The notes under the pieces: model-generated
What the model was told of the DNA's origin: nothing
Database searches by the model: none
The model's input: the letters and a program-made list of their open reading frames with translations, nothing else
Part shown: piece by piece, positions 1-64,000 of the stretch
How positions within the stretch are numbered: the stretch's first letter is position 1
Layout: the number at the start of each line of letters is the position of its first letter
From: Tubulanus polymorphus
Lineage: Eukaryota; Animalia; Nemertea
Assembly (NCBI RefSeq): GCF_964204645.1
Contig: NC_134036.1
Location: forward strand, 3,934,400-3,998,399
Reading direction: 5' to 3'
DNA: 64,000 nucleotides
Translations under genes and position numbers: made by a program

Positions 1-3000
1 GTTTATCGGCAAGAAAAGAACCGCCAGCCAGGCCACCACCTGATTCGGTATTTCTACCCGAAATACCGTGCAAAACTGAACGATTATTAACGGCAGCCAG
101 CAAAATAGATTACACAGATTTATCACCAAACTCCTACGTGCCAATATTAATTCTGTAGGGTCAATCCTACCAGAGCCAGACCTGCTTCCAGATACGAGTC
201 TGTACATTTGCGCATAAGTCGACATTATTGTAACAAGTATGACAGAGTTGAACACGGCAAAAATTACGAATGAATATTGCCAGGCGTTGACCTCGATTGT
301 AATTAAATTCATAGGTAAACAAACTCCTGTACTGCCATAGAAGTTGTCTCCGAAATAAGATGACTGTGAAAGAGGTATCATAGAAATTGTACCTATGGAT
401 AACCAACATACGCCACAAATAATGGACACATATTTCGGAGATGTAATCGGGCTTCCAGAAAATGGATTAACGATATTTGAAAATCTGTGTCGCGTTAGAA
501 TAAGCAGAAAAGACAACGAGCCTTCACAAGAAATCGTCACCACAATTCCAGCGAAACTGCACAATGAACTGTCCGTCCAACTTTCCGAATAAAGAAAATA
601 GACTCCTTCATAGAGGTAATCCGCTCCCGCGATCAAAAACAAATAAACCGACATCAGAAAATCACAAGCTGCGATGTTGATGATTAGGATGTCAGAGGAT
701 GTGTTACGCTTTTCGGAGGACGATAGTCGAATTGATCGAAGACGAAATAAAACGACAACACTGTTGGCGAGGAAACTTAATGTGGCGATGACCCAAATGA
801 TAGCTCTGAGGACTGTGTTGCCCATCAGATCAGAACAGGAGGAAAATTGATCAGCTTCTGGAAGGCACTGATCAACATTTGGTGCCATGCAGCAAAACTT
901 GTATGCGTTTGATGCGAGAAAAGCCAGAGATGTCAGATTATTGAAAACGCCTTTTCCAACAGAAATAACTTTGGAATTGTTGGTTATATCAAGAAGTCTA
1001 AGTGACTGCAATCCAGAAAATGCATATATAGATATATCACGGATTCTGTTACCGCTGACATTCAGTGACTGTAGTGCGACCAAACCCTTGAAAACATTTT
1101 CTGCAAGGACCGATAGAGATAGTCCATAGAGATCGAGAACTCGAAGCGCCTTCATACCTAAGAAACTGCCTTCTACCAAATAGCTCAATGGATTGCCAGT
1201 AATGAATAACTGTTCTAAACTATGCAAACCGGTGAACGTATTTTTAGATAAAGATGTTATGTTATTACATGTAAGGTCTAATGTGTGTAGATTATGAAGG
1301 TTTGAAAACGAAGCTGATAATATGTGAGACAATTCATTGAATGAGATATTTAACATACGAAGATATACGAAAGAAGATAAGGTTGATTCGCTTAAACGAA
1401 TTCTATTGCCCGACAAAATCAAAACTCGAGTTGATGCGGAGAAGAGACCAGTGATATTTGATAAACCAGTTTTTCCACAATCGATCGAATAACCTTGACA
1501 CCTGCAATATGTAGGACACGTGACGTTACAGAAAGCCTCGTCATCAGTTGTGTGTTTACAATTTACGAAACCATCACAAACTTCAGATTGTGGAATACAC
1601 CGATTTTCCTGACCACATTTAAACATTCCCGGACAAGAAAATGTCTCGCAGTTTTGTTCATCTTCTGAATTAGGACAATCTGATTGACCGTCGCACACCT
1701 GTCTGATCGGTATACAGTAAGACGCAGGACATTTCACAGTGCCAGCTGGACATTCAAATTCTTCACATTTCAAAATGTGCTCAAGATTTCTACAAACTGG
1801 GAAACCATTTGTCATTCTATCTAGAATGCATCTGTGATGTCTTGAATAACAATGTGGAGAATTGAAAGAACATCTTTGTTCATCAGATTTTGTGCAAAGA
1901 TTAGTGAAGTTAGTCGTACAGTGGTTTTCATTGTCGCAGTGAACGGTAGGATTCACAATAACACTAGTTTCTACGAATTCATCTTCTTCAAGACTTCCGC
2001 TACAATCCACAACACCATCCTGATACAACTGAGAACTGATACAGTCTCCACTGTTACACATGAACCCTTGACACAGTTCAGCAGTGCATCCACTTTCATC
2101 GGAGCCGTCCTTACAATTGAAGATGCCATCACACCTTTTAGATTTACCGACACATTGACCATTTTTACAGCGAAATTGTTCAGACGAACACGGAGGATGA
2201 AAACACGAGTTCTCATCAGAACTATCCACACAATCGTGCATGAAATCACAGAATCCACTTATTGATATAACCTGACCATCATAGCATTGAAACTGACTGT
2301 GCAGATTGATATCCCTACAATTGAGTTCATCTTCACCGTGTTGACAGTCGTGTCTGGTATCACATACGCGATGGTCGCTGATACATCTTTGATCGTTACA
2401 TTTAAACTGCCACAATTTACAACCGCTTATAGAAGCTAACTCTTCGCCAGTTACATTGTAGGAACACAGAACAGAATGCGCTGTATATGTTTGGTTTTCC
2501 CAGGGCATCAATAACCAATCAACCGATTTATTATACGTTATTTCATCTCTGGTAACAAACGGTTTTATTGTCTTCGATTGATTGCTAGAATCCTTAGTTA
2601 GAATAGCGCCATATTGGTGCTGATAACGAAATCTTCCAACCAAATTTTCGACTTCTGTCGCCACCGATATCGCACCTATATCACCGCTGATGCCACGACA
2701 CATTTCTCTCGCGCTTCCAATATCTAAACTTCGGTTTTTGTCCCAATTTGTCAGTATATGAAAACATCGTCCGGCTATACCTACCCAACCGCGAGTACAG
2801 GTTGCGTTAAACATATTGTTATCAACCTTATCCTCATTCCCAGTCGGAGAAGTTTCGTCATCCGTCCTATTGCTATCTTTTCCAGTTGCATTTTTATCAT
2901 CGTTGATTCTGTCCGTTTCGCACATGAAAGTCGTGTGAACCTCATCAATTCCGCAGGGGAATCGAACCCAGTTCGCCGAACCTCGTGGATTATTCAGTAT

Positions 3001-3165
3001 CATCGCCGAACATGGCATATTGACGTCTTGTATTGGTTGTTTTCTCAGGGGAGATATCAATCCTTGAATAACTTCTGGTATCGTTTCGTTGTTACTCGGC
3101 GGCCGGTACCACTCTGTGTAGCTCATCGGTTTCCCATCGGTCCACGTGTAACGACCAGTTGTCAA
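1..3165 (-). CDS. GRL101: Copy 1 exon 3 (3' end lies beyond the window): CTLD C-half, LDLa repeats, LRRs, 7TM of a GRL101-like GPCR
   Basis: Acceptor ttttctcag|TTG at 3165. The LRR/7TM part is near-identical to copy 4 (offset 33576; one in-frame 3-nt indel). No stop-terminated ORF is listed in this frame, so it appears open to position 1. Confidence 0.9.
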   Translation of the reverse strand, partial: MTTGRYTWTDGKPMSYTEWYRPPSNNETIPEVIQGLISPLRKQPIQDVNMPCSAMILNNPRGSANWVRFPCGIDEVHTTFMCETDRINDDKNATGKDSNRTDDETSPTGNEDKVDNNMFNATCTRGWVGIAGRCFHILTNWDKNRSLDIGSAREMCRGISGDIGAISVATEVENLVGRFRYQHQYGAILTKDSSNQSKTIKPFVTRDEITYNKSVDWLLMPWENQTYTAHSVLCSYNVTGEELASISGCKLWQFKCNDQRCISDHRVCDTRHDCQHGEDELNCRDINLHSQFQCYDGQVISISGFCDFMHDCVDSSDENSCFHPPCSSEQFRCKNGQCVGKSKRCDGIFNCKDGSDESGCTAELCQGFMCNSGDCISSQLYQDGVVDCSGSLEEDEFVETSVIVNPTVHCDNENHCTTNFTNLCTKSDEQRCSFNSPHCYSRHHRCILDRMTNGFPVCRNLEHILKCEEFECPAGTVKCPASYCIPIRQVCDGQSDCPNSEDEQNCETFSCPGMFKCGQENRCIPQSEVCDGFVNCKHTTDDEAFCNVTCPTYCRCQGYSIDCGKTGLSNITGLFSASTRVLILSGNRIRLSESTLSSFVYLRMLNISFNELSHILSASFSNLHNLHTLDLTCNNITSLSKNTFTGLHSLEQLFITGNPLSYLVEGSFLGMKALRVLDLYGLSLSVLAENVFKGLVALQSLNVSGNRIRDISIYAFSGLQSLRLLDITNNSKVISVGKGVFNNLTSLAFLASNAYKFCCMAPNVDQCLPEADQFSSCSDLMGNTVLRAIIWVIATLSFLANSVVVLFRLRSIRLSSSEKRNTSSDILIINIAACDFLMSVYLFLIAGADYLYEGVYFLYSESWTDSSLCSFAGIVVTISCEGSLSFLLILTRHRFSNIVNPFSGSPITSPKYVSIICGVCWLSIGTISMIPLSQSSYFGDNFYGSTGVCLPMNLITIEVNAWQYSFVIFAVFNSVILVTIMSTYAQMYRLVSGSRSGSGRIDPTELILARRSLVINLCNLFCWLPLIIVQFCTVFRVEIPNQVVAWLAVLFLPIN

Positions 3166-3589
3166 CTGAGAAAATAGAATAAAACATTGTATTATCGGGC
3201 ATATAAAAAACCCACTCAAGTAATAAAGAAATAAAGTACGATTTAGCTAAAGTTGGTTCGACGTTCACGGGCTTTATCGGTAACTATTATACAGGTTCTC
3301 TGACATTTCTACCCAATTCACCATATCTCCATTAACGATTTCTTTTGCCAAACCATATCGATAAGTCCCGTTCTCTACATATTAAAGGTTAGGTTGGGTT
3401 TAAACAATATTTGAAAATATATATTGATTTCCATTGGTAACTAACTGGACTGAGACAAGAGAGGAAATATTGAAAATCTCTTGAAAATCTCTCTTCTCTT
3501 TGTTCTGGATCTCTTAGTTAGTTGTATTGTTGGTCTTATAGATTTTCTTTTTATTGTTTTATAATCATATTTCATTATATATAATGCAC

Positions 3590-4951
3590 CTGTAATTTCA
3601 AGCCGATCATTATTATGAGCGCTTTTCTCGAAAATGCCATCTTCATCAGTCGTCTTACAGCGAATAACGTTTTGATAGCCATCATCTCCTCTTCTGAGTT
3701 GATACTGAGTAGATTTCCCGCGTACTTCTGTCTACAGTACAATTCAGCATTCTCCCAATTCAGACGTACTTTTCTGATGAATTTCACGCAGGAAAATCCC
3801 GAATCTAAAAGCCCTGCTGATTCGCAGACTCTGTCGCGTTGTTTCGGCATTAGATTCTGTTCTAAGACGTATTGTATGTGAAATCTGGGTATTCTGTTTT
3901 TCACCTCGAGCCACTGCGGTTCTTCCTGCAGACTATAGAATGTAATTCCCGGTACACCGTACGTTTCGCATAGTTTATTCTCGTGACGGGCGTTACTCCT
4001 CTCTTTTCTTCCGTCGTTGTAGATGACCTCCTGCACGAATACGACCGCTTCTGTTTTGTATCGCGATTCTTTGACGCACGGCGCTTCTTCCATATCTTTG
4101 ATAACGAATCGGTAATACTGAATTCGCGCGCGGTTCACCCCGAACCTGACGTTGTATTTCAAAACGACGTCTGAAATGCCAGCCGTTCCCGGGTAGTTCG
4201 GTGACTGCATGACTCCGCAATCGACCACACGACGCTCCGTCCAAATGATGTGTTCGTTGTGCTTTCTCAATCTTTGGCAGGTGCGCCGCAATTCGACGAT
4301 GAACGCGAACCTCCAGAAAAAATCGGCCGTGTCGATTTGCACAGTGTAGACAACGCTGTTATTGTTGAGGCGCTGGCTACTGAGCAGGATATATTTTATA
4401 CATTGCCTGGAATGGTACATAGGGAACAGATGATCGGGCACGTGCGAGCAGATTTCGTATTCGTACGGCGTCAATATGTAAATACTACGAGGCGCAACCT
4501 GTCGGTTTTCGGGCATTATCCTGAAACAGCGCGACGTCACCGTAACCCAGCGCTCTCCTTGTCGCAGAGTGTAGCCGTCACAGTCAGTCGGGCGTAACTT
4601 CAAACTCGCTTTCCTCCGATCGTATACCAACCTCTTGCCCTGACAATTGTATGTGTAGCCAACTACGATAACCGGGCCGCCCGAGGTAATCAGACTGACG
4701 ACGCTGCGTCGATAACCCCACGAACTGGGGCAATACGGACCGTATCGTCTAGCCGTGAAATTACCACCGTCGTATATGTAAAATCCGACGTTTTCGCAAT
4801 CAACCGATAACACCCCTAGTTCGAGACTCTGTTCAGTTATTTGGACTTTCCAGGTGAATTCGTACGCGTTTACGTTATATTTCAACGTCCTCGTTGGTGA
4901 TGGAAGCATCGTGAAATATGGCAATGACGCCGGAGCAAGATAGCCGCGTAT
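3590..4951 (-). CDS. Copy 1 exon 2: CUB-like domains plus N-half of C-type lectin domain (454 codons)
   Basis: Acceptor ttatttcag|ATA, donor CAG|gtgcat, both phase 0. CUB motifs YIYDG..GPYC and CG.MQSPNYPG; CTLD motifs SCVKF..LNWENAELYC..AGNLLSINS..MIGL. Confidence 0.9.
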
Positions 4952-5360
4952 CTGAAATAAATTCGAAGGAATTAATGAATTCAGTGGCAGTATAATTAAG
5001 ATATCGTCAACCCCTGATATACCGCCAACATCGGTAATCTAGAATTCCAGCGGTATATTGTTAATTTTGACTACTTCTATGACAAAAACACATCACAGAA
5101 TATACAGCACTGGAAAACCCTGGCTCTACGTGGGGATATTCGGTTTAACATCATTAAAACGAAATCATAGAAATTTGAAATGTGATACGGAATCATTTAG
5201 TTGAGTATTTCGTATTATAACAACTGACTCTAAAGTTGTAAAAGAGGTCGGAACATAATCTATTCGATATTCAATTATTCCGTCAGCTCCTGCCACAACA
5301 ACAAACGCGTTTGCGTTAGCAAACATCAATCGAGACAAAAATAAGTATTCACGCACTTAC

Positions 5361-6572
5361 CGAAGGCTTATGAATGCGAAACTCTGATAATGAAAGCAAT
5401 TTCATTCTGAATTCTATTCTCACATTCATATTTGTGATGTTCGGTCTGGTAAGAACGCACAGTGTGACGAGAAATCCTTCAGATTTGAAACTCAGTGATT
5501 TCAGGTAGTTATAACCGAGTAAAATATCAGTTCCTACAACGCGTAACCCTTCTTGTTTATATACACCGATTAAGTCATCGGATGTTACGAGATCACGTGT
5601 CCAGTTGAAGACGACGTACTGTAACACCTGCACTGTGATAGACCAGCAGTGTAAGTGTTTTGATCGAGTTATTACGTGTAAACTGTTGTCATCGGGAATG
5701 AGCACTCCCGAATCGTTATTAGAGACCTGAATCAACGGATTAGAGACGTTCCAATCTGATATTCTGTATATCTGGATTAAAAGCTCAGTCGTTGTCTTGC
5801 GTTGATCCGACACGAAAATGGCGGCTTTATTAGTTTTGGTATAAAACGATGACGGCTGCTGTCCGCTTTGTACGCCTATAAGCGCTATCGGTTCACTGCT
5901 GATGTTCCAGCTGTCGTAGATTCGAAAACTCGCCGTTGGATCGACGCCGGCGCCAGGGTATAGTTTCAGGTCCAAATCTACGAATGTGAAATTCATCGCC
6001 AAACCATCCGGGATGTCGATCCATTCGATGAACAACTGACATCGGAAATTAAGGTACATCGCGAATTTGTATCCGGTCGATGTGTTTAACTTATTCACTT
6101 TAAAATACGATCTCCCGCAGCTGTGAGTGATTCTCAATTGGTTTCTTTCGTAACGATATATGATATAAACCCGACTACCTCGCGCACCATCGACGTTACT
6201 TCTAAACATTAATGAGATCGAATCGTTACGAACGATGTCGTATTTTCCGTTACCGCATATGGTCTTCCCGTCGACGAATAGGTAGTTATCGCTGCAGAAT
6301 ATTGACAGCTCGATATCGTAGTACGTTTCGACGTGAAAAGTTCCCGGTAAAGAGCTGTTGACGAACCAACGACATTCAACACCGCGCGTTAACGAAGGGT
6401 AATTCGGCGAAGCGATGTAACCGGACGTAGAATCTAGCGGGTTCCACGTATTGTTACAAGACGAACTTACCGTCACAGACGATTCCTCGATAGAGTCTGC
6501 GCGATCAGCGCGCGCGATGCGAACTTGACAGACGATCAGCGACGCTAACAGCGTTCTCAGTCGCTGCTCCAT
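5361..6572 (-). CDS. Copy 1 exon 1: signal peptide plus CUB and CUB-like domains (404 codons); gene = 6572-5361, 4951-3590, 3165-<1
   Basis: ATG-GAG start conserved in all six copies; hydrophobic LLASLIVC segment; canonical CUB (C..SGYIASPNYP..CRW..C.DNYL..ICG..FRS); donor TCG|gtaagt. Confidence 0.88.
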
Positions 6573-6699
6573 ACCGAACAACATCAACACGGTGATGAAA
6601 GATCAAAATTTCTAAAATCTGTCCGATCAAAAAATACATTACTCTGGTGGAGCCATGAATACTTCAACTACTCGCTTGTCTTGTTTCAAATGAGCGATT

Positions 6700-6775
6700 T
6701 CGATGCCGGATTTACAGTGAATAAAGAATGAGACTATGCCTCGGATTTCCTCACTATATCGACGACGCCCGCGGG
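6700..6775 (-). promoter_or_regulatory. Conserved upstream block (putative core promoter or 5' UTR)
   Basis: gatttcctcactatatcgacgacgcccg lies about 120-215 bp upstream of the ATG in copies 1, 2, 3, 4 and the divergent copy 6; it is absent in copy 5. Confidence 0.5.
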
Positions 6776-7260
6776 GTATGTATACATCGTGTTTTCCAAT
6801 GGAATCCATTCCCTGCGGCATCATTTTTTAGGATATCGTATTTGATTTCCTATTGGATTTCTGACTTTGCTTTTGACTTCGATATACATCTAGGCATACA
6901 TAGATAATATCGACATCTGCTAACAGGTTGGTTTTTGAAATGAAAATTTACTATTTTTTTTTGTAAATTTAGCAAAGTATTGATAACTTGACCTGGAAAA
7001 TTCTAAAACCTCAACATGTTGTCTTATCATTTTAAAATGGAAATGCCTTAAGAAATAAATGCTTTTAGCCCTCCAAAATACCCCTTAATACCCGGCGTCC
7101 CTAAAGATTAATACTTGTACAGTGAAGCCCGCTTCAAATCGGATTACTCCGACTACTAAAAATCCGACCTTAACAGATTTTAATATCAATCTAACCATAC
7201 CTTTCGCATCAAATAATTTCTTGTTCGCTTTCTCCCTATCTTTTTTTAAAAAATATATTT

Positions 7261-7646
7261 CAATCTAAACACCTCTTTCTCGAGACTCTTTTGCCTTAAA
7301 AAATTCCCCAATTATTCTAAAAAATAATAATTCACTATTTTTTGGATCACGAAAAAAAGACGTCTATTTTCAGGATTGAAATATCATCAGGACCTAAAAT
7401 TAAATACTTATTTGCTGACGGTAAAAATCTTCTCCGCTGCAGTCATTTTTTTTAAATACACATCAATCTATACACCTCTTTCTCGAGACTCTTTTGGCTT
7501 TAAAAATTTCCCAAATTATTCTACAAAATAATAATTCACTATTTTGGAATCATAAAAAAGACGTCTATTTTCAGGATTCAAATATCATCAGGACCTAAAA
7601 CTAAATACTTATTTGCTGTCGATAGAAATCCTCTTCGCTGCAGTCA
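7261..7646. repeat. ~203-bp direct tandem duplication (also at 18504-18890)
   Basis: caatcta.acacctctttctcgagactc...cgctgcagtca occurs twice here, but only once at the homologous site upstream of copies 3 and 4. Confidence 0.9.
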
Positions 7647-7949
7647 AATTCAATCTGCAACAACACGAGGCTGAGCACTCCTATTAGAAATCAATTCGCA
7701 TTATCATTACCATATCTTTAAAATTTATGTAGAGATAAATTCTTGATTGAAGATAAACAACAAACACTAGATATAAGACATTTTATCACTGAACGTTTAA
7801 CAAGTGATCGTCGGCACTTGAGAATCGAGAATGATCAGTAAATACTCGACATTCGGGATTTCACCACAGGAATTTTCGATTGGAGATGAACTACAAACAC
7901 TAGATATGTTATAAGACATTTTATCGCCACAGTATTAATGGTTGATCGT

Positions 7950-8740
7950 CCAAATCCGCCACGTAAAATCCCCCGGTGAATATCCCCCTGGGTAAAAATA
8001 CCACCGGCAAAAATCACCCGAAATTCAAGTTTAAACTAGTGTATAAGACTAAGATAAAATACCCAGAAAAAAATGTTGGTAATGATTTTGCGATATTTGA
8101 ACACCGATATCTTATTATAAACTTGAACTCGAACTTGAACTTGAACTTATATTTATTGCGCCGTATATAACATTTATACATAGAATAAGACATACAATAA
8201 ATTTACAGGGCAAAACATTAAAGAATGACATTTAATATAGAGTACATAATACATTATTATAATATAATTATATTATTGTCATAATATATTATGACTTTCG
8301 AATTATTTTTTTTTTCATAGAAATCCTCAAAACTACAATCGTGTCAATTTTGATGCATGTAACTTGCATGCTTGCTGAAAGTCACAGAATATTGTAATTC
8401 TGATATTGTGACTAATACCATACATAGTTTTGGATTCATGATAATCTATCAACATGAGAACGTTGAGACATTTAAATCAGTCGAGAATCACAATATCCGT
8501 GATGAGACGATGAGTAAAAATCCAACAATAAATGTACGAATCTAAGAAGTTCATTACAAAAATTCTAGATATTGCGGGTGGTTGCCGCCACCCTTCTTCG
8601 GCCTAAAATGACTTTACAAATAAATCTCGTATTTTGTTGACATTTAGTTGGTTTTGTTTTGAAATAAAATTTGGGAGACATTTTTTAACCTACGGGGGAT
8701 GCTTACGTAGGGATTTTTACGGGGGGGGGGGTGTTGTTAC
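7950..8740. mobile_element. Degenerate MITE-like element with inverted subterminal motifs (homologues ~19195-19810, ~30006-30825, ~41592-42120)
   Basis: Left end repeats gtaaaa(a)tcccc; right end repeats gggatttttac/ggggg in inverted orientation. Confidence 0.5.
8119..8292 (-). mobile_element. 5'-truncated retroposed insertion (LINE 3' end) with a (GAACTT)n tail
   Basis: Absent at homologous sites; flanked by a tattat duplication (8113-8118 / 8287-8292); on the minus strand AATAAA is followed by AAGTTC repeats. Confidence 0.65.
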
Positions 8741-10731
8741 CTGTTACGACACTTATGATGCGTTCAGACTTCTCCTGAGAAATTTCCAAATTGAGATGAA
8801 ATAAATATAAACACCAGACATTAGACATTACATCAGCATACATTCAAAACCTGATCATTACTTAACACTACGGGGCGCTTTCCATTGTATCATTTCTTGG
8901 ATGTTTCACCCGATCAAGTGAACTACATCATTTAAATTGATTTTAGGATGAAAAATATTGTCATAAGATGACCTCGGGATAAATATATTAACACCTTGAA
9001 ACCGTGACCGTGATATTCGATAGATTCCTCTTTGAAATCTCTTACGTCCATATGGAAATGTATTAAGCTTAGCAGAATTGATATGAAAACTTTACAGCTG
9101 AAATTCTATATAAACTTCGCATCTGCGCAGTATAGTTTAAACATTATACAATCGTGGATATAAAGGTTATAGTTATGCACTAGGGGAAGCTTGAGATAAA
9201 TATAGGCGTTTTACTGGTGGTGCTGCAATAAGTGGTTATACCTGCAGCGCTTGGTGTCTCGTTTTAGAACGACACATCCTATATACGTATGGTTGAGATA
9301 TGCCTATAACAATACACGTCTCCATAGATAAAGGTGTCTGAAGCGTGCAGACGATATCCTAACTGACTGACGTCACAATATTGGCTTTTCACCTAACGCG
9401 CCGCAGTCTTTCTAGACCTGGCTGTACGCGGCTGTTTTAGTTTCGTTGCGTTGCCCTAAGAAATAGGCAAATCAGTGAATTTGGCCTCAACTCTTCAATT
9501 GACCCTAGCTTTTCCTAATCCATTTACCAAAGTGTTGATGTGATGGCGGTTCGAATCTTCGTTTGTTTCGTAAATTATTAAAAATGTATAAATGGGATAC
9601 TGGCCCTCACCAGATAGCGCAACATGACTTTGGGTAATTCGTATAGAGTGAAATGATCAGTTCATTATCATTGAAATATGAACTCGATTTTAGGCTTGCT
9701 CATACGAAAATGATCAAACAAGTCATCGCATAGATACAACATCCGCCTTCTCACTCAATAATGGTATAGCTTTTTTTGATTTACTAATGAGAAAAGTTGA
9801 TTCGAATTTAATTGAAATCTAGGTAATTGAAGCGCGGTAATCTAGTGCCACTAACGATCCTGGCGGATTATCGCTGAATCTTCGCTTGCCGCTGTAGCGT
9901 TGTCGGTGTCCCATTGCCGTGTGTCTATGCAAGATTTAAGTAAGATTTCTTGACCCGAATGTCCCTCTGACGGCTGAGGTTATTTACTCTCAAATACGCC
10001 AAAGATTCTTGTAATCGTGTCCATTCTATTTTTTCCTCCGTATATTATCACTGTGGTCGAATCGTGTACATAAAATATGCTTTCTGCATAACGTATTCCT
10101 GTTGTTTTTTCCATAAATTTCATAATCTTGTCTGATGGTGAAGTAATTGTTTGTTAATCGCATCTCTTTATCGGCGGTTAATGAAAATTGTTTTCTGCTG
10201 AATAATTCGACCTATTTCCGATTCATTCCACGGTGAATTGAATTGCTCTGACAACACATATTACGGTTAAGTGATACGTGCAGTTGATTCTATCAAAAGC
10301 GTTATACTCTTTAAGTAACGACCGATCTTCAGGCATTAGAAAAATAAGTCTGGTCGTTATAAACTCGTTATAATTTGCAATATCCAATCGGAAATTGCAA
10401 CCAAGAAATCTCATGGACTTTCACGATTCCTAGAAAGTCTTTAGTTATTGCCGACGGTTTGGTAATGTTGATGTTTAAATCGACACGGTATTTAAAAAGG
10501 TGCAATGTGACAACATCAAAACAACAATTTGGTAATGCCGTACGCCTTACATAACCCGGATCAACTGGGACGGCCAAAACGAGCGGAGGCTGAGTTAAAA
10601 TGGTTATATGAGATAGTAAATCGCAAGGATGATTTAATTTTTGTCGAAAAATAGCTATAACTGAGTAAGGCTAGGTTTACAACAATACGCGTGCTATTCT
10701 AGCTATTCTATTTCGGTAGAAAAAACGTCGT

Positions 10732-13700
10732 TCATTTTCTTCTTTTATTCTTTGCTCGTATGGATTTCATATCGATAGTCAGTATGGTGTAAAGAAGGGG
10801 ATTGAGGGACGAGTTGATCGGCAAGAAAAGAACCGCCAGCCAAGCCGCCACCTGATTCGGTATTTGTACCCCGAATACGGCGCAAAACTGGACGATAATT
10901 AACGGCAGCCAGCAAAATAGATTACAGAGATTTATCACCAAACTCCTACGTGCCAAAATCAGTTCGGTAGGGTCGATTCTCCCAGAGCCAGACCTGCTTC
11001 CTGATACGAGTCTGTACATTTGCGCATATGTCCCCATTATTGTAGCAAGTATGACAGAGTTAAACACGGCAAAAATAGCGAATGAATATTGCCAGGCGTT
11101 GACATCAATGGTGATTAAATTCATAGGTAAACAAACACCGGTAGTGCCGTAGAAATTATCTCCAAAGTAAGGGTAAGGCGCTAGAGGCAGCAATGCAATG
11201 CCACTCAAAACAATCCAACATGTACAGCAAATAATGGACACAAATCTTTGAGATTTCAGGTTTCCGGAAAATGGATTAACGATATTTGAATATCTGTGGC
11301 GCGTCATGATTAATAGAAACGTCAATGAGCCTTCACAAGAGATTGACACAACGACCCCTGCAAGATGACAAAATACACTTCCCGTCCAAGATTCGGAATT
11401 AAGGAAATAGACACCTTTGAAGATGTAATCTGCCCCGGCGATCAGGAACAGATAAACCGACATCATAAAATCGCAGACAGCTACATTGATGATGAGGATA
11501 TCCGAGGATGGATTGGATTTATCAGAAGAAAATCGAATCGCTTGAACGCGAAGAGAAATGACTATTCCGTTGGCGAAAAAGCTGAACGAAGCGATCACCC
11601 AAATGACGGTTCTAAGGACCGTGTTACCCATCAGGTCGGAGCACGACGAGAACGGGTCGGGTTCTGGAAAACATTCATCGACATTGGGTACCATGCAGCA
11701 AAACTTGTAAGCATCTGATCTCAGGGAGACTAATGATGTCAAATTGTCGAAAACGTTTCTGTCGACGGAAACGACTTTCGAGTTTTCGGACAAATCAAGG
11801 ATTTCAAGCGTCGTCAGCCCGGAAAATGCGTAAAGCGAAATACGATCGATTCTGTTAGCGCTGATGTTTAAAGACAGTAAAGCAGAAAGACCCGCAAACG
11901 AGTATTCATAAAGCGTCAGCATTGAAAGTCCGTGAAGGTCGAGAGATTGGAGAGACCTCAAACCTTGGAAACTGCCTTCTTCTAAATAAGTCAGTGGATT
12001 TCGCGTGATGAACAGTTCTTTCAAACTATACAAACCGGCGAACGTGTTGGCGGATAATGACGTTATGGTGTTATGGGTAAGGTCTAATGTATATAGATTA
12101 TGCAGGTTTGAGAATGAGTTCGGTAAGATGTCAGACAAATCGTTGGAGGAGAGATTGAGCATGCGAAGATAGACGTATGGGGAAAATGTTGACGGGTCCA
12201 AGATAATTTGATTTTTCGACAAAATTAAGACTCGAGTTGATGAAGAAAAGAGACCACTTATATTTGTTAAACGAGCATTGTAGCATTCGATCGAATGACC
12301 TTGGCACTGACAGCCTCTAGAGCACGTGGCACTGCAGAAAGCCTCATCATCAGTTGTATGTTTACAATTTACGACACCATTACAAACTTCGGATTGTGGG
12401 ATACATCGATTTTCCTGGCCACATTTAAACATTCCCGGACATGAAAATGTCTCGCAGTTTTCTTCGTCTTCTGAATTAGGACAGTCTGATTGACCATCGC
12501 ACACCTGTCTGATCGGTATACAGTACGATGCTGGACATTTGACAGTGCCAGCTGGACATTCAAATTCTTCACATCTCAATACGTGCTCAAGATTTCTACA
12601 AACTGGGTAACTATTCAGCAATCTCTCTAGAATACACCTGTGACGTCTTAAATAACAATGAGGAGAATTGAAAGAACATCTTTGTTCATCAGATTCTGTG
12701 CATAGAGTTGTGAAGTTAGTCGTACATTGGTTTTCATTATCGCAATGAACGGTAGGATTTACCGTAATATTAGTAGCTGCAACTATTTCATCTTCTTCAA
12801 GGCTACCACTACAATCCACGACACCATCCTGATACAACTGAGAACTGATACAGTCTCCACTGTTACACAGGAACCCCTGACACGTTTCAGTGGTGCATCC
12901 CATTTCATCGGAGTCGTCTTTACAATTAGTGACTGCATTACATCTGTCCGACCTACTAATACATTGACCATTTTCACAGCGAAATTGTTCAGACAAACAC
13001 GGGGGATGAAAACACGAGTTCTCATCGGAACCATCCACGCAATCCTGTATGAAATCACAGAATCCACTTATTGATATGACTTGACCATCGTAGCATCTGA
13101 AATGACCGTGTAAATTGTTAACCGAACAATCGAGTTCATCTTCACCGTGTTGACAGTCGTGTCTGGTATCACATACGCGATGGTCGCTGATACATCTTCG
13201 ATCGTTACATTCAAACTGCCACGATTTACAACCGCTTATAGAAGCCAACTCTTCGCTAGTTACGTTGCATGAACACAAAACAGAATGTGCTTTATCTGTT
13301 CTATTTTCCCAGGGAATCAATAACCAATTAACCGATTTATTGTATGTTATTTCATCTCTGGTAACAACTGGTTTCAGTGTCCTCCATTGATTGTTAGAAT
13401 CCTTAGTAAGAATAGCGCCATATTGGTGCTGATAACGAAACCTTCCAACCAAATTTTCGACAACTGTCGCCACCGATATCTCACCTATATCACCGCAGAT
13501 GCCACGACACATTTCTCTCGCGCTTCCAATATCTAAACTTCGGTTTTCGTTCCAATTTGTCAGTATTTGAAGACATCGTCCCGCTATACCTACCCAACCT
13601 CGTGTACAGGTTGCGTTGAACATATTGTTATCAACCTTATCCCGATTCCCAGTCGGAGACGTTTCGTTATCCGTCTTATTGCTATCTTTCCCAGTTTTAT

Positions 13701-13968
13701 CGATGTTGATTCTGTCCGTTTCGCACATGAAAGTCGTGTGAACCTCGTCGATTTCGCAGGGGAATCGAACCCAGTTCGCTGAACCTCGTGGATTATTCAG
13801 TATCATCGCTGTACATGGCATATTGACGTCATTTATCGGTTGTTTCCTTACAGCAGATATCAAACCTTGAATAACTTCTGGTATCGTTTCGTTGCTACTC
13901 GGTGTCCGGTACCACTCTGTGTAGCTCATCGGTTTTCCATCGGTCCACGTATAACGACCAGTTGTCAG
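10732..13968 (-). CDS. GRL101: Copy 2 exon 3: CTLD C-half, degenerate CTLD, LDLa x6-7, LRRNT/LRRs, hinge, 7TM (1078 aa)
   Basis: 1065-aa ORF plus 13 codons up to acceptor ctcag|CTG. LDLa C..DGSDE motifs, LxxLxLxxNxI repeats, hinge YKFCC..FSSCSDLMGN, CWLP, NPLLY. Confidence 0.95.
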   Translation of the reverse strand: MTTGRYTWTDGKPMSYTEWYRTPSSNETIPEVIQGLISAVRKQPINDVNMPCTAMILNNPRGSANWVRFPCEIDEVHTTFMCETDRINIDKTGKDSNKTDNETSPTGNRDKVDNNMFNATCTRGWVGIAGRCLQILTNWNENRSLDIGSAREMCRGICGDIGEISVATVVENLVGRFRYQHQYGAILTKDSNNQWRTLKPVVTRDEITYNKSVNWLLIPWENRTDKAHSVLCSCNVTSEELASISGCKSWQFECNDRRCISDHRVCDTRHDCQHGEDELDCSVNNLHGHFRCYDGQVISISGFCDFIQDCVDGSDENSCFHPPCLSEQFRCENGQCISRSDRCNAVTNCKDDSDEMGCTTETCQGFLCNSGDCISSQLYQDGVVDCSGSLEEDEIVAATNITVNPTVHCDNENQCTTNFTTLCTESDEQRCSFNSPHCYLRRHRCILERLLNSYPVCRNLEHVLRCEEFECPAGTVKCPASYCIPIRQVCDGQSDCPNSEDEENCETFSCPGMFKCGQENRCIPQSEVCNGVVNCKHTTDDEAFCSATCSRGCQCQGHSIECYNARLTNISGLFSSSTRVLILSKNQIILDPSTFSPYVYLRMLNLSSNDLSDILPNSFSNLHNLYTLDLTHNTITSLSANTFAGLYSLKELFITRNPLTYLEEGSFQGLRSLQSLDLHGLSMLTLYEYSFAGLSALLSLNISANRIDRISLYAFSGLTTLEILDLSENSKVVSVDRNVFDNLTSLVSLRSDAYKFCCMVPNVDECFPEPDPFSSCSDLMGNTVLRTVIWVIASFSFFANGIVISLRVQAIRFSSDKSNPSSDILIINVAVCDFMMSVYLFLIAGADYIFKGVYFLNSESWTGSVFCHLAGVVVSISCEGSLTFLLIMTRHRYSNIVNPFSGNLKSQRFVSIICCTCWIVLSGIALLPLAPYPYFGDNFYGTTGVCLPMNLITIDVNAWQYSFAIFAVFNSVILATIMGTYAQMYRLVSGSRSGSGRIDPTELILARRSLVINLCNLFCWLPLIIVQFCAVFGVQIPNQVAAWLAVLFLPINSSLNPLLYTILTIDMKSIRAKNKRRK

Positions 13969-14810
13969 CTGAGAAAATAGAATAAAATATTGTATCAGTC
14001 ATATAAAAAACCCAAACAACGCTCAATTACCTTCCACCTGCTTCGCTCCCGGAAAGTGCGTTGGGTTTTAAGGGACACAATATCAGATGAAATCTACCAA
14101 TCGAATGATAACGGGGTAAATCGGTATTCTAAGATTTAAAAAATAAACGTAAAAATGCCACGTAAAAATTAATGAATAACGTCCGAAAAGCGATAGTTCG
14201 TTCATAGCACCCCAACTGGTCCTCTTTTCAAAAAAGATATAAATTTCATCATTATTTTGAAAAATAATTGAATTCCATGATCTAATTCAACTGCAGATTG
14301 TCAATACACTCAAAACACGCTCCCACCTCCACTTCTGAATATATTTCGTCATAATATTGACCTCCACTCCCACTGACTAAAAGACTAAAAACTAAACTTT
14401 GCGCAAGCTGCTTTACACGAATCCAAATTATACAGCAAAAATCTTTATTAGCCCAGATGCCTTGTATCTGGTGAGTTAATCATAATTTTCTCCGTTTATC
14501 AACACCAGCCTGAATTAACTATCTTTCTTATTTAAAGACAAAACTTTTTTGAAATACTTGTAACTATTCGTTTCCGTATTAGTTAAACCTGGTATGTTCA
14601 AATTCTATACTCATCACCTAATTTATTATCATTATCTCGATGTCGTTATCAATGTTGTCATTATTATAATCGTGGGGGCTTGCACTAGAACCCCCGTATT
14701 AAGTAATCAATTTAAAAAACTCATTGATTGTTCATTTCCTTGTACGAGAAATCTTTCGTAGCTTTTCTCTATTTTGGGTTGTTTCTTAATATTCAATAGA
14801 TTTCATGCAC

Positions 14811-16190
14811 CTGTAATTTCAAACCGATCATTATTATGAGCGCTTTTCTAGAAAATGCCATCTTCATCAGAGGATTTACAGCGAATAACGTTTTGATAGC
14901 CATCATCTCCTGTTGTGAGTTGATACTGAGTAGATGTCCCGCGTACTTCTGTCTACAATACAATTCAGCATTATCCCAATTCAGACGTACTTTTCTGATG
15001 AATTTCACGCAGGAAAATCCCGAATCTAAAAGCCCTGCTGATTCGCAGACATTGCCGCGTTGTTTCGGCATTAGATTCTGTTCTAAGACGTATTGTATGC
15101 GAAATCTGGGCATTCTGTTTTTCACCTCGAGCCACAGCGATCTTTCCTGCAGACTATAGAATGTAACTCCCGGTACACCGTACATTTCGCATAGTTTATC
15201 CTCGTGACGGGCGTTACTCCTGTCTTTGCCATATATGACATTGTGGCTGATCTCCTGCACGAATACAACCGCTTCTGTTTTGTATGAAGTTTCTTTGATG
15301 CACGGCACTTCTTCCATATCTTTGATAACGAAACGGTAATACTGAATTCGCGTGCTGTTCACCCCGAACCCGACGTTGTATTTCAAAACGACGTTGGAAC
15401 TGCCGGCCGTTCCCGGGTAGTTCGGCGACTGCACGATCCCGCAATCCACTTCACTTAGCTTCGACCAGTCGATGTATTCGTTGTGCTTTTTCAAGCTTTG
15501 GCAGGTGCGCAGCAATTCAACAATGTAGGCGAATCTCCAGAACAAATCGGCCTTGTTGATTTTGACCGTGTACTTGAAGAGGACACTGCTGCTGCCACTA
15601 TTGTTGCTGGTGTTGAGGCGCTGGCTACTGAGCGGCATGGCGCGTTTACATGTATGGGTAGGGGACATATGATCGGGCACGCACGAGCCGATTTCGTATT
15701 CGTACGGCGTCAATATGTAAATACTACGTGGCGCAACCTGTCGTTTTTCGGGCATAATCCTGAAACAGCGCGACGTCACCGTAACCCGGCGCTCTCCTTG
15801 TCGCAGAGTGTAGCCGTCGCAGTCAGATGGACGTAACATCAATTTCGCTTTCATCCGATCGTAAACCAACCTCTTGCCCTGACAATTGTATGTGTAGCCA
15901 ACTACGATAACCGGGCCGCCCGAGGTAATCAGACTGACGACGCTGCGTCGATAACCCGACGAACTGGGGCAATACGGGCCGTATCGTCTAGCCGTAAAAT
16001 TACCACCGTCGTATATGTAAAATCCGACGTTTTCGCAATCAACCGATAACACCCCTAGTTCGAGCTTCTGTTCAGTTATTTGGACTTTCCAGGTGAATTC
16101 GTACGCGATAACGCGATATTTCAACGTCCTAGTTGGAAATGGAAGCATCGTGTAATATGCCAATGACGCTGAAGCACGATAGCCGCGTAT
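14811..16190 (-). CDS. Copy 2 exon 2: CUB-like domains plus CTLD N-half (460 codons)
   Basis: Same phase-0 splice sites as copy 1; ORF 14793-16163. Confidence 0.9.
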
Positions 16191-16607
16191 CTGAAATAAA
16201 TTCGAATGAATTAATGAATTCAGTGGCAGTATAATTAAGATATAGTCAACCCCTGATATACCGCCAACATCGGTAATCTAAAATTTCAGCGGTATATTGT
16301 TAATTTTGACTACTTCTATGACAAAAAAACACATAGCACAGAATATACAGCACTGGAAAACCCTGGCTCTACGTGGGGATATTCGGTTTAACATCATTAA
16401 TACGAAATCATAGAAATTTGAAATGTGATACGGAATCATTATTTAGTTGAGTATTTCGTATTATAACAACTGACTCTAAAGTTGTAAAAGAGGTCGGAAC
16501 ATAATTTATTCGATCATTCAATTATTCCGTCAGCTCCTGACACAACAGCAAACACATTTGCGTTATTAAACATCAATCGAGACAAAAATCAGAATTCCCG
16601 CACTTAC

Positions 16608-17816
16608 CGAAGGCTTATGAATGCGAAACTCTGATAATGAAAGCAATTTCATTCTGAATTCTATTCTTACATTCACATTTTTGATTTTCGGTCTCGTAAG
16701 AACGCACAGTATGACGAGAAATCCTTCAGATTTGAGACTCAGTGATTTCAGGTAGTTGTAACCGAGTAAAATATCAGTTCCTACAACGCGTAACCCTTCT
16801 TGTTTATATACACCGATTACGTCATCGGATGTGACGAGATCACGTGTCCAGTTGAAGACGACGTACTGTAACACCTGCACTGTGATAGACCAGCAGTGTA
16901 AGTGTTTTGATCGAGTTATTACGTGTAAACTGCTGTCATTGGGAATGAGCACTCCCGACTTGTTATTAGAGATCTGAATCAACGGATTAGAGACGTTCCA
17001 ATCTGATATTCTGTACATCTGGATTAAAAGCTCAGTCGTTGTCTTGCGTTGATCCGACACGAAAATGGTGGCTTTGTTAGTTTTGGTATAAAACGATGAC
17101 GGCTGCTGTCCGCTCTGAACGCCTATAAGCGCTATCGGTTCACTGCTGATGTTCCAGCCATCGTAGATTCGAAAAGTCGCCGCTGGATCAACATCAGGGC
17201 CAGCTCTCACTTGTAGGTCTAAATCTACGAATGTGAAATTCATCGCCACACCATACGGGATGTCGATCCATTCGATGAACAACTGACATCGGAAATTAAG
17301 GTACATCGCGAATTTGTATCCGGTCGATGTGTTTAACTTATTCACTTTAAAATTCCATCTCCCGCTGTGACTGATTCTCAATTGGTTTCTTTCGTAACGA
17401 TATATGATATAAACCCGACTACCTCGCGCACCAACGACGTTACTTCTAAACATTAATGAGATCGAATCGTTACGAACGATGTCGTATTTTCCGTTACCGC
17501 ATATGGTCTTCCCGTCGACGAATAGGTAGTTATCACTGCAGAATATTGACAGCTCGATATCGTAGTACGTTTCGACGTGAAAAGTTCCCGGTAAAGAGCT
17601 GTTGACGAACCAACGACATTCAACACCGCGCGTTAACGAAGGGTAATTCGGCGAAGCGATGTAACCGGACGTAGAATCTAGCGGGTTCCACGTATTGTTA
17701 CAAGACGAACTTACCGTCACAGACGATTCCTCGATAGAGTCTGCGCGATCAGCGCGCGCGATGCGAACTTGACAGACGATCAGCGACGCTAACAGCGTTC
17801 TCAGTCGCTGCTCCAT
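16608..17816 (-). CDS. Copy 2 exon 1: signal peptide plus CUB domains (403 codons); predicted protein 1941 aa
   Basis: ORF 16566-17834; ATG-GAG at 17816; donor TCG|gtaagt. Confidence 0.88.
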
Positions 17817-20800
17817 ACCGAACAACATCAACACGGTGATGAAAGATCAAAATTTCTAAAATCTGTCCGATCAAAAAATACATTACTCTGGTGGAGCCAT
17901 GAATACTTCAACTACTCGCTTTTCTTGTATCAACTGAGCGATTTCAATGCTCGATTTACAGTAAATTAAGATGGAACCATGCCTCGGATTTCCTCACTAT
18001 ATCGACGACGCCCGCGGGGTATGTATACATCGTGTTCTCCAAAGGAATCCATTCCCTGCGACATCATTTTTTAGGATATCGTATTTGATTTCCTATTGGA
18101 TTTCTGACTCTGCAGCTTTTGAGTTCGACATACATCTAGGCATACATAGATAATATCGACATCTGCTAACTAGTTTGTTTTTGAAGTGAAAAATAACTAT
18201 TTTTGCAAATTTATCAGAGTATTGATAACTTGACCTGGAAAATTCTGAAACCTCAACATATTGTCTTATCATTTTAAAATGGTTATGCCTTAAGGAATAA
18301 ATGCTTTTAGCCCTCCAAAATACCCCTTAATACCCGGCGTCCCTAAAGATTAATACTTGTACGGTGAAGCCCGCTTCAAATCGGATTACTCCGACTACTA
18401 AAAATCCGACCTTAACAGATTTTAATATCAATCTAACCATACCTTTCGCATCAAATAATTTCTTGTTCGCTTTCTCCCTATCTTTTTAAAAAAAAATATA
18501 TTTCAATCTAAACACCTCTTTCTCGAGACTCTTTTGCCTTAAAAAATTCCCCAATTATTCTAAAAAATAATAATTCACTATTTTTTGGATCACGAAAAAA
18601 AGACGTCTATTTTCAGGATTGAAATATCATCAGGACCTAAAATTAAATACTTATTTGCTGACGGTAAAAATCTTCTCCGCTGCAGTCATTTTTTTTTAAA
18701 TACACATCAATCTATACACCTCTTTCTCGAGACTCTTTTGGCTTTAAAAATTTCCCAAATTATTCTACAGAATAATAATTCACTATTTTGGAATCATAAA
18801 AAAGACGTCTATTTTCAGGATTCAAATATCATCAGGACCTAAAACTAAATACTTATTTGCTGTCGATAGAAATCCTCTTCGCTGCAGTCAAATTCAATCT
18901 GCAACAACACGAGGCTGAGCACTCCTATTAGAAATCAATTCGCATTATCATTACCATATCTTTAAAATTTATGTAGAGATAAATTCTTGATTGAAGATAA
19001 ACAACAAACACTAGATATAAGACATTTTATCACTGAACGTTTAACAAGTGATCGTCGGCACTTGAGAATCGAGAATGATCAGTAAATACTCGACATTCGG
19101 GATTTCACCACAGGAATTTTCGATTGGAGATGAACTACAAACACTAGATATGTTATAAGACATTTTATCGCCACAGTATTAATGGTTGATCGTCCAAATC
19201 CGCCACGTAAAATCCCCCGGTAAATATCCCCGTGGGTTAAAATACCACCGGTAAAAAGCACCCAAAATTCAGTTTTAAACTAGTGTATGTAACTAAGATA
19301 AAAATATCCAGATAATGTTTTAATAAAGATTTTGCGATATTTGAACACCGATATTTTATTATGACTTTCGAATTATTTTTTTTTTCATAGAAATCATCAA
19401 AACTACAATCGTGTCAATTTTGATGCATGTAACTTGCATGCTTGCTGAAAGTCACAGAATATTGTCATTCTGATATTGTGACTAATACCATACATAGTTT
19501 TGGATTCATGATAATCTATCAACATGAGAATGTTGAAACATTTAAATCAGTTGAGAATCACAATAACCGTGATGAGACGATGAGTAAAAATCCAACAATA
19601 AATGTACGAATCTAAAAAATTCATTGAAAAAATTCTAGATATTGTGGGTGTTTGCCACCACCCTTCTTCGGCCTAAAATGACTTGACAAATAAATCTCGT
19701 ATTTAGTTGACATTTAGATGGTTTTGTTTTGAAATCAAATTTGTGGGAAATTTTTTCACCTACCGGGGGATGTTTTGGGGGATTTTTACGGAGGGGGGGG
19801 GGTTGTTATCTGTTACGACACTTATCATGCGTTCAGTACTTCTTCTGAGAAATTTCCAAATTGAGATGAAATATAAACACCAGACATTAGACATTTCATC
19901 AGCATACATTCAAAAACTGATCATTATCACTTAACACTACGGGGCGCTATCCATTGTAATATTTCTTGGATGTTTCACCCGATCAAGTGAACTACATCAT
20001 TAAAATGGATTTTAGGATGAAAAATATTGTCATAAGGTGACCTTGGAATAAATACATTAACACCTTGAAACTGTGACGGTGATATTCGATAGATTCCTCT
20101 TTGAAATCTCTTACGTTCATATGGAAATGTATTAAGCTTAGCTGAATTGATATGAAAACTTTACAGCTGAAATTCTATATAAACTTCGCATCTGCGCAGT
20201 ATAGTTTAAACATTGTACAATCGTGGATATAAAGGTTATAGTTATGTACTATGGGAAGCTTGAGATAAATATAGGTGTTTCTGGTGGTGCTGGGATAGGT
20301 GGTTATACCTGCAGCGCTTGATGTATCGTTTTGGAACGACACATCCTATATACGTGTGGTTGAGATATGTGTAACAATACACGTCTCTATAGATAAAGGT
20401 GTCTGAAGCGTGCAGACGATATCCTAACTGACTGACGCCTCAATATTGGCTTTTCGCCTTACGCGCTGCAGTCTTTCTAGACCTGGCTGTACGCGGCTGT
20501 TTTAGTTTCGTTGCGTTGCCTTAAGAAATAGGCAAATCAGTGAATTTGGCCTCAACTCTTCAATTGACCCTAGCTTTTCCTAATCCATTTACCAAAGTGT
20601 TGATGTGATGGCGGTTCGAATCTTCGTTTGTTTCGTAAATTATTAAAAATGTATAAATGGGATACTGGCCCTCACCAGATAGCGCAACATGACTTTGGGT
20701 AATTCGTATATAGTGAAATGATCAGTTCATTATCATTGAAATATGAACTCGATTTTAGGCTTGCTCATACGAAAATGATCAAACAAGTCATCGCATAGAT

Positions 20801-21793
20801 ACAACATCCGCCTTCTCACTCAATAATGGTATAGCTTTTTTGATTTACTAATGAGAAAAATTGATTCGAATTTAATTGAAATCTAGGTAATTGAAGCGCG
20901 GTAATCTAGTGCCACTAACGATCCTGGCGGATTATCGCTGAATCTTCGCTTGCCGCTGTAGCGTTGTCGGTGTCCCATTGCCGTGTGTCTATGCAAGATT
21001 TAAGTAAGATTTCATGACCCGAATGTCCCTCTGACGGCTGAGGTTATTTACTCTCAAATACGCCAAAGATTCTTTTAATCGTGTCCATTCTATTTTTTTC
21101 TCCGTATATTATCACTGTGGTCGAATCGTGTACATAAAATATGCTTTCTGCACAACGTATTCCTGTTGTTTTTTTCCATAAATTTCATAATCTTGTCTGA
21201 TGGTGAAGTAATTGTTTGTTAATCGCATGTCTTTATCGGCGGTTAATGAAAATTGTTTTCTGCTGAATAATTCGCCCTATTTCCGATTCATTCCACGGTG
21301 AATTGAATTGCTCTGACAACACATATTACGGTTAAGTGATATGTGCAGTTGATTCTATCAAAAGCGTTATACTCTTTAAGTAACGACCGATCTTCAGGCA
21401 TTAGAAAAATAAGTCTGGTCGTTATAAACTCGTTATAATTTGCAATATCCAATCGGAAATTGCAACCAAGAAATCTCATGGACTTTCACGATTCCTGCAA
21501 AGTTATTAGTTATTGCCGACGGTTTGGTAATGTAGATGTTTAAATCGATACGGCATTTATAAAGGTGCAATGTGACATCAAAACAACAATTTGGTAATGC
21601 CGCACACCTAGCATAACCCGGATAAACTGGGACGGCCAAAACGAGCGGAGGCTGAGTTAAAATGGTTATATGAGATAGTAAATCGCAAGGGTGATTTAAT
21701 TTTTGTCGAAAAATAGCTATAACTGAGTTAGGCTAGGTTTACAACAATACGCGTGCTATTCTAGCTATTCTATTTCGGTAGAAAAAACGTCGT

Positions 21794-24700
21794 TCATTTT
21801 CTTCTTTTATTCTTTGCTCGTATGGATTTCATATCGATAGTCAGTATGGTGTAAAGAAGGGGATTGAGGGACGAGTTGATCGGCAAGAAAAGAACCGCCA
21901 GCCAAGCCGCCACCTGATTCGGTATTTTTACCCCGAATACGGCGCAAAACTGGACGATAATTAACGGCAACCAGCAAAATAAATTACAAAGATTGATCAC
22001 CAAACTCCTACGTGCCAGAATCAGTTCTGTAGGGTCGATTCTCCCAGAGCCAGACCTGCTTCCAGATACGAGTCTGTACATTTGCGCATATGTCCCCATT
22101 ATTGTAGCAAGTATGACAGAGTTAAACACGGCAAAAATAGCGAATGAATATTGCCAGGCGTTGACATCAATGGTGATTAAATTCATAGGTAAACAAACAC
22201 CGGTAGTGCCGTAGAAATTATCTCCAAAGTAAGGGTAAGGCGCTAGAGGCAGCAATGCAATGCCACTCAAAACAATCCAACATGTACAGCAAATAATGGA
22301 CACAAATCTTTGAGATTTCAGGTTTCCAGAAAATGGATTAACGATATTTGAATATCTGTGGCGCGTCATGATTAATAGAAACGTCAATGACCCTTCACAA
22401 GAGATTGACACAACGACCCCTGCAAGATGACAAAATACACTTCCCGTCCAAGATTCGGAATTAAGGAAATAGAAACCTTTGAAGATGTAATCTGCCCCGG
22501 CGATCAGGAATAGATAAACCGACATCATAAAATCGCAGACAGCTACATTGATGATGAGGATATCCGAGGATGGATTGGATTTATCAGAAGAAAATCGAAT
22601 CGCTTGAACGCGAAGAGAAATGACTATTCCGTTAGCGAAAAAGCTGAACGAAGCGATCACCCAAATGACGGTTCTGAGGACCGTGTTACCCATCAGGTCT
22701 GAACAAGAGGAGAACGGGTCGGGTTTTGGAAAACATTCATCGACATTGGGTACCATGCAGCAAAACTTGTAAGCATCTGATCTCAGGGAGACTAATGATG
22801 TCAAATTGTCGAAAACGTTTCTGTCGACGGAAACGACTTTCGAGTTTTCGGACAAATCAAGGATTTCAAGCGTCGTCAGCCCGGAAAATGCGTAAAGCGA
22901 AATACGATCGATTCTGTTAGCGCTGATGTTTAAAGACAGTAAAGCAGAAAGACCCGCAAACGAGTATTCATAAAGCGACAGCATTGAAAGTCCGTGAAGG
23001 TCGAGAGATTGGAGAGACCTCAAACCTTGGAAACTGCCTTCTTCTAAATAAGTCAGTGGATTTCTTGTGATGAACAGTTCTTTCAAACTATACAAACCGG
23101 CGAACGTGTTTGCGGATAATGACGTAATGGTGTTATGGGTAAGGTCTAATGTATATAGATTATGTAGGTTTGAGAATGAGTTCGGTAAAATGTGAGACAA
23201 TTCGTTGGAGGAGAGGTTGAGCATGCGAAGATAGACGTATGGGGAAAATGTTGACGGGTCCAAGATAATTTGATTTTTCGACAAAATTAAGACTCGAGTT
23301 GATGTAGAAAAGAGACCACTTATATTTGTTAAACGAACATTGTAGCATTCGATCGAATGACCTTGGCACTGACAGCCTCTAGAGCACGTGGCACTGCAGA
23401 AAGCCTCATCATCAGTTGTATGTTTACAATTTACGACACCATTACAAACTTCGGATTGTGGGATACATCGATTTTCCTGGCCACATTTAAACATTCCCGG
23501 ACATGAAAATGTCTCGCAGTTTTCTTCGTCTTCTGAATTAGGACAATCTGATTGACCATCGCACACCTGGCTGATCGGTATACAGTACGATGCTGGACAT
23601 TTGACAGTGCCAGCTGGACATTCAAATTCTTCACATCTCAATACGTGCTCAAGATTTCTACAAACTGGGTAACCATTCAGCAATCTCTCTAGAATACACC
23701 TGTGACGTCTTAAATAACAATGAGGAGAATTGAAAGAACATCTTTGTTCATCAGATTCTGTGCATAGAGTTGTGAAGTTAGTCGTACATTGGTTTTCATT
23801 ATCGCAATGAACGGTTGGATTTACCGTAATATTAGTAGCTGCAACTATTTCATCTTCTTCAAGGCTACCACTACAATCCACGACACCATCCTGATACAAC
23901 TGAGAACTGATACAGTCTCCACTGTTACACAGGAACCCCTGACACGGTTCAGTGGTGCATCCCATTTCATCGGAGTCGTCTTTACAATTAGTGACTGCAT
24001 TACATCTGTTCGACCTACTAATACATTGACCATTTTCACAGCGAAATTGTTCAGACAAACACGGGGGATGAAAACACGAGTTCTCATCGGAACCATCCAC
24101 GCAATCCTGTATGAAATCACAGAATCCACTTATTGATATGACTTGACCATCGTAGCATCTGAAATGACCGTGTAAATTGTTAACCGAACAATCGAGTTCA
24201 TCTTCACCGTGTTGACAGTCGTGTCTGGTATCACATACGCGATGGTCGCTGATACATCTTCGATCGTTACATTCAAACTGCCACGATTTACAACCGCTTA
24301 TAGAAGCTAACTCTTCGCTAGTTACGTTGCATGAACACAAAACAGAATGTGCTTTATCTGTTCTATTTTCCCAGGGAATCAATAACCAATTAACCGATTT
24401 ATTGTATGTTATTTCATCTCTGGTAACAACTGGTTTCAGTGTCCTCCATTGATTGTTAGAACCCTTAGTAAGAATAGCGCCATATTGGTGCTGATAACGA
24501 AACCTTCCAACCAAATTTTCGACATCTGTCGCCACCGATATCTCACCTATATCACCGCAGATGCCACGACACATTTCTCTCGCGCTTCCAAAATCTAAAC
24601 TTCGGTTTTCGTTCCAATTTGTCAGTATTTGAAGACATCGTCCGGCTATACCTACCCAACCTCGTGTACAGGTTGCGTTGAACATATTGTTATCAACCTT

Positions 24701-25030
24701 ATCCCGATTCCCAGTCGGAGACGTTTCGTTATCCGTCTTATTGCTATCTTTCCCAGTTTTATCGATGTTGATTCTGTCCGTTTCGCACATGAAAGTCGTG
24801 TGAACCTCGTCGATTTTGCAGGGGAATCGAACCCAGTTCGCCGAACCTCGCGGATTATTCAGTATCATCGCTGTACACGGCATATTGACGTCATTTATCG
24901 GTTGTTTCCTTACAGCAGATATCAAACCTTGAATAACTTCTGGTATCGTTTCGTTGCTACTCGGTGTCCGGTACCACTCTGTGTAGCTCATCGGTTTTCC
25001 ATCGGTCCACGTATAACGACCAGTTGTCAG
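21794..25030 (-). CDS. GRL101: Copy 3 exon 3: CTLD C-half, LDLa, LRR, 7TM (1078 aa)
   Basis: ORF 21794-24991 extended to acceptor at 25030; nearly identical to copy 2. Confidence 0.95.
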   Translation of the reverse strand: MTTGRYTWTDGKPMSYTEWYRTPSSNETIPEVIQGLISAVRKQPINDVNMPCTAMILNNPRGSANWVRFPCKIDEVHTTFMCETDRINIDKTGKDSNKTDNETSPTGNRDKVDNNMFNATCTRGWVGIAGRCLQILTNWNENRSLDFGSAREMCRGICGDIGEISVATDVENLVGRFRYQHQYGAILTKGSNNQWRTLKPVVTRDEITYNKSVNWLLIPWENRTDKAHSVLCSCNVTSEELASISGCKSWQFECNDRRCISDHRVCDTRHDCQHGEDELDCSVNNLHGHFRCYDGQVISISGFCDFIQDCVDGSDENSCFHPPCLSEQFRCENGQCISRSNRCNAVTNCKDDSDEMGCTTEPCQGFLCNSGDCISSQLYQDGVVDCSGSLEEDEIVAATNITVNPTVHCDNENQCTTNFTTLCTESDEQRCSFNSPHCYLRRHRCILERLLNGYPVCRNLEHVLRCEEFECPAGTVKCPASYCIPISQVCDGQSDCPNSEDEENCETFSCPGMFKCGQENRCIPQSEVCNGVVNCKHTTDDEAFCSATCSRGCQCQGHSIECYNVRLTNISGLFSTSTRVLILSKNQIILDPSTFSPYVYLRMLNLSSNELSHILPNSFSNLHNLYTLDLTHNTITSLSANTFAGLYSLKELFITRNPLTYLEEGSFQGLRSLQSLDLHGLSMLSLYEYSFAGLSALLSLNISANRIDRISLYAFSGLTTLEILDLSENSKVVSVDRNVFDNLTSLVSLRSDAYKFCCMVPNVDECFPKPDPFSSCSDLMGNTVLRTVIWVIASFSFFANGIVISLRVQAIRFSSDKSNPSSDILIINVAVCDFMMSVYLFLIAGADYIFKGFYFLNSESWTGSVFCHLAGVVVSISCEGSLTFLLIMTRHRYSNIVNPFSGNLKSQRFVSIICCTCWIVLSGIALLPLAPYPYFGDNFYGTTGVCLPMNLITIDVNAWQYSFAIFAVFNSVILATIMGTYAQMYRLVSGSRSGSGRIDPTELILARRSLVINLCNLFCWLPLIIVQFCAVFGVKIPNQVAAWLAVLFLPINSSLNPLLYTILTIDMKSIRAKNKRRK

Positions 25031-25876
25031 CTGAGAAAATAGAATAAAATATTGTATCAGTCATATAAAAAACCCAAACAACGCTCAATTACCTTCCACC
25101 TGCTTCGCTCCCGGAAAGTGCGTTGGGTTTTAAGGGACACAATATCAGATGAAATCTACCAATCGAATGATAACGGGGTAAATCGGTATTCTAAGATTTA
25201 AAAAATACACGTAAAAATGCCACGTAAAAATTAATGAATAACGTCCGAAAAGCGATAGTTCGTTCATAGCACCCCAACTGGTCCTCTTTTCAAAAAAGAT
25301 ATAAATTTCATCATTATTTTGAAAAATAATTGAATTCCATGATCTAATTCAACTGCAGATTGTCAATACACTCAAAACACGCTCCCACCTCCACTTCTGA
25401 ATATATTTCGTCATAATATTGACCTCCACTCCCACTGACTAAAAGACTAAAAACTAAACTTTGCGCAAGCTGCTTTACACGAATCCAAATTATACAGCAA
25501 AAATCTTTATTAGCCCAGATGCCTTGTATCTGGTGAGTTAATCATTATTTTCTCCGTTTATCAACACCAGCCTGAATTAACTATCTTTCTTATTTAAAGA
25601 CAAAACTTTTTTGAAATACTTGTAACTATTCGTTTCCGTATTAGTTAAACCTGGTATGTGTTATTATATTTTCAAATTCTATACTCATCACCTAATTTAT
25701 TATCGTTATCTCGATGTCGTTATCAATGTTGTCATTATAATAATCGTGGGGGCTTGCACTAGAACCCCCGTATTAAGTAATCAATTAAAAACTCTTATTG
25801 ATTGTTCATTTCCTTATACGAGAAATATTTCGTAGCTTTTCTCTATATTCTCTAATATTCAATAGATTTAATGCAC

Positions 25877-27256
25877 CTGTAATTTCAAACCGATCATTAT
25901 TATGAGCGCTTTTCTAGAAAATGCCATCTTCATCAGAGGATTTACAGCGAATAACGTTTTGATAGCCATCATCTCCTGTTGTGAGTTGATACTGAGTAGA
26001 TGTCCCGCGTACTTCTGTCTACAGTACAATTCAGCTTTCTCCCAATTCAGACGTACTTTTCTGATGAATTTCACGCAGGAAAATCCCGAATCTAAAAGCC
26101 CTGCTGATTCGCAGACATTGCCGCGTTGTTTCGGCATTAGATTCTGTTCTAAGACGTATTGTACGCGAAATCTGGGCATTCTGTTTTTCACCTCGATCCA
26201 CAGCGATCTTTCCTGCAGACTATAGAATGTAACTCCCGGTACACCGTACATTTCGCATAGTTTATCCTCGTGACGGGCGTTACTACTGTCTTTGCCATAT
26301 ATGGCATTGTGGCTGATCTCCTGCACGAATACAACCGCTTCTGTTTTGTATCGCGATTCTTTGATGCACGGCACTTCTTCCATATCTTTGATAACGAAAC
26401 GGTAATACTGAATTCGCGTACTGTTCAGCGTGAACCCGACGTTGTATTTCAAGACGACGTTGGAACTGCCGGCCGTTCCCGGGTAGTTCGGCGACTGCAC
26501 GATCCCGCAATCCACTTCACCTCGCTTCATCGTGTCGATGTGATCGCTGTGCTTTCTCAAGCTTTGGCAGGTGCGCTGCAATTCAACAATGTAGGCGAAT
26601 CTCCAGAACAAATCGGCCTTGTTGATTTTGACCGTGTACTTGAAGAGGACACTGCTGCTGCCACTGTTGTTGCTGGTGTTGAGACGCTGGCTAGTGAGCG
26701 GCATGGCGCGTTTACATGTATGGGTAGGGGACATATGATCGGGCACGCACGAGCCGATTTCGTATTCGTACGGCGTCAATATGTAAATACTACGTGGCGC
26801 AACCTGTCGTTTTTCGGGCATAATCCTGAAACAGCGCGACGTCACCGTAACCCGGCGCTCTCCTTGTCGCAGAGTGTAGCCGTCGCAGTCAGATGGACGT
26901 AACATCAATTTCGCTTTCCTCCGATCGTAAACCAACCTCTTGCCCTGACAATTGTATGTGTAGCCAACTACGATAACCGGGCCGCCCGAGGTAATCAGAC
27001 TGACGACGCTGCGTCGATAACCCGACGAATTGGGGCAATACGGGCCGTATCGTCTAGCCGTGAAATTACCACCGTCGTATATGTAAAATCCGACGTTTTC
27101 GCAATCAACCGATAACACCCCTAGTTCGAGACTCTGTTCAGTTATTTGGACTTTCCAGGTGAATTCGTACGCGTTTACGTTATATTTCAACGTCCTAGTT
27201 GGAAATGGAAGCATCATGTAATATGCCAATGGCGCTGAAGCAAGATAGCCGCGTAT
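25877..27256 (-). CDS. Copy 3 exon 2: CUB-like domains plus CTLD N-half (460 codons)
   Basis: Conserved acceptor ttcag|ATA and donor CAG|gtgcat. Confidence 0.9.
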
Positions 27257-27669
27257 CTGAAATAAATTCGAAGGAATTAATGAATTCAGTGGCAGTATAA
27301 TTAAGATATGGTCGACCCCTGATATACCGCCAACATCGGTAATCTAAAATTTCAGCGGTATATTGTTAATTTTGACTACTTTTATGACAAAAAACACAAA
27401 GCACAGAATATACAGCACTGGAAAACCCTGGCTCTACGTGGGGATATTCGGTTTAACATCATTAATACGAAATCATAGAAATTTGAAATGTGATACGGAA
27501 TCATTTAGTTGAGTATTTCGTATTATAACAACTGACTCTAAAGTTGTAAAAGAGGTCGGAACATAATCTATTCGATCATTCAATTATTCCGTCAGCTCCT
27601 GCCACAACAACAAACACATTTGTGTTAGTAAACATCAATCGAGACAAAAATCAGTATTCCCGCACTTAC

Positions 27670-28884
27670 CGAAGGCTTATGAATGCGAAACTCTGATAAT
27701 GAAAGCAATTTCATTCTGAATTCTATTCTTACATTCATATTTGTGATGTTCGGTCTGGTAAGAACGCACAGTATGACGAGAAATCCTTCAGATTTGAGAC
27801 TCAGTGATTTCAGGTAGTTGTAACCGAGTAGAATATCAGTTCCTACAACGCGTAACCCTTCTTGTTTATAAACACCGATGACGTCATCGGATGTGACGAG
27901 ATCACGTGTCCACTTGAAGACGACATACTGTAACACCTGCACTGTGATAGACCAGCAGTGTAAGTCTTTTGATCGAGTTATTACGTGTAAACTGTTGTCA
28001 TCTGGAATGAGCACTCCCGACTCGTTATTATAGATCTGAATCAACGGATTAGAGACGTTCCAATCCGATATTCTGTACATCTGGATTAAAAGCTCAGTCG
28101 TTGTCCTGCGTTGATCCGACACGAAAATTGTGGCTTTTTTCGTTTTGGTATAAAACGATGACGGCTGCTGTCCGCTTTGAACACCTATAAGCGCTATCGG
28201 TTCACTGCTGATGTTCCAGCCATCGTAGATTCGAAAACTCGCCGCTGGATCGACACCGGCACCAGGGTATAGTATCAGGTCCAGATCTACGAATGTGAAA
28301 TTCATCGCCAAACCATACGGGATGTCGGTCCATTCGATGAACAACTGACATCGGAAATTAAGGAACATTGAGAATTTGTATCCGGTCGATGTTTTTAACT
28401 TATTCACTTTAAAAAACGATCTCCCGCAGCTGTGAGTGATTCTCAATTGACTTCTTTCGTAACGATATATAATATAAACCCGACTACCTCGAGCACCATC
28501 GACGTTACTTCTAAACATCAACGAGAGCGAATCGTTACGAACGATGTCGTATTTTCCGTTACCGCAAATGGTCTTCCCGTCGACGAATAGGTAGTTATCA
28601 TTGCAGAATATTGACAGTTCGATATCGTAGTACGTTTCGACGTGAAAAATTCCCGGTAAAGAGCTGTTGACGAACCAACGACATTCAACACCGCGCGTTA
28701 ACGAAGGGTAATTCGGTGAAACGATGTAACCGGACGTTGAATCTAGCGGGTACCACGTGTTGTTACAAGACGAACTTACCGTCACAGACGATTCCTCGAT
28801 AGAGTCTGCGCGATCAGCGAGCGCGATGCGAACTCGACAGACGATCAGTGTCGTTATGAACAGCGCTCTTAGTCGCTGCTCCAT
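27670..28884 (-). CDS. Copy 3 exon 1: signal peptide plus CUB domains (405 codons); predicted protein 1943 aa
   Basis: ORF 27625-28902; ATG-GAG at 28884; donor TCG|gtaagt. Confidence 0.88.
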
Positions 28885-30276
28885 ACGGAATAACATAAAC
28901 ACGTTGATGAAAATTTAGAATTCTAAAATCAGTCCAATCGAAGAATCCATTGCTCTGCTGGAGTCATGAATACTTCAACTACTCGCTTGCTTCATCTCAA
29001 ATGATTTCCTCACTATATCGACGACGCCCGCGGGGTATGTATACATCGTGTTCTCCAATGGAATCCATTCCCTGCGACATCATTTTTTAGGATATCGTAT
29101 TTGATTTCCTCTTGGATTTCTGACTCTGCAGCTTTTGAGTTCGACATACATCTAGGCATACATAGATAATATCGACATCTGCTAACTGATTGGTTTTTGA
29201 AATGAAAATTAACTATTTTTTTGAGAATTTAGCAACGTATTGATAATTTGACCTGGAAAATTCTAAAACCTCAACATTTTGTCTTATCATTTTAAAATGG
29301 AAATGCCTTAAGGAATAAATGCTTTTAGCCCTCCAAAATACCCCTTAATACCCGGCTTCCCTAAAGATTAATACTTGTACAGTGAAGCCCGCTTCAAATC
29401 GGATTACTCCGACTACCAAAAATCCGACCTTAACAGATTTTAATATCAATCTAACCATACCTTTCGCATCAAATGATTTCTTGTTCGCTTTCTCACTATC
29501 TTTTAAAAAAAAATATATTTCAATCTAAGCACCTCTTTCTCGAGACTCTTTTGCCTTTAAAAATTTCCCAAATTATTCTACAAAATAATAATTCACTATT
29601 TTTGGAATCATAAAAAAGACGTCTATTCTCAGGATTAAAATATCATCAGGACCTAAAATTAAATACTTATTTGCTGTCGATAGAAATCTTCTTCGCTGCA
29701 GTCAAATTCAATCTGCAACAACACGAGGCTGAGCACTCCTATTAGAAATCAATTCGTATTATCGTTACCATATCTTTCAAATTTATGTAGAGATAAATTC
29801 TTGATTGAAGATAAACAACAAACACTAGATATAAGACATTTCATCATCAAACGTTTAACAAGTGATCGTCGGCACTTGAGAATCGAAAAATGATCAGTAA
29901 ATACTTGCCATTCAGGATTTTATCACAGGCGATGATTGGAGATGAACGACAAACACTAGATATGTTATAAGACATTTTATCGCCACAGTATTAATGGTTG
30001 ATCGTCCAAATCCACCACGTAAAATCCCCCGGTGAATATCCCCGTGGGTAAAAATAATACCATAGGTAAAAATCACCCGAAGTTCAGTTTTAAACTAGTG
30101 TATAAAACTAAGATAAAAATACCCAGATAATGTTTTGATAAAGATTTTGCGATATTTGAACACCGATATTTTATTATGACTTTCGAATTATTTTTGTTTT
30201 CATAGAAATCATCAAAACTACATTTCAATTTTGATGCATGTAACTTGCATGCTTGCTGAAAGTCACAGAATAATGT

Positions 30277-30463
30277 TATATGAATATGATTACATTATAA
30301 TAACATTTATATATATTTTGATCACCGTCAAATGTCACTGTTATTTCTATGATATTTGTAATTGCTTGTAATGTCCTCTGGACCTGGGCATGTATTTATT
30401 TTGTATATACTATTGACTTTGTTTAATGAAATTTATTTGTACTAAAAAAAGAGAGAATAATGT
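30277..30463 (+). mobile_element. Retroposed insertion with a 10-bp TSD and A-rich tail
   Basis: agaataatgt is duplicated at 30267-30276 and 30454-30463; the empty site is seen in spacers 1 and 2. Confidence 0.75.
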
Positions 30464-31081
30464 CATTCTGATATTTTGACTAATACCATACAGAATTTGG
30501 GATTTATGATAATCTATCAAAACTTATGAATATGAGAACATGGAGACATTTAAATCAGTTGAGAATCACTATATCCGTGATAAGACGATGAGTGAAAATC
30601 CCACAATATATGTACGAATCTAAAAAGTTCATTAAAAAAATTCTAGATATTTCGGGTGGTCGCTACCACCCTTCATCGGTCCAAAAGGACATGTCAAATA
30701 AATATGGTATTTAGCTGACATTTAGTTGCATTTTGTTTTGAAATTCAATTTGGGGGAAATTTTACCTACAGGGGATATTTACCTAGGGATTTGACCTACT
30801 GGAATTATTACGGAGGGATTGTTAACTGTTGCGACATTTACCTTGCGTTTAGTATTTCTTCTGAGAAATCTCCAAATTGAGATGAAATACTAACACCAGA
30901 AATTGGACATTTCATCAGCATACATTCAAAAACTGATCATCTACACCTAACACTACGGGGCGCTATCCATTATTTGTAATTCTAACATCTTGCCTAAATT
31001 TATGAAACCCCGATCAAAGTAATTATAGTGGGAATATTGGATGGATAATATTGTCATGAAATGATCATTTGAATAGATATA

Positions 31082-31700
31082 TCAACACCTTGAAACTGTG
31101 GTTGATACACGATAGATTCTTCTTTGAAATATCTTACAGTCATATGAAAATGTGTTAACCTTAGCTGAATTGATATGAAAACTTTTCAACTGAAATTCTA
31201 TAAACTTCGAATCTGCGCAGTATAGTTTAAACATTATACAATCGTGGATATAAAGGGTATAGTTATGCACCAGGGGAAGCTTGAGATAAACATAGACGTA
31301 ACTGGTGGTGCTGCAATATAGGTTATACCTGCAGCGCTTGATGTCTCGTTATAGAACGACACATCCTATATACGTATGGTTGAGATATGCCTATAACAAT
31401 ACACGTCTCCATAGATAAAGGTGTCTGAAGCGTGCAGACGATATCCAAACTGACTGACGCCTCAATATTGGCTTTTCGCCTTACGCGCTGAAACGTTAGC
31501 TCCGCGCTGCAGTCTTTCTTGACCTGGTTGTACGCGGCGGGTCTAGAGAAAATTGGAAGCCCCGAAGGAAAATAAGATGCATCTCCCTGATAAACGGGTT
31601 CCATCCTCACAGTGTTCGATATATTTGATGAAATCCATCTAAAACTAAACACGCGTTCAGTACTTGTGTAGTTGTACGGAACATGCAATATAGATAAGAG
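31082..31700 (-). pseudogene. Fossil coding relic, possibly CUB-like exons (homologues ~8990-9435, ~20055-20500, ~42365-42810)
   Basis: A 136-aa ORF ends at CAG|gtataa, then an in-phase acceptor ctcaag|CTT leads into FKLYCADSKFIEFQLKSFHI..YDC. Homologues in other spacers are frameshifted. Confidence 0.45.
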
Positions 31701-31756
31701 AAACACCAAATACAAATACACTATCAAATACACAAATACACAAATACACTATCAAC

Positions 31757-31970
31757 ATTTTCCTATATCTTTCGAAAGCTTTTGAAACTCTTGATTGTAT
31801 TAAACGTCTGGAGAACGTCCAACACTTCGGTAAAAGCGATGTAACTCTTAACTGGATTTAATCGTTTCTTTTTGAAAACTACGGTCAATGTTGTGTTTAT
31901 TTCTCTTCTTCCTTCTAAAAGTGGTGTCCCCCAAGGAACAATCCTAGGGCGTTCTCTATTCTTATTGTTT
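31757..31970 (+). mobile_element. Degraded non-LTR retrotransposon reverse transcriptase fragment (CR1/L2/Jockey-like)
   Basis: Translates as IFLYLSKAFETLD...HFG..VTLNWI*SFL then, after a frameshift, SGVPQGTILGRSLFLL. This matches RT motifs DLSKAFD and GVPQGSILGP. Confidence 0.85.
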
Positions 31971-32639
31971 CATGGAAAAATTCAATTGAATTATTTTCGT
32001 TGTTTTCTTTTCAGTGTCACTATAACTGATTCCTGGGGCGAAGGCAGATGACTTTCGGTGAACTAAAGCATCGAATTGACAAAGGTAAGGGGTTGTAATG
32101 AAGAGAAAATAGTTACTAGTATCTTAGTCAGTTTTCAAGGCCTGGGTTATTTCATCCTAGGGTACCCTAATCATTCTTTATAGTCACTATATATTTTTGA
32201 TTGACGTTTTCTCCATTGAGTACACTTATTAGGCTCATTGACGTATTAAATCGATCGGTTAAGTGTATATCCGCGTATTAGCCACCCTACCAGCACAATC
32301 CGAAAATACGCATGAATAACCATGAATAACCATCCCAAACTTTCTTAGTTTCATCGCTTTGCCTTTAGAAATAAGCAAACCAATGCATTTGATGGTCTGA
32401 AATGTTCAATGGACCCTAGCTTTCCCTAATCCATTTACCAAGTGTTGCTTTGATTTCGTTTGTTTCGTCAATTACTAAAAATATATAAATGGGATAATCG
32501 CGCATATGTCCCCATTAAACACGGCAAAAATAGCGAATGAATATGGGCGTTGACATCAATGGTGTTTTCGGTACGAGGAGTAGGCCTACCCTACTAAAGT
32601 TGTTTTATCGTTTCATGAAAACAGACAACAATGCTTGCT

Positions 32640-33330
32640 TTAATTCCGCTTGATCTATCGTTGCTTCCAAACGTAATGTCGCTCAAGGATCAATACTTGG
32701 ATTTTCAGTTTTCTATTTGTTTTCCATCTGGTCAATTCGTGTACATGCATTACATATACACTATTTCCACAAAGTATATCGCATTATTCTCACATCAATA
32801 TCATACTCTTGACGAATAGAACTCGATCGGGTTTTCTTCGGCAGGAACCATAGGTCGTCTTCTGAATTTCTGGGCGTATTTCAGATTCCATGGTGAATTG
32901 ATGTAAAGTGAATGTAAAATGCGAGTTTATGACAACAAGTTTTATTAGTACAGTGTAGTGCTGTTCGCGATTACATCGAAAGTATTTTACTATTAAAATA
33001 ACGATTAATCTTCCTTCAAAGACCAGTGCCCGGTTGCTCGAATCCACCGGTTATCTTGACCGACCTTTGAGCAACCGACCCCGGGTCGCTATAAACCTTT
33101 TATAGTTTGCAACATCGAATTCGAATTGGCAACAAAACTTCGACCAACGCATGGAACTCCAGGGTGCCTGCAAAGCGGTTACATCAACGTTATACATACA
33201 GATACAGATAGACCAGATACAGATACAGAAGTCAATCGTTAAAACCGACGGTTTGGTAATGTTAATGTCTTAATCGATTTGGCATTTTAAGGGTATAGTA
33301 GTAACAATGTGACAACTTGGTAACACAGCA
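32640..33330 (-). pseudogene. Second fossil coding relic downstream of the receptor stop codon (homologues ~9830-10580, ~20900-21640, ~43200-43945)
   Basis: Diverged versions keep peptide similarity (FCCQFEFDVANYKRFIATR vs FLGCNFRLDIANYNEFITTR; QFTMESEI vs QFTVE/SEI) despite stops and frameshifts. Confidence 0.5.
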
Positions 33331-33419
33331 CACATCACCTGGCTTGGTACAAACCGGCAAAACAGGACAGAAGTCTGAGTTGGAAATTGGAAAATAAAAT
33401 TGGAAATCACAAAAAGTCA

Positions 33420-33465
33420 GTAAGTCCGAGTTGGGCATCACCGAGTTGGGCGAGGTCGACTGTAA
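33420..33465 (-). mobile_element. Tc1/mariner(pogo)-type MITE terminal remnant
   Basis: The minus strand reads TACAGTCGACCTCGCCCAACTCGG with repeated CCAACTCGG; the partner end was not confidently found. Confidence 0.35.
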
Positions 33466-33495
33466 GCTATTTTATTTTCGTTACTAAAAAGTTTT

Positions 33496-36400
33496 TCATT
33501 TTCTTCTTTTATTCTTTGCTCGTATGGATTTCATATCGATAGTCAGTATGGTGTAAAGAAGGGGATTGAGGGACGAGTTGATCGGTAAGAAAAGAACCGC
33601 CAGCCAAGCCGCCACCTGATTCGGTATTTCTACCCGAAATACCGTGCAAAATTGAACGGTTATTAACGGCAGCCAGCAAAATGAATTGCAAAGATTTATC
33701 ACCAAACTCCTACGTGCCAATATTAATTCTGTAGGGTCAATTCTACCAGAGCCAGACCTGCTTCCAGATACGAGTCTGTACATTTGCGCATAAGTCGACA
33801 TTATTGTAACAAGTATGACAGAGTTGAACACGGCAAAAATTACGAATGAATATTGCCAGGCGTTGACCTCGATTGTAATTAAATTCATAGGTAAACAAAC
33901 TCCTGTACTGCCATAGAAGTTGTCTCCGAAATAAGATGACTGTGAAAGAGGTATCATAGAAATTGTACCTATGGATAACCAACATACGCCACAAATAATG
34001 GACACATATTTCGGAGATGTAATCGGGCTTCCAGAAAATGGATTAACGATATTTGAAAATCTGTGTCGCGTTAGAATAAGCAGAAAAGACAACGAGCCTT
34101 CACAAGAAATCGTCACCACAATTCCAGCGAAACTGCACAATGAACTGTCCGTCCAACTTTCCGAATAAAGAAAATAGACTCCTTCATAGAGGTAATCCGC
34201 TCCCGCGATCAAAAACAAATAAACCGACATCAGAAAATCACAAGCTGCGATGTTGATGATTAGGATGTCAGAGGATGTGTTACGCTTTTCGGAGGACGAT
34301 AGTCGAATTGATCGAAGACGAAATAAAACGACAACACTGTTGGCGAGGAAACTTAATGTGGCGATGACCCAAATGATAGCTCTGAGGACTGTGTTGCCCA
34401 TCAGATCAGAACAGGAGGAAAATTGATCAGCTTCTGGAAGGCACTGATCAACATTTGGTGCCATGCAGCAAAACTTGTATGCGTTTGATGCGAGAAAAGC
34501 CAGAGATGTCAGATTATTGAAAACGCCTTTTCCAACAGAAATAACTTTGGAATTGTTGGTTATATCAAGAAGTCTAAGTGACTGCAATCCAGAAAATGCA
34601 TATATAGATATATCACGGATTCTGTTACCGCTGACATTCAGTGACTGTAGTGCGACCAAACCCTTGAAAACATTTTCTGCAAGGACCGATAGAGATAGTC
34701 CATAGAGATTGAGAACTCGAAGCGCCTTCATACCTAAGAAACTGCCTTCTACCAAATAGCTCAATGGATTGCCAGTAATGAATAACTGTTCTAAACTATG
34801 CAAACCGGTGAACGTATTTTTAGATAAAGATGTTATGTTATTACATGTAAGGTCTAATGTGTGTAGATTATGAAGGTTGGAAAACGAAGCTGATAATATG
34901 TGAGACAATTCATTGAATGAGATGTTTAGCATACGAAGATATACGAAAGAAGATAAGGTTGACTCGCTCAAACGAATTCTATTGTCCGACAAAATCAAAA
35001 CTCGAGTTGATGCGGAGAAGAGACCAGTGATATTTGTTAAACCAGTTTTTCTACAATCGATCGAATGACCTTGACACCTGCAATCTGTAGGACACGTGAC
35101 TTCACAGAAAGCCTCGTCATCAGTTGTGTGTTTACAATTTACGAAACCATCACAAACTTCAGATTGTGGAATACACCGATTTTCCTGACCACATTTAAAC
35201 ATTCCCGGACAAGAAAATATCTCGCAGTTTTGTTCATCTTCTGAATTAGGACAATCTGATTGACCGTCGCATACCTGTCTGATCGGTATACAGTAAGACG
35301 CTGGACATTTCACAGTACCAGCTGGACATTCAAATTCTTCACATTTCAAAATGTGCTCAAGATTTCTACAAACTGGGAAACCATTTGTCATTCTATCTAG
35401 AATGCATCTGTGATGTCTTAAATAACAATGTGGAGAATTGAAAGAACATCTCTGTTCATCAGATTTTATGCAGAAATTTGTGAAGTTAGTCATACAGTAG
35501 TTTTCATTGTCGCAGTGAACAGTAGGATTCACTGTAACATTAGAAGTTGTTACTAATTCATCTTCCTCAAGGCTTCCACTACAATCCACGACACCATCCT
35601 GATACAACTGAGAACTGATACAGTCTCCACTGTTACACATGAACCCTTGACACAGTTCAGTAGTGCACCCATTTTCATCGGAGCCGTCTTTACAATTAAG
35701 GACTCCATCACATCTGTTTGATTTACCGACACATTGACCATTTCGACAGCGAAATTGTTCGGCCAAACACGGTGGATGAAAACACGAGTCCTCATCAGAA
35801 CTATCCACACAATCCTGTATGAAATCACAGAATCCACTAATTGATATAACCTGACCATCATAGCATTGAAACTGACTGTGCAGATTGATATCCGTACAAT
35901 TGAGTTCATCTTCACCGTGTTGACAGTCGTGTCTGGTATCACATACGCGATGGTCGCTGATACATCTTCGATCGTTACATTCAAACTGCCACGATTTACA
36001 ACCGCTTATAGAAGCTAACTCTTCGCCAGTTACATTGTAGGAACACAGAACAGAATGCGCTGTATCTGTTTGGTTTTCCCAGGGCATCAATAACCAATTA
36101 ACTGATTTATTATACGTTATTTCATCTCTGGTAACAAATGGTTTTATTGTCCTCCATTGATTGCTAGCATCCTTAGTTAGAATAGCGCCATATTGGTGCT
36201 GATACCGAAACCTTCCAACCAAATTTTCGACTTCTGTCGCCACCGATATCTCACCTATATCACCGCTGGTGCCACGACACATTTCTCTCGCGCTTCCAAA
36301 ATCTAAACTTCGGTTTTCGTTCCAATTTGTCAGTATTTGAAGACATCGTCCGGCTATACCTACCCAACCTCGTGTACAGGTTGCGTTAAACATATTGTTA

Positions 36401-36744
36401 TCAACCTTATCCCGATTCCCAGTCGGAGACGTTTCGTTATCCGTCTTATTGCTATCTTTTCCAGTTGTATTTTTATCGATGTTGATTCTGTCCGTTTCGC
36501 ACATGAAAGTCGTATGAACCTCGTCGATTCCGCAGGGGAATCGAACCCAGTTCGCTGAACCTCGTGGATTATTCAGTATCATCGCTGTACACGGCATATT
36601 GACGTCATTTATCGGTTGTTTCCTTACAGCAGATATCAAACCTTGAATAACTTCTGGTATCGTTTCGTTGCTACTCGGTGTACGGTACCACTCTGTGTAG
36701 CTCATCGGTTTTCCATCGGTCCACGTATAACGACCAGTTGTCAG
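33496..36744 (-). CDS. GRL101: Copy 4 exon 3: CTLD C-half, LDLa, LRR, 7TM (1082 aa)
   Basis: ORF 33496-36705 extended to acceptor at 36744; same motifs as the other copies. Confidence 0.95.
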   Translation of the reverse strand: MTTGRYTWTDGKPMSYTEWYRTPSSNETIPEVIQGLISAVRKQPINDVNMPCTAMILNNPRGSANWVRFPCGIDEVHTTFMCETDRINIDKNTTGKDSNKTDNETSPTGNRDKVDNNMFNATCTRGWVGIAGRCLQILTNWNENRSLDFGSAREMCRGTSGDIGEISVATEVENLVGRFRYQHQYGAILTKDASNQWRTIKPFVTRDEITYNKSVNWLLMPWENQTDTAHSVLCSYNVTGEELASISGCKSWQFECNDRRCISDHRVCDTRHDCQHGEDELNCTDINLHSQFQCYDGQVISISGFCDFIQDCVDSSDEDSCFHPPCLAEQFRCRNGQCVGKSNRCDGVLNCKDGSDENGCTTELCQGFMCNSGDCISSQLYQDGVVDCSGSLEEDELVTTSNVTVNPTVHCDNENYCMTNFTNFCIKSDEQRCSFNSPHCYLRHHRCILDRMTNGFPVCRNLEHILKCEEFECPAGTVKCPASYCIPIRQVCDGQSDCPNSEDEQNCEIFSCPGMFKCGQENRCIPQSEVCDGFVNCKHTTDDEAFCEVTCPTDCRCQGHSIDCRKTGLTNITGLFSASTRVLILSDNRIRLSESTLSSFVYLRMLNISFNELSHILSASFSNLHNLHTLDLTCNNITSLSKNTFTGLHSLEQLFITGNPLSYLVEGSFLGMKALRVLNLYGLSLSVLAENVFKGLVALQSLNVSGNRIRDISIYAFSGLQSLRLLDITNNSKVISVGKGVFNNLTSLAFLASNAYKFCCMAPNVDQCLPEADQFSSCSDLMGNTVLRAIIWVIATLSFLANSVVVLFRLRSIRLSSSEKRNTSSDILIINIAACDFLMSVYLFLIAGADYLYEGVYFLYSESWTDSSLCSFAGIVVTISCEGSLSFLLILTRHRFSNIVNPFSGSPITSPKYVSIICGVCWLSIGTISMIPLSQSSYFGDNFYGSTGVCLPMNLITIEVNAWQYSFVIFAVFNSVILVTIMSTYAQMYRLVSGSRSGSGRIDPTELILARRSLVINLCNSFCWLPLITVQFCTVFRVEIPNQVAAWLAVLFLPINSSLNPLLYTILTIDMKSIRAKNKRRK

Positions 36745-37465
36745 CTGAGAAAATAGAATAAAATATTGTATCAGTCATATAAAAAACCCAAACAACGCTC
36801 AATTACCTTCCACCTGCTTCTCCCGGAAAGTGCGTTGGGTTTTAAGGGACACAATATCAGATGAAATCTACCAATGATAACGGGGTAAATCCCTATTCTA
36901 AGATTTAAAAAGTAAACGTAAAAATGCCACGTAAAATTTATGAATAACGTCCGAAAAGCAATAGTTCGTTCATAGCACCCCAACTGGTCCTATTTTCAAA
37001 AAAGATAATATAATATTAACCTCCACTCCCACTGACTAAAAGACTAAAAACTAAACTTTGCGCCAGCTGCTTTACAAAAATCCAAATTATACAGCAAAAA
37101 TCTTTATTAGCCCAGATGCCTTGTATTTGGTGAAATAATCATCATTTTCTCCGTTTATCAACACCAGCCTGAATTAACTATCTTTCTTATTTAAAGACAA
37201 AACTTTTTTGAAATACTTGTAACTATTCGTTTCCGTATTAGTTTAACCTGGTATATTTTCAAATTCTATACTCATCACCTAATTTATTATCATTATCTCG
37301 ATGGCGTTATCAATGTTGTAATTATTATAATCGTGGGGGCTTGCACTAGAACCCCCCCGTATTAATTAATCAATTAAAAACTCTTATTGATTGTTCATTT
37401 CCTTATACGAGAAATATTTCGTAGCTTTTCTCTATATTCTCTAATATTCAATACATTTAATGCAC

Positions 37466-38845
37466 CTGTAATTTCAAACCGATCATTATTATGAGCGCTT
37501 TTCTCGAAAATGCCATCCTCATCAGAGGATTTACAGCGAATAGCGTCTTGATTGCCATCATTTCCTGTTGTGAGTTGATACTGAGTAGATGTCCCGCGTA
37601 CTTCTGTCTACAGTACAATTCAGCATTCTCCCAATTCAGACGTACTTTTCTGATGAATTTCACGCAGGAAAATCCCGAATCTAAAAGCCCTGCTGATTCG
37701 CAGACTTTGTCGCGTTGTTTTGGCAGTAAATTCCGTTCTAGCACGTATTGTATGCGGAATCTGGGCATTCTGTTTTTCACCTCGAGCCACAGCGGTCTTT
37801 CCTGCACACTATAGAATGTAACTCCCGGTACACCGTACATTTCGCATAGTTTATCCTCGTGATGGGCGTTACTCCTGTCTTTGCCATATATGTCGTTGTA
37901 GCTGATATCCTGCACGAATACAACCGCTTCTGTTTTGTATGAAGTTTCTTTGATGCACGGCACTTCTTCCATATCTTTGATAACGAATCGGTAATACTGA
38001 ATTCGCGTGCTGTTCGCCGTGAACCCGACGTTGTATTTCAAAACGACGTTGGAACTGCCGGCCGTTCCCGGGTAGTTCGGCGACTGCACGATCCCGCAAT
38101 CCACTTCACTTAGCTTCGTCCAGTCGATGTATTCGTTGTGCTTTTTCAAGCTTTGGCAGGTGCGCAGCAATTCAACAATGTAGGCGAATCTCCAGAACAA
38201 ATCGGCCTTGTTGATTTTGACCGTGTACTTGAAGAGGACACTGCTGCTGCCACTGTTGTTGCTGGTGTTGAGGCGCTGGCTACTGAGCGGCATGGCGCGT
38301 TTACATGTATGGGTAGGGGACATATGATCGGGCACGCACGAGCCGATTTCGTATTCGTACGGCGTCAATATGTAAATACTACGTGGCGCAACCTGTCGTT
38401 TTTCGGGCATAATCCTGAAACAGCGCGACGTCACCGTAACCCGGCGCTCTCCTTGTCGCAGAGTGTAGCCGTCGCAGTCAGATGGACGTAACATCAATTT
38501 CGCTTTCCTCCGATCGTAAACCAACCTCTTGCCCTGACAATTGTATGTGTAGCCAACTACGATAACCGGGCCGCCCGAGGTAATCAGACTGACGACGCTG
38601 CGTCGATAACCCGACGAACTGGGGCAATACGGGCCGTATCGTCTAGCCGTGAAATTACCACCGTCGTATATGTAAAATCCGACGTTTTCGCAATCAACCG
38701 ATAACACCCCTAGTTCGAGACTCTGTTCAGTTATTTGGACTTTCCAGGTGAATTCGTACGCGTTTACGTTATATTTCAACGTCCTAGTTGGAAATGGAAG
38801 CATCATGTAATATGGCAATGACGCTGAAGCAAGATAGCCGCGTAT
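37466..38845 (-). CDS. Copy 4 exon 2: CUB-like domains plus CTLD N-half (460 codons)
   Basis: Conserved phase-0 splice sites; ORF 37457-38818. Confidence 0.9.
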
Positions 38846-39258
38846 CTGAAATAAATTCGAAGGAATTAATGAATTCAGTGGCAGTATAATTAAGATATGG
38901 TCGACCCCTGATATACCGCGAACATCGGTAATCTAGAATTTCAGCGGTATATTGTTAATTTTGACTACTTTTATGACAAAAAACACAAAGCACAGAATAT
39001 ACAGCACTGGAAAACCCTGGCTCTACGTGGGGATATTCGGTTCAACATCATTAATACGAAATCATAGAAATTTGAAATGTGATACGGAATCATTTAGTTG
39101 AGTATTTCGTATTATAACAACTGACTCTAAAGTTGTAAAAGAGGTCGGAACATAATCTATTCGATCATTCAATTATTCCGTCAGCTCCTGACACAACAAC
39201 AAACGCGTTTGCGTTAGTAAACATCAATCGAGACATAAATCAGTATTCCCGCACTTAC

Positions 39259-40473
39259 CGAAGGCTTACGAATGCGAAACTCTGATAATGAAAGCAATTT
39301 CATCCTGAATTCTATTCTTACATTCATATTTGTGATGTTAGGTCTCGTAAGAACGCACAGTGTGACGAGAAATCCTTCAGATTTGAGACTCAGTGATTTC
39401 AGGTAGTTGTAACCGAGTAAAATATCAGTTCCAACAAAGCGTAACCCTTCTTGTTTATATACACCGATAACGTCATCGGATGTGACGAGATCATGTGTCC
39501 AGTTGAAGACGACGTACTGTAACACCTGCACTGTGATAGACCAGCAGTGTAAGTGTTTTGATCGAGTTATTACGTGTAAACTGTTGTCATCTGGAATGAG
39601 CACTCCCGACTCGTTATTAGAAATCTGAACCAACGGATTAAAGACGTTCCAATCTGATATTCTGTAAATCTGGATTAAAAGCTCAGTCGTTGTTTTGCGT
39701 TGATCCGACACGAAAATTGTGGCTTTATTGGTTTTGGTATAAAACGATGACGGCTGTTGTCCGCGTTGTTCACCTAAAAGTGCTATCGGTTCACTGCTGG
39801 TGTTCCAGCCATCGTAGATTCGAAAAGTCGCCGCTGGATCAACATCAGGACCAGGTTTCACTTGTAGGTCTAAATCTACGAATGTGAAATTCATCGCCAA
39901 ACCATACGGGATGTTGATCCATTCGATGAACAACTGACATCGGGAACTAAGGAACATTGAGAATTTGTATCCGGTCGATGTGTTCAACTTATTCATTCTA
40001 AAACTCCATCTCCCGCAACTGTGAGTGATTCTCAATTGGCTTCTTTCGTAACGATATATGATATAAACCCGACTACCTCGCGCACCATCGACGTTACTTC
40101 TAAACATCAACAAGATTGAGTTGTTACGAACGATGTCGTATTTTCCGTTACCGCATATGGTCTTCCCGTCGACGAATAGGTAGTTATCACTGCAGAATAT
40201 TGACAGTTCCATATCGTAGTACGCTTCGACGTGAAAAGTTCCCGGTAAAGAACTGTTTATGAACCAACGACATTCAACACCGCGCGTTAACGAAGGGTAA
40301 TTCGGTGAAACGATGTAACCGGACGTAGAATCTAACGGGTACCACGTGTTGTTACAAGACGAACTTACCGTCACAGACGATTCCTCGATAGAGTCTGCGC
40401 GATTAGCGAGCGCGATGCGAACTTGACAGACGATCAGTGTCGTTATGAACAGCGCTCTCAGTCGCTGCTCCAT
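39259..40473 (-). CDS. Copy 4 exon 1: signal peptide plus CUB domains (405 codons); predicted protein 1947 aa
   Basis: ORF 39214-40491; ATG-GAG at 40473; donor TCG|gtaagt. Confidence 0.88.
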
Positions 40474-43400
40474 ACGGAATAACATAAACACGGTGATGAA
40501 AATTTAGAATTCTAAAATCAGTCCAATCGAAGAATCCATTGCTCTGCTGGAGTCATGAATACTTCAACTACTCGCTTGCCTCATCTCAAATGATTTCCTC
40601 ACTATATCGACGACGCCCGCAGGGTATGCATACATCGTGTTCTCCAATGGAATCCATTCCCTGTGGCGTCATTTTTTAGGATATCGTATTTGATTTTCTA
40701 TTGGATTGTTGACTCTGCTTTTGAATTCGGCATACATCTAGGCATACATAGATAATATCGACATCTGCTAACAGGTTGGTTTTTGAAATGAAAATTTACT
40801 ATTTTTTTGTAAATTTAGCAAAGTATTGATAATTTGACCTGGAAAATTCTGAAACCTCAACATTTTGTCTTATCATTTTAAAATGGAAATGCCTTAAGGA
40901 ATAAATGCTTTTAGCCCTCCAAAATACCCCTTAATACCCGGCTTCCCTAAAGATTAATACTTGTACGGTGAAGCCCGCTTCAAATCGGATTACTCCGACG
41001 ACCAAAAATCCGACCTTAACAGATTTTAATATCAATCTAACCATACCTTTCGCATCAAATGATTTCTTGTTCGCTTTCTCACTATCTTTTAAAAAAAAAT
41101 ATATTTCAATCTAAACACCTCTTTCTCAAGACTCTTTTGCCTTTAAAAATTTCCCAAATTATTCTACAAAATAATAATTCACTATTTTTGGAATCATAAA
41201 AAAGACGTCTATTTTCAGGATTGAAATATCATCAGGACCTAAAATTATATACTTATTTGCTGACGGTAAAAATCTTCTCCGCTGCAGTCAAATTAAATCT
41301 GCAACGACACGAGGCTGAGCACTCCTATTAGAAATCAATTCGTATTATCGTTACCATATCTTTCAAATTTATGTAGAGATAAATTCTTGATTGAAGATAA
41401 ACAACAAACACTAGATATAAGACATTTCATCATCAAACGTTTAATAAGTGATCGTCGGCACTTGAGAATCGAAAAAGGATCAGTAAATACTTGCCATTCA
41501 GGATTTTATCACAGGCGATGATTGGAGATGAACGACAAACACTAGATATGTTATAAGACATTTTATCGCCACAGTATTAATGGTTGATCGTCCAAATCCG
41601 CCACGTAAAATCCCCCGGTAAATATCCCCGTGGGTAAAAATACCATAGGTAAAAATCACCCGAAATTCAGTTTTAAACTAGTGTATAAAACTAAGATAAA
41701 AATACCCAGATAAGATCTTTGATAAAGATTTTGCGATATTTGAACACCGATATTTTATTATGACTTTCGAATTATTTTTTTTTTTTCATAGACATACCAT
41801 ACATAGTTTTGGATTCATGATAATCTATCAACATGAGAATGTTGAAACATTTAAATCAGTTGAGAATCACAATAACCGTGATGAGACGATGAGTAAAAAT
41901 CCAACAATAAATGTACGAATCTAAAAAGATCATTAAAAAAATTCTAGATATTGCGGGTGGTTGCCGCCACCCTTCTTCGGCCTAAAATGACTTGACAAAT
42001 AAATCTCGTATTTAGTTGACATTTAGTTGGTTTTGTTTTGACATAAAATTTGGGGGAAATTTTTTAACCTACGGGGGATGCTTACGTAGGGATTTCTACG
42101 GGGGGGGGGGGGGTGTTACCTATTACGACACTTATCATGCGTTCGGTACTTCTCCTGAGAAATTTTCAAATTGAGATGAAATATAAACACCAGACATTAG
42201 ACATTTCATCAGCATACATTCAAAAACTGATCATCACTTTACACTACGGGGCGCTATCCATTGTAACATCTCTTGGATGTTTCACCCGATCAAGTGAACT
42301 ACATCATTAGAATTGATTTTAGGATGAAAAATATTGTCATAAGATGACCTTGGAATAAATACATTAACACCTTGAAAATGTGACGGTGATATTCGATAGA
42401 TTCCTCTTTGAAATCTCTTACGTCCATATGGAAATGTATTAAGCTTAGCTGAATTGATATGAAAACTTTACAGCTGAAATTCTATATAAACTTCGCATCT
42501 GCGCAGTATAGTTTAAACATTGTACAATCGTGGATATAAAGGTTATAGTTATGTACTATGGGAAGCTTGAGATAAATATAGGTGTTTCTGGTGGTGCTGG
42601 GATAGGTGGTTATACCTGCAGCGCTTGATGTATCGTTTTGGAACGACACATCCTATATACGTGTGGTTGAGATATGCCTATAACAATACACGTCTCCATA
42701 GATAAAGGTGTCTGAAGCGTGCAGACGATATCCTAACTGACTGACGCCTCAATATTGGCTTTTCACCTTACGCGCTGCAGTCTTTCTAGACCTGGCTGTA
42801 CGCGGCTGTTTTAGTTTCGTTGCGTTGCCTTAAGAAATAGGCAAATCAGTGAATTTGGCCTCAACTCTTCAATTGACCCTAGCTTTTCCTAATCCATTTA
42901 CCAAAGTGTTGATGTGATGGCGGTTCGAATCTTCGTTTGTTTCGTAAATTATTAAAAATGTGTAAATGGGATACTGGCCCTCACCAGATAGCGCAACATG
43001 ACTTTGGGTAATTCGTATAGAGTGAAATGATCAGTTCATTATTATTGAAATATGAACTCGATTTTAGGCTTGCTCATACGAAAATGATCAAACAAGTCAT
43101 CGCATAGATATAACATCCGCTTTCTGACTCAATAATGGTATAGCTTTTTTGATTTACTAATGAGAAAAGTTGATTCGAATTTAATTGAAATCTAGGTAAT
43201 TGAAGCGCGGTAATCTAGTGCCACTAACGATCCTGGCGGATTATCGCTGAATCTTCGCTTGCCGCTGTAGCGTTGTCGGTGTCCCATTGCCGTGTGTCTA
43301 TGTAAGATTTAAGTAAGATTTCTTGACCCGAATGTCCCTCTGACGGCTGAGGTTATTTACTCTCAAATACGCCAATGATCATTGTATTTGTTCTTTTAAT

Positions 43401-44097
43401 CGTGTCCATTCTAATTTTTTTCTCCGTATATTATCACTGTGGTCGAATCGTGTACATAAAATATGCTTTCTGCACAACGTATTCCTGGTGTTTTTTTCCA
43501 TAAATTTCATAATCTTGTCTGATGGTGAAGTAATTGTTTGTTAATCGCATCTCTTTATCGGCGGTTAATGAAAATTGTTTTCTGCTGAATAATTCGACCT
43601 ATTTCCGATTCATTCCACGGTGAATTGAATTGCTCTAACAACACATATTACGGTTATATCAAAAGCGTTTTACTCTTTAAGTAACGACCGATCTTCAGGC
43701 ATGAGAAAAATAAGTCTGGTCGTTATAAACTCGTTATAATTTGCAATATCCAATTGGAAATTGCAACCAAGAAATCTCATGGACTTTCACGATTCCTAGA
43801 AAGTTTTTAGTTATTGCCGACGGTTTGGTAATGTTGATGTTTATATCGATACGGCATTTAAAAAGGTGCAATGTGACAACATCAAAACGACAATTTGGTA
43901 ATGCCGTACGCCTTGCATAACCCGGATAAACTGGGACGGCCAAAACGAGCGGAGGCTGAGTTAAAATGGTTATATGAGATAGTAAATCGCAAGGATGATT
44001 TAATTTTTGTCGAAAAATAGCTATAACTGAGTAAGGCTAGGTTTACAACAATACACGTGCTATTCTAGCTATTCTATTTCGGTAGAAAAAACGTCGT

Positions 44098-47000
44098 TCA
44101 TTTTCTTCTTTTATTCTTTGCTCGTATGGATTTCATATCGATCGTCAGTATGGTGTAAAGAAGGGGATTGAGGGACGAGTTGATCGGCAAGAAAAGAACC
44201 GCCAGCCAAGCCGCCACCTGATTCGGTATTTGTACCCCGAATACGGCGCAAAACTGGACGATAATTAACGGCAACCAGCAAAATAAATTACAAAGATTGA
44301 TCACCAAACTCCTACGTGCCAAAATCAGTTCGGTAGGGTCGATTCTCCCAGAGCCAGACCTGCTTCCGGATACGAGTCTGTACATTTGCGCATATGTCCC
44401 CATTATTGTAGCAAGTATGACAGAGTTAAACACGGCAAAAATAGCGAATGAATATTGCCAGGCGTTGACATCAATGGTGATTAAATTCATAGGTAAACAA
44501 ACACCGGTAGTGCCGTAGAAATTATCTCCAAAGTAAGGGACAGGCACTAGAGGTAGCAATGCAATGCCACTCAAAACAATCCAACATGTACAGCAAATAA
44601 TGGACACAAATCTTTGAGATTTCAGGTTTCCAGAAAATGGATTAACGATATTTGAATATCTGTGGCGCGTCATGATTAATAGAAACGTCAATGAGCCTTC
44701 ACAAGAGATTGACACAACGACCCCTGCAAGATGACAAAATACACTTCCCGTCCAAGATTCGGAATTAAGGAAATAGACACCTTTGAAGATGTAATCTGCC
44801 CCGGCGATCAGGAACAGATAAACCGACATCATAAAATCGCAGACAGCTACATTGATGATGAGGATGTCCGAGGATGGATTGGATTTATCCGAGGAAAATC
44901 GAATCGCTTGAACGCGAAGAGAAATGACTATTCCGTTGGCGAAAAAGCTGAACGAAGCGATCACCCAAATGACGGTTCTAAGGACCGTGTTACCCATCAG
45001 GTCTGAACAAGAGGAGAACGGGTCGGGTTCTGGAAAACATTCATCGACATTGGGTACCATGCAGCAAAACTTGTAAGCATCTGATCTCAGGGAAACTAAT
45101 GATGTCAAATTGTCGAAAACGTTTCTGTCGACGGAAACGACTTTCGAGTTTTCGGACAAATCAAGGATTTCAAGCGTCGTCAGCCCGGAAAATGCGTAAA
45201 GCGAAATACGATCGATTCTGTTAGCGCTGATGTTTAAAGACAGTAAAGCAGAAAGACCCGCAAACGAGTATTCATAAAGCGTCAGCATTGAAAGTCCGTG
45301 AAGGTCGAGAGATTGGAGTGACCTCAAACCTTGGAAACTGCCTTCTTCTAAATAAGTCAGTGGATTTCTTGTGATGAACAGTTCTTTCAAACTATACAAA
45401 CCGGCGAACGTGTTTGCGGATAATGACGTAATGGTGTTATGGGTAAGGTCTAATGTATATAGATTATGCAGGCTTGAGAATGAGTTCGGAAAGATGTGAG
45501 ACAATTCGTTGGAGGAGAGATTGAGCATGCGAAGATAGACGTATGGGGAAAATGTTGACGGGTCCAAGATAATTTGATTTTTCGACAAAATTAAGACTCG
45601 AGTTGATGAAGAAAAGAGACCACTTATATTTGTTAAACGAGCATTGTAGCATTCGATCGAATGACCTTGGCACTGACAGCCTCTAGAGCACGTGACACTG
45701 CAGAAAGCCTCATCATCAGTTGTATGTTTACAATTTACGACACCATTACAAACTTCGGATTGTGGGATACATCGATTTTCCTGGCCACATTTAAACATTC
45801 CCGGACATGAAAATGTCTCGCAGTTTTCTTCGTCTTCTGAATTAGGACAATCTGATTGACCATCGCATACCTGGCTGATTGGTATACAGTACGATGCTGG
45901 ACATTTTACAGTCCCAGCTGGACATTCAAATTCTTCACATCTCAATACGTGCTCAAGATTTCTACAAACTGGGTAACCATTCAGCAATCTCTCTAGAATA
46001 CACCTGTGACGTCTTAAATAACAATGAGGAGAATTGAAAGAACATCTTTGTTCATCAGATTCTGTGCAGAGATTTGTGAAGTTAGTCGTACATTGGTTTT
46101 CATTATCGCAATGAACGGTAGGATTTACTGTAATATTAGTAGCTGCAACTATTTCATCTTCTTCAAGGCTACCACTACAATCCACGACACCATCCTGATA
46201 AAACTGAGAACTGATACAGTCTCCACTGTTACACAGGAACCCCTGACACACTTCAGCGGTGCATCCCATTTCATCGGAGCCGTCTTTACAATTAGTGACT
46301 CCATTACATCTGTCCGACCTACTAATACATTGACCATTTTCACAGCGAGATTGTTCAGACAAACACGGGGGATGAAAACACGAGTTCTCATCGGAACCAT
46401 CCACGCAATCCTGGACGAAATCACAGAAACCACTTATTGATATGACCTGACCATCGTAGCATCTGAAATGACCGTGTAAATTGTTCTCCGAACAATCGAG
46501 TTCATCTTCACCGTGTAGGCAGTCGTGTCTGGTATCACATACGCGGTGGTTGCTGATACATCTTCGATCGTTACATTTAAACTGCCACGATTTACAACCG
46601 CTTATAGAAGCCAACTCTTCGCTAGTTACGTTGCGTGAACACAAAACAGAATGCGCTGTATCTGTTTGATTTTCCCAGGGAATCAATAACCAATTAACCA
46701 ATTTATTGTATGTTATTTCATCCCTGGTAACAACTGGTTCCAGTGTCCTCCATTGATTGTTAGAATTCTTAGTAAGAATAGCGCCATATTGGTGCTGATA
46801 ACGAAACCTACCAACCAAATTTTCGACTTCTGTCGCCACCGATATCTCACCTATATCACCGGTGATGCCACGACACATTTCTCTCGCGCTTCCAATATCT
46901 AAACTTCGGTTTTCGTTCCAATTTGTCAGTATTTGAAGACATCGTCCCGCTATACCTACCCAACCTTTTGTACAGGTTGCGTTGAAGATATTGTTATCAA

Positions 47001-47340
47001 CCTTATCCCGATTCCCAGTCAGAGAAGTATCGTTATCCGTTTGATTGCTATATTTTCCAGTTGCATTTTTGTCGACGTTGATTCTCTCCGTTTCGCACAT
47101 GAAAGTCGTGTGAACCTCGTCGATTCCGCAGGGGAATCGAACCCAGTTCGCTGAACCTCGTGGATTGTTTAGTATCATCGCTGTACATGGCATATTGACG
47201 TCTTGTATCGGTTGTTTTCTCAGGGGAGATATCAATCCACCGATTACTCCGGGTATCGTTTCGTTGCTACTCGGCGGCCGGTACCACTCTGTGTAGCTCA
47301 TCGGTTTTCCATCGGTCCACGTGTAACGACCAGTTGTCAA
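44098..47340 (-). CDS. GRL101: Copy 5 exon 3: CTLD C-half, LDLa, LRR, 7TM (1080 aa)
   Basis: The ORF begins exactly at acceptor ttttctcag|TTG (47340). Confidence 0.95.
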   Translation of the reverse strand: MTTGRYTWTDGKPMSYTEWYRPPSSNETIPGVIGGLISPLRKQPIQDVNMPCTAMILNNPRGSANWVRFPCGIDEVHTTFMCETERINVDKNATGKYSNQTDNDTSLTGNRDKVDNNIFNATCTKGWVGIAGRCLQILTNWNENRSLDIGSAREMCRGITGDIGEISVATEVENLVGRFRYQHQYGAILTKNSNNQWRTLEPVVTRDEITYNKLVNWLLIPWENQTDTAHSVLCSRNVTSEELASISGCKSWQFKCNDRRCISNHRVCDTRHDCLHGEDELDCSENNLHGHFRCYDGQVISISGFCDFVQDCVDGSDENSCFHPPCLSEQSRCENGQCISRSDRCNGVTNCKDGSDEMGCTAEVCQGFLCNSGDCISSQFYQDGVVDCSGSLEEDEIVAATNITVNPTVHCDNENQCTTNFTNLCTESDEQRCSFNSPHCYLRRHRCILERLLNGYPVCRNLEHVLRCEEFECPAGTVKCPASYCIPISQVCDGQSDCPNSEDEENCETFSCPGMFKCGQENRCIPQSEVCNGVVNCKHTTDDEAFCSVTCSRGCQCQGHSIECYNARLTNISGLFSSSTRVLILSKNQIILDPSTFSPYVYLRMLNLSSNELSHIFPNSFSSLHNLYTLDLTHNTITSLSANTFAGLYSLKELFITRNPLTYLEEGSFQGLRSLQSLDLHGLSMLTLYEYSFAGLSALLSLNISANRIDRISLYAFSGLTTLEILDLSENSKVVSVDRNVFDNLTSLVSLRSDAYKFCCMVPNVDECFPEPDPFSSCSDLMGNTVLRTVIWVIASFSFFANGIVISLRVQAIRFSSDKSNPSSDILIINVAVCDFMMSVYLFLIAGADYIFKGVYFLNSESWTGSVFCHLAGVVVSISCEGSLTFLLIMTRHRYSNIVNPFSGNLKSQRFVSIICCTCWIVLSGIALLPLVPVPYFGDNFYGTTGVCLPMNLITIDVNAWQYSFAIFAVFNSVILATIMGTYAQMYRLVSGSRSGSGRIDPTELILARRSLVINLCNLFCWLPLIIVQFCAVFGVQIPNQVAAWLAVLFLPINSSLNPLLYTILTIDMKSIRAKNKRRK

Positions 47341-47874
47341 CTGAGAAAAAAGAATAAAACATTGTATTATCGGTTATATGAAAAACCCACTCAAGTAATA
47401 AAGAAATAAAGTACGATTTAGCTAAAGTTGGTTCGACGTTTCGACAATATTCTGATTTTCATGGATACTAAACAGCAAGATCTTTTCGAAATTATTTTCC
47501 TTTTTAGTGTAGGATTTTTTATCGTCAATCACGGGCTTTATCAGTAACTATTCTACAGGTTCTCTGACATTTCTACCGATTTCACCATATTTCCATTGAC
47601 ATTTTCTTTTTCATGACATTATCAGGCCCATATCGATACGTCTCATCCGCTACATATTAAGGGTTAGGCTTAAACGCTATTTAAATATTCTAATATTGAT
47701 TTGCATTGGTAACTAACTACCAATATATAATTCAATTGAATTGGATTGAATAATAATACCTCAACTATAGGGACAAAAGAGGAACTATTGATTATTGAGA
47801 TCTTCTTTATATCGTGGGTCATCATGATTTTCTTTTTTGTGTTTAATCATCATATTTCAATTAATCGAATGCAC

Positions 47875-49221
47875 CTGTAATTTTAATCCGATCATTATTA
47901 TGAGTGCTTTTCTCGAAAATGCCATCAACATCAGAGGATTTACAGCGAACAGCGTCTTGATGGCCAACATCTCCTGTTGTGAGTTGATACTGAGTAGATG
48001 TCCCGCGTACTTCTGTCTACAGTACAATTCAGCATTCTCCCAATTCAGACGTACTTTTCTGATGAATTTCACGCAGGAAAATCCCGAATCTAAAAGCCCT
48101 GCTGATTCGCAGACTCTGTCGCGTTGTTTCGGCATTAGATTCTGTTCAAAGACGTATTGTATGCGGAATCTGGGCATTCTGTTTTTCACCTCGAGCCACA
48201 GCGATCCTTCCTTCAGACTATAGAATGTGACTCCCGGTACACCGTACGTTTCGCATAGTTTTTTCTCGTGACGGGCGTTACTCTGGTCTCTACCCTTTCT
48301 GTCGGCGTAGAACACTTCCTGCACGAATACGACCGCTTCCGTTTTATGTTGCGATTCTTTGATGCAAGGCGCTTCTTCCATATCTTTAATAACGAATCGG
48401 TAATACTGAATTCGCGTGCTGTTCAGCCTGAACCCGACGTTGTATTTCAAGACGACGTTGGATCTGCCGGCCGTTCCCGGGTAGTTCGGCGACTGCACGA
48501 TTCCACAATCGACCACACTTCGCTTCGTCCAGTCGATGTGATCGTTATGCTTTTTCAATCTTTGGCAGGTGCGCCGCAATTCGACGATGTAGGCGAACCT
48601 CCAGAACGCGTCGGCCTTATTGATTTTCACGGTGTACATAAGGCTGTTGCTGTTGTTGAGCCGCTGGCTACTGAGCGGCATGGCTCGTAAACATGACTTG
48701 GTAGAGAACATATGATCGGGCACGCACGAGCCGATTTCGTATTCGTACGGCGTCAATATGTAAATACTACGTGGCGCAACCCGTCGTTTTTCGGGCATAA
48801 TCCTGAAACAGCGCGACGTCACCGTAACCCGGCGCTCTCCTTGTCGCAGAGTGTAGCCGTCGCAGTCAGATGGACGTAACTTAAAGATACCTTCACCCAA
48901 GCGCTTGCCTGGACAGTTGTATGTGTAGCCTAATACGATAACCGGGCCGCCCGAGGTAATCAGACTGACGACGCTGCGTCGATAACCCGACGAACTGGGG
49001 CAATACGGGCCGTATCGTCGAGCCGTGAAATTACCACCGTCGTATATGTAAAATCCGGCATTTTCGCAATTCACGGACAGCACCGTTAGCTTGAGACTTT
49101 GTTCGTATATCTGGACTTTCCACGTGAATTCGTACAAATTGATACGGTACTTCAACGTCCTCGTTGGAAATGGGAGCAGCGTGTAGGACGCCAATGACGT
49201 CGTAGCCAACTTGCCGTGTAT
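47875..49221 (-). CDS. Copy 5 exon 2: CUB-like domains plus CTLD N-half (449 codons)
   Basis: Acceptor atttcag|ATA CAC GGC; donor CAG|gtgcat. Confidence 0.9.
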
Positions 49222-49561
49222 CTGAAATATATTTAGATGAATTAATGAAGTCAGAATGAATACCAATACAGTCAACATGTACACCGCCTACATACTGGTG
49301 ATTTAGGAATTCGGTGGAGTCGAATAGAGTATGGTGGTATGTCAGGGTTAATTTCGACTATTTCCAAAAATATACAGAAGCTCTTTGTGTAAACCAAAAT
49401 CTAACGTTAGAAGTCCAGACGAGCATCAGGCGGTTGTAGGTTGGCCTTACGACTTTCTACGAATCGACCTACCATCGCCTTTACCCCAAAATAATTGACG
49501 TAGGAATGGAATATTATTGGTTGTTGGAATAAGGACACGATCGAACAAATATAAAACTTAC

Positions 49562-50773
49562 AACAGGCTTGATAATGCGGAGCTCTGACTTCGTGAGCGA
49601 TTTCGTTCTGAAGTCTATTTCTACCATTACATTTGTCATATTCTTCGTAAGAACGCACAGTATGACTATAAAACCGTCAGAGTTGACACTCAGTGATTCC
49701 AAGTAGTTATAACCGAGTAAAATATCAGTTCCTACAACGCGTAGCCCTTCTTGTTTATATACACCAATGACGTCATCGGATGTGCTGAGACCACGTGTCC
49801 AGTTGAAGACGACGTACTGTAACACCTGCACAGTGATAGACCAGCAGTGTAAGTGTTTTGATCGAGTTATTACGTGTAAACTGTTGACATCGGGAATGAG
49901 CACTCCCGACTCGTTATTAGAGATCTGTATCAACGGATTCGAGACGTTCCAATCGGATATTCTGTACATCTGGATTAAAAGCTCAGTCGTTGTTTTGAAT
50001 TGATCCGACACGAAAATGATGGCTTTGTTAGTTTTGGTATAAAACGATGACGGCTGCTGTCCGCTCTGTATACCTATAAGCGCTATCGGTTCACTGCTGA
50101 TGTTCCAGCTGTCGTAAATGCGAAAACTCGTCGCTGGGTCGACACCGGCACCAGGGTATAGTTTCAGGTCCAAATCTACGAATGTGAAATTCATCGCCAA
50201 ACCATCCGGGATTTCGATCCATTCGATGAACAACTGACATCGGAAATTAAGGAACATTGAGAATTTGTATCCGGTCGATGTTTTTAACTTATTCACTTTA
50301 AAACTCCATCTCCCGCAACTATGAGTGATTCTCAATTGGCTTCTTTCGTAACGATACACGATATAAACCCGACTACCTCGCGCACCATCGACGTTACTCC
50401 TAAACATCATCGAGATCGAATCGTTACGAACGATGTCGTATTTTCCGTTACCGCAGAAGGTTCTCCCGTCAATGAATAGGTAGTTGTCACTGCAGAAAAT
50501 TGACGGCTCGATATCGTAATACGTTTCGACGTGAAAAGTTCCCGGTAAAGAGCTGTTGACGAACCAATGACATTCAACACCGCGCGATAACGAAGGGTAA
50601 TTCGGTGAAACGATGTAACCGGACGTAGAATCTAGCGGGTACCACGTGTTGTTACAAGACGAACTAACCGTCACAGACGATTCCTCGATAGAGTCTGCGC
50701 GATCAGCGCGCGCGACGCGAACTTGAAAGACGATCAGCGACGCTATAAACAGCGCTCTCAGTCGCTGCTCCAT
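49562..50773 (-). CDS. Copy 5 exon 1: signal peptide plus CUB domains (404 codons); predicted protein 1933 aa
   Basis: ATG-GAG at 50773; donor GTT|gtaagt at the homologous position. Confidence 0.86.
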
Positions 50774-51090
50774 ACCGAACAACATCAACACTTCAGAATG
50801 ATTGTCGAACATCGGCAGAACAATTGGTCAAATTATGACAAAAATCGTCTATTGGATGTCATCCGTCTGTACGTTTTTGAATCGATTTTCGAATTATTGC
50901 AATTTTCTTCCCGATCCAAAATGTCCCCAGCTCGACGGGGGTTTAAGAATTGATGGACTATAATTGTAGTTGATGACTTCAAATTTCGTCGTATAGAATA
51001 TTCGAACTTTCCTTTAAAGTATAGCTTTCATTCGTGAATGAAGAAGTCCCACAATTCGAATTTCATACGATAAAGTTTATTAGAATGAAA

Positions 51091-51135
51091 CCTCGAAGTT
51101 TCGGCCGTTGACCAACAGCCAGATCATCAGGCGGA
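51091..51135 (-). ncRNA. Degenerate minimal hammerhead ribozyme, Penelope-like element remnant
   Basis: The minus strand reads ccgc-CTGATGA-tct-ggctgttg-gt-caacggcc-GAAAC-TTC-gagg, followed by AATAAA. Confidence 0.5.
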
Positions 51136-51543
51136 ATGACCAGAAAAAAAAAACAGTAACATAGGAAATAAACCCACAGGTCGTTAAGAGAAGCTATGTG
51201 TCAGAACTTGATAAACAGAATTAGCATAAAAACACCATAGGGTTCCACCGTAGGAACCACAAAATTAATAAGGTTTAGTTAAGAAGGTTTAGATACCTAC
51301 GTAACTATGGTTTAGTTGAAGGCTTATGTCAATAAGTTGATAAACCGGCAATTAGACGAAAAACCGCGAGAGAATCCGACGTTTTGACCCTAATCTATGA
51401 GCCATTTCCAAATCTAATCTATTGCATATAACTGTATAACAACATGGATTATAGCGTCAAGGTAACTAAGTGATCCCTTGACTAAGGAGTTTATTTTTGG
51501 GTTAAGAGAAACCTACCGTCGGTCACATCTGCTCTTCGCGCGT

Positions 51544-51969
51544 CGTTTTGGTCCGTAATTTCGTTAATAATCAGTTGTAAATATTATGCATCAATTTGTT
51601 CAGTAAGGAATTTGCATTCAGAAATAAATCACGAACTGGCATAAATTAGTTTGTGTTTTCATCTATCAGCGATAGTTTACCTAGCATACGCTCGCGTAAT
51701 GCTGAAAAACGGCTTTTATGGCCCGTCACGTTGCGCCACCTACTGTATTTTGATATGCTAATGAGCAGATGATGACGTCACTGTAACGGTTGAGCGGATT
51801 TTTCAGCATTACGCGAGCGTATGCTGAGTAAACTATCGCTCATAAATGAAAACAAAAACAACTTTAGTAAACATTGTTGTTTATTTCTGACTGCAAATTC
51901 CTCACTGAACAAATTGATGCGTAATAAAGGTAGATAAACCGATTATTAACGAAATTACGGACCAAAACG
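51544..51969. mobile_element. Foldback/MITE with ~170-bp inverted arms
   Basis: 51544-51710 is an imperfect reverse complement of ~51798-51969 (cgttttggtccgtaatttcgttaataatc / gattattaacgaaattacggaccaaaacg; agcatacgctcgcgtaatgctgaaaaa / tttttcagcattacgcgagcgtatgct). Confidence 0.88.
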
Positions 51970-53482
51970 TCACGTTTTTGAAAATAATAGCTGACTCGAG
52001 GATGAGACGTTTATATGAATCATATCAAGATTATATGAATTATTGTGTCCACAGATTCTCCTGCTTGTAACTCGGTTTTTCTGAGGTCAGTCTGCGTTAT
52101 GGGTAACTGGTTTTGATTGAAGTAGATATGTTATGTAGAATATCAAAACGTATTCAATGAAATCATCAAAATGAAATGGAAAATGTAAAAAACACATTAT
52201 TTAATTAATGTGTATGGTGGCGTATTCGTATCCAGGATATTTTTTTCAAATCCTATTAGTGCGGGTATCATTTAACAGCCACTAACACGTGCCACATTAG
52301 ACTAATTATCTCTTCATCGAAGAGGTTGACCGATCTGTTTTTCTCCCGCTCGGCGTGATGAAATGTTCTGCTTATGTCAGCGGAAATCAGGTCTTTATCT
52401 ATCTATAATTCGTTTTCGAAAAAAAATATTTAGGGTCGAGACCGGAGACATGGTTATATTACATGGAATATTGATAATCCGTTTTTTTAAGATCAGCGAG
52501 TGAATTAAGTAGAGGGGTGGGTACAGGCAGATAAACGTCAATCCTCAGTAGAGAATTCGAATAGCCAAATACCAATAGACCTATAATTCGAATTCTCCAT
52601 ACTAACAACACGCAGTTTCTTTTTTTTACATACATCATATCATGATTCCAATTCCGTCAAACATTTTCGGGAATCTAATAGTAAATATCAAAATATCGTT
52701 AATTCTAAGATTGTAAGCTGATGCTGACAAATATAGCACTCAAATATCATAACTATCTCTCAGTATAGTAGACCCCTCATTGATTTTCATCACGGGCCAG
52801 AGCAATATACCATTCGCATATAACTTAAGTAAGCGGCTTCTGTCGTTTTAGATGAGATCGTTTTGATGTTTATTGCGATTATCACGCGATCAAAAAGAAA
52901 GGACCCACAGTAGGAAGCCAAGCTTATTTTGACGTTTCACCTCAATAGCTATGAGGCATTATCATAAGCAGATTAGTTACTCAAGATCGACGGTAAAATT
53001 ACTATCGGCTCATAGCATACGCCTTGAAATGTCAACGTTTTAGTAAGTATATTAAACGCGGGAAATCCCAAAATAATGAAGCCAAAAATGCACATTTCTT
53101 CGTTACTCTTATTTTCTATTTGATAAAATTATTTTTGAGAGGATTTGCACTACGTCATCAATATATCGTATATCGCAGCTAGACTGGTTGCCGGTCAACT
53201 TAATTCATTCAACACAACTTAATTGACCCTTATATGTTATATCTAAGCTTGTATTAGATTATTCATTGTTGACAATATTAAGCAATATATGTGGGTTTCT
53301 CAAGGCGTCAATAAACTTAAGGTTACTTTCTTGTTGACGTGAACTAATCAAAAATAGATGTTATACATTTTATCAGCACTTCAATTCAAATTGAAATATT
53401 GAGCTTGAATATAAGGAGCTTAATTTGTTACACGTACGAATGGAATAACAACGTAACAACCTTCCATTTTTTTCCGATTATT

Positions 53483-56400
53483 TTATTTTGGGATACTTGG
53501 CTTTGTAAGATGTTGGCGGCGTTTATTTCTTGCTCGAATGGATTTCATATCGATAGTCAGTATTGTGTAGAGAAGTGGATTTAGGGACGAGTTGATCGGT
53601 AAGAAAAGAACCGCCAGCCAAGCCGCCACCTGATTCGGTATTTCTACCCGAAATACCGTGCAAAACTGAACGGTAATTAACGGCAGCCAGCAAAAGAGAT
53701 TACAAAGATTTATCACCAAACTTCTGCGTGCCAAAATAAGTTCAGTAGGGTCGATTCTACCCGAACCAGACCTGCTTCCAGATACGAGTCTGTACATCTG
53801 GACATAAGTCGTCATTATTGTAGAAAGTATGACAGAGTTAAAAATGGCAAAAATGGTGAATGAATATTGCCAGGCGTTGACATCAATTGATATTAAATTC
53901 ATAGGTAAACAAACTCCAGTTGTGCCGTAGAAGTTGTTTCCAAAATAAGATAACTGTGACACCGGTATTATAGCTATGGTACCCATGGATAACCAACATA
54001 CGCCACAAATAATCGACACATATCTCGGAGATGTAGTCGGGCTTCCTGAAAATGGATTAACAATATTTGAGAATCTATTACGAGTAAGAATAAGCAGAAA
54101 AGATAACGAGCCTTCGCAAGAAATTGTCACTATAACTCCAGCGAAACTACACAATGCACTATTCGTCCAACTTTCCGAATAAAGAAAATAAACTCCTTTG
54201 AAAACGTAATCTGCTCCCGCGATTAAGAACAAATAAATCGACATCAGAAAATCACAAACTGCGATATTGATGATGAGGATGTCAGAGGATGTGCTATTGG
54301 TCTCAGAGGATGAAAGTCGAATAGCCAAAATACGGAATAAAATGACAATACTGTTCGCAAACAAACTGAACGCAGCGATGACCCAGATGATAGCTCTGAG
54401 AACTGTGTTACCCATCAAATCAGAACAGGAGGAAAATTGATCAGCTTTTGGAAGACACTGGTCAACATTCGGAGCCATGCAGCAAAATTTGTAAGCGCTT
54501 GAAGCGAGAAAAGCCAAAGATGTCAGATTATTGAAAACGCCTTTTCCAACAGAAATAACTTCGGAATTGTTGGTTATGTCGAGGATTCTGAGTGACCTCA
54601 ATCCCGAGAATGTGTACTTTGACATATGTTGGATTCTGTTACCGCTGATATTCAATGTCTGTAATGCGGTCAAACCTTTAAATACATTTCTCGCAAAGGT
54701 CGATAAATGAAGCCCATAAAGATTGAGAACTCGAAGCGATTTCAAACCTAGAAAACTGCCCTCTATTAAATATCTCAGCGGATTGCCAGTAATGAATAAC
54801 TGTTCTAAACTATACAAACCGGTGAACGTATTTGCGGATAAGAATGTTATGTTGTTATATGTAAGATCTAATGTATGCAGATTATGCAGGTTTGAGAAGG
54901 AGTTCGGTAAAATATAAGACAATTCATTGAAGGAGAGGTTAAGCATACGAAGATATACAAAAGAAGATAATATTGACTCGCTTATAAGGATTCTGTTTTT
55001 TGATAATATTAAAAGTCGAGTCGATGCCGAGAAGAGAGTAGTTATATCTGTTAGACCAGCATTTTCACAATCGATCGAACGGCCTTGACATTTACAGCCT
55101 CTAGGACACGTGACATTACAGAAAGCCTCATCATCAGTTGTATGTTTACAATTTACGACACCATCACAAACTTCAGATTGTGGAATACATCGATTTTCCT
55201 GACCACATTTAAACATTCCCGGACATGAAAATGTCTCGCAGTTTTGCTCATCTTCTGATATAGGACAATCTGATTGACCATCGCACACCTGTCTGATCGG
55301 TATACAGTACGATGCTGGACATTTTACAGTACCAGCTGGACATTCAAATTCTTCACATCTTGATACGTGTTCAAGATTTCTACAAACTGGGAAACCATTT
55401 ATCATTCTTTCCAGAATACATCTGTGGCGTCTTGGATAACAGTGAGGAGAATCGAAGGAACATCTTTGTGCATCATATTCTGTGCAGAGTTTCGTACAGT
55501 GGTTATCATTAGTGCACTGAACCTCAGGATTTACTGTCACATTGGTAGTTGCTACTATTTCATCTTCTTCAAGGATTCCACTGCAATCCACAACTCCATC
55601 CTGATACAACTGAGAACTGATACAGTCCCCACTATTGCACAGGAACCCATGACATAGTTCAGCAGTGCATCCCATTTCATCGGAGCCGTCCTTGCAATCA
55701 GTGGCTCCATCACACCTGTTTGATTTACCGACACATTGACCATTTTTGCAGCGAAATTGTTCGGACAAACACGGTGGATGAAAACACGAGTTCTCATCGG
55801 AACCATCCACACAATCCTGTATGAAGTCACAGAAACCACTTATTGATATGAACTGACCATCATCGCATTGAAACTGACTGTGTAAATTGATATCCGTACA
55901 ATTGAGTTCATCTTCACCGTGTTGACATTCGTGTCTGGTATCACATACGTGATGGTCGCTGATACATCTGTGATCGTTACATTCAAACTGCCACGATTTA
56001 CAACCGCTTATAGAAGCTAATTCTTCATCAGTTACATTATATGAACACAAAACAGAATGCGCTGTATCTGTCACATTATCAAACTTTTTCATCTTCCATT
56101 GAACTGATTGAATATGAGTAATTTCATCTCTAGTGATTATTGGTATCAAAAGTATTAATCTGTATCGATCATCAATGGCCAGTATAGCACCATACCGGTG
56201 CTCATAGTGTAATGTTTGAATTATCCTCATATATTCTCTTCCATACGACAATGTAATACCTATTTTACCGTTTATTTTATTACACATTTCCGTTGCTTGT
56301 TCGACGTCCAAATTGTGATATTTATTCCAGTCAGTCAGTATTTGATAACATCGCCCTGCTATATCTACCCAACCCCGAATACAGGTTGAATCAGTGACGT

Positions 56401-56740
56401 CTAGCTTTGGAAATGAATAATTTTCAGCGGTTACTATTGTTTCATTGTCGTATCTCGTCAGATTGCCATCTTGCTTTGTTTCATTTCGATCCGATTCGCA
56501 AACAAACGTTGTATGAACCTCCTCGATTAGACATGGGAATCGAACCCAGTTCGCCGAACCTCGTGGATTATTCAGTATCATCGCCGTACACGGCACATTT
56601 ACGTCATTTATCGGTTGTTTTCTTAGAGGAGATATCAAGCCTCGAATAACTTCTGGTATCGTTTCGTTATTTGTAGGTTTATACCACTCCGTGTAGCTCA
56701 ATGGTTTCCCGTCAGTCCACGAGTAATGAGCTGCTCTAGG
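53483..56740 (-). CDS. GRL101: Copy 6 exon 3: CTLD C-half, LDLa, LRR, 7TM (1085 aa; most divergent copy)
   Basis: Acceptor gatttacag|CCT AGA (PRAAHYSWTDGKP); ORF 53483-56701. Confidence 0.94.
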   Translation of the reverse strand, partial: PRAAHYSWTDGKPLSYTEWYKPTNNETIPEVIRGLISPLRKQPINDVNVPCTAMILNNPRGSANWVRFPCLIEEVHTTFVCESDRNETKQDGNLTRYDNETIVTAENYSFPKLDVTDSTCIRGWVDIAGRCYQILTDWNKYHNLDVEQATEMCNKINGKIGITLSYGREYMRIIQTLHYEHRYGAILAIDDRYRLILLIPIITRDEITHIQSVQWKMKKFDNVTDTAHSVLCSYNVTDEELASISGCKSWQFECNDHRCISDHHVCDTRHECQHGEDELNCTDINLHSQFQCDDGQFISISGFCDFIQDCVDGSDENSCFHPPCLSEQFRCKNGQCVGKSNRCDGATDCKDGSDEMGCTAELCHGFLCNSGDCISSQLYQDGVVDCSGILEEDEIVATTNVTVNPEVQCTNDNHCTKLCTEYDAQRCSFDSPHCYPRRHRCILERMINGFPVCRNLEHVSRCEEFECPAGTVKCPASYCIPIRQVCDGQSDCPISEDEQNCETFSCPGMFKCGQENRCIPQSEVCDGVVNCKHTTDDEAFCNVTCPRGCKCQGRSIDCENAGLTDITTLFSASTRLLILSKNRILISESILSSFVYLRMLNLSFNELSYILPNSFSNLHNLHTLDLTYNNITFLSANTFTGLYSLEQLFITGNPLRYLIEGSFLGLKSLRVLNLYGLHLSTFARNVFKGLTALQTLNISGNRIQHMSKYTFSGLRSLRILDITNNSEVISVGKGVFNNLTSLAFLASSAYKFCCMAPNVDQCLPKADQFSSCSDLMGNTVLRAIIWVIAAFSLFANSIVILFRILAIRLSSSETNSTSSDILIINIAVCDFLMSIYLFLIAGADYVFKGVYFLYSESWTNSALCSFAGVIVTISCEGSLSFLLILTRNRFSNIVNPFSGSPTTSPRYVSIICGVCWLSMGTIAIIPVSQLSYFGNNFYGTTGVCLPMNLISIDVNAWQYSFTIFAIFNSVILSTIMTTYVQMYRLVSGSRSGSGRIDPTELILARRSLVINLCNLFCWLPLITVQFCTVFRVEIPNQVAAWLAVLFLPINSSLNPLLYTILTIDMKSIRARNKRRQHLTKPSIPK

Positions 56741-56869
56741 CTGTAAATCAAATTGAAGATAACTTTATTTCATGCACGACAGAAAGTACCCGAGACCATT
56801 TTTGGACGATCTCGCTTGAAAACTCATATTCAACTGTTCATAGATTGTTTAATGTAATCTTTTGTTTAC

Positions 56870-58171
56870 CTCATATGTTAGCCCAATCATGACTATGAGA
56901 GCAGTTCGCGTGTATCCCTCCTTGAGCAGTTCCCGGGCGAACAGACTTTTGATGGCCATCATTTCCTGTTGTGAGTTGATACTGAGTAGATGTCCCGCGT
57001 ACTTCTGCCTACAATACAATTCAGCATTCTCCCAATTCAGAATTTTATCTCCGATGTATTTTACGCACGAAATTCCAGAATCTAGAAATCCTGATTTACA
57101 GACATTTCCAACCCGTTTGACGAGTGATTTCTCTTCGACCGTATATTGTATTTGAAAAGTGGGGATGAAATTTTTCACCTCAAACCAGAGCTGCATGATA
57201 TCCAGACTATACAATACAACCCCCGGTACTGACACTCTACCGCATATTTTAGTTACGTGTTGAACTTGCTTACGTCGTGTAGTTCCGTAGAAGTTCTGTA
57301 CACGTTGCACCAACAAAACGGGATCGTTGTCCATCCCGGATGACTTCTCGCACGACGTCGCTTCGATATGTTTCAACATGAATCTATAAAATTGGACTCG
57401 ATCGAGTTTGCGTCTGAATTCGAATGTATAGCGTTTAGGTTCTCGTTCGCTTTCCGCTTTGCCGGGGTAGTTCGTCGACTGCACGCGACCGCATTCCGGA
57501 GTCAACGCGGACAGGTCGGTGTTCTTGTCGATTGTTTTCAGTCGCATGCATTTACGTCGCAGTTTGACGACGATGAGCTTTTTCCAGAAGTCGTACGCAC
57601 TTTTTAGGTTGACCGTGTGCAAGACAACTCCATCGAGATGTCGAACGTTGAATCGCCACATGTGCCGACACGTCGATGTCGGAAAGTACTGATTGACGAC
57701 GCACGAATCGACTTCGTATTCGTGCTCGGACCAAATGTAGATATCTTTTAAAGGGAGGCGCCGGTTTTCGGGCGTTATCAGAACGCAGTCGGACGTCGCG
57801 TTGACGTGTTGTTCTCCTTTCTTTAGTAGTCGACTGTCGCAATCTGTCGGACGAAACACGTACCAGCCTGCATTAAAACCCACGCTATGGTCGTATAAGT
57901 AGATGACAACCATTACCAGTCCACCCGATGTAATCAGACTGACGACGTTACGGTCGTATCTCCTTAAACGAGGACAATACGGACCGTAGCGTCTAGCCGT
58001 GAAATTACCACCGTCGAATATGTAAAATCCAGCTCGCTCGCAGTTCTCTGATAAAACTGTTAGTTCCATATTTTCTTCATAAATGTGAACGGCTGACTTG
58101 AATTCGTATGAATAAAAGCGATAAAACCTACCCGAAGGAAAAGGAGTCAAGCGCCGCTGTCTATCAGTAAG
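56870..58171 (-). CDS. Copy 6 exon 2: CUB-like domains plus CTLD N-half (434 codons)
   Basis: Polypyrimidine acceptor ttttttttatcttatag|CTT, phase 0; donor GAG|gtaaac; 129-bp intron 2. Confidence 0.87.
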
Positions 58172-59181
58172 CTATAAGATAAAAAAAAAACAAAAATTTT
58201 GATTTTGATTTTGATTTATCGTTGGGCTCAAGGTATGATCTGTGGGAAGAAAAATATGGCATTCTTTCAGAAAAGCCTATTATTCATCATTTACCCGTCA
58301 AACTTTCATATTTTATTCGTTAAACCTTCGTTTTACCCGTTTAGAACTTTTATTTTACATATGTGTAAACTTAACTTTAGATTTACCCGTAAATTCTTCA
58401 TACATTGCTCGTCAAAACTGATCTCAGTGTACTCAAAAACTAAATCGCTTATACAAATATACAATCTAATCAAATATTTTGTTTTCTTATTTTAACAGAA
58501 TATCAAATACTTTGACAGAATTGATTATCGATATGAATTATGAATGTTTTAGTTTTGACGGCTGAAGCTTTGTCGGGTAAAATAAAAATGTTGGCAAGGC
58601 AAGTTTGATCTTTCACACGACATGATAGAAAACCCACTATGTACCGATAAAACGATCTCTATTGAGAGTTCGAAACATCATTTCAAATTTCTAATCAAAT
58701 AAACTCTTGGTTGTAAGACTTTTTAATATGAACACAGTGGTACTTTTAGATATATCATCAATTTTTTTTCACGTTTGAGTATGGTTATTGTACTCGGTTG
58801 ATGTTTTATTTTGACAGTTTACCTATGCCTTAGAAAGAAGGTCTAGTAGTAATTAGTATTGTTGTATATGGCGTAACAGAGATCCTAGCGGTAGACACTA
58901 CGATGAACGTAAGCGTAAAGGAAAACGTGAATGAACGACCAATAATCATAGGGGATTCCATGTAGTTTTGAAGTGATAAATGTGTATTTTTTTCTGTAGA
59001 TTATCTAAACTAATCAAATGCATGTATATTTTAGAACCGGTGTCGCCAAAAAAAGCCATCGGGAAAAACGTATATCCACCACATCTAAACCTTTCATATA
59101 TGTAATTGGTAAATACGTTTAATTATTGTACCTAGTCACCCTTCTTAGTTTTTTGTTCTTAGTTTTGATAACAACACGTAC

Positions 59182-60393
59182 CTGTTTATGGAAGATACGG
59201 AAATCAGACTTCGAAAATGATTTCACTCTGCGCACAATCCTTACATTCGATCCTGTGATGTTCGGTCTCGTAAGAACGCACAGTATGACGAGAAAGCCGT
59301 CAGATTTAACACTCAGTGATTGCAGGTAGTTGTGACCGAGTAAAATATCAGTTCCTACAACACGTAACCCTTCTAGTTTAAATACACCGATGACGTCACC
59401 GGATGTGCTGAGATCACGTGTCCAGTTGAAGACGACGTACTGTAACACCTGCACTGTGATAGACCAGCAGTGTAAGTGTTTTGATCGAGTTATTACGTGT
59501 AAACTGTTGACATCGGGAATGAGCACTCCCGACTCGTTATTAGAGATCTGTATCAACGGATTCGAGACGTTCCAATCGGATATTTTGTACATCTGGACTA
59601 AAAGCTGTGTCAGAAATTTCAGTTGACGATATTGCAGTGATATGACGGCTTTGTTTGTTTTAGTATAAAACGATGAAGGTGGATGTCCGGTTTGTTCTCG
59701 CATAAGAGCTACAGGTTTACTGCTGCTGTTCCATCCGTCGTAAATCTTAACAGTCGCCACCAATGGATCAATCCCAGCATTTAATTGGAAAACTGTTTGA
59801 GTGAAGGTGAGATTCATTGCATAGCCACGAGGCATCCCGATCCTTTCTAGATACAACCGGCAATTTCGTAGACGTGTTATCGAAAATTTGTGTCCCGTAT
59901 CTGTTTCTAACCGTCCTAACCTTAGATTATATCTTGAACAGTCGTGAGTGATTCTGAATCGGCTTCGTTCATAACGATATATGATATAAACCCGACTACC
60001 TCGCGCACCATCGACGTTACTTCTAAACATCAACGAGATCGAATCGTTACGGCGGATATCAGGTTTTCCATCACCGCACAATCTGATATCAGACTCTTCG
60101 GCGAGAATGTAGCTGTCCTTGCAGAGTATCGACGGTTCGATGTCGAGGTAAAACCGGACGTGAATAGTTCCCGGTAAAGAACCGTTGGCGAACCAACGAC
60201 ATTCAAGACCGCGCGATAACGAAGGGTAATTCGGCGAAACGATGTAACCGGACGTAGAATCTAGCGGGTACCACGTGTTGTTACAAGACGAACTTACCGT
60301 CACAGACGATTCCTCGATAGAGTCTGCGCGATCGGCGCGCGCGATGCGAACTCGACAGACGATCAGCGACGCTAACAGCGTTCTCAGCTCCAT
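59182..60393 (-). CDS. Copy 6 exon 1: signal peptide plus CUB domains (404 codons); predicted protein 1923 aa
   Basis: ATG-GAG at 60393; donor CAG|gtacgt at the homologous position. Confidence 0.86.
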
Positions 60394-62569
60394 ACCGAAC
60401 AACACGGCGATGAAAGTTATGAATTCTGCAATCTGTCAATGAAAGATCGTTTTACGCTCAGCCGAAGTCGACGATTCTTCGACGAAGAAATCAAATCTTC
60501 AACTACACGCGTTGTGAAGCGTATCAAATAAGCAAATTCGATGCCGGATTTACAGTAAATAAAGATGGTACCATGCTTCGGATTTCCTCACTATATCGAC
60601 GACGCCCGAGGCATACGCGCATCAACTATAGAATATCGGATTTCCAACTATATGTTCATGAGTTATCGACGTTCCAGTTTGCGTAGATATTACGGTCGAT
60701 ATCTGTCTACTGCTCGGTTTTTCGAAAATAAGCATATTCACAAACTAGCAAAGTATTGATGATTTGACTTGGCACACATCAAAACTCAACATGTTGTGAA
60801 ATTATTTACAAGGTCATGCTTGGAAAATCATTATTTAGAATTCTTGTTCGTACAGGCTTAAGTAACGTATGACATTTACGAGAAATATTCAGTGAGAACG
60901 TTCTTATCAAATCTAAAGATAATTTCATATAATCCTGGCTGTCAGATTTAGAGGTTTCTTGTTCAGAATGTAATTTCGGTCCGGAAAAATATCTAGAAAA
61001 CTGTTCCGCATATGCCGTTAAATCGTTCGGTCGCTCTTATCGAAAATCCCGATGTCGAAACAGGCAGAGGGGACGAAACCCCCTATACCGAAGAACGGTT
61101 GATTCGGTGAACGCTGTAACAAGCGAGAAATTGAAAATGAATTATCTCGTCCTTTTTCGTTCTATTAGGGAGAAGGATATGCCAGAATTTCACAGGAAAG
61201 GCTTGATGTTCTAAATCTATTGGATTTCATTCATCGAAGCCCTTCTTAACTCCAGGATTGAATGAAATGTTTTTTTGAATGATGAGGTTACTAAACTTAA
61301 ATCACAAAGATAGCTCCTTTTTTGTTTGCTACGTCGCTGTGTCCAGCATTAAGGTATGTTTGACTTTGGTGATGAATAAATAATAGCAATGAAAATATAT
61401 TAGTGTTCTTAATTTTCTGCCTAATTTTTCGAAGTCGATATTGTCGCTATTTGGTTTTTCACATATTCCCGCCGTACGATCTCTACGATTGAGATGATCG
61501 CCACTGCCAAGGTGAAACAGAAAATCGCGCGTTTCTATGAAGATATTTTTACGATTGCATCATTAATAAAGATCTTCTGGTAAAACTCTTATCTTCGGGT
61601 AAAAAAAGTTCTAAATTGTATCTGAAACATCGTGAAATATTCACAGCCAGTGACACAAAATTACCAATTTTTCTCAAACGTTTCCTGAAAAAAGTGACAT
61701 ATTTCTTTTAAATTGTAGCCGTGTCAGAATTTTGCGGAAAATGAAATAAACACAATCAAAAAATAGAAATCGTCACCTTTTTAACGATATGTAAATCTAA
61801 TCGATGTGGCAAAAGGTAATGAACGACAATTAAGATAGGTAATGATAAAACAAAATAAGTAAATCGCGCTTGAGGTTTAAGTGCAACAGAAATAATATGT
61901 TTAAATCTGTTCAACGATGCTGCGGTACATGCCCCCTTAATGGCGCCTGGTGAAACTGAACACATCCCTAACTGCCGAAGATTATTATCATATTATGCGC
62001 TCTAATGCGGGAAGCCAAAAACTAGAATCGAATAGATTTACTAAACTAGATATTTTTACACATATTCGCAACGCAGTTAGTTATGAAAGAGGAAGTTTAT
62101 TCCGTTTTCGTTTGTTTATTTTTGCTTTTGCTATGAAAGTTACCATTTTAGGATCGCATTCGGACGAGAGCGCGCGTCCAGCAGTGTAAGAGAACGACGT
62201 AGTCAAATTGAATCAAATTGAACCGATCGAAATCGGCATTTCTGTTCGTTTTTACCGTTTTACTTTTTATCTATTGGATCGTTTGAAAACACGAATCGAC
62301 AGGGACTCGCGCGCGGGTGCGACGGGAAACCCGGGTGACATACCCCCCCCCGGGGGTACTTGTAAATAGACATTCCGGAACATTGCGGAACGATATTTAG
62401 CAACTAACTTTTTATTCTTATTTATGCAGAACACTTATATTACGAATTGGACAAAAAACTCTCTCAGTTCATCGTTCTAAAACCGTATAGACCGTAGGAA
62501 GACAATTGTTTACGAGTTGACCGGATATATCATTTATCGACTTAGGAAGTGAACTCGTATTCGAATCCG

Positions 62570-62639
62570 ATGGCCACCAAAGTCTTACTGGTGCTAGTTT
62601 TCGTTTCAGTCGTATTTTTTGGTTCAACCCGCGTAAAAG
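62570..62639 (+). CDS. Probable first coding exon (signal peptide MATKVLLVLVFVSVVFFGSTRVK) of a divergently transcribed gene
   Basis: ATGG start; K followed by a hydrophobic core; phase-1 donor AAG|gtacgt; Inr-like TCAGTT at 62464-62469. Confidence 0.6.
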
Positions 62640-63688
62640 GTACGTTCAGTTATACTTCGTAAGATTTGCGTTGTTCTTTTTGTTTCTTAGATTTTTTTGA
62701 TGTGTTTCGTCGTTAGACGAACCCATCAAAACTATTCTTAAGTAATTAAAGATGGTTTAAAGTGTCATCAATTGAACTCATTTCATGCCCTTACGTTAGC
62801 AATCGTGTTTGAAGCCGGATTATCTGTATTTAGTTTGCAACGCTGATGATTTTGATGTTGTTTATGCTTAGCTTCATGCTTAGGCCTAAAATGCTTTGGC
62901 TATTAAAAGATATCCCATCATGAAACAATTGAAATCCACATTCGCTTGATGGACTTGATTTCAACAGTCACCGGCCGGCCTGGTTTAATATGTACTGCCC
63001 TGAAACTTGAAAAACTTATATACAGAAGCTTCTGATTTAGTTACTGTCCCGAATCGCAGTTTATGCTTAAGTTTATCTTATTTTTGTTTTATGTCATTGT
63101 CTCACGGCGTCAAGTCCAAAATGCCCATAATTAAACTTGCGTAACTGTCGTTCTTCCGCTGGTGAATATTGTTTTCCTGTTCCACTTGGCCAATCGTTAG
63201 ACTAGCTATAGGCCCTCAGGGTACAGCTAGCAGCTGGCCTTGAGGTTCAGTCTGTGGACAGCTTCAAAACACTCGTGTTGAATCGTGGATGTGAAGCTTG
63301 TACCCCACGTACTGCATGGCCACCAATCTACTTGGCCTATGTCGTCGGTTCTTGGCGATTGTGCCGAGAGCAGACTGTATCCAGTGGTCATGGTTAGTAT
63401 AAATACTGACGTTTTACCTTAAAAGTATGGATTGAACATGCACCGCATCAACGCAGTTATTCCCATTCACTTTTCAAGTTCAAAGTCAATACCGAAACTC
63501 AACATGGAAAGTTTCTTTCTGGTTAAATGATTAAATCGCAAAAACGAAGGATCGAGGTTTGTTTTTTTTTTTAATCGCCAGCGAAAGAGTCTCATAGAAC
63601 GCTATGATTTTTGATAGAAAAACAAGTGCCCCAGTGATCAGTGGAAAGTTAAATTGCGAAATTGAGGTGATTAAGATTTGATGATTGT

Positions 63689-63975
63689 GTTGAAGTTATT
63701 GAGAATGGAAAGGTCTTTGTGTCATTGAGTAACTGATCGTTATTCTACTGAATTGTTTAAGTTATTGAGAATGAGAAGGCCGTCATTAGTAACTAATAAT
63801 AATTTACTGAATCGTTGAAGTCATTGAGAATGGGAAGGTCGTCTTCAGTAACTAATCATAGTTTTACTAAATCGTTGAAATTATTGAGTTTAAAATAAAA
63901 ATGTCGTCATAAGTAGCTTATCGTGATTTTTACTGAATCGCTGAATTCATTTAGAATGAAAAGGTCTCTTCATTT
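63689..63975. repeat. ~60-bp degenerate minisatellite, about 5 copies
   Basis: Recurring ttgaagt(t/c)attgagaatg..aaggtc.tc.t.agtaact.at....tttactgaatcg. Confidence 0.85.
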
Positions 63976-64000
63976 TGTGTAATCTTTATTTTACCGAATG

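What the first reader, a model, noticed from the sequence alone, without database searches (positions are those of the whole stretch)
1..60393. Hidden 3-exon genes encode a six-copy family of ~1,940-aa CUB-CTLD-LDLa-LRR-7TM receptors
Seen: in all six units the three ORFs are linked by phase-0 GT-AG introns at homologous positions. Intron 2 splits a C-type lectin domain (...IMIGLKLQ | LTTGRYTWTDGKPMSYTEW...), so the pieces must be one protein. Known: GRL101/type C2 LGRs combine LDLa, LRR and rhodopsin 7TM, and CUB, CTLD and LRR are typical recognition modules. Inference: this is a GPCR with an ectodomain of about 1,600 aa, amplified in tandem with all copies intact. It is a candidate pattern-recognition or chemosensory receptor repertoire signalling directly through G proteins. 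I cannot confirm from sequence alone that this architecture is undescribed.
Basis: partly seen in the sequence, partly recalled or inferred. Interest (0 to 1): 0.9.

Follow-up and report, generated by a model that had tools for sequence, protein, structure and literature searches.

The report
Giant GRL101-type receptor gene array
Six intact neighbouring genes of the ribbon worm Tubulanus polymorphus each encode a G-protein-coupled receptor of about 1,940 residues with a very large modular outer part; the receptor type (GRL101-like) is already known, but here it has multiplied to roughly 290 copies in the genome and its ligands are unknown.

Summary
The window carries six minus-strand units. 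Each has three long ORFs joined by phase-0 GT-AG introns at homologous positions. No unit has an in-frame stop, and the predicted proteins are 1,918-1,951 aa.

Exon 3 is a strong LDLa-LRR-7tm_1 receptor. Its nearest solved relative is RXFP1, and its nearest named relatives are GRL101-like. Exon 1 starts with a signal peptide and a genuine CUB domain. Intron 2 does split a C-type lectin-like domain.

No RNA data could be found, so the support for splicing is comparative. All three exons show dN/dS below 1. The exon order and splice sites are conserved in more than 25 distant paralogues. A RefSeq model of a paralogue uses the same exon 2/exon 3 junction.

Two parts of the reading fail:
- The family has about 290 copies genome-wide, not six. 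Two other windows of this scan flagged the same family.
- The architecture is not undescribed. CUB-CTLD-LDLa-LRR-7TM proteins are annotated in a sea cucumber and in another nemertean. A CTL-LDL-LRR-GPCR cluster was published for Biomphalaria in 2025.

The lectin-like domain lacks the canonical sugar-binding motifs. The proposed chemosensory or immune role is plausible but untested.

Verdict: a very large lineage-specific expansion of a known receptor kind.

The parts
5361..6584 (-). Unit 1, exon 1 (ATG at 6584; signal peptide, CUB, further beta-sandwich modules)
3590..4951 (-). Unit 1, exon 2 (variable CUB-like region and N-terminal half of the CTLD)
1..3165 (-). Unit 1, exon 3 (C-terminal half of the CTLD, LDLa, LRR, 7TM). 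The last 26 codons and the stop lie 79-81 nt beyond the window's left edge.
16608..17828 (-). Unit 2, exon 1 (407 codons)
17751..17828 (-). Unit 2 signal peptide (about 26 residues, hydrophobic core LLASLIVC)
   Evidence: read directly; the AF2 model has a helix at 2-16
17388..17702 (-). Unit 2 CUB domain 1 (exon 1, residues about 43-147)
   Evidence: The family profile hits cubilin/MASP CUB at E 5e-12. 23 of 26 paralogues match Pfam CUB, best 4e-8.
16998..17381 (-). Unit 2 second beta-sandwich, CUB-like (exon 1, residues about 150-277); variable across the family
   Evidence: AF2 pLDDT 70-87. PCPE-1, neuropilin and enteropeptidase CUB match at Z 7.4-7.6, but cupins and CBMs score alike.
16191..16607 (-). 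Unit 2 intron 1 (417 nt, GTAAGT...TTTCAG, phase 0)
14811..16190 (-). Unit 2, exon 2 (460 codons)
15066..16190 (-). Unit 2 fast-evolving region of exon 2 (residues 1-375). It carries CUB-like motifs (C-G-x-SPNYP, YDGG...YCP) and has no sequence relatives outside this genome.
14811..15053 (-). Unit 2 N-terminal half of the C-type lectin-like domain (exon 2, residues about 380-460)
   Evidence: Pfam Lectin_C profile positions 2-34. 20 of 26 paralogues match. It aligns to snake-venom C-type lectin residues 1-57.
13969..14810 (-). Unit 2 intron 2 (842 nt, GTGCAT...TCTCAG, phase 0); it splits the CTLD
10732..13968 (-). Unit 2, exon 3 (1,078 codons plus stop)
13714..13968 (-). Unit 2 C-terminal half of the CTLD (exon 3, residues 1-85: W-T-D-G...Y-T-E-W, three Cys)
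13264..13608 (-). Unit 2 second, degenerate CTLD-like module (exon 3, residues about 121-235)
   Evidence: Weak:
12331..13230 (-). Unit 2 LDLa module array (5 stretches scored by Pfam)
   Evidence: (E 2e-30)
11635..12324 (-). Unit 2 LRRNT, leucine-rich repeats and cysteine-rich hinge
   Evidence: (LRR_8, E 4e-33)
10789..11619 (-). Unit 2 rhodopsin-type 7TM domain (HRY in place of DRY; CWLP and NPLLY kept)
   Evidence: (7tm_1, E 4e-20)
27670..28896 (-). Unit 3, exon 1
25877..27256 (-). Unit 3, exon 2
21794..25030 (-). Unit 3, exon 3
39259..40485 (-). Unit 4, exon 1
37466..38845 (-). Unit 4, exon 2
33496..36744 (-). Unit 4, exon 3
49562..50785 (-). Unit 5, exon 1 (homologous ATG at 50785; an upstream in-frame ATG at 50812 is also open)
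47875..49221 (-). Unit 5, exon 2
44098..47340 (-). Unit 5, exon 3
59182..60393 (-). Unit 6 (divergent copy), exon 1
56870..58156 (-). Unit 6, exon 2. The acceptor at 58156 is the best in-frame candidate and is less certain than the other sites.
53483..56740 (-). Unit 6, exon 3

Best explanation
The window is a tandem array of six intact paralogous genes. They belong to a family of about 290 GRL101-type (type C) leucine-rich-repeat G-protein-coupled receptors in the palaeonemertean Tubulanus polymorphus.

Each gene has three exons joined by two phase-0 GT-AG introns. Each encodes, in this order:
- a signal peptide;
- one firm CUB domain;
- about 700 residues of CUB-like or unassigned beta-rich modules, partly fast-evolving;
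- a C-type lectin-like domain, split by intron 2;
- a second, degenerate lectin-like module;
- five or more LDLa modules;
- an LRR domain with a cysteine-rich hinge;
- a rhodopsin-type 7TM domain.

Shown here: the gene structure, the domain order, that all copies are intact, purifying selection, the copy number, and mosaic relationships among the copies.

Inferred: the proteins are cell-surface receptors. The distal, variable modules would bind external ligands. The signal would then pass through the LDLa/LRR stalk to the 7TM domain and on to G proteins, by analogy with RXFP1, where LRR binding and an LDLa module drive activation. The size of the family and its variable ectodomain point to many exogenous ligands (chemosensory or non-self recognition) rather than a hormone. 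The array diversifies by tandem duplication plus gene conversion or unequal crossing-over.
For: Gene model:
- Splice sites were read directly and are conserved in all six units.
- There are no stops, and dN/dS is 0.15-0.67 in every exon.
- Between divergent units the exons stay 70-93% identical, while introns and spacers fall to about 50%.
- In 12 of 12 paralogues from six chromosomes, intron 2 begins with GT and ends with AG at the homologous codon. Its length is 72-684 nt and often not a multiple of three.
- In more than 25 loci exon 1, exon 2 and exon 3 lie in that order on one strand, separated by gaps of about 80-700 nt.
- The RefSeq protein LOC141911221 reads ...IGLKWK directly followed by NDGYYTWTDG. 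On the genome these residues are the end of exon 2 and the start of exon 3 of a paralogue on C9.

Identity:
- Pfam finds LDLa, LRR_8 and 7tm_1.
- The best solved relative is RXFP1-Gs (7TMW) at E 5e-74 over LRR, hinge and 7TM. This is well above LGR4 and FSHR.
- The best named relatives are GRL101-like proteins of Priapulus, Procambarus and Argopecten.
- CUB is supported.
- The CTLD halves are supported. In the multi-CTLD protein P0064, the end of the exon 2 profile and the start of the exon 3 profile map to adjacent residues (1706 and 1709).

Family size:
- The motif count is 289 against 0 in the control.
- 150 of 150 scored loci reach E<=1e-84.
- The first look gave 353-378 candidates per exon.
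- K-mer depth in DNA runs is 100-400 times the baseline over conserved exon parts.

Variable ectodomain: pN reaches 0.45-0.56 in exon 2 and in exon 1 residues 143-265, against 0.01-0.1 in CUB1, the CTLD and TM6-7.

Mosaicism.

Signalling motifs: R3.50, CWLP and NPLLY are retained.
Against: - There is no transcript evidence. The three runs that hold the locus are genomic DNA, because their contigs cover introns and spacers. The one possible RNA run gave no coverage.
- The RefSeq model that uses the junction is truncated. It starts at an internal Met eight codons before the junction, and it may be ab initio.
- The C-terminal half of the CTLD is not recognised by Pfam, and the AF2 model across the junction failed with pLDDT 38.
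- Apart from CUB1, the CUB assignment rests on weak leads.
- The acidic residue of DRY is replaced (HRY, NRF, QRY), so coupling could be atypical.
- The function is inference only. The CTLD lacks the EPN/QPD and WND motifs.
Confidence: 0.8

Rival explanations
1. The family is a chemosensory repertoire. Individual genes would be expressed in sensory neurons (cerebral organs, frontal organ, epidermal sensory cells) and would detect waterborne macromolecular or peptide cues.
For: The family has about 290 copies in tandem arrays on many chromosomes, which is typical of chemoreceptor families. The ectodomain modules are variable. GRL101-like genes are enriched in sensory tentacles of Acanthaster and Charonia (PMC6267866; PMC13403566).
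Against: No expression data exist for this species. An ectodomain of about 1,600 aa is unlike known odorant GPCRs. The published sensory links are correlative.
Confidence: 0.35
2. The family is an innate-immune or non-self recognition repertoire (pattern recognition, symbiont or parasite sensing, allorecognition) that signals directly through G proteins, as proposed for the Biomphalaria SudRes2 GRL101-like cluster.
For: CUB, CTLD and LRR are recognition modules. There are local windows where pN is at or above pS, confined to the ectodomain. The copies are mosaic. A cluster of the same architecture lies in a schistosome-resistance locus (PMC12297450).
Against: The CTLD is the most conserved ectodomain part, not the variable one, and it lacks the canonical Ca2+/sugar-site motifs (read directly). 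Overall dN/dS is below 1. In Biomphalaria the causal gene was not shown to be a GRL101 gene.
Confidence: 0.3
3. The genes are ordinary endocrine receptors for insulin/relaxin-like peptides, as proposed for type C2 LGRs.
For: RXFP1 is the closest solved relative. The literature suggests insulin-like peptides as ligands of type C2 LGRs (citing others).
Against: About 290 paralogues with fast-evolving distal modules do not fit a handful of hormones. GRL101 itself is still an orphan receptor.
Confidence: 0.05
4. The three ORFs of each unit are separate genes, or most copies are silent products of segmental duplication on their way to becoming pseudogenes.
For: No RNA evidence was found. About 16% of family loci have shortened exon 3 frames. 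The duplicates within the window are very young (dS 0.03-0.2).
Against: Exon 2 and exon 3 each hold half of one CTLD. Exon 2 has no start codon or signal peptide of its own at the conserved boundary. Gaps of about 75-120 nt in most paralogues leave no room for a promoter and a terminator. dN/dS stays below 1 even between old copies (unit 6 against the others, dS 0.4-1.3). About 84% of exon 3 frames are full length.
Confidence: 0.05

Closest known systems
GRL101 of Lymnaea stagnalis and the type C2 LGR clade (orphan GRL101-type receptors)
   Same: Multiple LDLa modules, then LRRs, then a rhodopsin-type 7TM domain. The best named database relatives are GRL101-like proteins.
   Different: There are about 1,100 extra N-terminal residues (CUB, CUB-like modules, CTLDs). 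DRY is replaced by HRY/NRF/QRY. The family has about 290 copies instead of a few.
Biomphalaria sudanica SudRes2 GRL101-like GPCR cluster (CTL-LDL-LRR-7TM; PMC12297450)
   Same: An N-terminal C-type lectin-like domain ahead of LDLa, LRR and 7TM. The genes form a tandem cluster of paralogues and have a proposed recognition role.
   Different: The snail has 12 clustered genes and about 18 in the genome, and no CUB modules are reported. Orthology was not tested here.
Apostichopus japonicus BSL78_14811 (2,007 aa) and Lineus longissimus LOC135489423 (2,706 aa)
   Same: The same domain order, CUB then Lectin_C then LDLa then LRR then 7tm_1, by Pfam. They are 31-34% identical over the exon 3 part.
   Different: They carry extra EGF, MAM or F5/8-C modules. 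Their N-terminal parts show no detectable sequence similarity to exons 1-2 here. No comparable expansion is known for them.
Human relaxin receptor RXFP1 (type C1 LGR; structure 7TMW)
   Same: The closest solved structure, at E 5e-74 in one continuous match over LRR, hinge and 7TM. It also has an LDLa module N-terminal to the LRRs.
   Different: RXFP1 has a single LDLa and no CUB or CTLD. It binds a peptide hormone, keeps the ERY motif, and is a single-copy gene.

Membership tests
Type C LGR / GRL101-type receptor | Rhodopsin-family 7TM domain | tested here: met
   PF00001 at E 3.7e-20, covering profile positions 11-260 of 260. Seven hydrophobic segments are present.
Type C LGR / GRL101-type receptor | LRR ectodomain with a cysteine-rich hinge directly before TM1 | tested here: met
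   LRR_8 at E 4e-33 in 4 stretches. Cys clusters flank the repeats. The match to RXFP1 is continuous over LRR, hinge and 7TM.
Type C LGR / GRL101-type receptor | LDLa module(s) N-terminal to the LRRs (several in the C2/GRL101 type) | tested here: met
   Ldl_recept_a at E 2e-30 in 5 stretches, and 6 stretches in paralogue L001.
Type C LGR / GRL101-type receptor | Placement inside the C2 clade rather than C1 in a phylogeny | not tested
   No tree with C1 and C2 references was built. The only evidence is that the best hits are annotated GRL101-like and that RXFP1 ranks above type A and type B receptors.
Type C LGR / GRL101-type receptor | Signalling motifs E/DRY, CWxP and NPxxY | tested here: inconclusive
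   R3.50, CWLP and NPLLY are kept. The acidic 3.49 residue is replaced by H, N or Q in all Tubulanus copies examined, whereas other GRL101-like proteins have D or E.
CUB domain (PF00431) | Match to the CUB profile above threshold | tested here: met
   Unit 6 scores 24.3 bits against a cut-off of 21.4. 23 of 26 paralogues match, best 4e-8. The family profile hits cubilin at E 5e-12. This holds for the first domain only; the further modules are inconclusive.
C-type lectin-like domain (PF00059) | Full-length CTLD fold: the N-terminal half (C-x-GW...C...W..A...C) plus the C-terminal half (WxDG...W, three Cys) | tested here: inconclusive
   N-terminal half: 20 of 26 paralogues match profile positions 2-34, and snake-venom C-type lectin residues 1-57 match at E 8e-5. 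C-terminal half: only weak hits to mannose-receptor CRD4 residues 82-101. The two halves map to adjacent positions in P0064. The AF2 test failed.
C-type lectin-like domain (PF00059) | Ca2+-dependent carbohydrate site (EPN or QPD motif plus WND) | tested here: not met
   Read directly. There is no EPN or QPD in the long-loop region, and W-V-R stands where WND is expected. It should therefore be called lectin-like, not a lectin.
Biomphalaria SudRes2-type CTL-LDL-LRR GPCRs | CTL, LDL, LRR and GPCR on one polypeptide, in tandem clusters | tested here: met
   Domain order, tandem array. The definition is taken from PMC12297450. Shared ancestry of the CTL fusion was not tested.

The most novel reading that the evidence does not exclude
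The roughly 290 genes would be the ribbon worm's main repertoire for recognising external macromolecules (prey, mates, microbes or non-self). In this reading it is an LGR-based variable receptor system. Conserved scaffold modules (CUB1, CTLD, LDLa, LRR, 7TM) are kept uniform by gene conversion. Interspersed CUB-like modules diversify and are reshuffled between neighbours. Binding is read out directly by a G protein.
Probability: 0.3. Interest if true: 0.75.

Novelty: new member of a known kind. Interest (0 to 1): 0.45.

Why it matters
LGR-type receptors are normally present in a handful of copies and bind hormones. A family of about 290 mostly intact genes, each about 5.8 kb of coding sequence, occupies roughly 1% of a 268-Mb genome. 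In the papers I could search, the largest GRL101-type family reported is far smaller (about 18 genes in Biomphalaria).

The family gives a concrete candidate for the unknown chemosensory or non-self receptors of Nemertea. It adds weight to the recent idea, from Biomphalaria, that lectin-bearing GRL101-like GPCRs are recognition receptors.

It also matters for annotation. The one RefSeq model seen for the family is truncated and skips part of exon 3.

Tried and rejected
- **RNA evidence.** The run search for RNA returned three runs of unknown kind that proved to be genomic DNA, since their contigs cover introns and spacers. It also returned one possible RNA run with no coverage. No splice junction could be tested. 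The three joints reported there are small indels or paralogue chimaeras, not the introns.
- **Representative search with exon 2** (1.84 billion proteins). Only the last 45 or so residues, the N-terminal half of the CTLD, found relatives. Residues 1-385 found nothing.
- **AF2 of exon 1.** Mean pLDDT was 50, and only residues 150-277 were usable.
- **AF2 across the CTLD junction.** I used the natural continuous ORF of paralogue L001, whose 84-nt intron 2 is in frame. Mean pLDDT was 38, so the model was unusable and no fold search was run on it.
- **First alignment for that job.** MAFFT misaligned it, pairing the second lectin-like module with the first. I discarded it.
- **hhalign between putative modules of exons 1-2.** Nothing was significant beyond the SPNYP motif, so I do not claim 'six CUB domains'.
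- **The 1,558-aa ORFs in L001 and L002.** They looked at first like intron loss. They are read-through of a short in-frame intron.
- **The look-up of encoding contigs for P0001.** It returned nothing; records of this genome appear to be withheld.
- **Proteins of this genome.** Apart from P0001 they did not appear in the protein searches, so I could not check whether RefSeq has full-length models.
- **Spliced protein.** I neither built nor submitted the joined protein. All searches were exon by exon, by reference, and protein lengths are sums of exon translations.

Full report
**What is in the window**

All long ORFs lie on the minus strand, in six repeats of the same triplet: about 425, 455 and 1,070 codons. 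The frame of a sixth large ORF runs off the left edge. Each first ORF opens with Met and a hydrophobic signal-like segment.

In unit 2:
- Exon 1 ends at 16608 and is followed by GTAAGT.
- Exon 2 begins at 16190 after a pyrimidine tract and CAG, and ends at 14811 before GTGCAT.
- Exon 3 begins at 13968 after TTTTCTCAG.

A scan for in-frame GT and AG at the ORF ends finds the same sites at the homologous codons in units 1-5. In the much more divergent unit 6 the sites have different flanking bases (AAACAG|GTACGT, TATGAG|GTAAAC, TTTACAG|CC). All are phase 0.

Exon-by-exon translation gives no stop in any of the 18 exons. The summed lengths are 1,918-1,951 aa. I fetched 300 nt beyond the window edge. 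Unit 1 closes with the family's usual C-terminus and a stop 79-81 nt outside the window.

Everything was searched exon by exon, by reference.

**Is it one gene per unit?**

No RNA evidence could be obtained. The only runs that hold the locus are short-read genomic assemblies, because their contigs cover introns and spacers. A possible 2015 RNA run of the species gave no coverage, which proves nothing. The case is therefore comparative, and it is strong.

1. All three exons evolve under purifying selection. dN/dS is 0.15-0.67, including comparisons with unit 6 at dS 0.4-1.3.
2. Between divergent units, exons keep 70-93% nucleotide identity. Introns and spacers drop to the roughly 50% of unalignable sequence.
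3. Genome-wide, hits to exon 1, exon 2 and exon 3 lie in that order on one strand. In most paralogues the gaps are only about 80-180 nt. I matched more than 25 such triplets on C6, C8, C10, C11 and C12 by coordinates.
4. I fetched twelve paralogues from six chromosomes. In 12 of 12, intron 2 starts with GT and ends with AG exactly at the codon homologous to 14811/13968. Its lengths are 72-684 nt and often not multiples of three, so the ORFs can only be joined by splicing.
5. In two paralogues (L001, L002) the intron is 84 nt and happens to be open in frame. An alignment shows that no other copy has residues in those 28 columns.
6. The one RefSeq protein of this family that the databases returned is Tubulanus polymorphus LOC141911221. 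It reads M-T-I-G-L-K-W-K followed directly by N-D-G-Y-Y-T-W-T-D-G. On the genome the first peptide is the end of an exon 2 homologue, followed by GT. The second is the start of an exon 3 homologue, preceded by CAG. An independent pipeline therefore used the same junction. That model is otherwise truncated.

**The organism**

LOC141911221 sits on a contig of 16,481,795 bp. That is exactly the length of contig C9 of the window's genome. It also matches C9 at 99% and 92% identity. The genome is therefore T. polymorphus, a palaeonemertean, of 268 Mb.

**Domains**

*Exon 3.* It is unambiguous: five LDLa stretches (E 2e-30), LRR_8 (E 4e-33) and 7tm_1 (E 4e-20). Its closest solved relative is RXFP1-Gs at E 5e-74, in one continuous match over LRR, hinge and 7TM. 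This is far above LGR4, FSHR and LHCGR. The closest named proteins are GRL101-like. It is a type C LGR of the GRL101 kind. I did not build the tree that would separate C2 from C1.

An alignment with other GRL101-like proteins shows R3.50, CWLP and NPLLY retained. The acidic residue of DRY is replaced (HRY, HRF, NRF, QRY) in every Tubulanus copy examined.

*Exon 1.* The first domain is a real CUB:
- The window copies score just under or just over Pfam's cut-off.
- 23 of 26 paralogues match, best 4e-8.
- A family profile hits cubilin and MASP CUB domains at E 5e-12.

A second module (residues about 150-277) folds with pLDDT 70-87 into a jelly-roll. It matches CUB domains of PCPE-1, neuropilin and enteropeptidase at Z about 7.5, but cupins and CBMs score the same.

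*The rest of exons 1-2.* It has no sequence relatives outside this genome among 1.84 billion representatives. CUB-like motifs and a language-model look-up point to CUB. Profile-profile comparison of the modules was not significant. I therefore call these modules CUB-like or unassigned.

*The split lectin domain.* The end of exon 2 matches Lectin_C profile positions 2-34 in 20 of 26 paralogues. It also matches residues 1-57 of snake-venom C-type lectins at E 8e-5.

The start of exon 3 carries W-T-D-G...Y-T-E-W and three spaced cysteines. It aligns only weakly, to residues 82-101 of mannose-receptor CRD4.

In a multi-CTLD protein (P0064), the end of the exon 2 profile and the start of the exon 3 profile land on adjacent residues of the same repeat (1706 and 1709). 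Two more repeats agree within 3-8 residues.

My attempt to show it by structure prediction failed, with pLDDT 38.

The domain has no EPN or QPD motif, and it has W-V-R where WND is expected. It is lectin-like, and a sugar-binding role is not indicated. A second, degenerate lectin-like module follows at exon 3 residues about 121-235.

**Family size**

The window is a small sample of the family.
- Exon queries against the whole genome returned 353-378 first-look candidates each. Every scored locus was a strong hit: 150 of 150 at E<=1e-84 for the start of exon 3.
- A degenerate 27-nt pattern for the invariant N-N-P-R-G-S-A-N-W motif occurs 289 times, against 0 for the reversed control.
- Independent genomic read sets show k-mer depths 100-400 times the baseline over conserved exon segments.
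- About 84% of the scored exon 3 frames are full length.
- The genes form tandem arrays on C3, C4, C5, C6, C8, C9, C10, C11, C12 and C22.
- Two other windows of this scan flagged the same family.

**How the family evolves**

Within the window the relationships differ by segment:
- Upstream regions and exon 1 group units 1, 2 and 4.
- Exon 2 groups units 2, 3 and 4.
- The LRR-7TM part comes in three types: units 2, 3 and 5; units 1 and 4; and unit 6. Between types it is only 69-80% identical at the DNA level.

This is the signature of gene conversion or unequal crossing-over, with breakpoints inside exon 3.

Across 23 family members, variability is strongly patterned:
- CUB1, exon 1 residues 276-365, the CTLD and TM6-7 are conserved (pN 0.01-0.1).
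- Exon 1 residues 143-265, most of exon 2, and the linker after the CTLD reach pN 0.35-0.56, against pS 0.55-0.74.
- In the conserved segments synonymous divergence is also depressed, at 0.09-0.25.
- Among the young window copies, a few 40-codon windows have pN at or above pS. All are in the ectodomain, but the counts are small and untested.

**Comparison with what is known**

The architecture is not new. Pfam places CUB, Lectin_C, LDLa, LRR and 7tm_1 in the same order in Apostichopus BSL78_14811 and Lineus LOC135489423.

A 2025 paper describes a tandem cluster of 12 GRL101-like GPCRs with CTL, LDL and LRR domains in Biomphalaria sudanica and proposes a recognition role (PMC12297450). GRL101-like genes have been linked to sensory organs in a starfish and a triton snail. 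GRL101-type receptors remain orphans.

I found no paper on such receptors in nemerteans.

What is new here is the scale (about 290 copies against about 18 in Biomphalaria), the lineage-specific fast-evolving modules, and the altered DRY motif.

**Verdict**

The gene models and domain reading are right. 'Six-copy' and 'undescribed architecture' are wrong. The function remains an inference.

The most likely mechanism is ligand capture by the distal variable modules, relayed through the LDLa/LRR stalk to a G-protein-coupled 7TM domain. I favour a repertoire for exogenous ligands. I split that reading about evenly between chemosensory and non-self recognition.

Noticed in passing
window 10732-21793 compared with the other units (breakpoints near 13400-12400 in unit 2 coordinates): The six copies are mosaics. 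The LRR-7TM part falls into three types (units 2/3/5, units 1/4, unit 6) that are only 69-80% identical at the DNA level. Upstream regions, exon 1 and exon 2 group the units differently. This points to gene conversion or unequal crossing-over inside exon 3.
   Followed up: partly
window 13780-13810 region (motif N-N-P-R-G-S-A-N-W) and exon 1 residues 1-75 and 276-365: Synonymous divergence is strongly depressed in some segments across the whole family: pS 0.09-0.25 against 0.55-0.74 elsewhere. The 27-nt motif is almost identical at the nucleotide level in most of the 100 copies listed of 289. The cause could be homogenisation by conversion or a nucleotide-level constraint; it is unexplained.
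   Followed up: partly
window 10789-11619 and homologous parts; TM3 end at about 11290: The DRY motif is HRY, HRF or NRF (QRY in a C9 paralogue) in all Tubulanus copies. Other GRL101-like proteins keep D or E at position 3.49. This may mean altered or constitutive coupling.
   Followed up: no
L001 3918-8594 (G000:C6:21319000-21328999) and L002 3962-8635: Two paralogues have an 84-nt intron 2 that is open in frame. This gives continuous ORFs of 1,557 and 1,558 codons. If the intron were retained, 28 residues would be inserted into the CTLD.
   Followed up: yes
L076 4011-4125 and L003 (G000:C9:2803500-2812378): The RefSeq model LOC141911221 (689 aa) starts at an internal Met eight codons before the end of exon 2. 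It also skips about 270 and about 126 residues inside the continuous exon 3 ORF. This is probably mis-annotation, though alternative splicing inside exon 3 is possible.
   Followed up: partly
window 7260-7646 and 18503-18890: A 201-202-nt unit is repeated 1.9 times at the same place in the spacers upstream of units 1 and 2. Its function is unknown.
   Followed up: no
window 13200-19199 in runs X1-X3: K-mer depth in independent genomic read sets jumps from about 40-100 in introns, spacers and mid exon 2 to 4,000-17,000 in parts of exon 1 and at the exon 2/3 ends. This is an assembly-free sign of hundreds of copies sharing exact 31-mers.
   Followed up: yes
window 60436-64000: The 3.6 kb upstream of unit 6 holds no ORF above 79 codons. 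It has a 59-nt tandem repeat at 63688-63888. The array ends here, and the next family clusters on C12 lie about 190 kb before the window and about 135 kb after it.
   Followed up: partly
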